Notes: generated by a model from the sequence alone, not told the origin. A stretch of DNA of 64,000 bases from Vicinamibacteria bacterium (GCA_963800785.1 CAWDCH010000008.1:167182-231181); one strand, 5' to 3'. Positions 1 to 64,000 are shown, counted from the stretch's first letter. A program made the numbers and translations.

Positions 1-2
1 GT

Positions 3-18
3 AGCAACGGCAATGCCA
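3..18 (-). promoter_or_regulatory. Putative sigma-54 -24/-12 promoter pointing out of the window to the left
   Basis: Minus strand TGGCATTGCCGTTGCT fits TGGCAC-N5-TTGCW with exact GG-N10-GC spacing. Confidence 0.55.
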
Positions 19-216
19 CGCCTCAATCGGTTGCCGCCACCCGTCGGGGGCGAATTCCTTCGGCAAACGCGACGCCGTGCAAGGGTGGGGCGCAGACAAA
101 AATGTCGAACGAGCGACTGGGCTCCTACAACAATGTGGGAGATCAGCCCGTCGCTGCGGAGGCGGGCGCCGCGCGCCTTCTCGGAAACCGCCGCACGAAA
201 GCGGTTACGGATTCGC

Positions 217-232
217 TGGCGCGATTCTTGGA
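217..232 (+). promoter_or_regulatory. Putative variant sigma-54 promoter (-12 TTGG)
   Basis: TGGCGCGATTCTTGGA; the -12 position is 14 nt before ATG 245, as at three other sites. Confidence 0.4.
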
Positions 233-244
233 GTGCCGCAGCCC

Positions 245-460
245 ATGAAGGTCGTTGGCGGCGGCGCGGGCGAGACGCTACGTTCACGCGTCCGCGCCGA
301 GTTCATCGAGATGCCGGGGCTGCAGCTTACATTCGAACAGGCCACGCGCCTCTGGGGGCTCGAGCCGAAGGTATGTCAGGCGCTGATCGATGATCTGGTG
401 TCGTGCGGGTTCCTCAGGCGGACGGCCAACGGACGGGTCGCGCGCGCCGAACGTCAGTGA
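245..460 (+). CDS. Small hypothetical protein (71 aa), possibly winged-helix-like
   Basis: MKVV...RVRAEFIEMPGLQLTFEQATRLWGL...GFLRRT; ATG 245 preferred over the ORF-track start at 77. Confidence 0.65.
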   Translation: MKVVGGGAGETLRSRVRAEFIEMPGLQLTFEQATRLWGLEPKVCQALIDDLVSCGFLRRTANGRVARAERQ

Positions 461-519
461 TGGGACAATTCTGTAGGGTGCGCTGGCAGAAGCGACAAGA
501 ATGTCGCCTCTGGTGACTG

Positions 520-1539
520 TCACTGCGACTCGGCGCCGGGCGGGTGAATGACCGCGACAACGTCCGGCGTCTTGAGATTGTCGACCGTCACCATCATCAC
601 GCCGGTATCCACCTGCGGCGCCACGCTCTTGCCCTGGAGGTGGTCGACCATGGTCCGGACGCTGAGATACCCCATGTTCACGGGGTTCTGGACCACGAAT
701 CCCGCCAGTTCCCCGCGCTCGAGCGGTGCGATGAATGCGGAGCTGTAGTCGAAGCCGACGAACGCGATCTTCCCCGCCTTGCCGATGTCCTGAAGCGCCA
801 GCAGCATTCCGGCGGTGGATGATTCATTGGGGGTGAAGATGCCGTCGAGGCGATCGGCGAAGCGATTCAGCAGGTTCTCGGAGGTGCGCTTCGCGGTGTC
901 GCGCGTGGCGCCCGCATATTGATCGGAAGACGTAACGGTGATCCCCGGATAGCTGGCCTTCAACTCGTCGAGAAATCCCTTTTCGCGTTCCTCAGTGGCG
1001 GCGGAGCCTTCCTGATATCGGAGCATCAGGACCGTGCCGCGTCCCTTCAGTACTTCGCCCATGCGTTTCGCCGCCAGGCGGCCGCCCTTGCCGTTGTCGG
1101 TCGACACGTAGCTCGCTGCCTTCGACGGATCGGCGAGCGCCGAGTCGAAGATGACCGTGGGGATTCCGGCTTGCTTGGCTTCCTCGACAGGCCGGAGCAG
1201 CGCAGTGCTGTCGAGCGGCGCCAGGACAATACCGCTCACGCCCTGGCTGATGAAGCCTTCGACGACCTCGACCTGCTGCTCGCGATCGTCCTCGCGGAGG
1301 GGCGACTTCCACAACACTGTGACCGGTACGCCGGCTTTCCGGTATTCCTCCGCCGCCTTCTCGGCGCCGAGGTGCACGCGCTTCCAGTGCTCGTGCGTGG
1401 ATCCCTTCGGCACCATGGCGATCCTGATCTCCTTCGCGCCGCCTGGCGTCGATTTCGAACCGCACGCCATCGCCGTCACGGCCAGGCTCGCCGCCACAAT
1501 CGCGTAGAAACCGATTTGGGGTCTTGTCAGCGTCGTCAC
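520..1539 (-). CDS. Sugar-binding periplasmic lipoprotein (RbsB/Peripla_BP_4-like)
   Basis: Lipobox-like AMAC, IAMVPKG...HW, GIVLAPLD, VIFDS, TDN..GG, VQNP..MGY, VDTG; GTG start at 1539 inferred. Confidence 0.88.
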   Translation of the reverse strand: MTTLTRPQIGFYAIVAASLAVTAMACGSKSTPGGAKEIRIAMVPKGSTHEHWKRVHLGAEKAAEEYRKAGVPVTVLWKSPLREDDREQQVEVVEGFISQGVSGIVLAPLDSTALLRPVEEAKQAGIPTVIFDSALADPSKAASYVSTDNGKGGRLAAKRMGEVLKGRGTVLMLRYQEGSAATEEREKGFLDELKASYPGITVTSSDQYAGATRDTAKRTSENLLNRFADRLDGIFTPNESSTAGMLLALQDIGKAGKIAFVGFDYSSAFIAPLERGELAGFVVQNPVNMGYLSVRTMVDHLQGKSVAPQVDTGVMMVTVDNLKTPDVVAVIHPPGAESQ

Positions 1540-1691
1540 AGCGCGACAGGCTCGCACAGAACCCGGGAATCGGCAACTCCGCTCGTCCCGACAGCCTTCA
1601 CTGTCGTCAGCGGATTCACAGATTGCACAGACTTCTTCGGGGATCATCGGACCGGTGGGCTCGAGGCCGACGTTCCGCGGGCCGGGCGCAT

Positions 1692-4226
1692 TCAATCGAT
1701 GCGCAACGCGCGCATCGGTTCGACCTTCACGGCGCGGCGTGTCGGAGCGAGACCGGCGACAAGGGCCGCCGCGGCGAGCGCCAGGACGGCGCCTGCGATC
1801 GAGGTGCCGTCCATCGGCGTCACGCCGTAGAGCTGACTCTCGACAAAGCGGCTGAGCCACCACGCAATCGGAAGTCCCGCGGCCGCGCCCGCGACGGCAA
1901 TGGTCAGCGTCTCCCGCATGACGAGCCAGCCGACATCGGCACCGCGCGCGCCGAGCGCCATCCGGATACCAATCTCGCGCGTCCGGCGCGCGACCGTGTA
2001 CGCCATCACGCCGTACAACCCGACCACCGCCAGAGCCGTCGCCAGCACGCCGAAGATCGCCGACATCGTCGCCATCAGCCGCTCGTTGCTCAGCGATCGC
2101 GCCACCTGCATATCGACCGATCGCATCGCGCTGACTGGCAGATTCTGGTCGAGCGCGCGCACCGTCTGCCGCGCCGTCGTGAACGCCGATTCGACGTCGC
2201 GCGTGGTCCGGACGTATACGGCGAAGCCACCGGCGTCGCTGACTTCGAGATAGGGGAAGAACACCTGGCTGCGGATCTCGCTGCGCACGTCCGTGTACTT
2301 GGCGTCCCGGACCACGCCGACGATTTCGATCGGCGTCTTCGTCCCCGGATTGGTGCCGAAGCCGATGCGTCGGCCAATCGCGTTCCCGTGGGGGAAGTAC
2401 TTCTTTACGAAGCGCTCGTTAACGATCGCGACACGGAACTCGGGCGTGTCGTCGCCTGCGGGCTTCGGGGCCGTCGCCACGTACTCGTCGCGCTCATTGA
2501 AGTCGCGCCCGGCCACAATCGGCATGCCCAGCGCCTTGAAATATTCAGGGCTGATGGCGTTGCACAACTGGCCGCTGTCTTCGCGGGGCTTCATCTGGTA
2601 CCCCTCGATGGTCATGCCGCTGCTCCACTGATTGCCCTCGAGGATGCGGACGGTGGCCAGGCCTGCGGAGTCGATCCCAGGAGTGGTCCGCAGGCGATCC
2701 AGCAGCGTCTTAGCGAACTGGCGTGTGCGTGCGGAGTCGTAGCCGTTGCGCGACGGATCCACCTCGAACGTGATGAGGTGTCCCGTCTTGATGCCGAGGT
2801 TCACGGTGGTCAGGTTCGAGAGAGTGCGGATGAAGAGCCCGGCACCGAGCAGCAGCAACAACGACACTGCTACTTGCGATGCGACCAGGGCCTTGCGCAT
2901 GCGACCGCGGCCGCCCAGCACGGCGGTCGATTCCGACTTCAGCGTGGGAGCGAGGTCGGCGCGCGTCGATGTGAACGCCGGCGCCAGGCCAAACACGAGG
3001 CCGGTGAGGACCGCGAGGCCGAACGTAAAGCCGAGGATTCGCAGATCCGGCAGTGTCGACACGACCGGCGGGCCGCTGGGATCCGCGAAGAAGCTCAGCA
3101 CGAGCGGCGCCCCGCCGATCGCCAGCGCGAGACCGGCGAGCCCGCCCGCGATCGACAGCGTCAGGCTTTCGACGACGAGCTGTTGAATGAGACGGGACCG
3201 CGTCGCGCCGAGCGAGAGGCGCGTGGCCATCTCGCGCTGTCGGCCGGCGGCTCGCGCGAGGAGGAGATTGGCGACATTTGCGCATGCGATCACCAGAACA
3301 CCGCCCGCAATGGCCATCAGCACCCAGAGCGGCTTCGTCAGCTCGCGCCGGAAGTTTGAATGCCCCCGTGCGGCGGGATCGAGCACCAGCCTGTTGCGCA
3401 GGTAGGTCGCACGAGAATCGGCGGATGCGGCCGCGAATCCCTTCGATTCCACGTCGGCTTGGAGTGTCGATTGAAAGAGCGGCACCAGTGCAGCGTGCGC
3501 CTGCTCGCGCGTGACGCCATCCCGCAGCCGCCCGAACACCCGCACCCAGCGATACAGTCGATCGTCGAGCCCATCCCAACCGGCGGTCATCTGGGGCTTC
3601 ATCATCATCGGCACGAACACCTGCACCGGCTCGCCAATCTCGATGCCATCGAAGCCTTCCTGAACAACACCGACGACAGTGAAGGGATGGCCGTTGATGA
3701 CCGCCGTGCGTCCGACAACGGTCGGATCGGCGCCGAAGCGAGAGGCCCAGAACGCGTAACTCAGGACGGCGACCGGGTGCCCGCCCTTCTGTCGATCGTC
3801 GGCGGGCGTCAGTAGCCGGCCGACCGCAGGCCGCACGCCGAGCACAGGAAAGTAGCTGCCGGTGACGAGCTCCCCGTGCGCCCGGTCGGTCTTTCCCTGA
3901 AAGCCGATGTGCATGTCGTAGCCAAATCGCCCGAACACACCAGAGAAGACGCGGTTGCGATCGCGCACTTCCGTGTAGGTGGGATACGAGATCTCGCTGC
4001 CGTCACCCCAGTTGCTGCCATAGTGCTCGCCCTCGAACGTCACCTGGACCAGCTGGTGCGGATTTTTCACGGGCAGCAACCGCAACAGCACCTGATCGAC
4101 CAGCGTGAAGATCGCGGTGTTCGCGCCGATACCCAGCGCGATCGACAGCACGGCGATTGCGGTGAATCCTGGGCTGCGGCGGGACGTGCGCAGTGCGAAA
4201 CGAAGATCGGAAAGGAAGTAGGCCAT
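1692..4226 (-). CDS. ADOP/MacB-like ABC transporter permease
   Basis: DLRFALR..SPGF, LALGIGANTAIF, IACANVANLLLAR, RRTREIGIRMALGA; no padR adjacent. Confidence 0.93.
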   Translation of the reverse strand: MAYFLSDLRFALRTSRRSPGFTAIAVLSIALGIGANTAIFTLVDQVLLRLLPVKNPHQLVQVTFEGEHYGSNWGDGSEISYPTYTEVRDRNRVFSGVFGRFGYDMHIGFQGKTDRAHGELVTGSYFPVLGVRPAVGRLLTPADDRQKGGHPVAVLSYAFWASRFGADPTVVGRTAVINGHPFTVVGVVQEGFDGIEIGEPVQVFVPMMMKPQMTAGWDGLDDRLYRWVRVFGRLRDGVTREQAHAALVPLFQSTLQADVESKGFAAASADSRATYLRNRLVLDPAARGHSNFRRELTKPLWVLMAIAGGVLVIACANVANLLLARAAGRQREMATRLSLGATRSRLIQQLVVESLTLSIAGGLAGLALAIGGAPLVLSFFADPSGPPVVSTLPDLRILGFTFGLAVLTGLVFGLAPAFTSTRADLAPTLKSESTAVLGGRGRMRKALVASQVAVSLLLLLGAGLFIRTLSNLTTVNLGIKTGHLITFEVDPSRNGYDSARTRQFAKTLLDRLRTTPGIDSAGLATVRILEGNQWSSGMTIEGYQMKPREDSGQLCNAISPEYFKALGMPIVAGRDFNERDEYVATAPKPAGDDTPEFRVAIVNERFVKKYFPHGNAIGRRIGFGTNPGTKTPIEIVGVVRDAKYTDVRSEIRSQVFFPYLEVSDAGGFAVYVRTTRDVESAFTTARQTVRALDQNLPVSAMRSVDMQVARSLSNERLMATMSAIFGVLATALAVVGLYGVMAYTVARRTREIGIRMALGARGADVGWLVMRETLTIAVAGAAAGLPIAWWLSRFVESQLYGVTPMDGTSIAGAVLALAAAALVAGLAPTRRAVKVEPMRALRID

Positions 4227-4351
4227 CTGTACTCCGGGCCGGCGAGGCGGACCGTGTCGCGCGCCGATGCGTGTTAGACGTGGACGTCAGGAAAAGCGTT
4301 GGTAGTCAACCTCTGTCCGCGTCGATCAGCGGCAATGATGAGTCTGCGACC

Positions 4352-5299
4352 TCAGACGCGGGCGACGGGCGCGCTCAGTGGAGGCAGCGCCGCTTCGATT
4401 TCCCGCCGTGACGACTCGAACCACGGCGGCAGCACCAGCGACTCGCCGAGGTGATTGGGATCTTCGTCAACCGCGAACCCTGGTCCGTCGGTCGCCAGCT
4501 CGAACAAAACGCCGCCCGGTTCCTTGAAGTACACCGACTTGAACCAGAAGCGATCGATTACCGGCGTTGCGTGCGCGCCGGCCGCTTCGGCCTGCGACCG
4601 CACGGTCAGCTGATGCGCTTCGTCGTCGACGCGCCACGCGAGATGGTGCACGCTGCCGACGCCCCAGGCGCCGCGACGCGCCTCGGGCGTCTCACGCAGA
4701 TCGACGACGCCGGGCACGTCCTTGAAGCCGTATCGCGTCCAGCCGTCCTGCGACGCCAGCACCTCGAACCCTAAAGCGCCCGTGAGGAATGTCGTCGTCG
4801 GCGCGAGCTCTCGCTCCCACAACCGGGCGCCGTGGAGGCCGCGTATCTGATAGCGCGCTTCGACCGGTCCGCCGTCCCAGGGCGTGAACAGCGTTCGTGG
4901 CGTAGCTGCCTCGACCAGGCTCACCCGCAAGCCGTGCGGATCGATGACGGGCAGCACGCGCTCGCCAAAGCGCGATTCGACGGCTTCGATTTGCGCTCCG
5001 TACCTGTCGAGCCGCGATCCCCAGAACGTCAGGCTGTCGGGTGGCACCTCCAACGTCACCTCGACCGCCAGGCCATGGCCGATACGTGGCGGCGCCAGAT
5101 GCGCCCACGGAAAGAAGGTGAGGTCGCTTCCGGGGTGCCCTTCTGCGTCGGCATAGAACAGGTGGTAGGTGCCCGGGTCGTCCTGGTTGATGCTCTTTTT
5201 CACCAGACGCATGCCGAGCACGCCGGCGTAGAAATCGAGGTTTTCCTGCGCCGGCCCAGCGATAGCGGTGATGTGGTGCAGTCCGTTGACGCGCGCCAT
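4352..5299 (-). CDS. Ring-cleaving dioxygenase / VOC (glyoxalase) family, MhqO-like
   Basis: GLHHITAIAG, YHLFY, LTFFPW, VHHLAW, DRFWFKSVYFKEPGGVLFELATDGPGF. Confidence 0.92.
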   Translation of the reverse strand: MARVNGLHHITAIAGPAQENLDFYAGVLGMRLVKKSINQDDPGTYHLFYADAEGHPGSDLTFFPWAHLAPPRIGHGLAVEVTLEVPPDSLTFWGSRLDRYGAQIEAVESRFGERVLPVIDPHGLRVSLVEAATPRTLFTPWDGGPVEARYQIRGLHGARLWERELAPTTTFLTGALGFEVLASQDGWTRYGFKDVPGVVDLRETPEARRGAWGVGSVHHLAWRVDDEAHQLTVRSQAEAAGAHATPVIDRFWFKSVYFKEPGGVLFELATDGPGFAVDEDPNHLGESLVLPPWFESSRREIEAALPPLSAPVARV

Positions 5300-5318
5300 C
5301 GATGTCCTCCCGGCAATC

Positions 5319-7190
5319 CTACTGCTTGATCGCCACCAGCCGCACATACCACAGGCGAAACGCCACTGGCGTATCCCGAGGCAGCCACCTGAACTGCCGG
5401 CCGCCCTCGCGGGCGGTCACGGTGTGCGAGCTCACGAGTCCCACGGTGTTCAGTCCAGCACGGGTCATCCGTGCGGGCACCTCGAAACGATAGGCGCCCA
5501 TCCGCGCGGGGTCGCGGGTCAGGCGAATCTCGCCCAGACGCTCGCGATTGAGGAACACGGTCACCGACGGCTGGCGGGTCCGATCGGCGGTTTCCGGGGG
5601 ATCCATCTTCAACGTGAGCCACAAGGGCATCGGCTCGCTGAGCGCGAAGCGTACGGCGGTGTCCGTCGACTTTGCGACTCGCACGACCACCGGGCCGCTG
5701 CGGCGCGGCGCGGACCACGCCCCGCTGAAGAACCAGCGCTCGCGCGCGCCGGCCTCGATCGTCGACGCGTCGGCGGCGGCCAGCGCCTCGCGAACGATAA
5801 GCAGAGGGAGGGCGTAGTAGGCAAGCACCACGGTGACTGCCGCTGCTGCGATCAGGAGGCCCGTCACGCTGCGTCGTCGCGTCAGGAGTGCTGTCCAGGA
5901 TCGCCAGTGTGTTCGATCTCGGAACGCCGCGCTCACGAGATTCGCCGCGCGCCGCCACGCGACGCCTGCGGCGGTCAGGTAGATCGGATAGACGTGTTCA
6001 GAAAACCTCCACGCACCGCCGCCGCCGAGCGAGTAGGTCAGCGCGTATGGCGCAAGCGCGGTGATCATGAGAACGAGCAGGAGGCGTCCGTTGGCCGACC
6101 AGAGGAAGAGCACGAGGCCCACGCCACCACTCCAGCGCAGCGCGGTGACAAGGCGAGGGGACCAGGGACCGAAGCCGCCCCACTTGCTGGCGAACGGCCA
6201 CGCAAACAGGCCACCCATCGCGGTGTCGAACGCCGCGACGGGCCGCTCCTGAAACTGGCGCGCCACGAAATGCGTCGCGCTCTCCGGCACGAATCCTCTG
6301 AGCCCTTCGGCATGGCGGTAGTACCGCGTGTGGTAGTTCACCGCGTAGAAGGGGTCACCCGTGGCCATCCAGCAACTCAGCATGTACGGCCCCACCAGGA
6401 TCGTGGTGAGCAGTGCGGCTAGCCCAGCGATCTTGGCCGCTCGCACCCGTGTCGCCGGCATTGCCGGTTCGACAATCGTCCACACCAATCCCGCCGCCAC
6501 GAACAAGAGCGACGACAGGCGGGTGAGACACGCGGCCGCTCCGGCAAGCCCCGCGGCGATGGCGCTCGTGGGGGCAGGCGTCTGCCGAAGGCGGATGTAC
6601 GACCAGGCCGACAGCGTGAAGAACAGCGTGAACGTGTCGTCACGCCAGCCGCCGGCGCTCCAGCTGATCGCCTCGAACTCGATCGCCCACCCGGCGGCCG
6701 CCAGGAGCCCGACGACCGGCCCGAAGGCGGCGGAGCCGAGCAAGTAGATCGCGGGAACGACCAGCGTCGACGAGAACGCCGACGCGTAGCTGACCGCGAT
6801 GTCGCGGTCGTGCAGGAGACGCTGGAACCCGCGCGTCACCGCGAGAAACATCGGTTCGCGCACGTGGGGCTGATAGAAGCCCTGCATCTCGCGTGCAAAG
6901 CGGATGTAGTTAATCGGATCGCCGGTGTAGGGCGTCGGGTCGTACGTCCAGGTGACGGCCGAAGGCCGGAGCCTCGCCCCGATCGGCGCCGCGACGCGCT
7001 CGACCAGGGCCGCCGCGCCCGTGTCGCCGGTCGCGCCCAGTCGCGTGACCAGCACGTCGGCTCGAAGCGCGGCCGCGTAGAACGTCAGCAGCGCGACCGC
7101 AAGTCGCACCGCAAGTCGATTACGCGTCTCGCGGGGCGGAAGGGAATACGCGCGCGGGCCCACCCGCATCGCGCTAGCTTCGCGCGACAC
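5319..7190 (-). CDS. Membrane glycosyltransferase, GT39/ArnT-PMT-like
   Basis: Multiple TM segments, GDPINY, REPMF, RDD, CLTR motifs; start may be 7169. Confidence 0.7.
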   Translation of the reverse strand: MSREASAMRVGPRAYSLPPRETRNRLAVRLAVALLTFYAAALRADVLVTRLGATGDTGAAALVERVAAPIGARLRPSAVTWTYDPTPYTGDPINYIRFAREMQGFYQPHVREPMFLAVTRGFQRLLHDRDIAVSYASAFSSTLVVPAIYLLGSAAFGPVVGLLAAAGWAIEFEAISWSAGGWRDDTFTLFFTLSAWSYIRLRQTPAPTSAIAAGLAGAAACLTRLSSLLFVAAGLVWTIVEPAMPATRVRAAKIAGLAALLTTILVGPYMLSCWMATGDPFYAVNYHTRYYRHAEGLRGFVPESATHFVARQFQERPVAAFDTAMGGLFAWPFASKWGGFGPWSPRLVTALRWSGGVGLVLFLWSANGRLLLVLMITALAPYALTYSLGGGGAWRFSEHVYPIYLTAAGVAWRRAANLVSAAFRDRTHWRSWTALLTRRRSVTGLLIAAAAVTVVLAYYALPLLIVREALAAADASTIEAGARERWFFSGAWSAPRRSGPVVVRVAKSTDTAVRFALSEPMPLWLTLKMDPPETADRTRQPSVTVFLNRERLGEIRLTRDPARMGAYRFEVPARMTRAGLNTVGLVSSHTVTAREGGRQFRWLPRDTPVAFRLWYVRLVAIKQ

Positions 7191-7307
7191 TCGAAGGAAG
7201 CCGCACGAAGGGAACGGAGCCGGCGCGCGATCTCACGCGGTGATTCTAAGGCGAACCCCCAGCCTTGGCTACGGCCGCGGTCGCGAGCCCGAACTCGTCA
7301 GTGAAGG

Positions 7308-7323
7308 TGGTCCATGGCTTGCT
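7308..7323 (+). promoter_or_regulatory. Putative sigma-54 promoter
   Basis: TGGTCCATGGCTTGCT (GG-N10-GC) about 25 nt upstream of the FAD/Rieske gene. Confidence 0.5.
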
Positions 7324-7347
7324 ACAAAGCACAGAAGAGCGACCAAG

Positions 7348-8904
7348 GTGACCATCGTGGATACAACTCCTTACTGGAACGAAGCCGTGTCGCTGCCGAT
7401 GCTGCGCTGGCTCGACAGTGATCTTCGCGTAGATGTAGGCATCGTCGGCGGCGGAATCACCGGCATCACGGCTGCGTATCTGCTCAAAGCGGCGGGCTGT
7501 ACAGTCGCGCTTCTCGATCGTGAGCGCCTGACCAGCGGCGACACGGGAAGCACCACGGCTCATTTGACTGCCGTGACCGACACTCGCCTGACGGAGCTGG
7601 TCGACGAGTTCGGCCGCGACCACGCTCGGGCCGCGTGGGACGCCGGGCTCGCCGCTCTCGCGCAGATCGACGAGCTGGTGCGGTCGGAGCGGATCGCGTG
7701 CGGCTTCGAATGGGTGCCCGCGTATCTGCATACGCCGGCATCCTGGGCGCATGTGCAGCGCGAGGTCCTCAGCGCGGACGATCTCTCGTCCGACGCGCGC
7801 CTTGCTTCGGAGCTTGGATTCGATGCGGAGTTTGTCGACCGGGTGCCTTTCATGGATATGCCCGGAGTGCGATTCGATGGCCAGGCGCGCTTCCATCCGC
7901 GAGCGTACCTTGCGGGACTTCTGCGGCGCATCGATGGCGAGGGCAGCTATGTCTTCGAGCGCTCTCCGGTCGAGGAAGTGATCGACTCGCCGCTGGCACT
8001 CAAGTCCAACGGGCATACCGTGACGTGCAACTACGTGATCGTCGCCACGCATAATCCCATCGTCGGGAAGGCGAGCCTCGCCGCCGCGACACTCCTGCAG
8101 ACGAAGCTGGCGCTCTATTCGAGTTACGTAGTGGCAGGACGTGTCCCGCACGGACATCTTCCTGACGCGTTGTTCCTCGATACCGCTGATCCGTACAACT
8201 ATCTCAGGCTCGATCCTGGCGACGCGTTCGACGTCGCGATCCTCGGCGGAGAAGATCACAAGACCGGCCAGGAACCGGATACCAACGCCCGCTTCCAGCG
8301 GCTGCAGGAGGCGCTAATCCGCGCCGTTCCGGCGGTGCAGATCACGCACCGATGGTCGGGGCAAGTGATCGAGACACTCGATGGCCTGCCGTACATCGGG
8401 GAGTTCGCCGACCGGCAGTTCATCGCCACCGGCTTCGCCGGCAACGGAATGACGTTCGGCACCCTCGCGGCGATGATGGCGCGCGATGCCGTTCTCGGCG
8501 TGCGCAATCCGTGGCGAGATCTGTTCGATCCGTCGCGTACGAAGCTGAGCGCCGGCACAGTATGGGACTACCTGACCGAGAACAAGGATTACCCCTATTA
8601 CCTCATTCGCGATCGATTTGCGGGCGCCGAAGGAAAGTCGCTGCGCGTAGTGAAGCGGGGCCAGGGCCGAACACTCGATCTGAACGGTGAGCGCGTCGCT
8701 GCCTACCGTGCGCCCGATGGATCTGTTGCGGTGCGATCCGCGGTCTGCACCCACATGGGGTGCCTTGTGCGATGGAATCCCGCCGAGCGGACGTGGGACT
8801 GCCCCTGCCATGGCTCGCGGTTCGCGCCGGACGGCAGCGTCCTCTCTGGTCCTGCCGAGGCGCCGCTCGCTGAAGCTTCCCGCGAAGCCACCAAAATCGT
8901 CTGA
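7348..8904 (+). CDS. FAD-dependent oxidoreductase with C-terminal Rieske [2Fe-2S] domain (YhfW-like)
   Basis: VGGGITG, TTAH, GNGMTFG, CTHMGC...WDCPCHGSRF; GTG start at 7348 or 7357. Confidence 0.92.
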   Translation: MTIVDTTPYWNEAVSLPMLRWLDSDLRVDVGIVGGGITGITAAYLLKAAGCTVALLDRERLTSGDTGSTTAHLTAVTDTRLTELVDEFGRDHARAAWDAGLAALAQIDELVRSERIACGFEWVPAYLHTPASWAHVQREVLSADDLSSDARLASELGFDAEFVDRVPFMDMPGVRFDGQARFHPRAYLAGLLRRIDGEGSYVFERSPVEEVIDSPLALKSNGHTVTCNYVIVATHNPIVGKASLAAATLLQTKLALYSSYVVAGRVPHGHLPDALFLDTADPYNYLRLDPGDAFDVAILGGEDHKTGQEPDTNARFQRLQEALIRAVPAVQITHRWSGQVIETLDGLPYIGEFADRQFIATGFAGNGMTFGTLAAMMARDAVLGVRNPWRDLFDPSRTKLSAGTVWDYLTENKDYPYYLIRDRFAGAEGKSLRVVKRGQGRTLDLNGERVAAYRAPDGSVAVRSAVCTHMGCLVRWNPAERTWDCPCHGSRFAPDGSVLSGPAEAPLAEASREATKIV

Positions 8905-8912
8905 GACCCGGC

Positions 8913-10145
8913 ATGGACCTGCGAACCGGGTTTTCCTACTGGTTATTGCGTAACGGGCTGCTGGCGACGTACCCACCGCTCGAAGACGACCAGACGGCAG
9001 ACGTGACTGTGGTTGGCGGCGGCATTACCGGCGCACTCGCCGCATACGAATTGACGCACGCGGGCGCGAATGTCGTGGTCGTCGACAAGCGCGATGTCGC
9101 GAGCGGGAGTTCGTTGGCGACAACTGGCCTGCTCCTGTGCGAGACGGACGCCTCGCTCCTGGATCTCTGCGATCGCGTCGGCGAGCGGGCGGCCGCTCGT
9201 ACCTACCACCTGGGCATCGAGGCGATCAGCCGCATCGAATCGTTGACCACGAGCCTCGCCGATACGTGCGGCTTCGCGCGTCGCTCGAGCCTGTACCTGG
9301 CGTCGACACGCGAGGATGCCAGGATGCTGGAACGCGAGTACGCGTTGCGTCGCAAGCATGGAATCGGCGTGGCGCTGCTCGGCCCGGCTGAGATTCATCG
9401 TAAGTGGGGCATTGACGCGCCGAATGCGCTTTACAGCCACGGCGCCGAAATTGACTGCTTTCGCTTCGCTCATCGGCTCCTGGCCGCAGCGCGCCAGCGA
9501 GGCGCGCGAATCTACGACAGGACGACCGTCGAGCGCCTCGAAGTGGAAGACGGAGCGCGGATGACGATCGTCACGGCGGGCAACCACCGGATCCGGTCGC
9601 GGTGGGTCGTTGCCGCCCTCGGATACGAAGCGGTCGAGCACATCCGGCTACCCCAAACGCAGTTGAGCAGCACCTGGGCGTTTGCCTCGGAGCCGCTGCG
9701 CAATCGCCTCCCGTGGGGCGAGCGCAGCTTAATTTGGGAAACCGCGCGTCCGTATCTCTACGCGCGAACAACGGACGACAACCGGATCGTCGTCGGTGGC
9801 GAGGACGAGCCCTATGCGGAGGGGCACCAGGATCGAGACCTGCTCAAACGCAAGACCGCTCGTCTCGCGTCGCGCATCCGGGAGCTCTTTCCGCACCTGA
9901 GATTCGAGATCGCGTATGCGTGGGCGGGGACGTTCGGATCGACCACCGATGGCCTGCCGCTGATCGGCCCGGCGTCCGACAACCCACGATTGTGGTATGC
10001 GCTCGGCTACGGCGGCAACGGGATCACGCTCAGCACGATCGCGGCACGGCTCGTCGTCGAAGCGTATCTCGGTCGTCCATCGCCCGACGCAGCCTTCTTT
10101 GCGCTCAATCGCCCGGGCGTCGCTGACACGCTGCGCGCGACGTGA
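8913..10145 (+). CDS. FAD-dependent oxidoreductase, DAO family
   Basis: VGGGITGA, WETARPYLYAR, DGLPLIG, LGYGGNGIT. Confidence 0.9.
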   Translation: MDLRTGFSYWLLRNGLLATYPPLEDDQTADVTVVGGGITGALAAYELTHAGANVVVVDKRDVASGSSLATTGLLLCETDASLLDLCDRVGERAAARTYHLGIEAISRIESLTTSLADTCGFARRSSLYLASTREDARMLEREYALRRKHGIGVALLGPAEIHRKWGIDAPNALYSHGAEIDCFRFAHRLLAAARQRGARIYDRTTVERLEVEDGARMTIVTAGNHRIRSRWVVAALGYEAVEHIRLPQTQLSSTWAFASEPLRNRLPWGERSLIWETARPYLYARTTDDNRIVVGGEDEPYAEGHQDRDLLKRKTARLASRIRELFPHLRFEIAYAWAGTFGSTTDGLPLIGPASDNPRLWYALGYGGNGITLSTIAARLVVEAYLGRPSPDAAFFALNRPGVADTLRAT

Positions 10146-10178
10146 GCCATGCTGTCGCGCGTGCCAAGCGCGGGACGA

Positions 10179-10304
10179 TCCACAGATTGCACAGACGCAG
10201 ATTCATTCGCGGCCTGGGTTCATCACTCCTGGCGCGCGGCCTGCTGCCGGTCGGCTTGGTGTCGTGAAACCCGAAGGAATCTGTGAAATCTGTGTCATCC
10301 GTGG
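10179..10304. repeat. Foldback element built from CAC(A/G)GAT modules
   Basis: CCACAGATTGCACAGACGCAGATT ... AATCTGTGAAATCTGTGTCATCCGTGG as inverted arms between convergent genes. Confidence 0.7.
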
Positions 10305-10310
10305 ACCAAA

Positions 10311-11000
10311 CTACTCGACCGCCTGGCGCCCTTTAGGCAACAGTCCCCCGATGACCATTCCCGTGAAGAGCATGGCCGCACGTGGCCAGCTGAGTGGAGT
10401 GGTGATGGCTTGCACCCGTCCACTGCGAATGGCATTGCAGATGGCATCGGGCGTGCGCTCGTCGCAGTCGACGAGCGAGTAAGTCGTTCCCAGCTGCATC
10501 AGGAAGTGGAGGTCGGTGTTGCCGACGAGCGGCTTGCCGTTGCGTGTGGCCCACTCGATGGCCCGGCGATTGAAGTTGATCCCCCTCACGTGCACCGAGT
10601 TGATCTCGATCGCATCCGCGAGCGTTGGCAGGCGATCGAGCAAGCGGCCCACCGCGCTGCCGATCGGGTAAAAGGGGTGTGGCGCCACCACCAGCGCCCC
10701 CGTCTGCATCTTGAACGCCATCACGTCCTCGAAGGTACGAAGACGCTCCGCGTCTTTCGGACCGTTGATGATCAACAGGTGCTTGCGACCGATGTTGCGC
10801 TCGATGCCGGAGAGCACCGTGATCCCGCGCGCGGCCGCGTAGTCGGCCAGCGGGGCGGGATCGGTCCAGCGGTTGTGCAGCGTGATGGCAACGGCCCCGT
10901 ATCCGAACCGGGCCGCGCGATCGATCAGCTGAAAGGCGGTGTGAAAGATCCGATCGGAGGGATCGCCTTTGACATGTGCGTGCAGCTCTACCTTGATCAT
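10311..11000 (-). CDS. PHP-domain metal-dependent phosphoesterase
   Basis: ELHAH, AITLHN, HLL, APHPF, IEIN, NTDLH. Confidence 0.88.
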   Translation of the reverse strand: MIKVELHAHVKGDPSDRIFHTAFQLIDRAARFGYGAVAITLHNRWTDPAPLADYAAARGITVLSGIERNIGRKHLLIINGPKDAERLRTFEDVMAFKMQTGALVVAPHPFYPIGSAVGRLLDRLPTLADAIEINSVHVRGINFNRRAIEWATRNGKPLVGNTDLHFLMQLGTTYSLVDCDERTPDAICNAIRSGRVQAITTPLSWPRAAMLFTGMVIGGLLPKGRQAVE

Positions 11001-11011
11001 CAGGTTGATGG

Positions 11012-11566
11012 CTACTGGGTCTGCAGAGCAGGCAGCGCCGCGACCGCCGCCTCGAGCTGATCGCGCGTTTTGAGAATCGTCTTGCCGGATCCGGCCGGTC
11101 GGGGCGACTCGCTGCCCCAGACCGTCCCTGGCGGATATATCGCCCAGATGTCCCACGCCACGGGACGCCAGTGCTTCAGATCGTCACGCGCAGCGATCGC
11201 GGTGCCCACCACTCTACCCTCGTCCCAGTAGTGGGTCGCGCGTGGATCAACGATCTCGTTGCGCGGCCACTCCGATCGCGCGTCCGTCCGCACCATCGCC
11301 AACCAGATCACGTACACCTTCAGGTCACGGTCGCGGTATTTCGCCAACAAATCGTCCTGCACCCACCGGGCGCCAGCGAGGCATTGCGCTCAAGTCGGCG
11401 CGACGATGACCAGGAGACGCGCTCGATTGCGGTCGACGTTGAAGGCGTTGCGAAACTGATCGAGGGAGGTCAGATCGCGCAGCGCCGATTCTGGCAGCGG
11501 CGCCACCTGCCGGCACGCGCCAACGAGAAGGCAGGCAACCAGTGCGACGACGCGCCCAATCCGCAA
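11012..11566 (-). CDS. Putative selenocysteine-containing thioredoxin-like lipoprotein (UxxC; TGA at 11390-11392)
   Basis: ORFs 11390-11668 and 11012-11362 share a frame and read LLVIVAPT*AQCLAGARWVQ; lipobox-like LVGAC; SECIS-like hairpin downstream; TTG start inferred. Confidence 0.8.
11357..11376 (-). promoter_or_regulatory. Candidate bacterial SECIS element
   Basis: CUG(G)CGCCC-GGU-GGGUGCAG hairpin; apical loop starts 22 nt after the UGA. Confidence 0.6.
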
Positions 11567-11652
11567 TCTCGAAGCCCAATCCGCAATTCCCAATCGAATC
11601 CGCAATCCGCAACCAATCCGCAATCCGCAATCCGCAATCCGCAATCCGCAAT
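11556..11652. repeat. Heptamer tandem repeat (AATCCGC)n
   Basis: Many perfect and degenerate AATCCGC units between divergent genes. Confidence 0.9.
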
Positions 11653-11666
11653 TGTATAGTTTCTCC

Positions 11667-12782
11667 ATGCACTTCGAGACTCTCGCTGTTCACGCCGGAG
11701 CTTCCGTCGATCCCGTCACGCGCGCGTTGACCCCGCCGATTCACCTGTCCACGACCTTCGAGCGCGCCGAGGACGGATCGTTCCCCAGCGGATTCATCTA
11801 CACCCGCTCGGGCAACCCGACGAGGCAGTCGTTGGAACAGTGCCTGACGGCACTCGAAGGCGGCGCCGCGGCGGCGGCGTTCGCCTCGGGTTCGGCGGCA
11901 ACCGCTGCGATCTTCCAGGCGCTGCAGCCCGGCGATCACGTCGTCGCCTCCGAGGACGCCTACTACGGCACACCGGTGCTCCTGCGCGACCACTTCGCGC
12001 GCTGGGGACTCGGCGTCACGTTCGTCGACATGGGCGATTCGGCGGCCATCGAGCGCGCGGTCACGCCGACGACGCGTCTCCTCTGGATCGAGACGCCCTC
12101 GAATCCGCGGCTGCACGTGACGGACATTGCGGCCTGCGTCGGCATTGCCCGTCGGTGCGGCGCCAAGACGGTGGTCGATAACACCTGGGCCACACCCGCG
12201 CTGCAGCGCCCGTTCACGTTCGGCGTGGATCTGGTGATGCACTCGACGACGAAGTACCTGAGCGGGCACAGCGACGTGCTGGGAGGCGTCGTGATCGGGC
12301 GCGAGAATGACGGGTTCTTTGCGCGGGTGCGCGAGATTCAGGGTGCGGGCGGCGCGGTGCCATCGCCGTTCGATTGCTGGCTGGTGCTCCGGGGGATCCG
12401 GTCGCTGCCGTATCGCATGCGCGGCCATGTCGAGGGGGCGCGCCGGCTGGCGGCGTTTCTGGCCGAGCAGCCGGGAATCGAGCGTGTCTATTACCCGGGG
12501 CTGCCATCGGACCCGGGGTGGACGGTCGCCTCGAGGCAGATGAGCGACTTTGGCGGGATGCTGTCGATTGGCGTACGCGGCGGACGAGCTGAGGCGTTTG
12601 GCCTGGCGGCGCGGCTGAAGCTGGTCACTCGCGCGACGAGTCTTGGCGGGCCGGAGACGCTCATCGAGCACCGCGCGTCGATCGAGGGCGCGCTCTCGAA
12701 GGCGCCGGAGAATCTTCTGCGAATTTCCGTCGGCCTCGAGCACCCCGACGACATCATCGAGGATTTCCGGCAGGCGCTGTGA
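11667..12782 (+). CDS. Cystathionine gamma-synthase/lyase family PLP enzyme
   Basis: YTRSGNPTR, FASG, ETPSNP, VDNTW, HSTTKYLSGHSD, SLGGPETL, RISVGLE. Confidence 0.93.
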   Translation: MHFETLAVHAGASVDPVTRALTPPIHLSTTFERAEDGSFPSGFIYTRSGNPTRQSLEQCLTALEGGAAAAAFASGSAATAAIFQALQPGDHVVASEDAYYGTPVLLRDHFARWGLGVTFVDMGDSAAIERAVTPTTRLLWIETPSNPRLHVTDIAACVGIARRCGAKTVVDNTWATPALQRPFTFGVDLVMHSTTKYLSGHSDVLGGVVIGRENDGFFARVREIQGAGGAVPSPFDCWLVLRGIRSLPYRMRGHVEGARRLAAFLAEQPGIERVYYPGLPSDPGWTVASRQMSDFGGMLSIGVRGGRAEAFGLAARLKLVTRATSLGGPETLIEHRASIEGALSKAPENLLRISVGLEHPDDIIEDFRQAL

Positions 12783-12783
12783 A

Positions 12784-12830
12784 AGGGGGACTGTCCCCCT
12801 ACTTGCGCTGAGGGGGGACAGTCCCCCTAC
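12784..12830 (-). repeat. Two GTAG-type REP palindromes
   Basis: Minus strand GTAGGGGGACTGTCCCCCT then GTAGGGGGACAGTCCCCCT; the first overlaps the tricorn TAG stop. Confidence 0.75.
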
Positions 12831-15800
12831 TGTTGCTGCGCAGTGGGCGGGGGGAGGACCGGTACCCGGCGTTCGTACTCGGGCCGCTTCGGCGCGGGCG
12901 GCGACGACTTCAGCCGCTCCAGAACCTCGCTGATCGCCCGCTCGAGTTGCGGGTCGACCCCTTTCGCCAGCTGCGTGGGATCTTCCTCCACCGTGATATC
13001 CGGCTCGACGCCGTGCCCCTCGGCGAACCACTTGCCGTCAGGCGTGAACATGCGGAAGGTCGGCACGGTCACACCGCCGCCATCCACCAGCCCCGGCGCG
13101 CCGCTGATCCCGATGAGACCGCCCCAGGTGCGCGTGCCGACGAGCGGCCCGAGTTTCGCCTCGCGGAAATAGAACGGGAACGCGTCGCCGCCCGACCCGC
13201 TCCACCCGTTGATCAACATCACCATCGGTCCGCGCACGGCCACCGGTGGCCACTGGCGCGCCGCACCCGTGCGCACGGCCCAGTACGCCAGCATCGGCCG
13301 GTTCAGGAGCTCGATGAACCGATCCGGGATCTGCCCGCCGCTGTTGAAGCGCTCGTCGACAATCATCCCCTCGCGCGACCACTGCGCCATGAACTGACGG
13401 ACCAGCTCGTTTTGTGCGTTGAGGCCGGTGCTCTGCACGTAGAGATAGCCGACCCGCCCATTCGTCGCCGCGTCCACCCGAGCGCGTCGCGCCTCGATCC
13501 ACTCGCGGAACCGCAACTCCTCCTCGCTCGGCAGGCACTTCACCGTCACCTGCCGCGCGCCTTGCGCGCTGGGCGTGCCGTTCACCGTGAGGACGACGGT
13601 CTCGTTGGCCGCCCCCGCGAAGGCGGCCCAGGGATCCTGTTCCGCGTCGAGCGGCTCGCCGTTCACCGCCAGAATGTAGTCGCCGACTTTGAGTTTGGCG
13701 CCGGGCTCGGCCACCGGCGCCCGCGCGTCGGCATCCCACGGACCGCCGGCGGCGATCCGCTTTACGCGGTATGCGCCATTGGCCAGCTCCCAGTCGATCC
13801 CGAGCATACCGACGCCGCGCTCTGGCGCTTCCTCCTGATCGCCGCCACCGCGATAGGTGTGCGATGCGTTCAGCTCACCGATGAACTCGCCGAGTACGAA
13901 GTTCACGTCCCACCGTGTCACCGCGTCGTCCAGGAGCGCCGCGTAGCGATCGCGCGTCGCCTTCCAGTCGACGCCGTGCATGTTGGGGTCGTAGAAGTAG
14001 TCGCGTTCGAAGCGATACGCGTCGGCGAACATCTGACGCCACTCCGCTCGGGGATCGACGGTCATCTCCATCTCGTCGATCCGCAGCGGCTTCTCGAACT
14101 TGGCCTCCTTCTTGATCTCGACGATCGCGTACTTGTCGTCGCGCCTCACCATGGCCTTCTTGCCGTTGGCCGTCACGTCGACCGCATCGACATCGTCCAG
14201 TACCGTCTTCTCGTCGCGATCCTCGAGATCGAAGAAGATCAAAGACGCTTTGCCTTCGCCAGCGCCGGCCCGCGGCGTCCGGCGGTAGATGACCTTCCCT
14301 TTCGTCGCGAAGAGCTGCGCGTAGTTGCCGGGCTTTGGCGGCAGGACAACCGCTCGCGCCTCGAAACCCTCCAGATCGATCGCGACAGGAGCGGGCTTCG
14401 CTCCAGCGTCGTCCTTCTTCGCGTCGTCCTTCGCTCCGTCGTCCTTTTTCTCGTCCTTCGTCCCTCGTCCCTCGTCATTCTTGCCCTCGTCATTCTTGCC
14501 CTCGTCCTTCTTGCCCTCGTCCTTCAAGTTCTCAGCATCATTCCGGGGCGCAAGGGGAGAGGCCACATCGTGGCGCAATGGCACGGCGACGATCAGCGTG
14601 GCGTTGGGATACGACCAGGAGTTGTCGTAGTCGCTGTAGACCGGTTCGAAGTTCCGGTCCGAGAAGAAATAGAGGTACTTACCCTCGGGTTCGAAGACCG
14701 GCTGCGCGTCGTTGAAGTAGCCGGAGGTCAGCTGATGCTTCGTGCCGTTCTTCGTGTCGTAGACGAAAATCGCGTTGTTGCCCGACGTGAGTGGACGCGC
14801 CCAGGCGACCCAACGCGAATCGCCGGACCAGCGGAACAGGTAGCCCTCCAGCGTGCCGTGGTTCTGGAAGAGCGGGCTCTCATCGACCTCTGCGATTTTT
14901 CGCGTCGCGATGTCGAGCACTCGGATCTTCATCGCCTGATCGACGAACGCGACGTGCGAGCTATCCGGCGACCAGAACGCCGTGTAGCGGAAGCCAGGAC
15001 CGAGGGTCGTCAGCACTTGCTCCGCGCCGCTGCCATCGGCCGGTCGAATCGTCAGCTCGTATTCGCCCGAGCGGTCGGTCCAGTAAGCCAGTGTCTTCCC
15101 GTTTGGTGACCACGATGGATAGCGCTCGGCGAAACCTGACGTGCGCGTGACGTCGAAAACGGGGCCGAACTCCGCAGGGACCGTGAAGATGTCGCCGCGG
15201 GCCTGGAACAGAGCGCGCTTGCCGGTTGGCGACACCGATGCGCGCGCGATCAGCTTCGTCACCTTCTCGTTGCGCGGCTTCAGCGTCATCCGGTCGGTGA
15301 CGACCTGCACCTGCACCTCGCGCGTCTTCTCGCTCCCGAGGTCGAGCAGATACAAACGTCCGCCGGCCTGAAAGACGATGTCGTCGGTGCCCATGGCCGG
15401 GTAGGTGATGTCGTAGTCGGTGATGTGCGTCACCTGATGCAGCGCGTTCGTCTTCGTGTCGATCGCCCAGATGTTCTGGCGCTCGTCGCTGCCGCGGTCG
15501 GACAGGAAATACAGCGTATCGCCGTGCCACATCGGGAACTCGTCGTTCGCGACGTTCTTCGTGACGTTGGCCGCGGCGAACGACTGCAGGTTGAACCGCC
15601 AGATGTCGGGCGCCCATCCGCCGCGATAGCGCTTCCACGTCCGGTTCGACTGTGTCTGCGGCACGTACGCGACTTCGCGGCCGTCAGGCGAGAACGATGC
15701 GAACTCGCCGTACGGGACCGACAGCTTTTCGGGCATGCCGCCGCTGGATGCGACCAGATAGAACTGATTGAACCGCTGGCGACCCGATTCGCGGCTCGAG

Positions 15801-16183
15801 GCAAACAACACACGCGTGCCGTCGGGATGCCAGTCGAGCACGCGGTCGTCCATCGGGTGATGCGTCAACCGCACCGGATCGCCGCCAAGCGAGGCGACCA
15901 CGTAGACATCGAGGTTGCCGTCGTAGTTGGCGCTGAACGCGAGATGCGATCCGTCGGGTGAGAAACGCGGGAAGAGCTCCTCGCCAGGGGCGGACGTCAG
16001 CCGGGTCGCCAGCCCACCCGTCTTGGGGACGACCCAGATGTCGCCGGCGTAGACGAAGGCGATGTGCGTCGATGACACGTCGGGCTGTCGGAGCATCCGC
16101 GCGTCGATTTGCGCCGCGGCGAAGGCAGGAAGACAGAGCGGCGCAAGCGCTGCGAGAATGAGGCGAGCGGCAGGTCGGAACAT
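12827..16183 (-). CDS. Tricorn protease (S41 family) with beta-propellers and PDZ
   Basis: Signal peptide, WKRYRGG, GELNASHTY, DERFNSGG, SGSGGDAFP, GTRTWGG, EGHGVEPD. Confidence 0.95.
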   Translation of the reverse strand: MFRPAARLILAALAPLCLPAFAAAQIDARMLRQPDVSSTHIAFVYAGDIWVVPKTGGLATRLTSAPGEELFPRFSPDGSHLAFSANYDGNLDVYVVASLGGDPVRLTHHPMDDRVLDWHPDGTRVLFASSRESGRQRFNQFYLVASSGGMPEKLSVPYGEFASFSPDGREVAYVPQTQSNRTWKRYRGGWAPDIWRFNLQSFAAANVTKNVANDEFPMWHGDTLYFLSDRGSDERQNIWAIDTKTNALHQVTHITDYDITYPAMGTDDIVFQAGGRLYLLDLGSEKTREVQVQVVTDRMTLKPRNEKVTKLIARASVSPTGKRALFQARGDIFTVPAEFGPVFDVTRTSGFAERYPSWSPNGKTLAYWTDRSGEYELTIRPADGSGAEQVLTTLGPGFRYTAFWSPDSSHVAFVDQAMKIRVLDIATRKIAEVDESPLFQNHGTLEGYLFRWSGDSRWVAWARPLTSGNNAIFVYDTKNGTKHQLTSGYFNDAQPVFEPEGKYLYFFSDRNFEPVYSDYDNSWSYPNATLIVAVPLRHDVASPLAPRNDAENLKDEGKKDEGKNDEGKNDEGRGTKDEKKDDGAKDDAKKDDAGAKPAPVAIDLEGFEARAVVLPPKPGNYAQLFATKGKVIYRRTPRAGAGEGKASLIFFDLEDRDEKTVLDDVDAVDVTANGKKAMVRRDDKYAIVEIKKEAKFEKPLRIDEMEMTVDPRAEWRQMFADAYRFERDYFYDPNMHGVDWKATRDRYAALLDDAVTRWDVNFVLGEFIGELNASHTYRGGGDQEEAPERGVGMLGIDWELANGAYRVKRIAAGGPWDADARAPVAEPGAKLKVGDYILAVNGEPLDAEQDPWAAFAGAANETVVLTVNGTPSAQGARQVTVKCLPSEEELRFREWIEARRARVDAATNGRVGYLYVQSTGLNAQNELVRQFMAQWSREGMIVDERFNSGGQIPDRFIELLNRPMLAYWAVRTGAARQWPPVAVRGPMVMLINGWSGSGGDAFPFYFREAKLGPLVGTRTWGGLIGISGAPGLVDGGGVTVPTFRMFTPDGKWFAEGHGVEPDITVEEDPTQLAKGVDPQLERAISEVLERLKSSPPAPKRPEYERRVPVLPPPTAQQQ

Positions 16184-16243
16184 GCGGGGAAGTATGCCAC
16201 GCGGCGAGGAGCGGGGCTAACGCCCCGCCCCCACAACCGCGAC

Positions 16244-19027
16244 CTACTTCGTCCCCGCGGCCACCGGCTTGCCCTCCACGTCGAGCACCACGATCTCGCC
16301 CAGGTTCAAGGCTTTCAAGCCAGGCTCGATCTTCGCGCGATCCCCGACGAGCAGCATCGAGGCCGAGCCGGGCAGCACGTGCTTCTTCGCCGCTGCCAGC
16401 ACTTGCGCGAGCGTGACGGTGCCGGTTGCGTCGTATTCGCGCTGCAGCTCGGTCATGGGCAGGTTGAGCGCCCAGAGGTTCGAGATCTCGTTCGTAATTC
16501 GCCCGAGCGATTCGAACTGCTGCGCGTAGCCGCGAACACGGCGTGCCTTCGCCACGGCGAGCTCGTCCTCCGAGATTGGCGTCGCGCCAGCCAGCGCCTT
16601 CAGCTCGTTGTCGAATTCCGTCACCGACTCGGACGTCTTATCCGTCTGCACGCCACCGCCCGCCGTCCAGTTGCCGGCGGTTCGCATCGGATTGAAGTTC
16701 GAGAAGACGCCGTAGGAGTACCCGTGTCTTTCGCGCAGATTCAGGTTCAGGCGTGTGCCGAATCCGCCACCGCCCCAGACCGCGTCCACCAGCGACAGCA
16801 CGTCGTAGTCGGGCGAGTTCCGCGGTGGCGCCGGCAGGAAGTCGACGAGCACCGTCTGCGCGGAGTCGGGCCGATCGACGAGATAGATGCGCCCCGTCGC
16901 TGATGGCGCAGGGGCCGGCACGTTGATCGCCGGAGCGGCGCCGCCGCTCCAGCTGCCGAACGCCTTCGTCGCCAGCTCCGTCGCGCGCGCCAGCGTGACG
17001 TCCCCGGCGATGACGAGCGCGGTGGATCCCGGCTTCCAGCGGGCCTGATGAAACGCCACGAGATCGTCGCGCGTGATCTTCTCGGCGATGCTCTTCAGGC
17101 CCTGCACCGGCCGGCCGTACGGGTGATCGGCGCCGAACGCCAGCATCGGCTGAATGCGCGCGGCCAACGCGTTCCCGCTGCGCTCGGCCTGGGTCAGCGC
17201 GTCGATCAGGCGCTTGCGCTCCCGCGAGACTTCTTCTTCGGGGAACGTCGGGTTCTGCGCGATATCGGCCACGATCTCCAGGGCTGCCGGCAGGTTGCGC
17301 GACAGCACCTCGAAGTTGATCGCCGCCGTCTCGCGCCCGGCGCCGCCGCCGAGCGTCGTGCCGAGAGCGCCCAACGCGTCCTCGATCTCCAGCGCTTTCC
17401 GCGTCTTCGTTCCCAGATCGATCGTCGTCATCGTCAGGTTCGCGACGCCGGGCTTGCCCGTCGGATCGGCGATCAACCCTGCGCGCGTCACGAGCGTCAC
17501 CGTCGCCTTGGGCAGGTCGTGTCGCTCGACGACGAAGATCCCCATGCCGTTCGGAAGCTTGCCGCTCTGGACCGTCGGCGCGGTGAACGGCCGGTCGGCG
17601 CCGAGCGGCGGCGCCACCGAGCGATCGAGCGTTGTGGTGCCTGTCGGACGTGCGGACTTCTCGGGATGGAAACGGATCAGCACGCGATTCGGCGTATCGA
17701 TCCAGCGCGCGACTGCCTGCTGAATTGAGGCTGGCGTGAGCCCGCGGTATCGCTGGAGGTCCGCAGCCATGCGATCCGGCGCTCCGAGGAAGGTGTTGTA
17801 CCGGTTCAGCACGTCCGACTTGCCTTCGAAGCCACCGATGCGCTCCAGGCCCGAGATGAATTCGGACTCCTGCTTCGTCTTGGCCCGATCCACCTCTGCG
17901 GCCGTCGGTCCTTCCTTGGCCAGGCGCGCGATCTCCGCCGTAACCGTCCGCTCGATCTCCTGAAGGTCGACACCGGGCCGCGCCGTCGCCTGGACGACAA
18001 ACACGCTGGCAATCTCGCCGGTGATGTTGAATGACGCGATGGCGGTCGCGAGCTGCTTGTCATACACGAGCGTCTTGGTGAGGCGAGACGAAAGGCCATG
18101 GGCGAGGATACGGGCGGCGATGTCGATCGCCGCGTCATCAGCAGAGAAGTACTCGGGCGTGGGCCACCCCATGTAGACGCGCTCGAGGGAGATGCGGTCA
18201 CTGACTTCGATCACTTTCTCGGAGGTCAACGCCTGCACCCAGCGCGCTGGCCGATCCAGCGCCGGCCCCGGCGGAATGTCGCCGAAGTACTTCTCGACGA
18301 GCCGCTTCGCCTCGGCCGGATCGAAATCACCAGCGACCACCAGCGACAGGTTGCTCGGAGAGTAGTACTGCCGGAAGAACTCCTTCACGTCGTCGAGCGT
18401 TGCAGCAGAGAGGTCCTCCAGGCTGCCGATCACCGGCCACGAGTAGGGATGCCCGTTCGGGTACGCCGCGCCGTACATCAGCGGCAGCCAGCGTCCGTAG
18501 GGCTGATTCTCGTAGGACTGGCGGCGCTCGTTCTTCACGACCTTGCGCTGCTCGTCGAGCTTTTCCTGCGTCGTCGTGTCGAGGAGCGTCGCGAGTCGAT
18601 CGGCTTCGAGCCACAGCAGGTGCTCGAGATTCGCCGAGGGCGCGGTCACGAAATAGTTCGTGCGATCCTGGCTGGTGGTGCCGTTGACGCCGCCCTCGGC
18701 GAGGTTCGCCCCGGCTTTCTCTGCGTAGTCGAAGTACTCACCCTTGACGTTCTTCGACCCCTGGAACATCAGATGCTCGAACAGGTGGGCAAAGCCGGTG
18801 CGGCCCAGCCGCTCGTTTTTCGAGCCGACATGGAACCACTCGTTGACGTGCACGATCGGGAGTTTGCGATCGACGTGCAGGATCACTTGAAGCCCGTTCG
18901 GGAGCGTGAACGTCTCGAATTCCACCTTGGGCAGATCGGACGTGGCAGGCGCGGGTGCCTGCGCGGCGAGCACGCCCGAAACGAGTAGTACCGATGCGAA
19001 TGGAGCAAGCAGACGCAGTCGAGTCAT
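16244..19027 (-). CDS. M16 zinc protease (pitrilysin family, fused halves)
   Basis: Signal peptide, GFAHLFEHLMFQGS (HxxEH), RTNY, LRERHGYSYG. Confidence 0.94.
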   Translation of the reverse strand: MTRLRLLAPFASVLLVSGVLAAQAPAPATSDLPKVEFETFTLPNGLQVILHVDRKLPIVHVNEWFHVGSKNERLGRTGFAHLFEHLMFQGSKNVKGEYFDYAEKAGANLAEGGVNGTTSQDRTNYFVTAPSANLEHLLWLEADRLATLLDTTTQEKLDEQRKVVKNERRQSYENQPYGRWLPLMYGAAYPNGHPYSWPVIGSLEDLSAATLDDVKEFFRQYYSPSNLSLVVAGDFDPAEAKRLVEKYFGDIPPGPALDRPARWVQALTSEKVIEVSDRISLERVYMGWPTPEYFSADDAAIDIAARILAHGLSSRLTKTLVYDKQLATAIASFNITGEIASVFVVQATARPGVDLQEIERTVTAEIARLAKEGPTAAEVDRAKTKQESEFISGLERIGGFEGKSDVLNRYNTFLGAPDRMAADLQRYRGLTPASIQQAVARWIDTPNRVLIRFHPEKSARPTGTTTLDRSVAPPLGADRPFTAPTVQSGKLPNGMGIFVVERHDLPKATVTLVTRAGLIADPTGKPGVANLTMTTIDLGTKTRKALEIEDALGALGTTLGGGAGRETAAINFEVLSRNLPAALEIVADIAQNPTFPEEEVSRERKRLIDALTQAERSGNALAARIQPMLAFGADHPYGRPVQGLKSIAEKITRDDLVAFHQARWKPGSTALVIAGDVTLARATELATKAFGSWSGGAAPAINVPAPAPSATGRIYLVDRPDSAQTVLVDFLPAPPRNSPDYDVLSLVDAVWGGGGFGTRLNLNLRERHGYSYGVFSNFNPMRTAGNWTAGGGVQTDKTSESVTEFDNELKALAGATPISEDELAVAKARRVRGYAQQFESLGRITNEISNLWALNLPMTELQREYDATGTVTLAQVLAAAKKHVLPGSASMLLVGDRAKIEPGLKALNLGEIVVLDVEGKPVAAGTK

Positions 19028-19170
19028 GACTATCAAAGCCTCTCGGGCGGCGATTGTACGGAAAAGCGGCGCGTCTGCCCGGAATGTGGCCCGAAGTGGC
19101 AGGGACGAACTGTGGGGCGAACCGGGACCTCTCGTTTGGGGCACAATCGTTCGCGGGAGGATTGGCTCTA

Positions 19171-20856
19171 GTGAACGAATTGTGGCGGCGGGGATTCATC
19201 CCTGCGAAGCAGTCTCTGCTCTGTATTGCGTGTGTGTCGACAGTCCTGGCAGCGCCGCACGTCCGCGCCGCGGCCGAATCGGAACCGGCGGCCGACGTGC
19301 CCAGGATCGCGGGCGCGCAGGTGCGGGCGCATATCGAGTTCCTGGCTGACGACCTGCTGGAGGGACGGGAAGCAGGCACGCGCGGGTTCGATCTCGCGGC
19401 AAAGTACGTCGCGACCGTCCTGAAGGACGCTGGTCTCAAACCCGCAGCAGACGATGGCACTTACTTTCAGAAGGTGCCGCTGCGAAAGAGCACGTTGGGT
19501 GCGAGCGTGTTGTCGGTGACGCCAAAGTCCGGTGGGACGGCAGCGACGATCACGATCCCGGATGAGGGAGTGGTTCTCTCCAACCACAATGTGCCGAGCG
19601 TCGATGCCAGCGGCGACGTGGTCTTCGCCGGCTATGGCGTGACAGCGCCGGAGATTGCGTACGACGACTACGCCGGCATCGACGTCAACGGCAAGATCGT
19701 GCTCGCCGCCTACAACGCGCCCGCGAAGTTGAACAGCGAGATCCGCGCGCACTACGCGTCGCCTGTGCAGAAGCTGAAGAACGCGGCGAACCGCGGCGCG
19801 AAAGGCATCATCTTCATGTTCACGCCCGAGGATCAGCAGCGCATCCCCTGGGACTTTGCGAAAGCCCGGATGTCAGACCCCGGCTACACGACGATGCAGC
19901 CGGATGGCACCGCGTTCCTCAACGAGCCACGGATGAACGCGGTCGCATACGTCAATACGGCGGGCGCGCAGAAGCTGTTTGCCGGCGCACCGACCTCGAT
20001 GGACGACGCGATCGCGTCAATTGTCCGTGGGGAGCCGAAGTCGTTCGCGCTGCCGGTCGCGGCGACGATCAAGGTCACCACGACGCATTCCGATGCGATG
20101 AGCGTGAACGTCGTCGCCAAGCTCGAAGGATCGGATCCAGCGCTGGCCAGGACATCGGTGCTGCTGACGGCCCATCTCGACGGCGTCGGCATCGGGCCGG
20201 CGGTCAACGGCGATCGCATCAACAATGGCGCTTACGACAACGCGACCGGCAGCGCCATTCTGCTGGAAGTGGCGCGCGCGCTCGGCGCCGGCCCGCGTGC
20301 GCCCAAGCGATCGGTGCTGGTGGTGTTCGTCACGGCGGAGGAAAAGGGACTCCTCGGCTCCGACTACTTTGCCCGGCATCCGGTGAAGGCGGCAGGCCAG
20401 ATGATCGCGGACGTGAACCTGGACATGCCGGTGTTCATGACGCCCAGCAACGAGCTCGTAGCGTTCGGATCCGAGAACTCGACGCTCGATGCCATCGTCA
20501 CACGCGCCGCACAGGCCGAAGGCTACGTGTCAGCGCCCGACCCGATGCCCGAAGAGAACATCTTCGTGCGCAGCGACCAGTACTCCTTCGTGAAGCAGGG
20601 CGTGCCGTCGGTGTACCTGATGCCCGGCTTCACGCCGATCGATCCGAAGTCCACGACGCCGCGGTTCGAGGAGTTCCGGAAGGAGCACTACCACAAGCCA
20701 AGCGACGACCTGTCGCTGCCGATGGACCTGGACGCCCTCGCGCGCTTCACGCGCGTGAACTACCGCGTCATCGTCGCGATCGCGAACGACCCTGTCGCGC
20801 CGACGTGGAAGCCGGGCAACTTCTTTGGGAAGATGTTTGGGAGGGGCACTAACTAG
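19171..20856 (+). CDS. M28 family peptidase with PA domain
   Basis: GGGAGG RBS, LEGREAG, TAHLD, GAYDNATG, AEEKGLLGS, NLDM, RSDQ, YHKPSD. Confidence 0.92.
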   Translation: MNELWRRGFIPAKQSLLCIACVSTVLAAPHVRAAAESEPAADVPRIAGAQVRAHIEFLADDLLEGREAGTRGFDLAAKYVATVLKDAGLKPAADDGTYFQKVPLRKSTLGASVLSVTPKSGGTAATITIPDEGVVLSNHNVPSVDASGDVVFAGYGVTAPEIAYDDYAGIDVNGKIVLAAYNAPAKLNSEIRAHYASPVQKLKNAANRGAKGIIFMFTPEDQQRIPWDFAKARMSDPGYTTMQPDGTAFLNEPRMNAVAYVNTAGAQKLFAGAPTSMDDAIASIVRGEPKSFALPVAATIKVTTTHSDAMSVNVVAKLEGSDPALARTSVLLTAHLDGVGIGPAVNGDRINNGAYDNATGSAILLEVARALGAGPRAPKRSVLVVFVTAEEKGLLGSDYFARHPVKAAGQMIADVNLDMPVFMTPSNELVAFGSENSTLDAIVTRAAQAEGYVSAPDPMPEENIFVRSDQYSFVKQGVPSVYLMPGFTPIDPKSTTPRFEEFRKEHYHKPSDDLSLPMDLDALARFTRVNYRVIVAIANDPVAPTWKPGNFFGKMFGRGTN

Positions 20857-20965
20857 AACTCGAGAACTCGAGAAATGTCGGGATGCACCCCGGCGTTGCG
20901 CCTGCAACGCAAGTAGGGCGGACCTTCAGGTCCGCCTTCTCGAGTTCTCGAATTCTCGCGCTTCT
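20855..20965. repeat. Inverted CTCGAGAA octamer repeats enclosing a GTAG REP (20913-20936)
   Basis: GTAGGGCGGACCTTCAGGTCCGCC flanked by CTCGAGAA / TTCTCGAG units. Confidence 0.75.
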
Positions 20966-20971
20966 CGATTT

Positions 20972-22111
20972 CTATTTCGCTACGCCAAACCGATAGACAG
21001 TCGTCGTCTTGTACTCCTGCCCCGGCCGCAACACGACGGAGGGGAAGTCCGGCTTGTTCGGCGAATCGGGGTAGTGCTGCGTTTCCAGGCAGAACGCCGC
21101 GCGCTTTGGATACACCTTCCCGCCTTTGCCTTTGATCGTGCCGTCCAGGAAGTTCCCCGTGTAGAACTGCACGCCGGGCTCGGTGCTGAGCACGTCGAGC
21201 GTGCGGCCCGTGGTCGGCTCGCTGACGTGCGCGACGGGACGCAGCGTGCCTGCCTGGCCGTTGACCACGAAGTTGTGGTCGTAGCCGCCGCCGAGCGTGA
21301 TCTGTTCGTCCTTCGCATCGATCCGCGCGCCGATGGCCGTGGGTTGCCGGAAGTCGAACGCCGTGCCCTGGACCGGCTTCAGCTCGCCGGTCGTAATCAG
21401 CCCCTGCGCAACCGGCGTGAAGCGGTCGGCGAACAGCTGCAGCTGGTGATCGAGAATCGTGCCCGTGCCCTGGCCGGCCAGATTGAAGTAGGAGTGATTC
21501 GTCAGGTTGACGACCGTCGGCTTGTCGGTGGTGGCGTGATAGTCGGCACGCAGATCGTTGCCGTCGGTCCACGTGTAGGTCACGTGCGCGGTGAGCGTGC
21601 CGGGGTATCCCTCGTCGCCGTCAGGGCTGACGTGCGTGAGCTCGATCGCGAGCCCGTCCTTTGACGGGACCTCGCGCGCATTCCACACGTACTTGTCGAA
21701 CCCCTTGACGCCGCCATGGAGCGTGTTGGCGCCGTTGTTCTTCGCGAGCGTGTAGGTCTTGCCATCGAGCGTGAACTGCGCGCCGCCGATGCGGTTGCCG
21801 TAGCGTCCGACAACCGCGCCAAAAAATGGATGCGTGCCGAGATAGCCGTCGAGCGAATCGAAGCCCAGCACGACATCGCCAACCGTGCCGGTCTTGTCGG
21901 GCACGTTGATGGACACGACGATCGCGCCGTAGGTCGTGATCGCGACCGAATTGCCCTTCGCGTTGGTCAGCGTGAACAGCTCGACCGCCTCACCTTTGGG
22001 CCCCTTGCCCCATGCCTGGCGGCGAATGCCTCGAGAGTCGGCCGAGGCAGCAATGGCGAGTCCAAAGGTCACCAGCAGGAAAGAGATCAGCATCGCGGGT
22101 CGTCGCACCAT
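20972..22111 (-). CDS. galM: Aldose 1-epimerase (galactose mutarotase), secreted
   Basis: GRYGNRI, LHGG, EGYPG, NLTNHSYFNL, GYDHNF, QFYTGN, FCLETQHYPD; AAGGAG RBS. Confidence 0.95.
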   Translation of the reverse strand: MVRRPAMLISFLLVTFGLAIAASADSRGIRRQAWGKGPKGEAVELFTLTNAKGNSVAITTYGAIVVSINVPDKTGTVGDVVLGFDSLDGYLGTHPFFGAVVGRYGNRIGGAQFTLDGKTYTLAKNNGANTLHGGVKGFDKYVWNAREVPSKDGLAIELTHVSPDGDEGYPGTLTAHVTYTWTDGNDLRADYHATTDKPTVVNLTNHSYFNLAGQGTGTILDHQLQLFADRFTPVAQGLITTGELKPVQGTAFDFRQPTAIGARIDAKDEQITLGGGYDHNFVVNGQAGTLRPVAHVSEPTTGRTLDVLSTEPGVQFYTGNFLDGTIKGKGGKVYPKRAAFCLETQHYPDSPNKPDFPSVVLRPGQEYKTTTVYRFGVAK

Positions 22112-22359
22112 CAACGGGCACTCCTTCGCAGCGTATTTGATGTCGGACCACTCCCAAAAAGCAACCGCTCCAGCCCTCTTGTGGAGCGGGACTTGTCTTT
22201 CCGCCACGCCACGGCGATTTGACGGCTTGGCAGCCGTGGCTTGACCCGCAGGCGTCGGGCAGCGCCGCCAGGCACTGGTAAGGATGTTAAGGTATGGCGC
22301 CTGCTCGACATTCTTGACAGTGCCCGGCACCAATCCGGGCACGCACAGGAGGCCTCACT

Positions 22360-23532
22360 GTGATTGCCCGACGCGCGCTCTTCTCCGCTCTCGGAGCGAC
22401 TGGTCTCTTCTCGTTTGCCCGTGACGCTGCCGCACAGACCGGGCAATCGGCGCGGGGGTTCAACGGGCTGGTTTCAGGCCTCTCCGATCTGAGCCGCCTG
22501 TCGCGCGCCAGGTCACGATCGATCAGCCCCGAGAACTTCACCGGCGCGAAGGGCGGCGGCGGCCAGGCGGTGAACGGAACCGGCGCCAAGGCCTCACGCG
22601 ACCTCGGGAAAGGCTGGAAGGTCTCGCCCTCGGTGCGCATCGAGGCCGGCCAGACGTTCACGCTCGCCGAGATCACCGGGCCCGGCGCGATTCAGCACAT
22701 CTGGATGACGCCGACGGGCCACTGGCGCTTCTCGATCCTGCGGGTGTACTGGGACGGCGAAACCAATCCTTCAATCGAAGTTCCAGTTGGCGACTTCTTC
22801 GCCTCAGGCTGGGGGAAGTACGGCCAGGTCAGCTCGCTCGCCGTGGCGGTCAATCCGGGCAGCGCATTCAACTGTTACTGGACGATGCCGTTCCGGAAGA
22901 GTTGCCGGATCACGATGACCAACATTGCCGCCGAGGCGATGACGCTCTACTACCAGGTCGACTACGCGCTCACCGACATCCCAGACGATGCGGCGTACTT
23001 CCATGCGCAGTTCCGTCGCGTGAACCCGCTGCCGTACAAAGAGGTGTACACGCTGGTCGACGGCATCAAGGGCGAAGGCCACTATGTCGGCACCCACATG
23101 TCATGGGGCGTACGGAACAACGGCTGGTGGGGCGAGGGCGAGATCAAGTTCTACATGGACGGCGACACCGACTTCCCGACAATCTGCGGCACAGGCACTG
23201 AGGACTATTTCTGCGGCTCGTACAATTTCGAGAATCAGGAGGTGCACCGCTACCAGGAGTTCTCGACACCCTACTCGGGGCTGCCGCTCGTGATTCGGCC
23301 CGACGGGCAATACCAATCGCAGGAGCGCTTCAGCCTCTACCGCTGGCACATCGTCGATCCCATCCGCTTCGAACGGGATCTGCGCGTGACTATCCAGGCC
23401 CTGGGCTGGCGAAACGACGGGACCTATCTGCCGCTGCAGGACGACATCGCGTCCGTCGCTTACTGGTATCAGAGCGAACCTCATACTGCGTTTCCGGCGC
23501 TGCCGGGGAAGGAGGTGCTGGAGATCGTGTAG
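22360..23532 (+). CDS. DUF2961 / GH172 glycoside hydrolase, Tat-exported
   Basis: RRALF signal, RSISPENFTGAKG, HIWMT, PVGDFF, WWGEGE, GTGTEDYF, YRWH. Confidence 0.92.
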   Translation: MIARRALFSALGATGLFSFARDAAAQTGQSARGFNGLVSGLSDLSRLSRARSRSISPENFTGAKGGGGQAVNGTGAKASRDLGKGWKVSPSVRIEAGQTFTLAEITGPGAIQHIWMTPTGHWRFSILRVYWDGETNPSIEVPVGDFFASGWGKYGQVSSLAVAVNPGSAFNCYWTMPFRKSCRITMTNIAAEAMTLYYQVDYALTDIPDDAAYFHAQFRRVNPLPYKEVYTLVDGIKGEGHYVGTHMSWGVRNNGWWGEGEIKFYMDGDTDFPTICGTGTEDYFCGSYNFENQEVHRYQEFSTPYSGLPLVIRPDGQYQSQERFSLYRWHIVDPIRFERDLRVTIQALGWRNDGTYLPLQDDIASVAYWYQSEPHTAFPALPGKEVLEIV

Positions 23533-23559
23533 GGGCATGGGCAGGGCGCGATAGGAGGC

Positions 23560-23705
23560 GGGCATGACGTACGTAGGCCCGGCCATGACGTACGTATGCC
23601 CGAGCGTAGGCCCGAGCGTTGACGTATGTAGGCCCGAGCGTGACGTACGTAGGCCCGAGCTTCAGCTCGGGCACTGATTGCATGACAATGCCTTCAGCTG
23701 AGCTT
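23560..23705. repeat. Cluster of GTAGGCCCGAGC REP half-sites plus one full REP (23649-23672)
   Basis: Repeated ACGTAGGCCCG units ending in GTAGGCCCGAGCTTCAGCTCGGGC. Confidence 0.85.
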
Positions 23706-23769
23706 CGCGGTGTCCCATCAACAGTACGCCGCGGTCCCTCTTTATCGAGCAATTTCGCGGCTTTTGAGA

Positions 23770-23785
23770 CGGATCGCTCTTTGCT
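23770..23785 (+). promoter_or_regulatory. Putative sigma-54 promoter
   Basis: CGGATCGCTCTTTGCT; -12 C is 14 nt before ATG 23798. Confidence 0.45.
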
Positions 23786-23797
23786 ATGGAAGCTGGC

Positions 23798-25227
23798 ATG
23801 AAAAGTCATACTGTCCGTCCGGCCGGCTTCAACCGTCGCGTCATCGCCGTCACGATTGCGGCCGCATTGGCCGCCGGGCAGGCACTGGCGCAGACGCAGA
23901 TCACGCCACCGAAAAACAAGTTCACGCCTGAGCAGGACGTGCAGCTCGGTCAGGAAGCTGCGGCCGAAATCCGCAAGGCGTATCCGATCATCAAGAACGA
24001 CGCCGTCGACAGCTTTGTCGACGGCATCGGCGAGCGGCTGGTCGCTGCGGCGCCGCCGCAGTTGAACAACCCGGTGTTCCAGTACAACTTCACGCCGGTC
24101 AACCTGAAAGAGATCAACGCATTCGCACTGCCCGGCGGGCCGATGTTCATCAACCGCGGGATGATCGAGTCGGCGCACACCGAGGGGGAAGTCGCCGGCG
24201 TCATGGCGCACGAGCTCGCACACGTGCTGCTGCGGCACGGCACCGCCAACGCGACGAAGGCGCAGAACTTCCAGATTGGCGCCCTCGCCGGCGCGATCGC
24301 CGGCGCCATCGTCGGCGGTGGCCTCGGTCAGGTGATCAGCCAGGGCAGCCAGTTCGGGCTCGGCACGTGGATGTTGAAGTACAGCCGCGAGTACAAAAGC
24401 AGGCGGACATCCTTGGCGTCCAGATGATGGCGCGCGCCGGCTACGATCCGCGCGACCTGGCGCGCGTGTTCGAGAACATCGAGAAGCAGGGCGGCAGCGG
24501 CGCTCCCCAGTGGATGAGCGATCACCCGAACCCCGGGAATCGCTCGGCTTACATCGCGCAGGAAGCGCAGATGGTCAGGGTGTCGAACGTGCGCGACGAC
24601 AACGGCGATCTGCAGCGAACCAAGCAGGCGCTGTCGACGCTCCCGCGCGCCAGGTCGATGGCCGACCTGGAGCGGGCGGGTGGCCGTGGTGGCGACCCCG
24701 GCAACGAGGCGCCGGCGTCCGTCGGCCGCATCGGCGACCCGGTGCCACCGCCGTCGTCGTCGTATCGAAACGTGCGGGGCGGAAACCTGTTCCAGGCGAG
24801 CGTGCCGTCGAATTGGCAGGCCGTGCAGTCGTCGAACAGCGTCAAGTTCGTGCCCCAGAACGGGCTGGGTGACTACAACGGGGAGAGCGTCTTCACGCAC
24901 GGCGTCGAGGTCGGCGTCGCGCGCGCTGCGTCACGCGATCTGAACGAGGCGACCGAAGCGCTGCTTCAGGCGTTCGCACAGGGGAATCCGAACCTGCGCG
25001 AGGCACGGGACCCGCAGGTCACGCAGTTGGCCCAGCGCCGCGCCCTCGCCCACTATCTCGAGAACCGATCGGCCACCGGTGGCCGCGAGTACGTCGGCCT
25101 CTATACGACGTTCCTCTCGGACGGCAACGTGTTCTACTATCTGACCGTCGCGCCGGACGAGGACGTAAACCGGTTCAACCCGGCGTTTCAGCGAATCGGC
25201 AACTCGATCCGCCTGAACGACCGGTAG
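23798..25227 (+). pseudogene. M48 metallopeptidase with a 1-nt frameshift near 24396 (pseudogene or assembly error)
   Basis: INAFALPGG and AHELAH in frame 1; KQAD..GYDP..SDHPNPGNR in frame 2; GAGTAC-AAAAG-CAGGCGGAC lacks one base of the expected EYEKQAD. Confidence 0.85.
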
Positions 25228-25267
25228 AGCCGCCCCCCCACAGCTCGTCTCGCGCAAGGAGGAAACC

Positions 25268-25747
25268 GTGAGACGAGTTGTGCTCCTGCTCTTTATCGTG
25301 TTCGTTGCCGTGTCGAGCAGCGGCAGGGCTCAGGCGCCCGTCGCTCCGGCACACATCGGCATGCTGCCAGCCGAGATCAAATGGGGCCCAGCGTCGCCCG
25401 CGCTGCCGCCCGGCGCCCAGATGGCTGTGCTCGCCGGCGATCCGGGGAAAGAAGGCCCGTTCGTGCTCCGCGTCAAGCTGCCGGCCGGATATCGCGTCCC
25501 ACCACACTGGCATCCCGTTGACGAACACGTCACCATCATTTCGGGCACGCTGCAGCTCGGGATGGGTGACAAATTCGATGCCGGGTCGATGAGGGCGCTG
25601 ACCGCCGGTTCGTTCGCGATTGCGGAAAAGGAGATGCGGCACTACGTGCTGGCCAAAGGCCCGACGGTGATTCAGGTCAGCGCGATGGGGCCGTTCGTTA
25701 TTACGTATGTGAACGCTGCTGACGATCCCAGAAACAAGACGCAGTAG
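25268..25747 (+). CDS. Secreted cupin-domain protein (DUF4437-like)
   Basis: AGGAGG RBS, signal peptide, PPHWHPVDEHVTIISG, RHY. Confidence 0.88.
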   Translation: MRRVVLLLFIVFVAVSSSGRAQAPVAPAHIGMLPAEIKWGPASPALPPGAQMAVLAGDPGKEGPFVLRVKLPAGYRVPPHWHPVDEHVTIISGTLQLGMGDKFDAGSMRALTAGSFAIAEKEMRHYVLAKGPTVIQVSAMGPFVITYVNAADDPRNKTQ

Positions 25748-25764
25748 AACAGCGTCTTCGTTTC

Positions 25765-25902
25765 GGTCGAAGGGTCGAAGGGTCGAAGGGTCGAAGGGTC
25801 CAAGGGTCGAAGGGTCGAAGAGTCGAAGGGGTCACTCTTAGACCCTTAGACCCTTGGACTCTTCGACCTTTAGACCCTTAGACTCTTGGACCCTTCGACC
25901 TG
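25765..25902. repeat. Inverted octamer arrays (GGGTCGAA)n / (TT(A/C)GACCC)n
   Basis: Several copies in each direction, forming a foldback between convergent genes. Confidence 0.85.
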
Positions 25903-25906
25903 AAGG

Positions 25907-26752
25907 TTAAGCCGCCGACCTCGCCCGTTTCTTTGCGCTTGCGGCTTTGCGCGGCGAAGCGCGCTTCGTTGCCGCCTTCCGTCCGCCTTGGGCCAGGCTT
26001 TGACGCAACCGCGTCATCAGATCGATGACCTCCGCGCTCTGACGTGGTTCGGTCGCTTCCAGCTTCGCCGTCTTGCCCTTCATCTTGGCCTTCAGCACTT
26101 TCATCAGGTTACTGGTGTACTCGTCCTTGTACTTCGACGGCTCCCACTCGGACGTCATGCTGTCGACCAGCGACTTGGCGAGCTGCAGCTCCTTCGGACG
26201 AATCTCGGTTTTCTTCGGGAACGACAGCGTGCTTTCGTCGATCAGCTCGTCGGCGAATCGCATCAGCGTAAGCACGATGGCGTCGTCGACGACTGCGATG
26301 CCCGCGAGATGCTGCACCTCGCGCAGCATGACGCGGGCGATGCCGACCTTCTCGGCGTCCGCCATGGCGGCGCGCAGCACGGCGTACGCGCGCTCGTTGC
26401 CCTTCGACGGGACGATGTAGTACGGGACGTCGAAGAACCGCGGGTCAATCTCGGCTTCAGCGACGAAGTCGAGCACGTCGATGACGCGCGATTTCTCCAG
26501 CGCCGCCGCCTCGAAGTCTTCCTTCGTCAGCGTGACGAAGTGGCCCTTTTGGTACTCGTAGCCCTTGACCAGGTCTTCCCAGGGGACGACCTTGCCTTCC
26601 TTACGGCAGACGCGTTCGTACGAGATGGGGGATTTGTCCTTCGCGTGCAGCAGGCGGAACTTCGGACGCGCATCGCGTATGGCGGTGTGAAGCTCGACGG
26701 GAATGGAGACGAGACCGAACGACAGCGTGCCTTTCCAGAGCGCTCTAGCCAT
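25907..26752 (-). CDS. ku: NHEJ DNA end-binding protein Ku
   Basis: WKGTLSFGLVSIPV, VKGYEY, DFV, YKDEY, VIDLM..LRQSL, basic C-terminal tail. Confidence 0.96.
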   Translation of the reverse strand: MARALWKGTLSFGLVSIPVELHTAIRDARPKFRLLHAKDKSPISYERVCRKEGKVVPWEDLVKGYEYQKGHFVTLTKEDFEAAALEKSRVIDVLDFVAEAEIDPRFFDVPYYIVPSKGNERAYAVLRAAMADAEKVGIARVMLREVQHLAGIAVVDDAIVLTLMRFADELIDESTLSFPKKTEIRPKELQLAKSLVDSMTSEWEPSKYKDEYTSNLMKVLKAKMKGKTAKLEATEPRQSAEVIDLMTRLRQSLAQGGRKAATKRASPRKAASAKKRARSAA

Positions 26753-26764
26753 GGCGAAGGATAT

Positions 26765-26780
26765 TGCAAGCGGGACGCCA
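26765..26780 (-). promoter_or_regulatory. Putative sigma-54 promoter of ku
   Basis: TGGCGTCCCGCTTGCA; -12 C is 14 nt before the ATG. Confidence 0.6.
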
Positions 26781-26798
26781 GAACCGGGCAGCGGATAT

Positions 26799-29700
26799 TC
26801 AGAGCTCAGGGGTCGCGCGGTCTGTGAGCGCGCGTCGGGTGCGTGCGAGCAACTCTTCCAATCGCGTCATATCGACGGGCTTGACCAGGTGGTCGTCGAA
26901 CCCGGCCTCCGCAGAGCGGTGGCGATCGCTTTCACTGCCGTACCCGGTCAACGCGACAACCACGGCATCTGCCGTCTCCGGTGCGGCACGCAGCCGTTTG
27001 ACGACGTCGTAGCCACTCATCGACGGCAGGCCGATGTCGAGCACGATCAGCTCGGGGCGCCAGTCCGCTGCCAGCTGCAGCGCGCCCTGGCCGTCGTACG
27101 CAGTTTGTGCCTCATTGCCCAGAGCGCTCAGGAGCATCCGCAGGCTATCTGCCGAGTCGCGATTGTCGTCCACCACCAGGACTCGCAGGCGACCGGCTGA
27201 GGAGGCCCGTGCCCCGGCGTCGAGTGTCAACTGTGCATCCTCCATGGTGGCGCCCGGCGCCGCAAGCGGCAGACGTACCGTGAACACGCTGCCTTTGCCC
27301 GGGCCGCCGCTCGCCGCGGCGACGGAGCCGCCATGCATCTCGGTGAGGCGCTTCACCAGGGTGAGACCAATGCCCAAACCGCCCTGGGATCCGTCCAGCG
27401 TGCGGCCCGACTGCACGAACAAGTCGAAGATCATCGGCAGCACCTCGTCTGAAATGCCCGCCCCGTTGTCCTTTACCTCGACGACGGCATCGCCGTTCTT
27501 TCGCGACGTGCAGATCTCGACGCGTCCCGACTCGGGCGTGAACTTCGCCGCGTTGTTCAGCAGATTCGTCACGACCTGCACCATGCGTGTCAGGTCGACG
27601 TCGACCGGCAAGGGCTGGTTCGCGAAGGTCACCATCAGCGAATGACGGCTGGATTCGATTGCCGGACGGCTGGCCTCGACAGCGCGGTTGACGATAGTCG
27701 CGGCGTCGACCACTTCGCGCTGGAGCACAATCTTGCCCCGAGTGATCCGCGACACGTCCAGCAGATCGTCGACCAGCCGCACCATGTGATCCACCTGCCG
27801 CACCATCATGTCGGACGTCTGCTCGAGGACCGCATCGCCGCGTGCCCTGAGCCGCAGGATGTGCAGCGCGTTTCGGATCGGTGCCAGTGGATTGCGCAGC
27901 TCGTGCGAGAGCATCGCCAGGAATTCGTCCTTGCGGCGATCGGCGTCGCGGAGTGCGTCGTAGAGGCGGCTGTTCTCGATCGCGATTGCCGCCAGGTTCG
28001 CTAACTGCCGGAGAATCGCCTCGTCATCTTCGGTGAAGTCCCCGGATACGCGATCGGACAGCTGGATCGCCCCCAGAATGCGGCCATCGCGACCGACCAG
28101 TGGGACGGCGAGCCACCCGCGGAGCGCGGGACGAAGGCCGTCGTCATCAGGCGGCCACCAGGCGCTTTCCGCCGCGCGCTCGGTTTCCGTGAAACGAATC
28201 GGCGTGCGCCGCCGCCAGACTTCAGGATCCACGCGCGCGGGCCGGACGTCGCGGTCGCGGAGCGCAGCGTGCTTGTCGGAGAACGAGCACGCTGTGAGTG
28301 CGTTGTCCCAGTCTTCGTTCACCGCGATGCTGCTGTACGACTGATGAGAGGGGACGATGGTGAGGGCTTCACCTGCCATCACGCCGGCGATGCTCGTCAA
28401 CGACTGCGAGGCATTGATGGTGAGCGACGCGGCCGCGGCGCGCTGAAGACGTGTGCCGGTCTCGCGCTCCCGCTGCAGGCTGCCGACGAGTGCCTCGCGC
28501 GCGATTCGTTCGTCGTGCACGTCGATGGCGACGCCCGTCCAACGCTCGATCGTCCCGTCGGCCCGTTTGATTGCGCGTCCCTGAATCTGATGCCAGCGAT
28601 CCGCGCCGTCGGCCGCCCGGCGGATTGGCGCTTCGATCTCGCAGGTGTCGCCGCCCGCAATCGCGATGCGCCAGCCGTGCCGGGTGGCTTCGCGGTGCTC
28701 GGCCGGCACCGCCTGGAGCCAGCCGTCCCCAGCTGACTGATCGCTCGACAGACCGGTCAGATTCGACCACCACTGGTTGACAAACGTCAGGCGGCCATCC
28801 GGCGACGCCATCCACACGCTTTGCGGCGAGACCTCGATGAGCGTGCGATAGCGATCTTCGCTTTCCTGGAGGGCACGTTCGGCCTGGCGCCGTTCGCCGA
28901 TGTCGCGGAAGACGAGCACGACGCCGGTCATGGCGCCGCTGCGGTCGCGAATTGGCGCGCCGCTGTCGTCGATGGCGACTTCGGATCCGTCGCGGCGGAT
29001 GAGCAGCGTGTGGTTGGCGAGCCCGACGACGAGCCCTTCCTTCAAGACCTTGCTGACCGGACTCTCCACCGTCTGACGCGAGTGCTCGTTGACGATGCGG
29101 AACACTTCGGTGAGCGGGCGATTGATCGCGTCGCTGTTCCAGCCGGTGAGTTCCTCGGCGACGCGGTTCATGAACGTGACATTCCCGTTGGTGTTCGTGA
29201 CGATCACGGCTTCGCCGATGCTGGCGAGCGTGACTCGATAGCGCTCGCGTTCGTTGGCGACGACCATCGCCGACCGCTGCCGCACCAGCAGGACGCGCCT
29301 GACCAGCATGAAGACGAGGCCGACCATCACCGCCGCGACGCCCGTAGAAATGAGGTTGGAGACGAGCGCCAGCTGAAAACGGTGCGCGGCCACCGTCTCA
29401 CGCCCTTCGAGGAGGCCTTCCTCGACGCGCCGCATCTCCGCGATGCGCGCGCGGACCGTGTTCATGTGTTGCCGGCCTTCGCCCGTTGCGACAACGGCGC
29501 GACCGCGCTCGAGTCCATCCGGGCCCTGGCGTTCGGCGATGCTGCGATCGATCGTGTCGAGTCTTGCGCGGGCGGCGCGTTCGACTTCAACCAGCCGCGC
29601 CAGCTGGGACGGATTGTCGGGGATCAACGTGCGAACACCCTGGATCGCTTGCGGCATTGCCGCGGCGGCGGCGCGATATTGATCGAGGTAGCCCTGGTCT

Positions 29701-29978
29701 GCGGTGAGGATGAATCCGCGCTGGGCGGTTTCTGCTTCAGTGAGCGACGCGATGATCGACTCGAGTCCCGCGAGCACTCGGTGGGTGTGGTCGACCGACT
29801 CCTGAGAGCTGACGAGCTGGGACGTCTGCCGGTAGGAGAGCGCGGCGCTGGCGGCGAGTACGAGCCAGAGAACGACGAAGCCGATTGTCCACGGCCCGAT
29901 GTTCAGCGCACGCTGGCAGTGCGGACAGACCACCACACCCGTCGGGAGATCCCGACGGCACATCGGACACTGGGTCAT
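26799..29978 (-). CDS. Hybrid sensor histidine kinase (Zn-ribbon-like, CHASE3, PAS x2, GAF, HisKA, HATPase, REC)
   Basis: CPMC..CPHC, AETAQRGF, NHTLLI..IDDSGAPI, SHELRNPL, NLLNNAAKF, GLGIGL, VVDD..LDIGLP..ALTGY..KPV. Confidence 0.93.
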   Translation of the reverse strand: MTQCPMCRRDLPTGVVVCPHCQRALNIGPWTIGFVVLWLVLAASAALSYRQTSQLVSSQESVDHTHRVLAGLESIIASLTEAETAQRGFILTADQGYLDQYRAAAAAMPQAIQGVRTLIPDNPSQLARLVEVERAARARLDTIDRSIAERQGPDGLERGRAVVATGEGRQHMNTVRARIAEMRRVEEGLLEGRETVAAHRFQLALVSNLISTGVAAVMVGLVFMLVRRVLLVRQRSAMVVANERERYRVTLASIGEAVIVTNTNGNVTFMNRVAEELTGWNSDAINRPLTEVFRIVNEHSRQTVESPVSKVLKEGLVVGLANHTLLIRRDGSEVAIDDSGAPIRDRSGAMTGVVLVFRDIGERRQAERALQESEDRYRTLIEVSPQSVWMASPDGRLTFVNQWWSNLTGLSSDQSAGDGWLQAVPAEHREATRHGWRIAIAGGDTCEIEAPIRRAADGADRWHQIQGRAIKRADGTIERWTGVAIDVHDERIAREALVGSLQRERETGTRLQRAAAASLTINASQSLTSIAGVMAGEALTIVPSHQSYSSIAVNEDWDNALTACSFSDKHAALRDRDVRPARVDPEVWRRRTPIRFTETERAAESAWWPPDDDGLRPALRGWLAVPLVGRDGRILGAIQLSDRVSGDFTEDDEAILRQLANLAAIAIENSRLYDALRDADRRKDEFLAMLSHELRNPLAPIRNALHILRLRARGDAVLEQTSDMMVRQVDHMVRLVDDLLDVSRITRGKIVLQREVVDAATIVNRAVEASRPAIESSRHSLMVTFANQPLPVDVDLTRMVQVVTNLLNNAAKFTPESGRVEICTSRKNGDAVVEVKDNGAGISDEVLPMIFDLFVQSGRTLDGSQGGLGIGLTLVKRLTEMHGGSVAAASGGPGKGSVFTVRLPLAAPGATMEDAQLTLDAGARASSAGRLRVLVVDDNRDSADSLRMLLSALGNEAQTAYDGQGALQLAADWRPELIVLDIGLPSMSGYDVVKRLRAAPETADAVVVALTGYGSESDRHRSAEAGFDDHLVKPVDMTRLEELLARTRRALTDRATPEL

Positions 29979-30003
29979 TCGGCAATGCGTGACGCGGAGG
30001 TAA

Positions 30004-30029
30004 ACCCGTGGGAGAACGCTCCCACGGGT
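30004..30029 (-). terminator. 11-bp GC hairpin, possible terminator or attenuator
   Basis: ACCCGTGGGAG-4 nt-CTCCCACGGGT with only a short U tail. Confidence 0.45.
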
Positions 30030-30091
30030 GGGGGGATCCGTGTGCCAGTTAAGACTAAGCGGAGCCGCGACTTGTCCGCAAGCGGACTGGG

Positions 30092-30313
30092 TTAACGGCT
30101 TCGGGCGAGATACGCCAGAAGCGCGGCGACGCCGCCGGCGAGGACGATCGCGCGGAGGACGTGAAACAGGCTGGCGAACCAGGCGATACCTAGCCCCAGC
30201 GCCGCCCACTGGACCCACCAATGGCCGGGCGAGGTCATCAGGTTGATCGCGAACAGCATCGCGAGGATCAGCGGCGCCATGAAGAGGAACTTCACCGCAC
30301 GCAGCGTCTTCAT
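30092..30313 (-). CDS. Small membrane protein (2TM-like)
   Basis: INLMTSPGHWWVQWAALGLGIAW; GAGG RBS. Confidence 0.75.
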   Translation of the reverse strand: MKTLRAVKFLFMAPLILAMLFAINLMTSPGHWWVQWAALGLGIAWFASLFHVLRAIVLAGGVAALLAYLARSR

Positions 30314-30395
30314 CGTCTTTGTGCCACCTCTTGGTGTGATCCTACGAAAACCTGGGACGAAAGTTTCTGCGCTGGGTGGGGGCCTGTCCCCGCCC

Positions 30396-31070
30396 TTACT
30401 GGCGGTACAGGCGGAGGTGGGGGCGGACGAGCTCGGTCCAGAGCTGGTAGCCCTTACTGTTCATGTGGAGCCGATCGTCCAGGTAGATGTCCGGCTTCGG
30501 TAGACCGTCAGGCCCCAGCATCTGGGGAAACACGTCGATGAAATCCAGCGTCGAGTCCGTACGGATGTACTGTCGGATCGCGCTGTTCGCGGCCTTGACG
30601 GTCTCGACCTGCGTCCACCGCGCGGGGTTCGGCGCGATCGAGATGAACGCGATTCGCGTGGCCGGCAGCGGCGTGTGGATCGCCTTCACGAGCGCCTGAA
30701 AGTCGCGCAGCACCTGATCGGCGCTGCGGCCGGCGTTGATGTCGTTGCCGCCGCAGTAGACGACGACCAGCATCGGCTGGTGCGGCGTGATGATGCGATC
30801 GACGAACGCCGTCACTTCCGGCAGCATCGATCCTCCGAACCCGCGATTCATCACCGGCAGCCCCGCGAAATCCTCCTTCAGCGTCGTCCACATCCTGATG
30901 CTGGAGCTGCCAGTGAAGATGATGCCGCCGCGGACCGGCGGATCGGAGAGGTCTGCCGCTTCGAAGGCACGGATGTCGGCTTCCCACTTCGCGGGATCCG
31001 GTCCGCCCTGCGCCGGCAGACGCAGCGGCGCGAGGAGCAACGCAACCAGCACGACCATCGACGCGCGCAT
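30396..31070 (-). CDS. SGNH/GDSL hydrolase
   Basis: GSSSI, NRGFGGS, GGND, DRLH; signal peptide. Confidence 0.92.
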   Translation of the reverse strand: MRASMVVLVALLLAPLRLPAQGGPDPAKWEADIRAFEAADLSDPPVRGGIIFTGSSSIRMWTTLKEDFAGLPVMNRGFGGSMLPEVTAFVDRIITPHQPMLVVVYCGGNDINAGRSADQVLRDFQALVKAIHTPLPATRIAFISIAPNPARWTQVETVKAANSAIRQYIRTDSTLDFIDVFPQMLGPDGLPKPDIYLDDRLHMNSKGYQLWTELVRPHLRLYRQ

Positions 31071-31169
31071 GGGCGGTCATTCTGTCACACGGTCTCGCCG
31101 GGTGTTGCAGATGCCGACACTGTCGCGCGCACGGCTGAACCGTCGCCGCAAACGTCAACGCGGGGGTCG

Positions 31170-31185
31170 TGGCGCACCCCTTGCA
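31170..31185 (+). promoter_or_regulatory. Putative sigma-54 promoter
   Basis: TGGCGCACCCCTTGCA, near consensus; -12 C is 14 nt before ATG 31198. Confidence 0.65.
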
Positions 31186-31197
31186 CCTCATCGCCGT

Positions 31198-31897
31198 ATG
31201 ACTCCGCCGATTTCACCTCGGCCGCTGATGATCGCGGCCGCGACAGCTCTGCTGACGGCGACGCTCGTGTCCACTGAGCTCTTCGCTCAGCCACCGGCGC
31301 CAGCGCAGCCAGCCACGCCACCAGCACAACCAGGCGCGCCGCCACCATCGCCGCCGCCATACGCCGGGACAACCAACCGCGCCGCCGACGCCCGCCACGC
31401 CCACGCCGCCGACGACAACGACGCCCGCGCCAAGCACGCCGACGAATCCGTCAGAGCCGATGCCTGGCACGACGACAACGCCGCCGACGGCGCCGAAGGC
31501 CACGACCGGCGTCACGCCGCGTGTGTTGACGAACGAGGGGCCGCTGCCCGGGCAGATCGGTCTGCCGATCGCGATGACCGGCTGCGTGAAGCGCATCGAG
31601 CGCCTTGATACCGACAACGCTTCGGTCGCCGACGTGATCAATCGCCCGATGACCGCCTACGTGCTCGAGCCATCAGGCGGGGAGGTGGACGAGGAGCGGC
31701 GTGTCACGGGGCTGATCTCCGCCAACGGGGGCGTTCGACTGGACGCAGTGGTCGGCAAGGCCGTCGTGGTCTCGGGCACGATGCGGCCGCCGATGGCGAT
31801 CGGCTCCCCGCCGAAAGGTGCCGACTCGCCAGAGATGACGGAGCTTCAACCGATGATCGTGCGATCGCTGAAGGCAGCGAGCGTCCAGTGCCGGTGA
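31198..31897 (+). pseudogene. Secreted Pro/Thr-rich protein with a C-terminal TGC...C domain, frameshifted near 31360
   Basis: Signal peptide and Pro-rich linker continue in the +1 frame (TPGQPTAPPT...MPG) into ORF 31460-31897. Confidence 0.7.
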
Positions 31898-31928
31898 GTG
31901 CGCTCGCGCAATCTGACGGAGGCTTGAC

Positions 31929-32414
31929 GTGAACGAACGACAGAAAGTCTACGAGATGCTCGATCGGTTCGAGTCCGCAATGCTCGTCACGCACAATCCG
32001 GACGGCATCCTCGACGCACGGCCCATGCGCGTGGCAGAGGTCGAACCGTCCGGCCAGCTGTGGTTCCTGGCGTCGCGATCGAGCCGCAAGGTCGGCGAAA
32101 TCGCGAAAGACTCGCGTGTCCTTCTGGTGTACCAGGACGGCGGCGAATACCTGTCGATCTTCGGCACTGCACGGCTCGTCGACGACACGCTGCGGACGCG
32201 TCGCCTTTGGAAAGAATCCTACAAGGTGTGGTTCCCCAAAGGGCCCGACGACGCTGACATCATGCTGCTCTCGATAGAGCCGGAAATCGCCGAGTTCTGG
32301 GACGTTGGCGGACTGAACGGCCTCCGCTACCTGTTCGACGCGGCGAAAGCCTACGTTACCGGTGACCGCGCAGCCATCGAGGACAGCGACAAGCACGCGC
32401 GGCTGCGCGTCTAG
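31929..32414 (+). CDS. Pyridoxamine 5'-phosphate oxidase-like general stress protein
   Basis: GGAGG RBS, AMLVT, ARPM, LWF, YLSIFGTA, WFPKGPDD, AEFWD. Confidence 0.88.
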   Translation: MNERQKVYEMLDRFESAMLVTHNPDGILDARPMRVAEVEPSGQLWFLASRSSRKVGEIAKDSRVLLVYQDGGEYLSIFGTARLVDDTLRTRRLWKESYKVWFPKGPDDADIMLLSIEPEIAEFWDVGGLNGLRYLFDAAKAYVTGDRAAIEDSDKHARLRV

Positions 32415-32454
32415 AGCAGTTTTCGTTTCCATGTGGAAGTAAGTCCTTCGTCCA

Positions 32455-32575
32455 TGGGCCTTAGTCCTTAGTCCGTTCTTTGTCCAGTGTCCTTCGTCCT
32501 GATGTCGTTCCGGTGGACCATGGACGATGTGGACCATAGGACGGACCAAGGACGAAAAGCCAAGGACCAGGAACA
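32455..32575. repeat. Degenerate inverted heptamer repeats (..GTCC / GGAC..)
   Basis: TTAGTCC-type units facing GGACCAA-type units. Confidence 0.55.
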
Positions 32576-32619
32576 GGTGCTGCACGGATCTGAAAAGCAC
32601 TCTAATGCCGGAGGGCACC

Positions 32620-33117
32620 GTGACACGATCATCGATCGTCAGAGCCATTGCCGCCGCCACTGTCCTGTCGACTGCGCCGCTGGCGGCACAATCCACGGCG
32701 CCGCCGAACGTCGCCCCGCCACAGGGCGAACAACGGCAGCCTGCGGCTACTACCGAAGAAATGAAGATCACGGGATGTCTCTCGGCCGCGGCGAATGCGG
32801 GTGCCGCCACGGGCGAAGCGAACAACGCGTCGAAATACCAGCTGAAGACGACGCCGGTGGGAAAGACGGACGCGGGGGAGTATGCCCTGCTGCAGCCGGG
32901 GACGCCGGATCTGAAGCTGGAGTCTTATGTCGGCCGCAAAGTCGAGATCACCGCACGACCCGCGGCCACCGCGGATCCGCTGTCGAAGCCGCAGTCGAAC
33001 GAGGGCGTCTCGACCAGTCAGCCGAGCGGCTCGACGGGAATGGAGACAATCCCTCCGCCAAGCGGTCGGACGCTGGTCGTCAGCGCGGTCAAGGTGATTG
33101 CGTCTTCGTGCCAGTAA
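32620..33117 (+). CDS. Secreted hypothetical protein, TGC...C family
   Basis: GGAGG RBS, signal peptide, ITGCL..YQL..LESYVGRKVEIT..VSAVKVIASSC. Confidence 0.75.
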   Translation: MTRSSIVRAIAAATVLSTAPLAAQSTAPPNVAPPQGEQRQPAATTEEMKITGCLSAAANAGAATGEANNASKYQLKTTPVGKTDAGEYALLQPGTPDLKLESYVGRKVEITARPAATADPLSKPQSNEGVSTSQPSGSTGMETIPPPSGRTLVVSAVKVIASSCQ

Positions 33118-33691
33118 CCAGGCCAATGCGGCGGCCCGCGGCGCAGTGATCGATCAGCGTCGCGAGCCGTCGCCGCTGGGTCTCTTCCTTCACGGCGCTG
33201 ACCACATACCAGATCGCCGTTCGCCGATAGCCAGGCGGCTGCGCCGCGAAGAACGCCCACGCCTTCTTGTTCGCGCGAAAGTCTCGCTCGAGCGGCGGAT
33301 CCAAGCGGGTTGGCCGCTCCTCGTAGGAGTAGCGGCCCACCTTCTTTGTGGATCGCTTCTGATACGCCGCGAGGCCTGGCGGCCGCATGAGGCCGGCGGC
33401 GATCAATTCCTCCGCGCGCTTTCGATTCACCGCGCTCCACACGCTGTCCGGTCGCCGCGGCGAGAACCGGTTCGTGTAGCTCGTGGCATCGACGCGTCTT
33501 CGCACGCCGTCGATCCAGCCGTAGGCGAGCGCCAGATCGACGGCTTCGCGGTAGGTGAGGCCCCCTCGACCTGATGCCTTGTTGTAGAACCCGACCATCA
33601 GCTCGCGCTCATGATCGTGATGTTTCGCGAGCCACGACTCGAACGCGTCCGCTGAAGCGAAGTAGGTTATGCGAGCGGCTGCACGCGCCAT
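33089..33691 (-). CDS. YdeI/OmpD-associated family protein
   Basis: FESWLAKHH, ALAYGWIDG, RFSPRRPDSVWS, AVKEETQRRRL. Confidence 0.9.
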   Translation of the reverse strand: MARAAARITYFASADAFESWLAKHHDHERELMVGFYNKASGRGGLTYREAVDLALAYGWIDGVRRRVDATSYTNRFSPRRPDSVWSAVNRKRAEELIAAGLMRPPGLAAYQKRSTKKVGRYSYEERPTRLDPPLERDFRANKKAWAFFAAQPPGYRRTAIWYVVSAVKEETQRRRLATLIDHCAAGRRIGLVTGTKTQSP

Positions 33692-33757
33692 GCCCGCATA
33701 TTTTAGCGCTCGTGGTCGGTGTCATGGCCCGACGAAAGTCGGGGCGGCAGATACCGC

Positions 33758-34225
33758 CTACGTGCGGGCCATCTCCGAGACGTCCGGCACGTCGACGCCG
33801 AGCGCTGTCGCCAGATCGATCTGATGCTCCTGCTCCTGACGGAGGATCTCCCGGATCTCCTCGGCCATCGCGTACTCGCCCAGCGCCTCGCACTGCTTCA
33901 CGCGCTCGCGATAATTGCGGACGGTCGTATTCTCGTTGTCGAGATCGAACCGCAGCATCTGCTCCGGATCGTCGGACGTCTTCACGGGCTCTGCTTTCAC
34001 CGTCGGCATGCCGCCGAGATAGTCAATCTGCTTCGCCACGACGAGCGCATGCTGAAGCTCTTCCGACGCGTGCTTCTCGAGCTCCTTCGCGATGCTCATG
34101 TATGCCGCACCCTTGAGCACCTGTGAGTAGTTCACGTAGGCGATGACCGCTTGATACTCGCGGGCGAGATCGCCGTTCAGCAACTCGATCAGCTTCTCAC
34201 GACTGATTTTGACGTCGGCTGCCAT
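33758..34225 (-). CDS. Ferritin-like (bacterioferritin-type) protein
   Basis: LNGDLAREYQA..Y, EELQHA, IDYLGG, EQEHQ diiron ligands. Confidence 0.9.
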   Translation of the reverse strand: MAADVKISREKLIELLNGDLAREYQAVIAYVNYSQVLKGAAYMSIAKELEKHASEELQHALVVAKQIDYLGGMPTVKAEPVKTSDDPEQMLRFDLDNENTTVRNYRERVKQCEALGEYAMAEEIREILRQEQEHQIDLATALGVDVPDVSEMART

Positions 34226-34284
34226 GGGAATTCCTCTCGAAGAAAGTAAACGTCTGGTAGGGCGGTAGGGCCTTCGTGACGCGG

Positions 34285-34300
34285 TGCAAGGCATGTTCCA
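34285..34300 (-). promoter_or_regulatory. Putative sigma-54 promoter of the ferritin-like gene
   Basis: TGGAACATGCCTTGCA (GG-N10-GC), 60 nt upstream of the ATG. Confidence 0.55.
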
Positions 34301-34424
34301 GCAACTCTGCAGAACGGGCTGGACGTACACCTTGCTTCTCCCGCGCATAAGGAGCACGATTCGGGCCCATCAGCAGGCGATCCGTTGTGTTTTTGTACAT
34401 CCAGAGAAAGCTCGAGGGCAGAAG

Positions 34425-35471
34425 ATGAACACGTCACAGTTCTCTCGAGGCCAGATGACGGAGGCGACTCGGTTCTGGCTTCCCATCGCCATTGGCTCAG
34501 CAATTGGCGCTCGTTACGTCTGGTCGCGGATGCGGCGCTACGACGTGAAGGGCAAGACGGTGGCGATCAGCGGTGGCACCCGCGGGCTCGGCTACCTGCT
34601 CGCACGCGATTTCGCGCGCCGGGGAGCGCGCGTGTTCGTGTTCTCGCGCAGCGGCGACGAGATCAGCCGCGCCGTCGGGAAGCTGCGCGGCGAGGCGCTG
34701 CAGGTCGACGGCCTGCGCTGCGATGTGCGCGATCCCAACGACGTGGCCGGAGCTGTATCGGCCATCGTCCAGCGCAGTGGGCGCCTCGACGTCGTCGTCA
34801 ACAATGCCGGCGTCATTCAGGTCACTCCGTTCGAGAACGCGCATGTCGAGGACTTCGAAGAATCGCTGCGCACGCATTTCTGGGGGCCGCTGCACATGAT
34901 TCGCGCGGCGCTGCCGTATCTGCGGAGGGGGCGCGGCCGGATTCTGAACGTCTCCTCGATCGGCGGACGGATCGGGGTTCCGCATTTGTCGCCTTACTGC
35001 GCGGGCAAGTTTGCGCTCGTGGGACTCTCAGAGGCGCTGCGTGCCGAACTCGCGAAGGACGGTATCGGCGTGACGACCGCGACACCGGGGTTGATGCGCA
35101 CCGGGTCGCACGTGCAAGTCGCTCTTCGTGGGCAGCATGAGCTCGAGGCCATGTGGTTCGCGGCGGCGATCGCCACGCCGTTGACCTCGATGAGCGCCGA
35201 CCGCGCCGCCCGGCAAATGGTGGACGCGTGCCTGTCTGGCCGCGCCCACGTAACGCCTGGCATTCAGGCGCGTCTCGCGGAGCTCCTCAACGTCGCCGCT
35301 CCAGAGCTGTTCGCCGAACTCTCGGCGCTCGTGGCCCGCGCGCTGTTGCCGGGCCCGGCCGACTCACCGTCGGGCGATGAGTCGAAGCGCGCGACGGACG
35401 TCGGCTTCGGATGGATCGCACCGTTCCTGCCCGACGCGGCGAGCCAACGGAACAACGAGATGCCGGCGTAA
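34425..35471 (+). CDS. SDR family oxidoreductase with an N-terminal hydrophobic segment
   Basis: GGTRGLG, NNAG, SSIGG, YCAGK, PGLMRTGS; start 34425 or 34455. Confidence 0.92.
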   Translation: MNTSQFSRGQMTEATRFWLPIAIGSAIGARYVWSRMRRYDVKGKTVAISGGTRGLGYLLARDFARRGARVFVFSRSGDEISRAVGKLRGEALQVDGLRCDVRDPNDVAGAVSAIVQRSGRLDVVVNNAGVIQVTPFENAHVEDFEESLRTHFWGPLHMIRAALPYLRRGRGRILNVSSIGGRIGVPHLSPYCAGKFALVGLSEALRAELAKDGIGVTTATPGLMRTGSHVQVALRGQHELEAMWFAAAIATPLTSMSADRAARQMVDACLSGRAHVTPGIQARLAELLNVAAPELFAELSALVARALLPGPADSPSGDESKRATDVGFGWIAPFLPDAASQRNNEMPA

Positions 35472-35629
35472 GACCGGATGAAGGTACTGGCAACTCTTCC
35501 GTCCGCAACTCGGCCGGAACAGATCGGTCGGGTATGGCGCAGGTCTGGCATAGTGATCGTGAGCAGGTGCGTGCTCCCCAGCGGGCGCCCGTTCGGACGT
35601 CGTGTTTCGCGACGCCAGGGAGTGAAGTC

Positions 35630-36055
35630 ATGAAACGCATGCGTTCAGCGATGTGTATGGCGGCGGCGATGCTGCTCGCCGCCGTAACGATGTCTGCTCA
35701 GGATGCGACCGACAAGACGGACACGAAGGAAAAGAGTGTGACCGGCTGCGTGCAGGCTGGGACGTCGCCGGGCACCTACATGCTCACCAAGGCGCAGCCC
35801 GCCATGGGCGACAAGGCGGCGACCGACACGATGAGCGGCGCGAAGGCCGAGATGGGATCGATCATGCTCTCGGCGACTGATGTCGATCTCGCACCGCATG
35901 TCGGTCACAAGGTGACCGTGACCGGCTCGATCACGGGCAAGATGAAGCACGGCGACACGTCGAAAGATGACAAGGCCGCGTCGTCCGACATGGCAGCTGC
36001 CGGTCCGTCGATGAAGGTGAAGTCGCTCACGATGGTCTCGTCGACCTGCTCGTAA
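35630..36055 (+). CDS. Secreted hypothetical protein, TGC...C family
   Basis: GGGAG RBS, signal peptide, VTGCV..YML..LAPHVGHKVTVTG..VKSLTMVSSTC. Confidence 0.8.
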   Translation: MKRMRSAMCMAAAMLLAAVTMSAQDATDKTDTKEKSVTGCVQAGTSPGTYMLTKAQPAMGDKAATDTMSGAKAEMGSIMLSATDVDLAPHVGHKVTVTGSITGKMKHGDTSKDDKAASSDMAAAGPSMKVKSLTMVSSTCS

Positions 36056-36139
36056 GCGCCTGCAACGTACGTCGGGCCGGACAGCCGGCCCGACCCGTTC
36101 TCTCCCGCCCGACGCGACTCTGGGGTAAGCTCCCACGCG

Positions 36140-37177
36140 ATGAGCGAGTCGCGCCCTGTCTATATCGGCACCGACTGCGGTGCCACCACCTCCAAAATCG
36201 GCGCTGTCTGGGACGATGGCACGACCGTCTCGACGGAGCTGTTGCAGCGGCGAACGAACGCCGATGCGGGACCGTCCACGGTCGTCCGCACGTGGATCGA
36301 GGCCATCGGCGAGTACCTCGAGACGAATGGTCTCGACTGGGGCCAGGTCCACGGCGTGGGCCTCGCGATTCCGGGCCCGTTCCAGCGTTATGGGGTACTC
36401 GATAAGTCCGCGAACCTTCCTCTCAGCTTCGCCGGCTTCGACGTGCACACTGCCTACAGCATGGCGCTCAGCGATCGCGTCCAGCGCCCGATCCCGGTTG
36501 TCGTCGGCAACGACGGGGACCTGGGCGGCGTCGCTGAGGCCCAGCGCGTGCGCGGGTCGATGACGGCCACCGTGTTGATGCTCGCGCCAGGCTCCGGGCT
36601 TGGCTGCGCATTCGTCGATCGCACGGGTCTGCCGCTGGCGGGCGACACCCTTGCCGGCATGGAGGCCGCGCACATGCCGGCGCCGCTGCACCTGCTCGGC
36701 GTGCGGCCGCTCCCATGTGGCTGCGGCCGGACCTGGGGTTGCGTCGAGGCATACACGACACTGTCGGGACTGCCGTATCTGCTTGCCGACAAGCTCGCGG
36801 AGCGTCAGGACCATCCGCTGGCGCAATCGCCGCTCGGACCGAAGGAGCGCGCGTTGGCGCTCCGCGGCCTCGCGGCCGAAGGCGATGCGCTCGCGATCGA
36901 GCTCTTCGATTTCCAGGCGCGCGCGTTGGGCCTGCACACCGCATCGCTTGCGATGGCCCTCGATCCCATGTTCGTGGTGATCGGCGGCGGCCTCATGGAT
37001 CCGGAGTCGACGACCCCGGCGTTTCGCGAGCGCTACCTCCGCGTGCTGCGGGAGGCCGCGGAGCCCTATCTCTGGCCGGCTCAGCGCGCGCGAATGACCC
37101 TCGCGCCGGCGACATTGGGCGATCTCTCGCAGGCCATCGGCGCTGCGCTGGTGGCGCTGTATCAGTCACGCGCATGA
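36140..37177 (+). CDS. ROK family sugar kinase
   Basis: GTDCGAT, GLAIPGP, GND, GSGLG, CGCG...CVE, IGGG. Confidence 0.9.
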   Translation: MSESRPVYIGTDCGATTSKIGAVWDDGTTVSTELLQRRTNADAGPSTVVRTWIEAIGEYLETNGLDWGQVHGVGLAIPGPFQRYGVLDKSANLPLSFAGFDVHTAYSMALSDRVQRPIPVVVGNDGDLGGVAEAQRVRGSMTATVLMLAPGSGLGCAFVDRTGLPLAGDTLAGMEAAHMPAPLHLLGVRPLPCGCGRTWGCVEAYTTLSGLPYLLADKLAERQDHPLAQSPLGPKERALALRGLAAEGDALAIELFDFQARALGLHTASLAMALDPMFVVIGGGLMDPESTTPAFRERYLRVLREAAEPYLWPAQRARMTLAPATLGDLSQAIGAALVALYQSRA

Positions 37178-38826
37178 ACCGGCGCGACTTCCTTCGCAGC
37201 AGCCTCGGCGCGACGACGGCGCCATTGTTGTCACCCACGCCATATGAAGGGCGGAGCTTTAGATCCAACTACACCCTGGGGCCCTCCAACGACGACTTCG
37301 TCGCGGAAGCGGAGCGCTTGAAACCGTCGCTGACGCGCACCGTGCACGGGCCCGCGTCGGTCGTGGAGCCAGTTGCCGATGCTGGCGCCTTTCTCCGCTG
37401 GCGCATGAACCGCTTGGCGCCTGCCGAGTCGATCGAGTCGCGGCTGTTCAAGCCGGGCGAGTCGGTGATCCTCGACTTCGGCACGCATCTCACGGGCCAC
37501 CTCGCGCTCTCGGTTCGCGGCGAGGGGCGAGGCATCGATGCGCCGGCGCGGCTGAAGCTGACGTTTGGCGAAGTGCCCGGCGAGGTTGCCGAACCATTGG
37601 ATCCTTACAAAGGCTGGCTGAGCCGGGCGTGGCTGCAGGACGAGATCATCAACGTCGACATTCTCCCCACGACACTCCAATTGCCGCGGCGGTATGCGTT
37701 CCGCTACGTCAAGCTCGATGTGGTCGCGACGTCGCCGAATTATTCGCTGCGCATCGCCGACGTGAAAGTGACCGCGCTCACGTCAGGAGCCGGTACCGTC
37801 GCGCCATTGCCCGCGTCCACTCCGGAGTCGCTGCGCGGGATCGACGAGATCAGTGTCCTGACCTTGCGCGAGTGCATGCAGACCGTCTTCGAGGACGGGC
37901 CCAAGCGCGATCGTCGCCTCTGGATTGGCGATCTCCGCCTGCAGGCGCTGGCGAACTACGTCACGATCCGCAACTTCGATCTGGTGAAGCGGTGTCTGTT
38001 GCTGTTTGCAGGTCTGCCGCGCGAGGATGGCCTCGTCTCCGCCTGCGTCTTCGAGGACCCGCATCCGCTCCGCGGCCACGAATACATCATGGACTACGCG
38101 GTGCTCTACGCCGCGGCGGTCGTCGACTACGCCGAGGCGTCCGCCGACTGGGATACTGCCATCGCCCTCTGGCCGACGGTCAAGCGGCAGATAGAGCTCG
38201 TCACGAAGTACGTCTCCACGGACGGCGTATTTGCCGACCCGGGCGGATGGTGGATCTTCATCGACTGGAGCGAACCGCTCGAGCGCACGGCGGCAATGCA
38301 CGGCGTGCTGCTGTATTCGTTGCGGTATGCGCTGAAGCTGGCACAGCGAGTGAAGGCACCCGAGCAGGCCGATTACGAGCGGCTGATCGACAAGATGACG
38401 GTCGGCGGTCACCGTGACTTCTACGATGCGTCGCAGCAAGTATTCGTCAGCGGTCCGAAGCGGCAGGTCTCGTGGGCGACGCAGGCGTGGATGGCGCTGT
38501 CCGGTGTCGCCTCGCGCGACGAAGCCGCTCGCGCTCTTGTGGCGGTGAAGAGCGTCCAGAACGCCGTGCGTCCCGGCGCGCCCTACCTTTATCACTACGT
38601 CGCCGACGCCATGATCCACTGCGGTCTCCACTCGGAGGCGCTCGAGCTGGTCGACTGGTACTGGGGCGGAATGGTGAAGGCCGGGGCGGACACGTTCTGG
38701 GAGGTGTACGACCCATCGAATCCCACGCTCTCGCCGTACGGCAACGTTCTTACGAACAGCTACTGCCACGCCTGGAGCTGCACGCCGTCATATCTGCTGC
38801 GCCAAGAGGCGGCCTCGCGACGCTGA
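37174..38826 (+). CDS. Alpha-L-rhamnosidase-like glycoside hydrolase (GH78), Tat-exported
   Basis: MNRRDFL, LDFG, AFRYV, EDGPKRDRRLWIGD, TFWE, SYCHAWS; ATGA overlap with the ROK gene. Confidence 0.9.
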   Translation: MNRRDFLRSSLGATTAPLLSPTPYEGRSFRSNYTLGPSNDDFVAEAERLKPSLTRTVHGPASVVEPVADAGAFLRWRMNRLAPAESIESRLFKPGESVILDFGTHLTGHLALSVRGEGRGIDAPARLKLTFGEVPGEVAEPLDPYKGWLSRAWLQDEIINVDILPTTLQLPRRYAFRYVKLDVVATSPNYSLRIADVKVTALTSGAGTVAPLPASTPESLRGIDEISVLTLRECMQTVFEDGPKRDRRLWIGDLRLQALANYVTIRNFDLVKRCLLLFAGLPREDGLVSACVFEDPHPLRGHEYIMDYAVLYAAAVVDYAEASADWDTAIALWPTVKRQIELVTKYVSTDGVFADPGGWWIFIDWSEPLERTAAMHGVLLYSLRYALKLAQRVKAPEQADYERLIDKMTVGGHRDFYDASQQVFVSGPKRQVSWATQAWMALSGVASRDEAARALVAVKSVQNAVRPGAPYLYHYVADAMIHCGLHSEALELVDWYWGGMVKAGADTFWEVYDPSNPTLSPYGNVLTNSYCHAWSCTPSYLLRQEAASRR

Positions 38827-38855
38827 AAGCCTGTGATGCTGTGCACGGCAGGGTC

Positions 38856-39725
38856 CTACGACATCTGTCGCAGGAGCTCGATGGGCCGCTGCACCGATTG
38901 CGGCCGATCGAAGAGCGTCGCCCACAAATCGCCGACCGCGGCGACGCGCTTCTCCAGGGTCCTCAGCGTGAACGTGGCTGGGCCGACAGAGCCGCTTTCG
39001 ACCTCGTCCCAGGTGACCGGCGCCGAGACGGGTGCGCCAGGGCGCGGACGCACGGCGTAGGCCGCGGCGAACGTGGCGCTGTAGCCGTTGCGGCCGGTGT
39101 CGACCAGGAGGCGGCCCTGGCGATCGACTTTGCTGAACTCCTGCGTCAGGCGATCGGGATGTCGCTTCACGAGCAATGCGCCGGCGCGATCGGAGAAGCG
39201 GGCAGCATCGCGGTAGCTGGTGCCCGCTTCGAGCGGCACGAAGATGTGAAAGCCCTTCGACCCGGATGTTTTCACCCAGCTCGATAGTCCAAGCTCCCGA
39301 AGCAGGTCGCGAACTGCCAGCGCTGCCAATCGAAGGGCCTCAGGATCGTCTGTGGCGGGATCGAGGTCGAAGACGCACAAATCCGGATGTCGCAAATCGG
39401 GCACGCGCGACGGCCAGGCGTGCGGCGTGATGCAGTTCTGATTGGCGAGCCAGAGGAGGGAGCGCACGTCTGCGACCAGTGGGTGGTGCACGGTTCCACC
39501 CTTCTTCGGCACCTCGACACGCTCGAGCCAGTCAGGGAAGCCTTTCGCAACGTTCTTCTGGAAGAACCCCTTCGTTCCGATCCCGGACGGGTAGCGCTCC
39601 ATCGTGATCGGCCGCCCCAGGAGGTAGGGCAGCATGACCGGCGCGATGGCCTCGTAGTACGCCGCCAGATTTCCCTTCGTGATCCCATCGTCCGGGAACA
39701 GCACCTTCTCCGGATGGGTGATCAC
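38856..39725 (-). CDS. ligD: LigD polymerase (primase-like) domain protein
   Basis: ITHPEKVLFP, RYPSG, FFQK, FDLDP, KTSGSKGFH, YAVRPRPGAPVSAP. Confidence 0.93.
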   Translation of the reverse strand: MITHPEKVLFPDDGITKGNLAAYYEAIAPVMLPYLLGRPITMERYPSGIGTKGFFQKNVAKGFPDWLERVEVPKKGGTVHHPLVADVRSLLWLANQNCITPHAWPSRVPDLRHPDLCVFDLDPATDDPEALRLAALAVRDLLRELGLSSWVKTSGSKGFHIFVPLEAGTSYRDAARFSDRAGALLVKRHPDRLTQEFSKVDRQGRLLVDTGRNGYSATFAAAYAVRPRPGAPVSAPVTWDEVESGSVGPATFTLRTLEKRVAAVGDLWATLFDRPQSVQRPIELLRQMS

Positions 39726-40603
39726 GTCGTTTCCCGTACAACCTCACGCGGCGCTTTGTCCGGGCGAATGCCGAGCAGTCGCGGATGCCGCAGCTTGCCG
39801 TGCACAGTCCACTCGATGAACGCGACTTGCACGACCAGCTCGGGTCGCACCCAATGGGCGCCGAGGCGCGGCAGCCCGACCGCCTTCGTAAACGGCGGCT
39901 CCGGAATCTCGATGGCGTCGAATCGCTTCCGCAGGTCGCGCAGGAGCTTTGTATCGAAGCCGGTGCCGACCTTGCCCGCGTAGACGAGATCGTCGCTTTC
40001 GTAATACCCGACGAGGAGTGCGCCAAGCCCGACGCGACTTCGCCGTGGATCGGTGAAGCCGCCCACGACCAGTTCCTGCGACGCCTCGCACTTCATCTTC
40101 AGCCAGTGCTTCGAGCGCCGGTGCTCGTACGGCGAGTCGCGCCGCTTGGCGATGACGCCTTCCCAGCCCTCGCGGCACGCCTTGTCCCACGGCGTGTCCC
40201 CCCGCAGCAGTGAGACGCGCTCGAGCGGTGACTGCAGCGCCAGCTTTTCGAGAACCGCTCGACGCTCCTCGAGCGGGAGCGTGGTCAAAAGGCGGCCACC
40301 CTGAAACAGCACATCGAAAACGTGGTAGACGATGCGTCCGCGCGACCCCCAGACGCCGGTCGCTTCACCGTCGAGGATGACGTTCCGGCCCGGCAGGCCG
40401 ACGATCGCCGAGACGATCGTGGGATAGGCCGCGTTCTGAAGAAGCCGATTGCGAGAGTAGAGTCGCACATCGCGGCCCTGCTTGTACGCGATCAGCCGGA
40501 TGCCGTCGTACTTGCGCTCGAAGATCCACTCGGGGCCGACGAAACGTTCCTGAGTGAGCGTCGCCGCCATCGGCTCGAGCCACTCGGGGAATGGGTCAGA
40601 CAC
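39722..40603 (-). CDS. ligD: ATP-dependent DNA ligase (LigD ligase domain)
   Basis: PMAAT, ERKYDGIR, LDGE, FDVL, EGVIAK, WLKMK, GKVGTGF, LRHPR. Confidence 0.93.
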   Translation of the reverse strand: MSDPFPEWLEPMAATLTQERFVGPEWIFERKYDGIRLIAYKQGRDVRLYSRNRLLQNAAYPTIVSAIVGLPGRNVILDGEATGVWGSRGRIVYHVFDVLFQGGRLLTTLPLEERRAVLEKLALQSPLERVSLLRGDTPWDKACREGWEGVIAKRRDSPYEHRRSKHWLKMKCEASQELVVGGFTDPRRSRVGLGALLVGYYESDDLVYAGKVGTGFDTKLLRDLRKRFDAIEIPEPPFTKAVGLPRLGAHWVRPELVVQVAFIEWTVHGKLRHPRLLGIRPDKAPREVVRETT

Positions 40604-40616
40604 TTGCGAATCTTAC

Positions 40617-40797
40617 AGTGCCAAGTGCTAAGTGCTAAGTGCCAAGTGGAGTGGGAAGTGGAAAGTGAGAAGTGATTGCCAGGTCGGTCAGATCGCCGCT
40701 GGTTCGGCCAGATGGAGCTACCAGCCACCACTGACACTTTCCCACTCTTCACTCCACTTGGCACTTAGCACTTAGCACTTGGCACTGCAAGAAGTGC
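40617..40797. repeat. Inverted heptamer arrays (AAGTGC(T/C))n / ((A/G)GCACTT)n forming a long foldback
   Basis: Arms extend inward as AAGTGGAGTG.. / ..CACTCCACTT. Confidence 0.85.
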
Positions 40798-43461
40798 TTA
40801 CTGGTCCTTGAGCACGACCAGCGGATCGACGCCCATCGCTCGCCGCGTGGGGACGTAACACGCCATCATTGTCACCAGTGTGACCACGATTCCGACCGCC
40901 GCATACGTCAGCGGGTCGGTCGGGCTGATGCCGTACAGCTCGCTCGACATCAGCCGCGTTGCCGCCAGCGCGCCGGCGAAGCCGATGATGACGCCAGCGC
41001 CGCACAGCATGCTGCCTTCCTTGATCACCAGCCAGAACAGATCGCGGCGCTGCGCGCCGAGCGCGATCCGGATGCCGAGGTCGCGGCTCCGCCGCGACAC
41101 CAGGAACGACAGCACGCCGTAAACGCCGATGCTGCCCAGCACCAGTGCCAGCCCCGCCATCGTTACCAGCAGCGACGCGGTGGCGGCTGGCGCGGCGACA
41201 GCATCGGCGACGACAGTCTCCATCGTCCGGACCTCGCTGATGGCGACATCGCCGCCCGCCGAGGATCCGGCGGCGCGGCGCAGCACGCCTGTCACTTCCA
41301 CGGGATCGAGCGTCGTTCCGAGCGTCAGCGTCATGTCAGCCGGAATACGACCATCCTCCATCGTGGCGTTGGGTCCATACGGCACGTAGACGGCGCCGGC
41401 GATCCACTCGGGTACGTCCCGCGTCAGGTCGAAGGCGCGTACGTCGGTGACGACGCCCACGATCGTGTGCCAGTGTTGCTCGCCGACGAATCGGACATGG
41501 CGGCCGATCGGGTTGGTGTTCGGCCAGAACTTTCGCGCCGTCGCCGCCGGAACAATGGCGACGGCGGCACGCCCGGTAAGGTCCTCGGGTACGAACGTGC
41601 GCCCCGATACGAGACGGATGTTCATGACGCGGAAATAGTTTGTGGTGATCGTGTGTAGCCAGAAGAGCGGTTGTGTCTGGTTGCCCGGCGTCTTGAAGCC
41701 TTCGAGCTCCAGCGACCGCTTGGCCACGGCGCCGGTCAGGGGCAAAGTGTTCACCAGCGCCGCAGATGTGATGCCGGCGGTCCCCTGGAGCTGCGTTTCA
41801 AACGACCGGTAAAACGTCAGGCAGCGCTCCTGTGCCCCGCAGACAGACTCGGTCGGCGACACGCGTGCGGTCACGATGTGCCCGGGGCGGAAGCCCGGGT
41901 CGCTGTGTGACAGGCTCCAGAGGCTGCGCACGAGGAGGCCAGCGCTGATCACGAGAGGTACTGCGCAGGCAATCTGGCCGATGGTGAGCGCAGACCTCAG
42001 AGGCATCGCCACGGTGCCCCCGCCACCGCGGCCTCCGGCATCAAGCGCAGACCGCAGCTTCAAACGCAACGCACGAGCCACCGGAGCAAGACCAAAGGCG
42101 CAGCCGGTGAGCATGCCGAGCGCGCCGGTGAACGCCAGCACGCGCCAATTGAGGTGCACGTCGCCGAGGCGCGGCGTGTCGGCCGGCAGCACGAGCTTCA
42201 TGATCGCGAGCGCCTGTGTCGCGAACAGGAGACCGACGCTTGCGCCGAGCGAGGCCAGAATGACGCTTTCCGTCAGGAGCTGACGGGCGATACGTCGCGG
42301 CGCGGCGCCGATGGCGGTTCGGACCACGATCTCGCGCTCGCGCGCGATTGCCCGCGACAGGCTCAGATTCGCCACGTTGGCGCAGGCAATCACGAGGACG
42401 AGCGCGACCGCGGCGATCAGGATCAGCAGCTGTGGCCGGACGTTGCCGACGAGCGCCTCCTGCAGCGAAATGACCGACAGATTCCGATTCCAGGCATCCG
42501 GCATCCGCCACGGGAACCGCGCGCCGATCCGGGACTGGAACACCTTCATGTCCGCGAACACGCTCGGCATCGTCGCTCCGGGCCGCAGCCGCCCGACGAT
42601 GGGCATGTAGTCGCCAGCCCAGTACGACGTCGTGTTGCGGGCATCGAGCGAGAGCGGAACCCAGATCTGCGTTCGCGCAGACGGAAACTGGAACGATGCG
42701 GGCATCACCGCTGCGACCTCGCGCGAAACGCCGTCGAGCAGAATCGATCGGCCAACGATTGTCGGATCCTGGTGGAATTGATGCACCCACAGCGAATGGC
42801 TCAGGACCACATATCGATCCTGTGGCGACACATCGTCGCCGCGCCGCAGCCAGCGGCCGACCGCGGGGCGGACGCCGAGAATCGAAAAGAGCTCGGCGGA
42901 CACGCGCGTCCCGGTCAGCCGCACGGGGTCACCGCTGCCGGTCAGCGTGAACGAGTGGCCTTCCGCGTACGCGCCGAGGTCAAGGCTGTGGACTTCGTCG
43001 CGCAGCGCGGCGAAGGCGCCGTTCGGATAGGTCGCATCCTTGATGCTGACGAGCTGATCGGAAGCAGGGTAGGGAAGGCGCGAAAGCAGAATCCCATCGA
43101 CCAGGCTGAACACAGCGGTATTGGCGCCGATGCCCAGGGCCAATGTGAGCACGGCGATCATGGCAAAGCCGGGATTCCTGCGGAGGGTCCGTCCTGCGTA
43201 GCGCACGTCCTGGCGTAGTGAATCGATCAGCGCAACGCCACGCGCATCGCGGCATTGATCCTTCGCGAGATCGACGCCGCCGAAATCCCGTCGAACCATC
43301 CTCCACGACTCCGCGCGATCCACCCCGCGCGCGACGAGCGCGTCGACCTGCTGCTCGAGGTGATACTGGATCTCGTCGTCCAGCTCCTGATCCACCGCCT
43401 GCCGCCGGACGATGGAGCGCCACATGAGCGGTAGCTTGTAGATCCAATGCTCGGCGCGCAT
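40798..43461 (-). CDS. ADOP/MacB-like ABC permease with N-terminal prefix domain
   Basis: ELDDEIQYHL, QDVRYA..L, LALGIGANTAVF, IACANVANL, GIRIALGA. Confidence 0.93.
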   Translation of the reverse strand: MRAEHWIYKLPLMWRSIVRRQAVDQELDDEIQYHLEQQVDALVARGVDRAESWRMVRRDFGGVDLAKDQCRDARGVALIDSLRQDVRYAGRTLRRNPGFAMIAVLTLALGIGANTAVFSLVDGILLSRLPYPASDQLVSIKDATYPNGAFAALRDEVHSLDLGAYAEGHSFTLTGSGDPVRLTGTRVSAELFSILGVRPAVGRWLRRGDDVSPQDRYVVLSHSLWVHQFHQDPTIVGRSILLDGVSREVAAVMPASFQFPSARTQIWVPLSLDARNTTSYWAGDYMPIVGRLRPGATMPSVFADMKVFQSRIGARFPWRMPDAWNRNLSVISLQEALVGNVRPQLLILIAAVALVLVIACANVANLSLSRAIAREREIVVRTAIGAAPRRIARQLLTESVILASLGASVGLLFATQALAIMKLVLPADTPRLGDVHLNWRVLAFTGALGMLTGCAFGLAPVARALRLKLRSALDAGGRGGGGTVAMPLRSALTIGQIACAVPLVISAGLLVRSLWSLSHSDPGFRPGHIVTARVSPTESVCGAQERCLTFYRSFETQLQGTAGITSAALVNTLPLTGAVAKRSLELEGFKTPGNQTQPLFWLHTITTNYFRVMNIRLVSGRTFVPEDLTGRAAVAIVPAATARKFWPNTNPIGRHVRFVGEQHWHTIVGVVTDVRAFDLTRDVPEWIAGAVYVPYGPNATMEDGRIPADMTLTLGTTLDPVEVTGVLRRAAGSSAGGDVAISEVRTMETVVADAVAAPAATASLLVTMAGLALVLGSIGVYGVLSFLVSRRSRDLGIRIALGAQRRDLFWLVIKEGSMLCGAGVIIGFAGALAATRLMSSELYGISPTDPLTYAAVGIVVTLVTMMACYVPTRRAMGVDPLVVLKDQ

Positions 43462-43485
43462 CGCGTCCTCCTTCGATGTCGCGGC

Positions 43486-43821
43486 TTACGCTCGCTCGAG
43501 ATTGACGATTTGGCTGATCGCCCCGGAGAGGCGATTCCAGTTCTCGGCCTCGCGCTCCAGGTGGCGACGTCCGAGACGGCTGAGCGCATAGAACTTGGCG
43601 CGCCGATTGTTCTCGGTGGTCTTCCAGGTCGCGGTCACCCAGCCTTCCTGCTCGAGCTTGTGCAGGGCGGGATAGAGCGATCCGTCGCTCACCTGCAGGA
43701 CGTCGCCAGACACCTGTCTCAGGCGCTGGCTGATCGCATGCCCGTTCATTGGCTCGAGCGCGAGAATCTTCAGCAGCAGCAGATCCAGCGTGCCCTGGAC
43801 GAGGTCCTGCGGTTTGCTCAT
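43486..43821 (-). CDS. PadR family transcriptional regulator
   Basis: QGTLDLLLL, GSLYPALHKLE, ENNRRAKFY. Confidence 0.95.
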   Translation of the reverse strand: MSKPQDLVQGTLDLLLLKILALEPMNGHAISQRLRQVSGDVLQVSDGSLYPALHKLEQEGWVTATWKTTENNRRAKFYALSRLGRRHLEREAENWNRLSGAISQIVNLERA

Positions 43822-43828
43822 GGGTCTC

Positions 43829-43874
43829 CTCGGTTACCGAGCCAAGCTTACAAGTACTCCGCTCGGTTATCAAG
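43829..43874. promoter_or_regulatory. Two 13-bp palindromic boxes, candidate PadR operator
   Basis: CTCGGTTACCGAG (43829) and CTCGGTTATCAAG (43862). Confidence 0.55.
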
Positions 43875-43887
43875 GGGAGGAATTGAC

Positions 43888-43947
43888 AGGGGGTCAGGGA
43901 TCAGGGATCGGGGATCGGGGATCAGGGGTCAGGGATCAGGGATCAGG
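43888..43947. repeat. Heptamer tandem repeat (GGG(A/G)TC(A/G))n
   Basis: About 8 consecutive units. Confidence 0.9.
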
Positions 43948-43991
43948 GCGGGCGCACGGCGTGCGCCGATCTGCGCTAACGTACGCCCCAC

Positions 43992-44648
43992 ATGTCCACA
44001 CGTCGTCCGATTCCTGATGTCGAAAGCGTCGTCGCCTCTCTGACGCGCCTCGCCAGCGCACGCACGCGGGACGACATGAAACGGTATGGGCTTCCGAACG
44101 ACAAGGCCCTCGGCGTCCCGATGGCGGCCATGCTGAAGCTGGCGAAGCAGCTCGGACGCGACCACGCTCTTGCTGCGGCCCTGTGGAAGACGGGGATCTA
44201 CGACGCGCGGATGCTTGCGTCGCTCGTCGACGACCCGGATCGCGTCACACCGGCGCAGATGGACCAGTGGTGCCGCGACTTCGACAACTGGGGCATCTGC
44301 GACACGGTCTGCTTCAAACTGTTCGATCAATCGCCGCATGCGTGGCGAAAGGCCGCGGTGTGGGCCGGTCGAAAGCCGGAATTCGAAAAGCGCGCGGGCT
44401 ATGTGCTGATGGCGTGCCTGGCGCTTCATGACAAGAAAGCGCGGGACGACGCGTTTCTGCCATTCCTCGTGCTGATCGAACAGTCAGTAAAAGACAATCG
44501 CAACTTCGTCACAAAGGGCGCTGACTGGGCACTGCGCTCGATCGCGCGTCGTGGCGCCAGGCTGAACGCTGCGGCGGCGGACGTTTCGCGGCGGATGAAA
44601 ATGGCCCGCGCGACAATGCGTCGCAAATCCTCAGCGAAAGCGTCGTGA
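43992..44648 (+). CDS. DNA alkylation repair protein (AlkD-like)
   Basis: DHALAAALW, DARMLA, DFDNWGICD, NFVTKGADWALR. Confidence 0.88.
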   Translation: MSTRRPIPDVESVVASLTRLASARTRDDMKRYGLPNDKALGVPMAAMLKLAKQLGRDHALAAALWKTGIYDARMLASLVDDPDRVTPAQMDQWCRDFDNWGICDTVCFKLFDQSPHAWRKAAVWAGRKPEFEKRAGYVLMACLALHDKKARDDAFLPFLVLIEQSVKDNRNFVTKGADWALRSIARRGARLNAAAADVSRRMKMARATMRRKSSAKAS

Positions 44649-45017
44649 CGGCGCAGCTTTCGGAGTCGACGCATTCTCGGCGATTCGCGCCTTCACGATC
44701 TTCCGCACCAGCGCCGCGGGCAGCGGCCTGTCGGGCTGAAAGCGGATCGCGCCCATGCTCGTCTCGTAGCCTTCGAGGTCGTCTCTGAACGCTTTGACCG
44801 TCGAGCCGTTGAATGGATAGAGCGCGCAATGATTCCTCGTCGCGGCAAAGCCGACCAGGATGCCGTTCAGTCGAAATGCGGGCATCGAGTAGCTGATGCA
44901 CTCCTCGGCCTTCGGCGCAGCGCTCTTGATGGTTTTCCGCAGTTTTTCGAGCGCCGCGCGCTGGTCGTCGTCCACGCGGGCGAGATACTCGTCGATGGTC
45001 TTGGGTTTGGATTTCAT
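44631..45017 (-). CDS. DUF1801 / YdhG-like protein
   Basis: TIDEYL, LRKTI, ISYSMPAF, HCALYP, GAIRF. Confidence 0.88.
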   Translation of the reverse strand: MKSKPKTIDEYLARVDDDQRAALEKLRKTIKSAAPKAEECISYSMPAFRLNGILVGFAATRNHCALYPFNGSTVKAFRDDLEGYETSMGAIRFQPDRPLPAALVRKIVKARIAENASTPKAAPSRRFR

Positions 45018-45028
45018 CGAGGCATTCC

Positions 45029-45421
45029 TTACTCGGTAGGAGGCGCGCTCATCACTTGCCGGACTTCAATCGGCATGTTGAGTGGCACTCCGCCTCTGCC
45101 CGGCGCCGCGGACGCGCGCGCTGCAATCTGATACGCGCGTTCGGCCGATTCGACATCGACGATCCAGTAGCCGGCGAGAAACTCCTTCGATTCCGCGAAC
45201 GGGCCGTCGGTCACCTGCGGCGCGCCATCCTTACCGGCGCGCACGACGCGCGCCTCCGACGGCGGCGCCAGTCCTTCCGCGCCCGCCAGCACGCCCTCTC
45301 GCTGGAGGTCGCCGGCGAGCCGGATCATGAAGTCGATGTGGGCCTTCAGATCGTCGGCCGGCCAGCTCGTGACCTGCCAGTCGCCGCCTTTCGGCGCGTT
45401 CATCATCAGCATGAACTTCAT
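45029..45421 (-). CDS. YciI family protein
   Basis: TDGPFAESKEFLAGYWIVDV, IEVR. Confidence 0.92.
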   Translation of the reverse strand: MKFMLMMNAPKGGDWQVTSWPADDLKAHIDFMIRLAGDLQREGVLAGAEGLAPPSEARVVRAGKDGAPQVTDGPFAESKEFLAGYWIVDVESAERAYQIAARASAAPGRGGVPLNMPIEVRQVMSAPPTE

Positions 45422-45513
45422 CCGCAGCTCCCAGGGTTCGCGAGGCCTGTCTCATTTTGTGACACTTTCGTCGGTCGCGCCGCATCGGGGGTAGCATAAC
45501 GGCCGAGGTGGTC

Positions 45514-46050
45514 ATGTCCAGAACGCTTTGCGTCGCGCTCGTGCTCGCCGTTCTGTCGCACGCCGCCGCCATCCGGGCTCAAGCTCCGAACGTCGTCACG
45601 CGCGAGTCGACGACGAAGGCGACGGTGGACGGGATCGAAAAATCCATTCGCGTCGTGACGCTGCGGGGCGATGGCAACACGCTGCAGAGCGTCTATGTCG
45701 ATCCGTCGGTGAAGGCCTTCGACGACTTGAAGGTCGGCGACCTGGTGACCGTTCGTTACCTCGAGTCGGTCGTGGTCCGGGTTCGCCGCGACGCGAAGCT
45801 CGCCGATGTACGCGACTCCACCGACGAGGCGAAAAAGACGAACGACAGCGTCATCCAGCAGCTGCGGACAGTCGTGACCGTCGAGGACATCGATTCGCAG
45901 GGGCTGAACATCACCTACCGGACCGCGGACGGGCGAAAAATGGTGCACGTCGTGCAGGACAAGAAGCTCCTCGAGGGCGTGCGTCCTGGCGACCGCATCG
46001 AGGTGACGTTGACCCGCGAGCGTGCCATCGGCATCGAACCAGCGCGGTGA
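45514..46050 (+). CDS. Secreted hypothetical protein with two OB-fold-like repeats
   Basis: Signal peptide; LKVGDLVTVRY and VRPGDRIEVT. Confidence 0.7.
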   Translation: MSRTLCVALVLAVLSHAAAIRAQAPNVVTRESTTKATVDGIEKSIRVVTLRGDGNTLQSVYVDPSVKAFDDLKVGDLVTVRYLESVVVRVRRDAKLADVRDSTDEAKKTNDSVIQQLRTVVTVEDIDSQGLNITYRTADGRKMVHVVQDKKLLEGVRPGDRIEVTLTRERAIGIEPAR

Positions 46051-46075
46051 TCTGTCATGGAGAGGCACAGAGCAG

Positions 46076-46452
46076 ATCAGTCACGGACTGACGCGGACGT
46101 ACACGGAAGAATCAAGAATAGATCCAGAAGATCCGCGTCAATCCGTGTCTGTCCGTGACCCGACTCGCTCCGTGTGGATCCGCGACGGAGGCTTTCGGGT
46201 CACGGATTCACACAGATCAGATCAGTCACGGACTGACGCGGACGTACACGGAAGATCAAAGAATGGATCTCGACGATCCGTGTCAAATCCGTGGCCGTCC
46301 GTGACCGACTCGGTCCGTGTGGATCCGCGACGAGCGGCTTTCGGGTCACGGGTACGCACAGATCCGATCAGTCACGGACTGACGCGGAGGTAACACGGAA
46401 GATCAAAGAATGGGATCCTGAAGATCCTGTGTCAATCCGCGTCCGTCCGTGA
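46076..46452 (+). repeat. Tandem array of ~145-nt palindromic units (about 2.6 copies)
   Basis: TCACGGACTGACGCGG recurs at 46081, 46226 and 46372. Confidence 0.92.
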
Positions 46453-46542
46453 GTGCTAGTCGCACAACCGCACCAAGCACGAAACACGGCACCAACGCAC
46501 TTGCCGCACCCATCGCACCCGACAGGGATCTATAGTTAGACA

Positions 46543-47190
46543 ATGAAAACAATCGGCTTCATCGGATCAGGTCACATTGGTAGCCAGGTGGCACGACTGG
46601 CGGTATCGCATGGCTACAACGTGATGATGAGCAACTCGCGCGGGCCGGAGACGCTGTCCGACCTCGTCGCGGAGCTTGGCCCCACCGCACGTTCGACTAC
46701 GCCTGCCGAAGCCGCCAAGGCCGGCGACATCGTCGTCGTGACGGTGCCACTGAAGAACTATCGGCAGGTGCCGGTCGAGCCGCTTGCGGGAAAGATCGTC
46801 ATCGACACCAACAACTATTACCCGCAGCGCGACGGTCACTTCCCCGAGCTGGATTCAGAGTCGATGACGACCTCGGAGTTGCTGCAGGCGCATCTGCCAA
46901 CGTCGAAAGTCGTGAAGGCGTTCAATCACATCTACGCGTCGCAGATCAGCACCGACGGCCGGCCCGCCGGCACTCCGAATCGCCGCGCCCTGGTGATCGC
47001 TGGCAACGACGCAGCGGCGAAGGCGGCGGTCACGAAGCTCCTCGACGAATTCGGTTACGACACGGTCGATGCCGGACCGCTGAGCGAGAGCTGGCGCATT
47101 CAACGCGACACGCCCGGCTACGGTCCGCGGCGGAACGCGGAGGAGTTGAAGAAGGATCTTGCCGCCGCACAGCGCCCGCTGGCGACGTGA
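46543..47190 (+). CDS. NADPH-dependent F420 reductase-like dinucleotide-binding enzyme
   Basis: IGSGHIG, SNSRGPETL, DTNNYYPQRDG, VVKAFNH. Confidence 0.92.
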   Translation: MKTIGFIGSGHIGSQVARLAVSHGYNVMMSNSRGPETLSDLVAELGPTARSTTPAEAAKAGDIVVVTVPLKNYRQVPVEPLAGKIVIDTNNYYPQRDGHFPELDSESMTTSELLQAHLPTSKVVKAFNHIYASQISTDGRPAGTPNRRALVIAGNDAAAKAAVTKLLDEFGYDTVDAGPLSESWRIQRDTPGYGPRRNAEELKKDLAAAQRPLAT

Positions 47191-47207
47191 AACGCCGTCA
47201 CGTGTTC

Positions 47208-47812
47208 AGGGTCACGGATTCACACGGATCAGATCGGTCACGGACGGACGCGGATTGACACGGATCTTCTAAATCCATCTTTGATCTTCCGTGTACGTCC
47301 GCGTCAGTCCGTGACCGATCGGATCTGTGTGAATCCGTGACCCGAACGCCTCCGTCGCGGATCCACACGGACCGAGTCGATCACGGACGGCCACGGATTG
47401 ACGCGGATCTTCTGGATCTATTCTTGATTCTTCCGTGAATGTCCGCGTCAGTCCGTGACCTGATCGGATCTGTGTGAATCCGTGACCCGAACGCCTCCGT
47501 CGCGGATCCACACGGACCGAGTCGGTCACGGACGGCCACGGATTGACACGGGATCATCTGGATCCATTCTCTGATTCTTCCGTGAATGTCCGCGTCAGTC
47601 CGTGACCTGATCGGATCTGTGTGAATCCGTGACCCGAAAGCTCCGTCGCGGATCCACACGGACCGAGTCGGTCACGGACGGGCGCGGATTGACACGGGAT
47701 CTTCTGGACCCATTCTCTGATTCTTCCGTGTACGTCCGCGTTCAGTCCGTGACTGATCTGATCTGTGTGAATCCGTGACCGAAAGCCCTCGTCGCGGATC
47801 GACGCGGACCGA
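47208..47812 (-). repeat. Tandem array of the same ~145-nt unit in inverted orientation (about 4 copies)
   Basis: CAGTCCGTGA recurs at 47305, 47449, 47596 and 47743. Confidence 0.92.
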
Positions 47813-47824
47813 GTGCTGTAGAGT

Positions 47825-48949
47825 GTGCGGGTGCTGACCCGGATCGCGGTCGGGATGGCGATGCTGCTGGCGGCGTGTCTCGCGCTGCTGATCTGGTCGA
47901 TGCACGAAGACCAGCGCGGATATCTGGCCGCGGTGTTTGCGCCCGATGGGCAGTCGATCTACGCCATCGAACGCGACGTCAGCGCGACGGTCCTTGGATT
48001 CGGCTATGAGTTCTGGACGCCGCCGGCCAAGGTTCGAATTCACCGCGATCGCTTCCGGCTGATCAACATCAGGCTCGCCGATGGCCGCGCCTCGACCGTT
48101 CAGGCATTCCCGCCCTCGCCACTCGAGGGGACCAGCATCTCGGCGTATCACGGCGCGATCTTCGGCGTCTCGCGCGGATCGCTGCGGTGGGCCGACCGCG
48201 CGCATCTCGACTACGCCATGTCGGTGGAGCGGAGCGAGCAGCCCGTGAGCCGCACGTTCATCGTTCAGCGACAGTGGAGCAGCGAGGCGCAGCGCTATAT
48301 CGAGAAACCGCCGTGGCAAGAAGGGTACAGCGCCGGTGGCGGCTCGGTTCCGGAGCAGCTTGCCGGCGACCTGGAAGTGATTGTGCCGCCGGGCGACGAG
48401 CTCCTGCCGTGCGCGATAGTCGTCTTGACGAAGGGAACGCCGAACGCGCGCGTGCTGATGGATACGCCCGCGTGCCGACGCAAGTATCCCGATGGCTATA
48501 CCGCCGGCACGATGGCGGCGTTTTCGCGGCGCGCCGAGATCGAGCGCGTCCAGACGATGACGCGCACCTACGCCGATCTCGTCGCACAGGGTAAGGGACG
48601 CGGGATGAACGAGGGCGAGGCGATGCTCGACGCCAACAAGCGGATGCAGGACCTTGGCTACTATCCCAAAACGCCCACCATTACCGCGCAGCCGGCAACC
48701 TGCGAGGGCGTATCGCCGGTGTTCCGCATCTCGGACGAGGAGTTCCGCGTCGGGCTTTTCCAGGACATCGAGCGCGCGATTCGTCGTCCAGGGAGCGACG
48801 AGGATCGGGGCGGCACCTACGTGCGCCATCAGGATTACGACACGAGCGAGAAGCTCAACGCCTATCTCAACGAGCGCCGTGACGCGACGTTCTACGTCGA
48901 CGGGCTGGGCGGCTGCTGGCAACTTATGGTCAAGTACTACGAGAGATGA
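47825..48949 (+). CDS. Hypothetical protein with an N-terminal membrane anchor
   Basis: 374-aa ORF, hydrophobic N-terminus, normal composition; no family recognised. Confidence 0.7.
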   Translation: MRVLTRIAVGMAMLLAACLALLIWSMHEDQRGYLAAVFAPDGQSIYAIERDVSATVLGFGYEFWTPPAKVRIHRDRFRLINIRLADGRASTVQAFPPSPLEGTSISAYHGAIFGVSRGSLRWADRAHLDYAMSVERSEQPVSRTFIVQRQWSSEAQRYIEKPPWQEGYSAGGGSVPEQLAGDLEVIVPPGDELLPCAIVVLTKGTPNARVLMDTPACRRKYPDGYTAGTMAAFSRRAEIERVQTMTRTYADLVAQGKGRGMNEGEAMLDANKRMQDLGYYPKTPTITAQPATCEGVSPVFRISDEEFRVGLFQDIERAIRRPGSDEDRGGTYVRHQDYDTSEKLNAYLNERRDATFYVDGLGGCWQLMVKYYER

Positions 48950-49016
48950 GCGGATTGGATTGCTACACGCCGCGACCACGAAAGCGGACGGGTGGCGAGC
49001 GGCAGGCCCCGTCCGC

Positions 49017-50324
49017 ATGACGGCGCGGCCGAGGGTCAACCAACCTGTGCGACCAGGTCGACACGATCGACCCGAGCTCGTTCCAATCCGCCAGGCGGCC
49101 GGTGCGATTCTCTTCGCCGGCCTCGGCTACTTCGTGGACATCTTCGATCTCCTCCTCTTCGCTGTCGTCCGCGTCGCCAGCGTGCGCGACCTTGGCGCGG
49201 GCGACCGCACGATCGAGGTTGGTACGCTCCTTCAGAACTCGCAGCTGATCGGCCTGATGGTGGGCGGCCTGGTGTGGGGAATGCTGGGCGACCGTCGTGG
49301 ACGCCGCTCGGCACTGTACGGATCGATTCTGCTTTACAGCGTCGCCAATATCGCCAACGCGTTCGTGACGAGCGTGCCCCAGTATGCGCTGTGGCGGTTC
49401 ATCGCCGGCTTCGGCCTTGCCGGCGAGCTCGGCGCGGCGCTGACGCTGGTGAGCGAGATGGTCGATCGTCACCAGCGGGGCACGGCGACGACGCTGGTCG
49501 CCACGCTGGGCGTGATGGGCGCCGTGGCGGCGGCGATCGTCGGCGAGCTCGTCTCGTGGCGCACCGCCTACTTGATCGGCGGCGGTCTCGGGCTCGCGCT
49601 GCTCGTTCTGCGCGTGCGTCTGCCGGATTCGGCGATGTTCGGCCGCACGCGGGATCGCGGAGTGCGCCGCGGCGATATCTGGCGGCTGGTCAGCCATCCA
49701 GATCGCGCGGCGCGCTATCTGCGCGCGATCCTCATCGGCGTGCCGGTATGGTTCTCGGCAGGGATCCTTCTGACCTTCTCGCCGGAGTTCGCAAAGGACC
49801 TTGGCGTGGTGGGCGAGGTCACGTCTGGTCGAGCCGTGCTGGCGTACTACGCCTCTACGACGCTCGGCGACTTCTCGAGCGGGATTTTGAGCCAGTGGCT
49901 CCACTCGCGCCGGAAGGCCGTCGCCATCTACTACGCTTTCTGCATCGTCGGCTTCATCGTCTACCTGTCCGGCCTCGTCACGACGCCGGCCGCCTTCTAT
50001 GCGATCTGCGCGTGGCTTGGCGTGGCGACGGGGTTCTGGGCGGTGATGGTGACGATGGCGGTGGAGCAGTTCGGGACGGATCTCCGTGCGACGGCGGCGA
50101 CGAGCGTGCCGACGTTCGTGCGTGCGAGCGCAGTGCCGATGACGCTCGCGTTTCTCGCCATGCGTCCGCATCTCGGGAGCGTGGTCGCCGCGAGTCTGGT
50201 GGGCGTGGTGGCCATGACGCTCGCCAGTCTGGCGCTCTGGCGGCAGCCCGAGACCTACGGCCGCGATCTCGACTTCACGGAAGCCGGAGTCACTCGCAGC
50301 GAAGCACTTGCGACGGGTCCGTAG
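49017..50324 (+). CDS. MFS transporter
   Basis: GYFVDIFD, LGDRRGRR, RFIAGFGLAGE, EQFGTDLRATA; start uncertain. Confidence 0.9.
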   Translation: MTARPRVNQPVRPGRHDRPELVPIRQAAGAILFAGLGYFVDIFDLLLFAVVRVASVRDLGAGDRTIEVGTLLQNSQLIGLMVGGLVWGMLGDRRGRRSALYGSILLYSVANIANAFVTSVPQYALWRFIAGFGLAGELGAALTLVSEMVDRHQRGTATTLVATLGVMGAVAAAIVGELVSWRTAYLIGGGLGLALLVLRVRLPDSAMFGRTRDRGVRRGDIWRLVSHPDRAARYLRAILIGVPVWFSAGILLTFSPEFAKDLGVVGEVTSGRAVLAYYASTTLGDFSSGILSQWLHSRRKAVAIYYAFCIVGFIVYLSGLVTTPAAFYAICAWLGVATGFWAVMVTMAVEQFGTDLRATAATSVPTFVRASAVPMTLAFLAMRPHLGSVVAASLVGVVAMTLASLALWRQPETYGRDLDFTEAGVTRSEALATGP

Positions 50325-53085
50325 AGCAGGCCCGCCACGTTGGCATCCAGGCGGCGATACCCGCGATGGCGACGAGGACGATCGCGCTGACGAGATAGAT
50401 GTCGGCAGCGGTTGGCGCCACGCCAAACAGAAGCCCGCCGGCCGCGCGTGCCGCGGCCAGGGCCACGGGCACGCCGAGCGTGATGCCAGCGATCACCTGC
50501 ATCAGCACGCGGCGAATCACGTCCCACGCGACGCGACGTCGCGGCGATCCCAGCGCGATGCGAATGCCAAACTCGGACCGTCGCCCTGCCACCGAGTAGC
50601 TGAGCACGCCGTAGAGCCCGATCGCGGCGAGGCCGAGCGCAAGCCCGGCGAAGGCCGTCGCCAACGTCGACAGCAGACGCTCGCTGACGAGCGTCGCGTC
50701 GATCTGATCCTGCACGGCGACTACGTCCGACACCAGCGTGTTCGCATGAAGCACGTGGACCTCGCGCGCCACAACGCGAACCAGTGTCGCGGTTGGTTGA
50801 TCGGACGCAATGGCCAGTGTCGTCCGGCCGACGATGTCGAGAGGCTGCCACAGCGGCAGGAAAACAAACCTCGTCGCGCTGTCGCGGACGCTCATGTGCT
50901 TGAAATCGCGTACCACGCCCACGATGCGGTACGCGTGCGTGTCGCTGAAGCGCAGCGTTTTTCCAATCGCGTCCGCCCAGAGTAAGCGGTTGGCTTCCGC
51001 GCCCTTCGATCCCGCTGCGAAATAGGCTCGTGCCGTCGCCTCGTTCACGACCGCCACGCTCGCCTCGTCACCATCGTCACGCCGCGCGAACCCGCGCCCT
51101 GCCAGCAGTTGCATGCCGAACGTGCTGAAGTAGTCTTCGGTCACGTGATTCACGTGAACCATGCGATCTTCGTCGCGCCTGAATTGAAAGGCAGGCACTT
51201 CCACGTCTCTCCCGGTATCACGGCCAGAGAGCGGCGTCAGCACCGACAGGCTGGCGGACCGGACGCCCGGCAACCCACGAACCTGTCCCAACAGGTCTCT
51301 CCAGAACGGTTCACGCGGGTTCCGATCGTTGTTTGCGGGCCCGATCTTCCCGTTGTCCGCAGGCCCGCGCTTCCTGTTGTCCATGGGCCCGCGCTTCCTG
51401 TTGTCCGTGGGCCCGAGCTTCAGCTCGGGCGTCATCGACATCTCCGGCGTCACAGACATCGTCAGAACGTTTGTCCCGGTGAACCCGAGATCGACCGCGC
51501 GCAGATTGACCATCGTCTTCGCGAACAGCGCGGCGCCGACCAAAAGCACCAACGAGAGCGCGACCTGTCCGACCACGAGGATGCCGGCCGCTCTCCCAAT
51601 CCGACCCGCGCCCGCCAGTCGTCCGTCGCCCTCTTTGATCGTTGGCTGCGGTTCGGTGCCGAGGACGCGCAGCGCCGGCCACAGACCGGTGGCAAGCGCG
51701 GCGATCAGCGCGACAGTCGTCGCAAATGCCGCCAACCGCCAGTCGTAGCGCACGTCCAGGACAATGGGGTTTCGGCCGATCGCGAAGAAGGCCGTCAGCG
51801 TCTGGATGGCGACAGGCGCGACCAGGAAGCCCGCGCTCGCTCCGAGCGCGAAGATCACGAACGTCTCCGTGAGAAGCTGCCGCACGATACGGCCCGCGCT
51901 GGCGCCAGTCGCGAGGCGGATGGCGAATTCGCGCGCCCTCGCGGCGCCGCGCACGAGCAGCAGGCTGCCGATGTTGGCGCAGGCGATGAGCAGCACCATG
52001 CCTGCTACGAGCGAGAGCGCAAGGAGCGGCGTCGAGAATCTCGCCCGGAGCCGGTCGAGCCCACGCGACGCCGGCAAGAGCTCGACATGATCGAAATATT
52101 TCTTCGTGACCTCCCCTGAACGGTTCTGGTCCCTCATGAACGATTGGAAAATCGTGTCCGCCTGCGTGGCAGCTTCGGCGACCGGTGCGCCCGATCGCAG
52201 GCGCGCGACAGCGTCGAACCACCAGGCGCCTGCGTCGGCGAGAGCGCCTCGATCGTGTGTGATGGGCAAAGTCACATCCACGTGTCGGCCCGGCTGCAGA
52301 CCCCAGAACTCTGGAGGTGTGATGCCGACGATGGTGAAGACGCGATTCTTGAAGACGATCGTGCGGCCAATTGCGCGTGCCGGTTCGCCGAACCGCCGCT
52401 GCGCGTAGCCGTATCCCACCACCGCCGCCGCCGGGTCCAGCGCCTCGTCCGTCGGCGTGATCAATCGTCCCGCGATCGGGCGAACGCCGAGAAGCTCGAA
52501 GTAGTTCCCCGACACGACCTGTCCGAATACCTGCTCGATGGCGCCGTCCACTTCGACGCGCAGCTCGTCGGCCGCGAAGGCCGCGATGCCGGCAAACGCC
52601 GAGGTCCCGGTACGGATGCGTTCGAAACAGGGGTAAGGCGGCGCGCCGCTGCGGCCTTCGGTGCCCGCGATCGTGAGGAACACCAGTTCCTGCGGGCGCG
52701 CCACTGGCAGCGATCGGAGTAACACCGTGTCGATGAGGCTGAACATGGCGGTGTTGGCGCCGATGCCGAGCGCCAGCGAGAGGATGGCGGTCAACGCGAA
52801 GCCCGGCGATCGTGCGAGCAGCCGCAGCGCGTAACGGGTGTCTTTGACGAGATCCTCGATCAGGTTGACGCGGCGCGTGTCGCGGCACCGTTCCTCGACG
52901 AGATCCTGGGGGCCGAATTGACGCGCCGCCGCGCGTCGCGCTTCGGCCTCGCCGAGACCTTCCGCCATCTGCTCTCGTACGAGCTGCTCGAAGTGCAGGC
53001 TCAGCTCGCGCTCGAGCTCATCTTCCACGACGTCGCGTCTGAATATCGAGCGCAGGCGATGGCGGAGCAGTCGCAGCTGACGCAT
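50290..53085 (-). CDS. ADOP/MacB-like ABC permease carrying an in-frame REP-derived insertion
   Basis: DELERELSLH, LALGIGANTAMF, IACANI, EFGIRIALG; insertion PELKLGPTDNRKRGP... Confidence 0.92.
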   Translation of the reverse strand: MRQLRLLRHRLRSIFRRDVVEDELERELSLHFEQLVREQMAEGLGEAEARRAAARQFGPQDLVEERCRDTRRVNLIEDLVKDTRYALRLLARSPGFALTAILSLALGIGANTAMFSLIDTVLLRSLPVARPQELVFLTIAGTEGRSGAPPYPCFERIRTGTSAFAGIAAFAADELRVEVDGAIEQVFGQVVSGNYFELLGVRPIAGRLITPTDEALDPAAAVVGYGYAQRRFGEPARAIGRTIVFKNRVFTIVGITPPEFWGLQPGRHVDVTLPITHDRGALADAGAWWFDAVARLRSGAPVAEAATQADTIFQSFMRDQNRSGEVTKKYFDHVELLPASRGLDRLRARFSTPLLALSLVAGMVLLIACANIGSLLLVRGAARAREFAIRLATGASAGRIVRQLLTETFVIFALGASAGFLVAPVAIQTLTAFFAIGRNPIVLDVRYDWRLAAFATTVALIAALATGLWPALRVLGTEPQPTIKEGDGRLAGAGRIGRAAGILVVGQVALSLVLLVGAALFAKTMVNLRAVDLGFTGTNVLTMSVTPEMSMTPELKLGPTDNRKRGPMDNRKRGPADNGKIGPANNDRNPREPFWRDLLGQVRGLPGVRSASLSVLTPLSGRDTGRDVEVPAFQFRRDEDRMVHVNHVTEDYFSTFGMQLLAGRGFARRDDGDEASVAVVNEATARAYFAAGSKGAEANRLLWADAIGKTLRFSDTHAYRIVGVVRDFKHMSVRDSATRFVFLPLWQPLDIVGRTTLAIASDQPTATLVRVVAREVHVLHANTLVSDVVAVQDQIDATLVSERLLSTLATAFAGLALGLAAIGLYGVLSYSVAGRRSEFGIRIALGSPRRRVAWDVIRRVLMQVIAGITLGVPVALAAARAAGGLLFGVAPTAADIYLVSAIVLVAIAGIAAWMPTWRACSTDPSQVLRCE

Positions 53086-53092
53086 GGCGGCC

Positions 53093-53422
53093 TCACGCGT
53101 TCTCGATCAAGAGCTCCACGGCGGACGACAGGCGGTCCCAGCTCTCCAGCTCGCGTTCCAGCTGCTTCCTGCCATGGCGCGTGAGGGCGTAGAACTTGGC
53201 GCTGCGTCCCAGGTCGGAGTCCTTCCACTCAGCACCGATCCAGCCCTGCTGCTCCAGCCGATGGAGCGCCGGGTAGAGGGAACCCTGGCCCACCGTCAAC
53301 ACGTCGCCCGAAAGCGTGAGGATGCGTTTGGCGATGCCCCAGCCGTGCAGGGGCTCGCGCGCCAGCGTTTTCAGGATGAGCAGGTCGAGCGTGCCCTGGA
53401 GGAGGTCGGATGGCTTTGGCAC
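53093..53422 (-). CDS. PadR family transcriptional regulator
   Basis: QGTLDLLIL, LHGWGI, GSLYPALHRLE, AKFY; GTG start. Confidence 0.95.
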   Translation of the reverse strand: MPKPSDLLQGTLDLLILKTLAREPLHGWGIAKRILTLSGDVLTVGQGSLYPALHRLEQQGWIGAEWKDSDLGRSAKFYALTRHGRKQLERELESWDRLSSAVELLIENA

Positions 53423-53430
53423 GAGGATGC

Positions 53431-53464
53431 CTCGAACATCGACAATGATACCTCGATTATCGAC
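53431..53464. promoter_or_regulatory. Two 13-bp boxes, candidate PadR operator
   Basis: CTCGAACATCGAC (53431) and CTCGATTATCGAC (53452). Confidence 0.55.
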
Positions 53465-53578
53465 AATGACCAGCGGGCTTCGGGCTTCGGGCACGTCGCG
53501 ATAGCCGCCGTACGGCGCGGTCGCGATAGAATCCGCCAGCGTCATTCCCGCACACCGGGCAGTAAAGGGAGATCTCTG

Positions 53579-54448
53579 ATGATCCTCGTAGTCGGCGCAA
53601 CGGGACAGCTCGGATCGAAAGTCGTCCGCGGCCTGCTTGCGAAAAGGAAGCCGGTGCGCATCCTCGCACGCCCGGCGTCGGCGTATCAGTTGTTGGCGGA
53701 CCTCCGCGCGCAGGTAGCGTTCGGCGATCTCACCGATCCGCCGTCGCTCGCGGCAGCCTGCCAGGGCATCGACACCGTCGTCTCGACCGCGAACTCCGCG
53801 CGCCGGGGTGGCGCCGACAACGTCGAAACGGTTGACAGCCGCGGCACTCAGAACCTGATCGACGCGGCCGCTGCTGTCGGCGTGCGCCATTTCATATACG
53901 TCTCCGTGCTCGGCGTGAACGTCAACAGCCCGGTCCCGTTCCTAGCGGCCAAGGCGCGATCGGAAGAGCAGCTGCGCGCGAGCGGCATGAAGTGGACGAT
54001 CCTGGCGCCGAACGCGTTCATGGAATCGTGGCCAGCGCGAGTCATCGGCATCCCCGCAAGCGAGGGACGTCCCGCCACGATCATCGGCGAAGGGCGTGCG
54101 CGTCACATGTTCGTCGCCGAGGATGACGTTGCGGCGTTCATCCTGGCAGCGGTCGACAATCCTGGCGCGCACGATCGGCACGTGCCGATTGGTGGGCCGC
54201 AGCCGCTGTCGTGGATGGACGTCGCCGCCATCTATGAGCGCGTCCTCGGGCGCAAGGTTGATCTCGTGCACGCGGCTCCGGGACAGCCCGTCCCCGGTAT
54301 ACCTCCGCCCGTCCTGCCGATTTTGGCGGCGCTCGATACTTACGAAACCGTCTTCGACACCGGCGTGTCCGCTGGCGCGTTCGGCGTCGCGCTGACGCCG
54401 TTGGAGGATGTCGCGCGCCGGCAGGTGGCCGCTGCCGGAACGCGCTGA
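53579..54448 (+). CDS. NmrA-like / atypical SDR NAD(P)-binding protein
   Basis: MILVVGATGQLG, GDL, NLIDAA, HFIYVS, IGGP. Confidence 0.9.
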   Translation: MILVVGATGQLGSKVVRGLLAKRKPVRILARPASAYQLLADLRAQVAFGDLTDPPSLAAACQGIDTVVSTANSARRGGADNVETVDSRGTQNLIDAAAAVGVRHFIYVSVLGVNVNSPVPFLAAKARSEEQLRASGMKWTILAPNAFMESWPARVIGIPASEGRPATIIGEGRARHMFVAEDDVAAFILAAVDNPGAHDRHVPIGGPQPLSWMDVAAIYERVLGRKVDLVHAAPGQPVPGIPPPVLPILAALDTYETVFDTGVSAGAFGVALTPLEDVARRQVAAAGTR

Positions 54449-54468
54449 GAAAGGATCGGGGAGGATCG

Positions 54469-55482
54469 ATGCGCATTCGTCTGACGGTTTGTCTCGTCCT
54501 GTGCCTCTTTGCCGGATTTGAATCGCTCCAGCCGCCGGCGGCGGCGGCCGCACGCGCCCGATACGACTATTACCTGACCGGCAGCGCCGCCAACGTCGTT
54601 CCGTCGGCGCCAACGACTCCAGGGCTGCTGTTGATGGGCGGCGGCACCGATGTCGATGCCGCGTTCGTCTGGCAGATCGGCCGAGCCGCCGGCGGCGACT
54701 TCGTCGTGATTCGCGCGTCCGGTGCTGATGGCTACAACGAGTACGTCTTCGGCCTCGGGCAGCTTGATTCGGTCGAGACGTTCGTCATCAAGAACCGCGC
54801 AGCGGCGAGCGACCGGACGGTCGTGGACGCGATCAAGAACGCCGAAGCGCTGTTCATCGCGGGAGGCGATCAGGCCGACTACGTGAACCTGTGGAAGGAC
54901 ACGCCGGTCGAGGAGGCAATCCACGATCTCGTTGACAAGGGGGTGCCGATTGGTGGAACGAGCGCGGGCCTCGCGATACTCGGCCAGTTTGGCTTTGCGG
55001 CGTTGAACGGCAGCATCACGTCGGCGCAGGCGCTGTCGAATCCATTCGATCGCCGCTTGACGCTGGTCCGCGATTTCCTCGAGGTGCCACGTCTCGCCGG
55101 GATCATCACCGATAGTCACTTCGTCGAGCGCGACCGCATGGGCCGTTTCGTCGCGTTCCTCGCGCGTATCGTGCAGGACGGGTGGGCTGCGCGGGCGCGC
55201 GGCATCGCGATCGACAGCCAGACCGCGGTGCTGGTCGACGAGAATGGCGCTGCGACGGTCGTCGGCAACGGCACCGCGTACTTCATGCAGACGCCTCCCG
55301 ATGGTCCACAGGTTTGTCAATCGAAGACGCCGCTGACCTTCCTCGACCTGTCGGTCTATCGCGTCGATGCCAGCGGCACGTTCGACCTGCCGTCATGGTC
55401 CGGAAGCGGCGGCACTGCTTATCAGCTCTCCGCCGAGGACGGTGTGCTGACGTCCACACAGGCTGGAAACAGCGTTTATTAG
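54469..55482 (+). CDS. Cyanophycinase-like S51 peptidase, secreted
   Basis: LMGGG, AGGDQ, GGTSAG, DSHFVERDRMGR; signal peptide. Confidence 0.88.
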   Translation: MRIRLTVCLVLCLFAGFESLQPPAAAAARARYDYYLTGSAANVVPSAPTTPGLLLMGGGTDVDAAFVWQIGRAAGGDFVVIRASGADGYNEYVFGLGQLDSVETFVIKNRAAASDRTVVDAIKNAEALFIAGGDQADYVNLWKDTPVEEAIHDLVDKGVPIGGTSAGLAILGQFGFAALNGSITSAQALSNPFDRRLTLVRDFLEVPRLAGIITDSHFVERDRMGRFVAFLARIVQDGWAARARGIAIDSQTAVLVDENGAATVVGNGTAYFMQTPPDGPQVCQSKTPLTFLDLSVYRVDASGTFDLPSWSGSGGTAYQLSAEDGVLTSTQAGNSVY

Positions 55483-55511
55483 CACGGCGCTTGATGTGTA
55501 TTTGGCGAGAG

Positions 55512-55617
55512 TGTTCGCGGGGCTGAAGCCCCCCTCCACAACTGTTCGCGGGGCTGAAGCCCCGCCTCCACAACTGTTCGCGGTCGAACGTGGCGGCGGG
55601 GCTTTAGCCCCGCGGTC
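55512..55617. repeat. REP-like CGGGGCTGAAGCCCC palindromes (two direct, one inverted)
   Basis: TGTTCGCGGGGCTGAAGCCCC twice, then CGGGGCTTTAGCCCCG; similar at 59113 and 16212. Confidence 0.8.
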
Positions 55618-55661
55618 GAATGCAGGGATCGTGGGATCCGCAGAAGGGCGTCAAGTGACGC

Positions 55662-56444
55662 TCACCAGATCGTGTATCCGCCATCGATGACGTACGCTGC
55701 GCCGGTGACGTAGCTTGCGGCGGGGCTGGCCAGAAAGACCGCGAGTGGCCCGATCTCGTCCGGCTCTCCGGCCCGTCCCATCGGCACGTTCTTGACGAAC
55801 GCTTCGATCACGTCGGGCCGTCGCTCGTTCCACTGCCGGTTGATGTCGGTCATGAAAAGGCCGGGACAGATCGCGTTGACCGTAATCCCGTGAGGCGCCC
55901 AGTCGGCGGCCGCACATCGTGTGAAGTGCAGAACCGCCGCCTTCCCGGTCTCGTAGTCGCGCCCGCCGATGCCTCGATTGACGATCAACGCGCTAATCGA
56001 CGCGATATTGATGATGCGGCCGCCGCGCCCGCGCTCGAGCATCGCGCCGCCGACGATTTTCGTCCCGAGAAAGCAGCTCGTGAGATTGAGATTGACCGAC
56101 GTCTGCCAGGTCTCGAGCGTTTCCGCCTCGATCGGCACGCTGACCTCGCGGTTGCCGACATTGTTGATGAGGATGTCGATTGGCCCCGCTTCTGCGAGTG
56201 CCTGTTCGCATGTCTCAGCGCAGATCTCGGGGACACTCATGTCGGCCTTGAACGTCCAGGCCTGACGTCCGCGCGCACGAATCTCCGCAGCCGTCGCGTC
56301 CAGCGTCTCCTGCGTGCGGCCGGTGATCGTCACGTCAGCACCTGCGTCGGCCAGCGCGAGCGCCATCACACGTCCGAGCCCGCGGCTCGCCCCGGTGACG
56401 AGCGCCCGCTTGCCATCGAGGCGGAACAGATCCAGCGTGCTCAC
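55662..56444 (-). CDS. SDR oxidoreductase (KduD/gluconate 5-dehydrogenase-like)
   Basis: TGASRGLG, NNVG, NIAS, YETGK, VNAICPG, DGG. Confidence 0.92.
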   Translation of the reverse strand: MSTLDLFRLDGKRALVTGASRGLGRVMALALADAGADVTITGRTQETLDATAAEIRARGRQAWTFKADMSVPEICAETCEQALAEAGPIDILINNVGNREVSVPIEAETLETWQTSVNLNLTSCFLGTKIVGGAMLERGRGGRIINIASISALIVNRGIGGRDYETGKAAVLHFTRCAAADWAPHGITVNAICPGLFMTDINRQWNERRPDVIEAFVKNVPMGRAGEPDEIGPLAVFLASPAASYVTGAAYVIDGGYTIW

Positions 56445-56452
56445 ATGGGCTC

Positions 56453-57475
56453 TCAGTCTGCGAGTACTTCTGCCATCCGGACCGCCCGGCGTTCAGTCAG
56501 CGATTTCAACGTCGCCTCGATCATCGCCGTCACCATCAGTCCGTCGCGGCCGTTCGCCTCGGGCGGCACATCGTCTCCGACGCAGTCGATGAAGTAGCGG
56601 ATCGACTCGTACTGGTAACCCCAGACCTTGCCGTAGCGCGTAATCGACGTCGACGAGAACGGCGTGTGGAACCGGTCGGTGAATGCCCACAATGTCGGCT
56701 CGTTCCTGATCTCGAGGCCGCCGCTCTCACCGTAGATCGAGAGCCTGTTGTCGACGACGTTGGTGAAGCTGTTGGGGACGATCCACGACGTCTCGAAGGT
56801 GCAGAACACGTTGCCCTCGAATTCGATCATCGTCTGGATCGCATCCCAGCACGTGATGCCCTTGCTGTCGAGCAGGCCTCGGCGGCCTTTCGCATAGACC
56901 TCGACCGGGTCTCGTTGAAAGAGCCACCGCACCACGTCCATGATGTGCGGGAAGAGGAACCATTCCGGGCCGGAATTGCCGCTCCACTTCAGCATCTCGG
57001 TCGGGACGTAAATCGTGTCGCTGAGCCGCCCATACGCCATCACCGGCTTTCCCAGCTCGCCTCGCTCGACATACGCCTTGGCGCTCATGAACAGCGGGTG
57101 CCAGCGCGCGTGGAAATCGACCATCAGCTTGAGGCCGCCGCGCTCCGCCGTGTCGACCATCGTGCGGCCATCTGCAACGGTCGTGGCCAGCGGCTTTTCC
57201 ACCAGTACGTGCTTGCCGGCCTCCAACATCAGGAGCGTGGGCTGCCGGTGCAGATGATCCGGCGTGGCAATCGTCACTGCCTCGACGTCGCTTTCGGCGA
57301 TCGCGTCGATGCTGGTGGTCCAGGCGCAGCCAAAGCGCTCGCCGAGCGCACGGGCACGCACCTCGTCGCGGTCGCAGACGATGACGACCGCCGCGCGTGG
57401 ATGGGTCGTGAGCGCGAGGGCGTGGTTGGTGCCCCAGATGCCGGCGCCGACGATCGCGGTTCTCACCGGCTTCAT
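56453..57475 (-). CDS. Gfo/Idh/MocA oxidoreductase
   Basis: VGAGIWG, ATPDHLH, GKHVLVEKP, HIMD. Confidence 0.92.
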   Translation of the reverse strand: MKPVRTAIVGAGIWGTNHALALTTHPRAAVVIVCDRDEVRARALGERFGCAWTTSIDAIAESDVEAVTIATPDHLHRQPTLLMLEAGKHVLVEKPLATTVADGRTMVDTAERGGLKLMVDFHARWHPLFMSAKAYVERGELGKPVMAYGRLSDTIYVPTEMLKWSGNSGPEWFLFPHIMDVVRWLFQRDPVEVYAKGRRGLLDSKGITCWDAIQTMIEFEGNVFCTFETSWIVPNSFTNVVDNRLSIYGESGGLEIRNEPTLWAFTDRFHTPFSSTSITRYGKVWGYQYESIRYFIDCVGDDVPPEANGRDGLMVTAMIEATLKSLTERRAVRMAEVLAD

Positions 57476-57563
57476 CGCCGCGCGACTATATCATCGGGTT
57501 GTGGCAGCGGGCCTTTAGGCGCCTTGTGGTGGCGGGCCTTCAGGCCCGCGACGAATTGAAGTC

Positions 57564-59090
57564 ATGCCTTCAACCAGCGGCCCACAGAAGGCCGGACGAA
57601 AAGAGTGGATTGGGCTTGGAGTGATCGCGCTGCCGTGCCTGCTGTATTCGATGGACTTGACGGTCCTGAACCTGGCGCTACCGTCCCTCAGCGCGGATCT
57701 CGCTCCGACCAGCGCGCAGCTCCTCTGGATCGTCGACATCTACGGTTTCCTGGTCGCTGGTTCGCTCATCACGATGGGCACGCTGGGCGATCGGATTGGC
57801 CGGCGCAAGGTGCTGTTGATCGGCGCGGCGGCATTTGGTGTCGGCTCAATCCTTGCCGCCTTCTCGACCACCGCCGGGATATTGATAGCCACGCGCGCGC
57901 TACTCGGCCTGGCAGGGGCGACGCTTGCGCCCTCGACGCTGTCGCTGATCCGCAACATGTTTCTGGATCCGCAGCAGCGCAGCGTTGCCATCGGTGTCTG
58001 GATCTCGAGCTACTCGGCCGGCGCCGCGATTGGTCCGCTTGTGGGCGGCATCTTGCTCGAGCGCTTCTGGTGGGGTTCGGTGTTCCTGATCAGTGTCCCC
58101 GTCATGGTGCTACTGCTTCTCGTCGGTCCAGTGCTCCTGCCGGAGTATCGCGACCCCAAGGCTGGTCGCATCGACCTCGTCAGCGCTGGCCTGTCGGTGG
58201 TATCCGTATTGCTCGTGATCTACGGCCTGAAGAGGATTGCGCAAGACGGGCTGTCCGTCACCGCCGCCATCGCCATCGTCACTGGCACCTTCGTCGGCCT
58301 CGCGTTCGTGCGCCGGCAGCAACGGTTGGAGGACCCGCTGATCGATTTGCGGCTGTTTCGCGCCCCGGCCTTCACCGCGGCGCTGACGGCTTACACACTG
58401 GCGACATTCGTCGCGTTTGGCATCTTCGTGTTCATCGGCCAATACCTGCAGCTGGTGCTCGGCTTGTCACCGCTGCATGCAGGCTTGTGGACCATGCCCT
58501 TCGGTGGCGCGTTCATCGCCGGGTCGATGCTGACGCCCGCGCTCGCGCGGCGCGTGCGACCGTCGTATGTGATCGCCGGCGGCCTGGTGGTTTCAGCCCT
58601 CGGATTCTGGATGCTGACGCTGGTCGACGCGCCATCGGGCCTGCCCGTCCTCGTCACCGCCTTCGTCGTCTACTCGCTCGGCCTCGCGCCGGTCTTCACG
58701 CTGACCACCGACCTCATTGTCGGCAGCGCGCCACCGGAGCGCGCGGGTGCGGCGTCGGCGATGTCGGAGACCGGCTCAGAATTCGGCGGCGCGCTTGGCG
58801 TCGCTATCCTCGGAAGCGTCGGCACGGCGGTATACCGGCATGCAATCGCCGATGGCCTGTCGCCGGCGATTCCAGCCGACTCCGCCGCCGCGGCGCGCGA
58901 TACCTTAGGCCGCGCGTTGGTCGTTGCATCCGAGTTGCCGCACGATGTTGGCGCACAATTGATCACTGTCGCGCGGTCGGCTTTTGGCGACGCGCTGCAG
59001 ATGATGGCGATCATCAGTGTCGCGGTCGTACTCGCCACCGCGCTCGTGACCGTCGTCATGCTGCGCGATGTGGGCGTTACGCGAACGTAG
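57564..59090 (+). CDS. MFS DHA2 efflux transporter (SmvA/QacA-like)
   Basis: DLTVLNLALP, LLWIVDIYG, LGDRIGRRK, PSTLSLIR, ERAGAAS. Confidence 0.93.
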   Translation: MPSTSGPQKAGRKEWIGLGVIALPCLLYSMDLTVLNLALPSLSADLAPTSAQLLWIVDIYGFLVAGSLITMGTLGDRIGRRKVLLIGAAAFGVGSILAAFSTTAGILIATRALLGLAGATLAPSTLSLIRNMFLDPQQRSVAIGVWISSYSAGAAIGPLVGGILLERFWWGSVFLISVPVMVLLLLVGPVLLPEYRDPKAGRIDLVSAGLSVVSVLLVIYGLKRIAQDGLSVTAAIAIVTGTFVGLAFVRRQQRLEDPLIDLRLFRAPAFTAALTAYTLATFVAFGIFVFIGQYLQLVLGLSPLHAGLWTMPFGGAFIAGSMLTPALARRVRPSYVIAGGLVVSALGFWMLTLVDAPSGLPVLVTAFVVYSLGLAPVFTLTTDLIVGSAPPERAGAASAMSETGSEFGGALGVAILGSVGTAVYRHAIADGLSPAIPADSAAAARDTLGRALVVASELPHDVGAQLITVARSAFGDALQMMAIISVAVVLATALVTVVMLRDVGVTRT

Positions 59091-59217
59091 GCCCGAGCTG
59101 CGTAGGTGGAGGCGGGGCTTCAGCCCCGCGGCAGTACTCTTGGCCACGGGAGGCCGACCTGAAAATTCTGATCCTCGCAGTGGACGCCTGTTAAGGCGAC
59201 CAAGGTAACGTCGCGTC

Positions 59218-60100
59218 ATGCCTGAACGAGTCACGTTCGGCCTGTTCGAGTTCGATCCCGCGTCAGGCGAGTTGAGGCGCAGCGGTCGACCGGTCGCGCT
59301 CCAGCCGCAGCCGGCGAAGATGTTGACGACGCTCGTCGCACGACCGGGCGAGATCGTTGATCGTGCGACGTTGCAGGCGGCCATCTGGGGTTCCGACACG
59401 AACGTGGACTTCGAGCGCGGCTTGAACTTCTGCGCTGCCCAGATCCGGGCCGCGCTCGGCGACTCTGCTGCGTCGCCACGCTACGTCGAGACCGTCCCCA
59501 AACGGGGCTACCGGTTCATAGCGCCGGTGAGATCGGAGACGGCGCAGGCTTCGGACTCCGGGCTACTAGGGCTCCGGGGTGCCTGCTGCGGGCTTCGGGA
59601 AGCGGGTGGCGGGGGTTGTCGCGGCAGCCGTTCTTGCCGCCGTGGCAGCAGTGGCGTGGACGGTTCATACCTCGCGCGCGGCTACGGAGCCGCCGCGGCT
59701 CGTCGTTGTCCCGTTCGACAACGAGACCGGCTCAGCAGAGTTCGATCGCCTATCGAAGAACCTGTCGGACATGGCCGTCGCCAGGCTCGCGATCCCGGAG
59801 CGGATCGAACGTCTGAAGGTGATCGGAAACGCGTCAGTGCGCTTCTCGTTCGTCCCGCGCGACCTGAAGGCGATAGGGGAGTCGCTCGACGCGCAGTACA
59901 TCCTGCTCGGTCAGGTCACGCGCGACGACCGCCGGATCCGGGTCATCGCACACCTGATTCGGTCGAGTGACCAGAGCCATCTCTGGGCAAACCCGTACGA
60001 TCGCGCGACGCTCGATCTGAACGGGCAATCGGAGCTCGCCGAGTCGATCGCCACGGCCGTGATCGATCGGATCTCGCGCGACCGACGTCCTCACTCGTGA
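59218..60100 (+). pseudogene. CadC-like winged-helix regulator with TM and TolB-N-like domain, frameshifted near 59560-59580
   Basis: FGLFEFD..LQPQP..ALGDSA..ETVPKRGYRF in frame 1; TM, VVPFDN and HLWANPYD in ORF 59579-60100. Confidence 0.82.
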
Positions 60101-60184
60101 CGGCAACTCAGCGCACTCGAGGCAGTTAGCGCCTCACCTGAATCTGGTTTGCGTCGGCCGATGGATTCGGGCAGCCTCACGCGC

Positions 60185-61003
60185 ATGTCCGACGTCACTC
60201 GCCGTTCGTTCCTGGGGCTGAGCGCTGTCTTGGGGTGGATCCCCAGCTCCGCCTTCTCGAGCTCTCGGGTGCTCGATTTCTCGAGTTCTGATTCGGAGGC
60301 CGCACCCGCTTCGCCCGCCTTTCCGTTTCAAGCCCGCGATCTCGTGCGCGAGGTGGTGGCCGCCTCGCACGGCAACCTGGCCCGCGTGAAGGAACTGGTT
60401 ACCGCACAACCGACGCTGGCGCGTGCCAGCTGGGACTGGGGGTTCGGCGACCACGAAGCCGCCATAGACGCCGCTTCGCATATGGGCAACCGCCCGATCG
60501 CGGAGTTTCTGATCGCGAACGGCGCACGCCCGACGATCTTCACGATGGCCATGCTCGGCCGGGGCGATGCGGTAAAAGCGATGGTCGAGGCGCTTCCCGG
60601 TGTGCAACGCACGCGCGGTCCGCACGGCATCACGCTGCTGGCGCACGCGAAGGCCGGCGGTACGTCGGCGGCGGAACTGGTGAAGTATCTCGAAGCGCTT
60701 GGCGATGCCGATCCGCGGTACGCGAATGTGCAATTATCAGAGGCAGAGCAGGCTCTGCTGACCGGTGCCTATGCGGTCGAGGGTCGATCGCTCTCGCTGC
60801 GCATAGGCAAGAACACGCGAGGCGACTTCTCGATCTCCGCGCCCGACGTGATGATCGATCGGCCTCTCTTTCATCAAGGCGCGTTCGTCTTCAATCCTGC
60901 CGGGGCGGAGACCGTGAAGATTCGCGTTGAGCTCGAGGGTGGGAAAGCCGTTTCGCTCGTCGTTGAGGATGGCGCTTCGATCGTGCGTGCCATTCGTACG
61001 TAG
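60185..61003 (+). CDS. Tat-exported hypothetical protein with ankyrin-like helices
   Basis: TRRSFL, ASHGNLARVKEL, WDWGFGD, AASHMG..IAEFL, GPHGITLLAHA. Confidence 0.78.
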   Translation: MSDVTRRSFLGLSAVLGWIPSSAFSSSRVLDFSSSDSEAAPASPAFPFQARDLVREVVAASHGNLARVKELVTAQPTLARASWDWGFGDHEAAIDAASHMGNRPIAEFLIANGARPTIFTMAMLGRGDAVKAMVEALPGVQRTRGPHGITLLAHAKAGGTSAAELVKYLEALGDADPRYANVQLSEAEQALLTGAYAVEGRSLSLRIGKNTRGDFSISAPDVMIDRPLFHQGAFVFNPAGAETVKIRVELEGGKAVSLVVEDGASIVRAIRT

Positions 61004-61079
61004 GCCCGAGCTTAGTCCCATTCGTACGTAGGCCCGAGCTTAGTCCCATTTGTACGTAGGCCCGAGCTTTAGCTCGGGC
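60992..61079 (+). repeat. Three tandem GTAGGCCCGAGC REP units (28-nt period)
   Basis: GTAG at 61000, 61028 and 61056; the last is a full palindrome. Confidence 0.88.
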
Positions 61080-61103
61080 ATCAAAGTAGGTAAGCGCAAC
61101 CCA

Positions 61104-62525
61104 TCAACCCGACGAGTGTGTCGCCTCTGCTTCGATCGGCAGGCTTGCCGTTTCCCACGCGCTGATGCCACCTGCAATCTCGCTGACCTTGTTGAACCCG
61201 TGCTGCTGCAGGATGCTGGCGGCGATTGACGATCGATAGCCGCCCGCGCAAAAGACGATGAGCGGCCGATCGGGTGGCAGCTCCGCGAGCCGCTCGCTGA
61301 GGTGATTGAGCGGCAGGCCGACGCTGTCCTTGATCCGCTTCTGTTTGCGCTCGCCGGGTCCGCGCACGTCGACGAGGACCGCCGCTTTGTCATCCGGCGC
61401 GCTTGCCGCCCGTTCCGATGCGACCTGCGCGCTCAGGCGCTCCGTCGATTTGGTGAGCTCCGGCCGTGACGCGAGGCTGTGGAGCCCGTCCGCGAGGTAG
61501 CCGACGACGTGATCGAAGCCGATGCGGCCGAGGCGTGTCGCCGCCTCGTGCTCGTGACCGGGGTCGGCGATGATCACGATGGGGTGCTCGTGGTTCAGCA
61601 CTGTCCCCGCCCACGTTGCGTACTGCCCGCGCAGGCCGATGTTGATGCTGCCGGCGAGATGGGCCGCGGCGAACTCCGCCGGGTCGCGCGTGTCGAGAAT
61701 CTGGGCGCCGACCTGCTGCAGCGCCAGCAGCTGGTCCAGCGTGAGCGGGTTGACGCGCTCGAGTGTCTCGTCGAGCGTCGGCCGCTCTTTACTGTTCAGC
61801 ACCGCGTCGTAGGTGAAATACGACGGGGCGTCAGGCTGATCGGCGGTGACGAGATCGATAAATGCCGCCTTGCTCATCGGCTGGAGCGCGTAATTCGATC
61901 GCCGCTGCTCGCCGATCGTCGAAGAGGTCTCCTTACTCAGGGCCTTGCCGCACAACGATCCTGCGCCGTGTGCCGGATACACTTGGGTGGAATCCGGCAG
62001 CGGCAGCAGCTTCTCCCGCAACGAGTCGTAAAGCAGCCCGCCCAGATCGCTCGCCGACCAACCCAGCGCCACGCGCAGGTCCGGCCGACCCACGTCGCCA
62101 ACGAACAACGTGTCGCCCGTCAGGACCGCCTGCGGCTCGGTCGCGCTGCGATCGACGTCGAAGACCAGCAGCGAGATCGACTCGGCGGTATGTCCCGGCG
62201 TTTCGAGCGCGCGCAGCTCGACGCGTCCGAGCGAGACGACGTCTCCGTCGTGGAGAGGCGTGAACTGATACTCCGCCTTGGCTTTCGCCCCGAGATAGAT
62301 CGTCGCGCCGGTCCGATCGCGGAGCTCGAGGTGTCCGGCGATGAAGTCGGCGTGGAAGTGGGTGAGGACGACGTGCGCGATTTTTAGATCGTGCTCGGCG
62401 GCAAACGCCAGGTACTGATCGATGTCGCGCTGCGGGTCAACGACCGCCGCGACGTGCGACTGCTCGTCGCCGACCAGATACGACGCGTGCGCCAGGCAAT
62501 TCAAATAGAACTGTTTGAGAATCAT
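61104..62525 (-). CDS. MBL-fold hydrolase with two rhodanese domains (persulfide dioxygenase-like)
   Basis: CLAHASY, THFHADF, TPGHT, TGDTLF..GRPDL, PAHGAGSLCG, CAGGYRS. Confidence 0.93.
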   Translation of the reverse strand: MILKQFYLNCLAHASYLVGDEQSHVAAVVDPQRDIDQYLAFAAEHDLKIAHVVLTHFHADFIAGHLELRDRTGATIYLGAKAKAEYQFTPLHDGDVVSLGRVELRALETPGHTAESISLLVFDVDRSATEPQAVLTGDTLFVGDVGRPDLRVALGWSASDLGGLLYDSLREKLLPLPDSTQVYPAHGAGSLCGKALSKETSSTIGEQRRSNYALQPMSKAAFIDLVTADQPDAPSYFTYDAVLNSKERPTLDETLERVNPLTLDQLLALQQVGAQILDTRDPAEFAAAHLAGSINIGLRGQYATWAGTVLNHEHPIVIIADPGHEHEAATRLGRIGFDHVVGYLADGLHSLASRPELTKSTERLSAQVASERAASAPDDKAAVLVDVRGPGERKQKRIKDSVGLPLNHLSERLAELPPDRPLIVFCAGGYRSSIAASILQQHGFNKVSEIAGGISAWETASLPIEAEATHSSG

Positions 62526-62626
62526 CGGCAGCCCGCACGCATCGGTACTCCGAATCTGCCTCGACAGGACACTCGCGCCCTCTTGCAGCGACAGGCGCCT
62601 GGATCGCAGCGCGTGCGCCCTATCCC

Positions 62627-63499
62627 TCAACAATCGACCCCCCTCGCATTGCCGGCTCGGAGCCTCAACGGAGCTGACGCTCGAAACCGCGCCTCCGTCC
62701 GTTCGCGTTTCAGACTGTCGCCGAGAGCGCGACTCCTACCCGGCCTGGCGGTGGAGAAAACCATGGCGGATGCCTACGGAGCTCGCGCTCGAAACGCTCG
62801 CTTCCTCCGGCGCGGTTTCAAACTGACGCGTATCGCGTCACTCCGATTCGGCCCCGAGGCGGCAACGCGACGGCGGGCCGCTGACCCGATCCGATCCGAT
62901 CAACCAGATCAACCCGATCCGACCTTCAACAATCGACCCGCCCGAAACCGCGCCTCCGTCCGTTCGCGTTTCAGACTGTCGCCGAGAGCGCGACTCCTAC
63001 CCGGCCTGGCGGTGGAGAAAACCATGGCGGATGCCTACGGAGCTCGCGCTCGAAACGCTCGCTTCCTCCGGCGCAGTTTCAAACTGACGCGTATCGCGTC
63101 ACTCCGATTCGGCCCCGAGCCGGCAACGCGACGGCGGGCCGCTGACCCGATCCGACCCGATCAACCTGATCAACCCGATCCGACCTTCAACAATCGACCC
63201 GCCCTCGCATTGCCGGCTCGGAGCCTCAACGGAGCTGACGCTCGAAACCGCGCCTCCGTCCGTTCGCGTTTCAGACTGTCGCCGAGAGCGCGACTCCTAC
63301 CCGGCCTGGCGGTGGAGAAAACCATGGCGGATGCCTACGGAGCTCGCGCTCGAAACGCTCGCTTCCTCCGGCGCGGTTTCAAACTGACGCGTATCGCGTC
63401 ACTCCGATTCGGCCCCGAGCCGGCAACACGACGGCGGGCCGCTGACCCGATCTGACCTGACCGACCCGATCCGACCTGATCGACCATGATCTGACCGGG
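62627..63499 (-). repeat. Triple tandem array of a ~245-nt rod-like foldback with GATCC/GACCC linkers
   Basis: CGAAACCGCGCC at 62682, 62943 and 63243; nested inverted arms in each unit. Confidence 0.92.
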
Positions 63500-64000
63500 T
63501 CAGACCACGCGAATCGGGACCGCCTGGATCGAGTTGTTGCCGTACCCGAGCCGATTCCACTCGGCCTGCTCCGGCTGCGTGCGCCCCGCCATGTCCGTCG
63601 CCCGCGCCCGCAAGGTGGTCAGCCCCGGCGCGTCCAGGTGCGCGACCAGCTCCCACCATTGCCAGCCATGTCGCCGCCGCTCGCCCACCAGCCGCGCATC
63701 GCGCCAGTCGCCATCGCCGACGCTGACTTCCACGCTCGCGATTGGCGCCGCCCCTGACCAGGCGACGCCGCGAATAACCGCGTCGCCGTTGGGCACTTGC
63801 GCATCCGGTCCCGGCTCCGCGATCAGCGCGCGCACCCGCTGCACCGCAACCGGCTCGCGGACGATTTTTCCGTCGCGCATCCACTCGTACCAATACTTGT
63901 CGGTTTGATAGTGGCCCTCGAACGTGTGGTCCAGCACCTCGATCTCGGTGAGCCACTTGACGGACGCGACGGCATACCAGCCGGAGACGATGAGGCGCAG
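63500..64000 (-). CDS. Sulfite oxidase family molybdoenzyme, C-terminal part (truncated by the window edge)
   Basis: LRLIVSGWYAVASVKWL, GVAWSG, VEVS, ARATD..GRTQP, WNRLGYGNN. Confidence 0.9.
   Translation of the reverse strand: MRLIVSGWYAVASVKWLTEIEVLDHTFEGHYQTDKYWYEWMRDGKIVREPVAVQRVRALIAEPGPDAQVPNGDAVIRGVAWSGAAPIASVEVSVGDGDWRDARLVGERRRHGWQWWELVAHLDAPGLTTLRARATDMAGRTQPEQAEWNRLGYGNNSIQAVPIRVV

Follow-up and report, generated by a model that had tools for sequence, protein, structure and literature searches.

Results

In the window (the whole stretch of 64,000 nucleotides analysed, from a soil acidobacterium, a Vicinamibacteria bacterium; GCA_963800785.1 CAWDCH010000008.1:167182-231181), ku occupies positions 25907..26752 on the minus strand and encodes a 281-aa protein for non-homologous end joining (Pfam Ku, 1.6e-45; 295 bits against the NCBIfam Ku_bact equivalog, whose cut-off is 150) with an N-terminus conserved from residue 1 (M1, R3, W6, G8). 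Directly 5' of ku, on the same strand, lies a gene (26799..29936) for a hybrid sensor histidine kinase with the Pfam architecture CHASE3-PAS-GAF-HisKA-HATPase-REC. This kinase is also found upstream of ku in the relative G005, but not in G001 or in more distant relatives; it is a candidate sensor whose link to ku is unproven. The minus strand further carries, at 33758..34225, the gene of a ferritin-like or Dps-like protein of 155 aa (Pfam Ferritin, 4.8e-24), which matched NCBIfam bfr and DpsA weakly and under the cut-off.

On the plus strand, a 71-aa protein without Pfam match is encoded at 245..460; it belongs to a family of small proteins present in several copies, up to 8 in a single genome among relatives. 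At 7348-8904 lies the gene of an FAD-dependent oxidoreductase that carries a Rieske domain at its C-terminus (Pfam DAO plus Rieske), followed by that of a second DAO-family oxidoreductase (8913-10145; Pfam DAO). The M48 peptidase gene (23798..25227) is split here into the overlapping frames 23798-24427 and 24367-25227, both matching Pfam Peptidase_M48, and its open frame comprises 219 aa compared with about 420-600 aa in most relatives. A secreted protein of unknown function, with a signal peptide, a Pro/Thr-rich linker and a conserved C-terminal domain, is encoded at 31198-31897; its frame is interrupted in the linker here, and in G005 and G001 the gene is a single ORF coding for 233-251 aa. 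Behind it lies a PNPOx-like gene (31929-32414; Pfam Pyrid_ox_like).

The sequence-only reading had listed seven sigma-54-type motifs in this region, and a direct sequence check located all of them. Three are on the minus strand: TGGCGTCCCGCTTGCA (26765..26780), 13 nt from the ku ATG and inside the 46-nt gap that follows the stop codon of the kinase gene; TGGAACATGCCTTGCA (34285..34300), 60 nt 5' of the ferritin/Dps-like gene, whose leader contains a Shine-Dalgarno sequence; and TGGCATTGCCGTTGCT (3..18), 135 nt 5' of a glycogen-phosphorylase-like gene with Phosphorylase and GAF domains situated just beyond the window. The remaining four are on the plus strand: TGGCGCGATTCTTGGA (217..232), with TTGG at -12 and the ATG at 245 located 13 nt further on; TGGTCCATGGCTTGCT (7308..7323), with the GTG of the FAD/Rieske gene 25 nt downstream; CGGATCGCTCTTTGCT (23770..23785), 13 nt from the M48 ATG at 23798; and TGGCGCACCCCTTGCA (31170..31185), 13 nt from the ATG at 31198. 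The reading had also pointed out a constant distance for the genes starting at 245, 23798, 26752 and 31198, and indeed 13 nt separate the C of GC from the ATG in each, the A being the 14th base. An additional sigma-54-like motif, TGGCGCAGGTCTGGCA (35535..35550, plus strand; 13.0 bits with the position weight matrix, PWM, described below), lies beyond the range of the sequence-only reading and precedes by 107 nt a gene for an uncharacterised 132-aa protein (35657-36055) with no match in a Pfam search.

The motifs have their GG and GC cores exactly 10 nt apart, in a context resembling TGGCAC-N5-TTGCW. Two sites deviate: at -24 the M48 motif reads CGGAT, and at -12 the 245 motif reads TTGG, with GG in the place of GC; orthologs keep both variants. 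Within the window, counts against chance are weak evidence for these motifs. TGG-N8-TTGC matched 11 times against 5.78 expected, at least 11 matches arising in 2 of 100 shuffles, and the bare core GG-N9-TGC showed no enrichment in the window (196 against 198 expected). Promoter-oriented TGG-N8-TTGC occurred 5 times in 34 kb, with 0.54 expected, a descriptive figure as the window was chosen for its cluster. The modest excess and the unenriched loose core would suit functionless chance matches in a GC-rich genome; the excess over the whole genome, specific to spacer, strand and offset, contradicts chance, as does the conservation of the motifs across species, and we consider this explanation extremely improbable.

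Genome-wide, promoter-oriented TGG-N8-TTGC at most 250 nt from a start numbered 107, compared with 60-79 for spacers of 6, 7, 9 and 10 nt, and promoter-oriented TGGC-N7-TTGC near starts numbered 62 compared with 27 and 20, all these counts resting on crude in-house gene calls and start codons. In the histogram of distances that the sequence-only reading had proposed, starts of long coding ORFs peaked 13 nt (16 starts) and 14 nt (12 starts) after GG-N8-TTGC; together these offsets held 28 starts against about 10 expected (mean, 4.9 per offset), and with the four other spacers no bin exceeded 10. Some of the genome-wide near-leaderless candidates are certainly due to chance, such as one within an EngA-like gene. 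The PWM scan, likewise proposed there, gave 53 promoter-oriented and 7 anti-oriented sites of at least 13 bits within 300 nt of a start. The matrix (T-GG-C-A/C...C-TT-GC-A/T) was built from 31 ortholog promoters, its training set including three of the window's own genes; the ferritin/Dps-like motif at 34285-34300 was the top match of the genome, though it was in that set. Outside the training set, the PWM found classical sigma-54 targets, namely amtB, a pilin gene beside a bacterial enhancer-binding protein (bEBP) gene, polysaccharide export and an HlyD gene adjoining a bEBP gene; fliA is headed by a GG-N8-TTGC motif.

The sigma-54 machinery is in place. The genome contains a complete rpoN, an ORF of 475 aa with PF00309, PF04963 and PF04552 that comprises the activator-interacting (AID), core-binding (CBD) and DNA-binding (DBD) domains, and a search with PF00158 (bEBP) returned 45 matches, of which about 40 had E-values lower than 1e-50.

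Comparison of upstream regions among orthologs revealed strong conservation in other species for six of the seven motifs; the seventh, at 3-18, was identical in the closest relative (G013), the one relative compared, where its flanks differ. Among 19 family-level ku orthologs (protein identity, 44-90%), which the sequence-only reading had indicated as a check, 14 carried GG-N8-TTGC in the 110 nt upstream, where 0.67 would be expected from a background of 0.035 per 110 nt elsewhere in the same loci. The five lacking the exact motif comprised two variants (TTGG in L006, CTGC in L013) and three loci (L016, L017, L018) where the ortholog comparison found no recognisable motif upstream of ku. The neighbours of ku vary among genomes (kinase, GDSL lipase, FAD/Rieske, LigD, iron permease), so that it is ku itself that the motif accompanies.

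For the FAD/Rieske gene, 8 of 13 orthologs kept the motif at a distance of 25-50 nt upstream, and in 2 more the gene lies directly behind ku. In 10 of 13 orthologs the ferritin/Dps-like motif was retained, reading either TGGAACA-N4-TTGCA or CGGCAT-N5-TGGCA. Among the M48 orthologs listed, 11 of 13 had GG-N8-TTGC upstream and 6 of 13 had the ATG 13-14 nt past the GC; in all four orthologs of the 31198 gene, TGGC-N7-TTGCA is followed by 13 nt and the ATG. In the 71-aa family, the 245-type motif TGGCGCG-N4-TTTGG occurs in 4 homologs, followed by a gap of 13 or 15 nt or by a leader with a Shine-Dalgarno sequence, and the canonical TGG-N8-TTGC lies upstream of 3 further paralogs. Together, these results support the view that the seven motifs behave as real sigma-54 promoters: enrichment, orientation towards genes and conservation between species go together with the presence of rpoN and about 40 bEBP genes.

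The spacing between motif and start codon was likewise informative. A distance of 12-14 nt from GC to ATG, which leaves no space for a Shine-Dalgarno sequence, was found in the ku orthologs L002, L003, L004, L005, L010, L012, L014, L015, L019 and L020, and also in L006, the TTGG variant; L007, L008, L009 and L011, and L013 with CTGC, have a gap of 26-43 nt in which a GGAGG-like Shine-Dalgarno sequence is clearly recognisable. The 12-14 nt layout was also present in 11 of 14 BrkB/YihY homologs and in 4 of 6 orthologs of a 360-aa protein, and in the ku, 31198 and BrkB/360-aa orthologs the distance stays within this range while the bases between vary freely. The motif-proximal ATG is also where the signal peptide of the 31198 protein starts in 4 of 4 orthologs. 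Judging from these alignments, the start codons of the near-leaderless genes appear to be the true ones, with no Shine-Dalgarno sequence in use. At sigma-54 promoters, the consensus numbering puts the transcription start about 12 nt past the C of GC. Because the ATG lies 12-14 nt past the GC, the ku, M48, 31198 and 245 mRNAs would have a leader of about 1-3 nt devoid of a Shine-Dalgarno sequence, close to the start about 2 nt before the codon that the sequence-only reading had deduced. A leader of this length would fall within the definition of leaderless or near-leaderless mRNA given in PMC12754779, which allows at most 5 nt from start site to start codon. As a point against this reading, the start codon would be GTG in two BrkB homologs and in some orthologs of the 360-aa protein; in E. 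coli, GTG serves leaderless mRNAs poorly (PMC3616915).

Leaderless translation in this organism is plausible and apparently in wide use. A Shine-Dalgarno core was present at 258 of 789 confident ATG starts (33%), and TANNNT peaked at positions -15 to -12 (37, 23, 12 and 39 against about 4), summing to 111 of the 789 starts; about 14% of the confident starts thus look like those of sigma-70-type leaderless genes. Consistent with this, 9.7-19.4% leaderless genes were predicted in each of three Acidobacteria by Zheng et al. 2011, whose method, as described, detects Pribnow-type promoters only (PMC3160421), and therefore a sigma-54 leaderless class would have escaped it. In our literature search, the layout of a sigma-54 motif 12-14 nt before the start codon with the leader nearly absent was not found.

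An alternative for ku is that the motif binds sigma-54 polymerase, while the protein is made from a longer transcript, originating from read-through of the kinase gene or from an unseen upstream promoter; the closed complex would then act as a brake or have no effect. In favour of this, the kinase gene shares the strand of ku and ends just 46 nt before its ATG. However, ku keeps its motif where the upstream gene differs or sits on the other strand, and the spacing of 12-14 nt persists even though the bases in between are free to vary. Furthermore, a Shine-Dalgarno sequence occurs only where the motif is further upstream and never at 12-14 nt, a pattern in keeping with transcription that starts directly behind the motif. 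A longer transcript as the source of Ku is thus improbable.

Discussion

The conserved sigma-54 (RpoN) -24/-12 motifs likely place seven putative transcription units under enhancer-dependent transcription. These units are ku, the ferritin/Dps-like gene, the FAD/Rieske operon, the M48 gene, the secreted protein plus PNPOx-like gene, the 71-aa protein gene and the glycogen-phosphorylase-like gene. In the mechanism that we propose, sigma-54 RNA polymerase would wait on the motifs as a closed complex until a signal-sensing AAA+ activator remodels it, so that promoters would fire on the signal and otherwise remain in a tight off-state. For ku, M48, 31198 and 245, an mRNA started there, with its leader of about 1-3 nt, would be translated in leaderless mode. 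Only transcripts initiated at the sigma-54 promoter would expose a 5'-terminal AUG, so that ku would be translated poorly from read-through of the kinase gene.

The sequence-only reading had further suggested that RpoN may run a general-stress or dormancy programme in this organism. The part of this proposal that stood is that several stress-type genes are headed by a sigma-54 motif: ku and the ferritin/Dps-like, PNPOx-like (behind 31198), DJ-1/PfpI, OsmC/Ohr, BON and glycogen enzyme genes. The shared activator site and the hallmark stress genes, on the other hand, did not follow. In this genome the motif is absent from csbD, from three DUF892 genes, from five LigD primase-polymerase genes and from a second ku; the window's own LigD pair (38856-40603) is without it, and a catalase gene was looked for in the genome and not found; the hallmark genes of a general stress regulon do not share one promoter type here. 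Activator sites of bEBPs lie about 80-200 nt upstream of the promoter. Neither k-mer counts across 32 ortholog promoters nor a Gibbs sampler run on 15 promoters detected a shared site of this kind, the information content not exceeding that of shuffled sequences, nor did the ku upstream comparison show a conserved activator site when the neighbour changes; these search methods are crude, and such sites may fall in neighbouring coding sequence. The PF00158 search placed no bEBP gene on the window's contig. A minimal 270-aa bEBP without HTH was considered as common regulator; it is not conserved in relatives.

A single stress regulon is therefore unproven. That one stress or dormancy activator drives all these promoters, with sigma-54 in the role of RpoS, SigB or EcfG, is to our judgement rather unlikely, even if the genes are those of a general stress response by type, their promoters lie grouped within 34 kb and the island remains syntenic in G013, G005 and G001. 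Linkage also speaks for one regulon: the FAD/Rieske gene is linked to ku in G011, G012 and G014, forming one operon with it in the first two, and in genus g2 ku-ligD lies behind a sigma-54 motif with DUF892 and DUF2934 as neighbours. Besides the missing common site and the motif-less stress genes, this explanation has against it the about 40 bEBPs, the many non-stress targets and the fact that the motifs on ku, dps and the FAD gene do not strictly co-vary across relatives; in G004 and G021 the motif is absent on ku and kept on the FAD/Rieske gene, and G004 keeps the dps motif too.

Because the same motif heads non-stress genes (amtB, the pilin gene, polysaccharide export and fliA), sigma-54 runs many circuits here. 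It is quite conceivable, though short of an even chance, that the promoters of the island are real but each responds to a different activator, the cluster being a gene neighbourhood rather than a case of co-regulation; DNA-damage, iron or oxidative, envelope and carbon-storage circuits are examples. The large number of bEBPs agrees with this possibility, as do the OsmC/Ohr gene that adjoins its own bEBP gene elsewhere in the genome and the more distant relatives in which the genes lie on different contigs with their motifs retained. The -24 halves are gene-specific and conserved (TGGAACA in dps, TGGTC in the FAD gene, CGGATCG in M48, TGGCG in ku), but this half bears on sigma-54 binding and not on the activator, so that its differences are no argument for separate activators. 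The common stress flavour of the gene set, and the operons of ku with FAD/Rieske or ligD in some relatives, speak against separate circuits.

Under either arrangement of activators, the enhancer-dependent sigma-54 transcription that we favour invites comparison with known systems. The classical enhancer-dependent promoters are those of glnAp2, nifH and pspA. The island's motifs resemble these in the 10 nt between GG and GC, the T before GG, the C/A after it and the TT before GC, in line with the consensus TGGCAC-N5-TTGCW (Barrios et al. 1999, as cited in PMC5243855). Also as in classical systems, a complete rpoN is accompanied by many AAA+ activators, and one matrix finds the amtB and pilin promoters. 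In contrast to them, an upstream activator site was not found here by our searches, the targets are ku and stress-type genes, and several genes have no space for an untranslated leader or a ribosome-binding site.

In Myxococcus xanthus, the bEBP PexR and sigma-54 control ahpC and katB (PMC12754779). There too, stress defence, in that case against peroxide, is under a bEBP and sigma-54 instead of a sigma-70-family factor, with conservation described as phylum-wide; unlike here, the signal has been identified in that system, and so have the activator and the three sites upstream at which it acts, and the PexR targets, as far as described in that report, do not include ku. With sigma-70-type leaderless genes, those of the island share a promoter that abuts the ORF and the lack of a Shine-Dalgarno sequence, TANNNT being located about 12 nt before the start in the former; they differ in that the promoter is of the -24/-12 class, which uses another sigma factor and needs an ATPase.

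In other phyla, general stress genes are under EcfG/SigB or sporulation sigmas, and ku itself is under stress or sporulation sigmas, in the general stress response of S. meliloti and under a forespore sigma in B. subtilis. As in those phyla, an alternative sigma factor would reserve Ku for non-growing or stressed cells, and Ku of S. meliloti has been linked to heat and starvation (PMC9069715). The sigmas acting on ku elsewhere, however, belong to the sigma-70 family and are held by anti-sigma factors, whereas the switch proposed here would be an ATP-driven activator.

A sigma-54 motif class in the window and in the genome

The genome (7.46 Mb in 22 contigs, 64.6% G+C) encodes one sigma-54 of 475 aa in which the activator-interacting, core-binding and DNA-binding domains are all present, so that the RpoN control proposed from the sequence alone does have its sigma factor in this organism. 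The sigma-54 interaction domain of the AAA+ enhancer-binding activators (bEBPs) gave 45 matches genome-wide, about 40 of them strong, and none of the 45 is encoded on C8, the contig that carries the window at 167182-231181. A 270-aa minimal bEBP, with the AAA+ domain and neither sensor nor HTH (contig C16, 251650-252462; locus L296, 3151-3963), was considered as an enhancer-independent activator and set aside, as a similar short form was found in only one of 40 relatives. This gene lies close to Fpg/Nei-like and Lhr-like DNA-repair genes.

All seven motifs listed by the sequence-only reading were recovered at their positions. On the plus strand, the sigma-54-like TGGCGCGATTCTTGGA (217-232) faces a 71-aa gene at 245, TGGTCCATGGCTTGCT (7308-7323) the FAD/Rieske oxidoreductase gene, CGGATCGCTCTTTGCT (23770-23785) the M48 peptidase gene and TGGCGCACCCCTTGCA (31170-31185) the 31198 gene, whereas on the minus strand TGGCATTGCCGTTGCT (3-18) faces a GAF-glycogen-phosphorylase-like gene beyond the window edge, TGGCGTCCCGCTTGCA (26765-26780) faces ku and TGGAACATGCCTTGCA (34285-34300) a ferritin/Dps-like gene. 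The constant distance noticed for four of these genes was also exact, with 13 nt between the C of GC and the A of ATG at 245, M48 (23798), ku (26752) and 31198. Within the window alone the excess of TGG-N8-TTGC was modest (11 against 5.78 expected, a count reached by 2 of 100 shuffles), and the bare core showed no enrichment (196 against 198 expected); the five promoter-oriented TGG-N8-TTGC sites in 34 kb, against 0.54 expected, are a descriptive figure, the window having been chosen for its cluster.

Several look-alikes were discarded. A TGG-N9-TTGC at 34320-34335, facing an SDR gene, has the wrong spacer for sigma-54, and tandem GGATTGC heptamers (window 11620-11647; C12:213733, C12:1410229 and C18:146993) mimic the motif and produce false matches in pattern scans. 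A TGGCAC upstream of the LigD pair of the window is wrongly spaced and belongs to an inverted repeat of short words (AGTGCTAAGTGCCAAGTG ... CACTTGGCACTTAGCACT) at 40640-40790, lying upstream of a split LigD whose ligase domain occupies 39722-40603 and whose primase-polymerase occupies 38856-39725.

For the genome-wide analysis, genes were called with a home-made codon-usage model (5856 genes, 83% of the genome), which is rough, especially for start codons. With the canonical spacer, 107 TGG-N8-TTGC sites were oriented to a gene start within 250 nt, compared with 60-79 for spacers of 6, 7, 9 and 10, while wrong-way sites numbered 39 against 44-65; for TGGC-N7-TTGC the promoter-oriented count was 62, against 27 and 20 for other spacers. 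A first position weight matrix (PWM), for which the textbook consensus was the seed and every noncoding match served for refinement, drifted and was discarded. The one retained was built from the promoters of ku, dps and FAD/Rieske orthologs, 31 distinct sequences in all, and at 13 bits or more it gave 144 matches, of which 63 were coding, 67 promoter-oriented and 14 anti-oriented. Of the matches no more than 300 nt from a gene boundary, 53 were promoter-oriented and 7 anti-oriented. It also found classical targets outside its training set, namely an ammonium transporter, a pilin gene adjoining a bEBP and polysaccharide export, and GG-N8-TTGC lies 14-15 nt before the start codons of an HlyD gene (adjoining a bEBP) and of fliA. 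Given the spacer and orientation excess, the PWM split and the recovery of classical targets, this genome has a real class of sigma-54 motifs, numbering roughly 50 sites or more.

Conservation of the predicted ku promoter

Ku orthologs were fetched from 40 relatives and 19 of this paralog were examined (44-90% protein identity), locus L021 being excluded because its protein match starts only at residue 49. The ortholog check suggested by the sequence-only reading came out in its favour: GG-N8-TTGC was present on the coding strand within 110 nt upstream of ku in 14 of the 19, against 0.67 expected from a background rate of 0.035 per 110 nt in the remainder of the same loci, both strands counted. 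Two more orthologs carry variants (TTGG in L006, CTGC in L013), and only L016, L017 and L018 among the 19 have no recognisable sigma-54 motif upstream of ku. The motif travels with ku, since it stays while the adjoining gene may be a hybrid histidine kinase, a GDSL lipase, the FAD/Rieske gene or ligD, or the neighbours may be an iron permease plus an SDR, and the bases between the two motif halves vary as well.

Two layouts were distinguished. In ten orthologs (L002, L003, L004, L005, L010, L012, L014, L015, L019 and L020) the ku ATG lies 12-14 nt after the GC, the bases between them varying freely, and in L006 it lies 14 nt after TTGG. In L007, L008, L009 and L011 the motif is 26-43 nt upstream and a GGAGG-like Shine-Dalgarno sequence precedes the ATG; L013 has this same distant layout with a Shine-Dalgarno. 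Conservation of Ku begins at its very first residue, with M1, R3, W6 and G8 invariant, so that this ATG is the true start. Such an either/or pattern, a leader with a ribosome-binding site or an ATG at a fixed distance from the motif, is what a sigma-54 promoter at this site would predict. The C of GC is placed at -12 in the usual numbering of sigma-54 promoters, by which the ku leader would measure 1-3 nt. A search of RNA runs listed none for the ku region; two metatranscriptome runs shared about a tenth of the sequence words, as contigs, from which a 5' end cannot be read.

A wider survey scanned by regular expression 41 of the 80 nearest Ku loci of a species-wide collection, chosen by taxon so as to leave out Pseudomonadota, most Actinomycetota, Bacillota and Bacteroidota. 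The motif was found upstream of ku in nine of the 41: two Vicinamibacterales (16 and 14 nt), one Thermoanaerobaculia (28 nt, with a Shine-Dalgarno), three of five Gemmatimonadota (42-49 nt), one Methylomirabilota (13 nt), one of 21 Verrucomicrobiota and one Sorangium (64 nt). At 12 bits or more the PWM matched upstream of ku in six of all 80 loci (0.004 expected per 130 nt), including none of the 18 Pseudomonadota and none of the 12 Actinomycetota. As the stricter PWM passes six loci, with neither of these two phyla among them, the predicted link between sigma-54 and ku is lineage-specific, centred on Acidobacteriota and Gemmatimonadota.

Most of the Chthoniobacterales (Verrucomicrobiota) ku loci, L041-L055, share another arrangement: the word CGCGAAA about 20 nt before the ku ATG, followed after about 6-8 nt by a TTT that ends about 3 nt before the ATG, which recalls the TAnnTTTG -7 box of Bacteroidota. 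In these loci ku also looks leaderless, presumably with another type of promoter.

Predicted promoters that abut the start codon

The same close spacing recurs at other genes. At the 31198 gene, TGGC-N7-TTGCA, 13 nt and ATG are kept in all four orthologs. In the close relatives G005 and G001 this ATG opens a single ORF of 233-251 aa for a secreted protein, with a signal peptide, a Pro/Thr-rich linker and a conserved C-terminal domain; in our genome and in G013 the frame is broken in the low-complexity linker, and thus 31198-31608 and 31460-31897 are two halves of one gene. The M48 peptidase has GG-N8-TTGC upstream in 11 of 13 orthologs shown, with the ATG 13-14 nt later in six; the gene in the window (23798-25227) is in two overlapping frames (open frame 219 aa), most relatives having a single frame of about 420-600 aa, and its split is due either to a frameshift or to an error of assembly. 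For a BrkB/YihY gene on contig C15, GTGGAGCTTCCCTTGCA is common to the four closest orthologs and is followed by 12 variable bases and the ATG, and the start falls 12-14 nt after the GC in 11 of 14 homologs (seven clearly ATG; four that, by the alignment of the proteins, are ATG or GTG). A 360-aa protein of unknown function on C10 starts exactly 13 nt after the GC in four of six homologs, with one ATG and three GTG. Its gene flanks a 186-nt divergent gap (C10:166738-166924; L115/L165) containing back-to-back sigma-54-type motifs, one 13 nt before it and one facing a DJ-1/PfpI gene at 42 nt. Two genes for PF05635 (23S-rRNA-intervening-sequence) proteins, at C19:461497-462165 and C15:123285-123959 (L122 and L129), have GG-N8-TTGCA 12-14 nt before the ATG.

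The scan and start-distance histogram proposed by the sequence-only reading yielded, besides the promoter-oriented excess, a peak of starts at 13-14 nt. Among ATGs that head a coding ORF of 70 codons or more and lack coding-like sequence upstream in frame, 11, 5, 16 and 12 lay 11, 12, 13 and 14 nt after GG-N8-TTGC, whereas the remaining offsets between 0 and 70 averaged 4.9; no bin exceeded 10 with spacers of 6, 7, 9 or 10. The Poisson tails were 5e-5 at 13 nt alone and 1.5e-6 for 13 and 14 nt combined, in a tally certain to include false candidates, one of which falls inside an EngA-like gene. Taken as predicted from position and conservation, a conserved subclass of sigma-54-type promoters abuts the start codon.

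The host seems suited to such messages. ATG starts counted as confident if they scored strongly as coding and an in-frame stop lay no more than 45 nt upstream with no other start in the interval; 258 of these 789 (33%) have a Shine-Dalgarno core at -18 to -5, compared with 10% in a control window. Of the 531 core-less starts, 37, 23, 12 and 39 have a TANNNT beginning at -15, -14, -13 and -12, against about four elsewhere, a signal that in frame may come partly from stop-codon selection, other in-frame positions reaching only 5-13. About 14% of the confident ATG starts thus have a -10-like TANNNT beginning 12-15 nt upstream, which suggests that sigma-70-type leaderless genes are widespread in this genome. 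These counts fit the prediction of Zheng et al. 2011 (PMC3160421), who, in the part of the paper available, put leaderless genes at 9.7-19.4% in three of three Acidobacteria and state that their method finds Pribnow-type promoters only.

Other predicted promoters of the window

The ferritin/Dps-like gene has TGGAACA-N4-TTGCA, CGGCAT-N5-TGGCA or TGGCATTCGTATTGCT in 10 of 13 orthologs, 23-71 nt upstream and with a Shine-Dalgarno in the leader. The FAD/Rieske motif is kept 25-50 nt upstream in eight of 13 orthologs, and in three of the 13 none was seen. The 245 gene (245-460) belongs, with L245-L263, to a multi-copy family of proteins of about 70 aa with no Pfam match and up to eight copies per genome in the order; four homologs retain TGGCGCG-N4-TTTGG, and canonical motifs precede three other paralogs. 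The 3-18 motif is identical in G013 although the flanks have diverged. Conservation confirmed the listed motifs as probable sigma-54-type promoters. Between the divergent 3-18 and 217-232 promoters lies a palindrome-like word, GACATTTTTGTC, whose core ACATTTTTGTC is kept in G013; it was rejected as a shared activator site, showing no telling placement beside other sigma-54 sites in a search of the plus strand with two mismatches allowed, which missed the original minus-strand copy.

A possible single stress regulon

The sequence-only reading had gathered these promoters into one sigma-54 stress regulon. Its motifs proved conserved and its genes are of stress type: sigma-54-type motifs head ku, the ferritin/Dps-like gene and a PNPOx-like gene behind 31198 and, elsewhere, genes for DJ-1/PfpI, OsmC/Ohr, BON, glycogen debranching enzyme, phosphoglucomutase and FtsH. 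The clustered sites lie in a gene island that is syntenic in the three closest relatives, and in other relatives ku shares one operon with FAD/Rieske or with ligD. The FAD/Rieske gene directly follows ku in L006 (genome G012) and L007 (G011); in the genus g2 (L008, L009 and L011), ligD follows ku, with DUF892 and DUF2934 genes upstream. These arrangements hint that the oxidoreductase may work with end-joining or in the same stress.

A site shared by the promoters, however, did not emerge. None was found by exact k-mers over seven window promoters, none stood out over 32 ortholog promoters, and Gibbs sampling of 15 stress-type promoters at widths 12 and 16 gave information of 11.4 and 12.5, against 9.6-11.9 in shuffles; comparison of the ku upstream regions likewise found no block conserved when the neighbour changes. 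Moreover, no motif reaching 8 bits lies directly upstream of csbD, of three DUF892 genes, of five genes for LigD primase-polymerases (one LigD pair without a motif being that of the window, 38856-40603) or of a second ku, two DUF892 genes having weak, distant matches only. No catalase gene was found in the genome. Sigma-54 also runs nitrogen, pilus, flagellar and export circuits here. With points standing on both sides, a single general-stress regulon is possible but unproven: the promoters and the stress-type character of many targets held up, the common control of one regulon being only partly supported.

Implications and comparison with known systems

A sigma-54 promoter stays silent until it is fired by an ATPase, and leaderless messages skip the usual ribosome-binding step. 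Genes of the abutting subclass may combine enhancer-dependent firing, a leader of 1-3 nt and leaderless translation. A broader proposal, which we consider rather unlikely, is that sigma-54, acting with an AAA+ activator that senses stress, replaces RpoS, SigB or EcfG in Vicinamibacteria and allied soil phyla as the switch for a survival programme whose key genes are leaderless and translatable only from sigma-54-started RNAs. If true, this programme would comprise end-joining repair, iron sequestration, proteolysis and glycogen use under a two-step lock on transcription and translation, undescribed for any sigma-54 system. To our knowledge, no general-stress sigma factor has been described for Acidobacteria, Gemmatimonadota or Methylomirabilota, which are abundant and mostly uncultured, and the layout would explain in concrete terms how they keep the repair of DNA breaks and the storage of iron for non-growing cells. 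It makes a sharp prediction, that the primary 5' end should lie 1-3 nt upstream of the ATG and should require rpoN, and if it works as predicted it would represent a new expression design.

Searches of open-access full texts found neither Ku under the control of sigma-54 nor leaderless mRNAs driven by it, nor a conserved pairing of sigma-54 promoters with leaderless messages. Genome-wide leaderless-gene predictors seek the sigma-70 -10 box only; this is a blind spot of annotation, because of which a near-leaderless sigma-54 class would so far have gone uncounted. The closest paper describes PexR of Myxococcus, where a bEBP and sigma-54 likewise direct a response, in that case to peroxide; in contrast to the layout predicted here, the leaderless transcript suggested in the available part of that paper is that of pexR itself, from a sigma-A promoter (PMC12754779).
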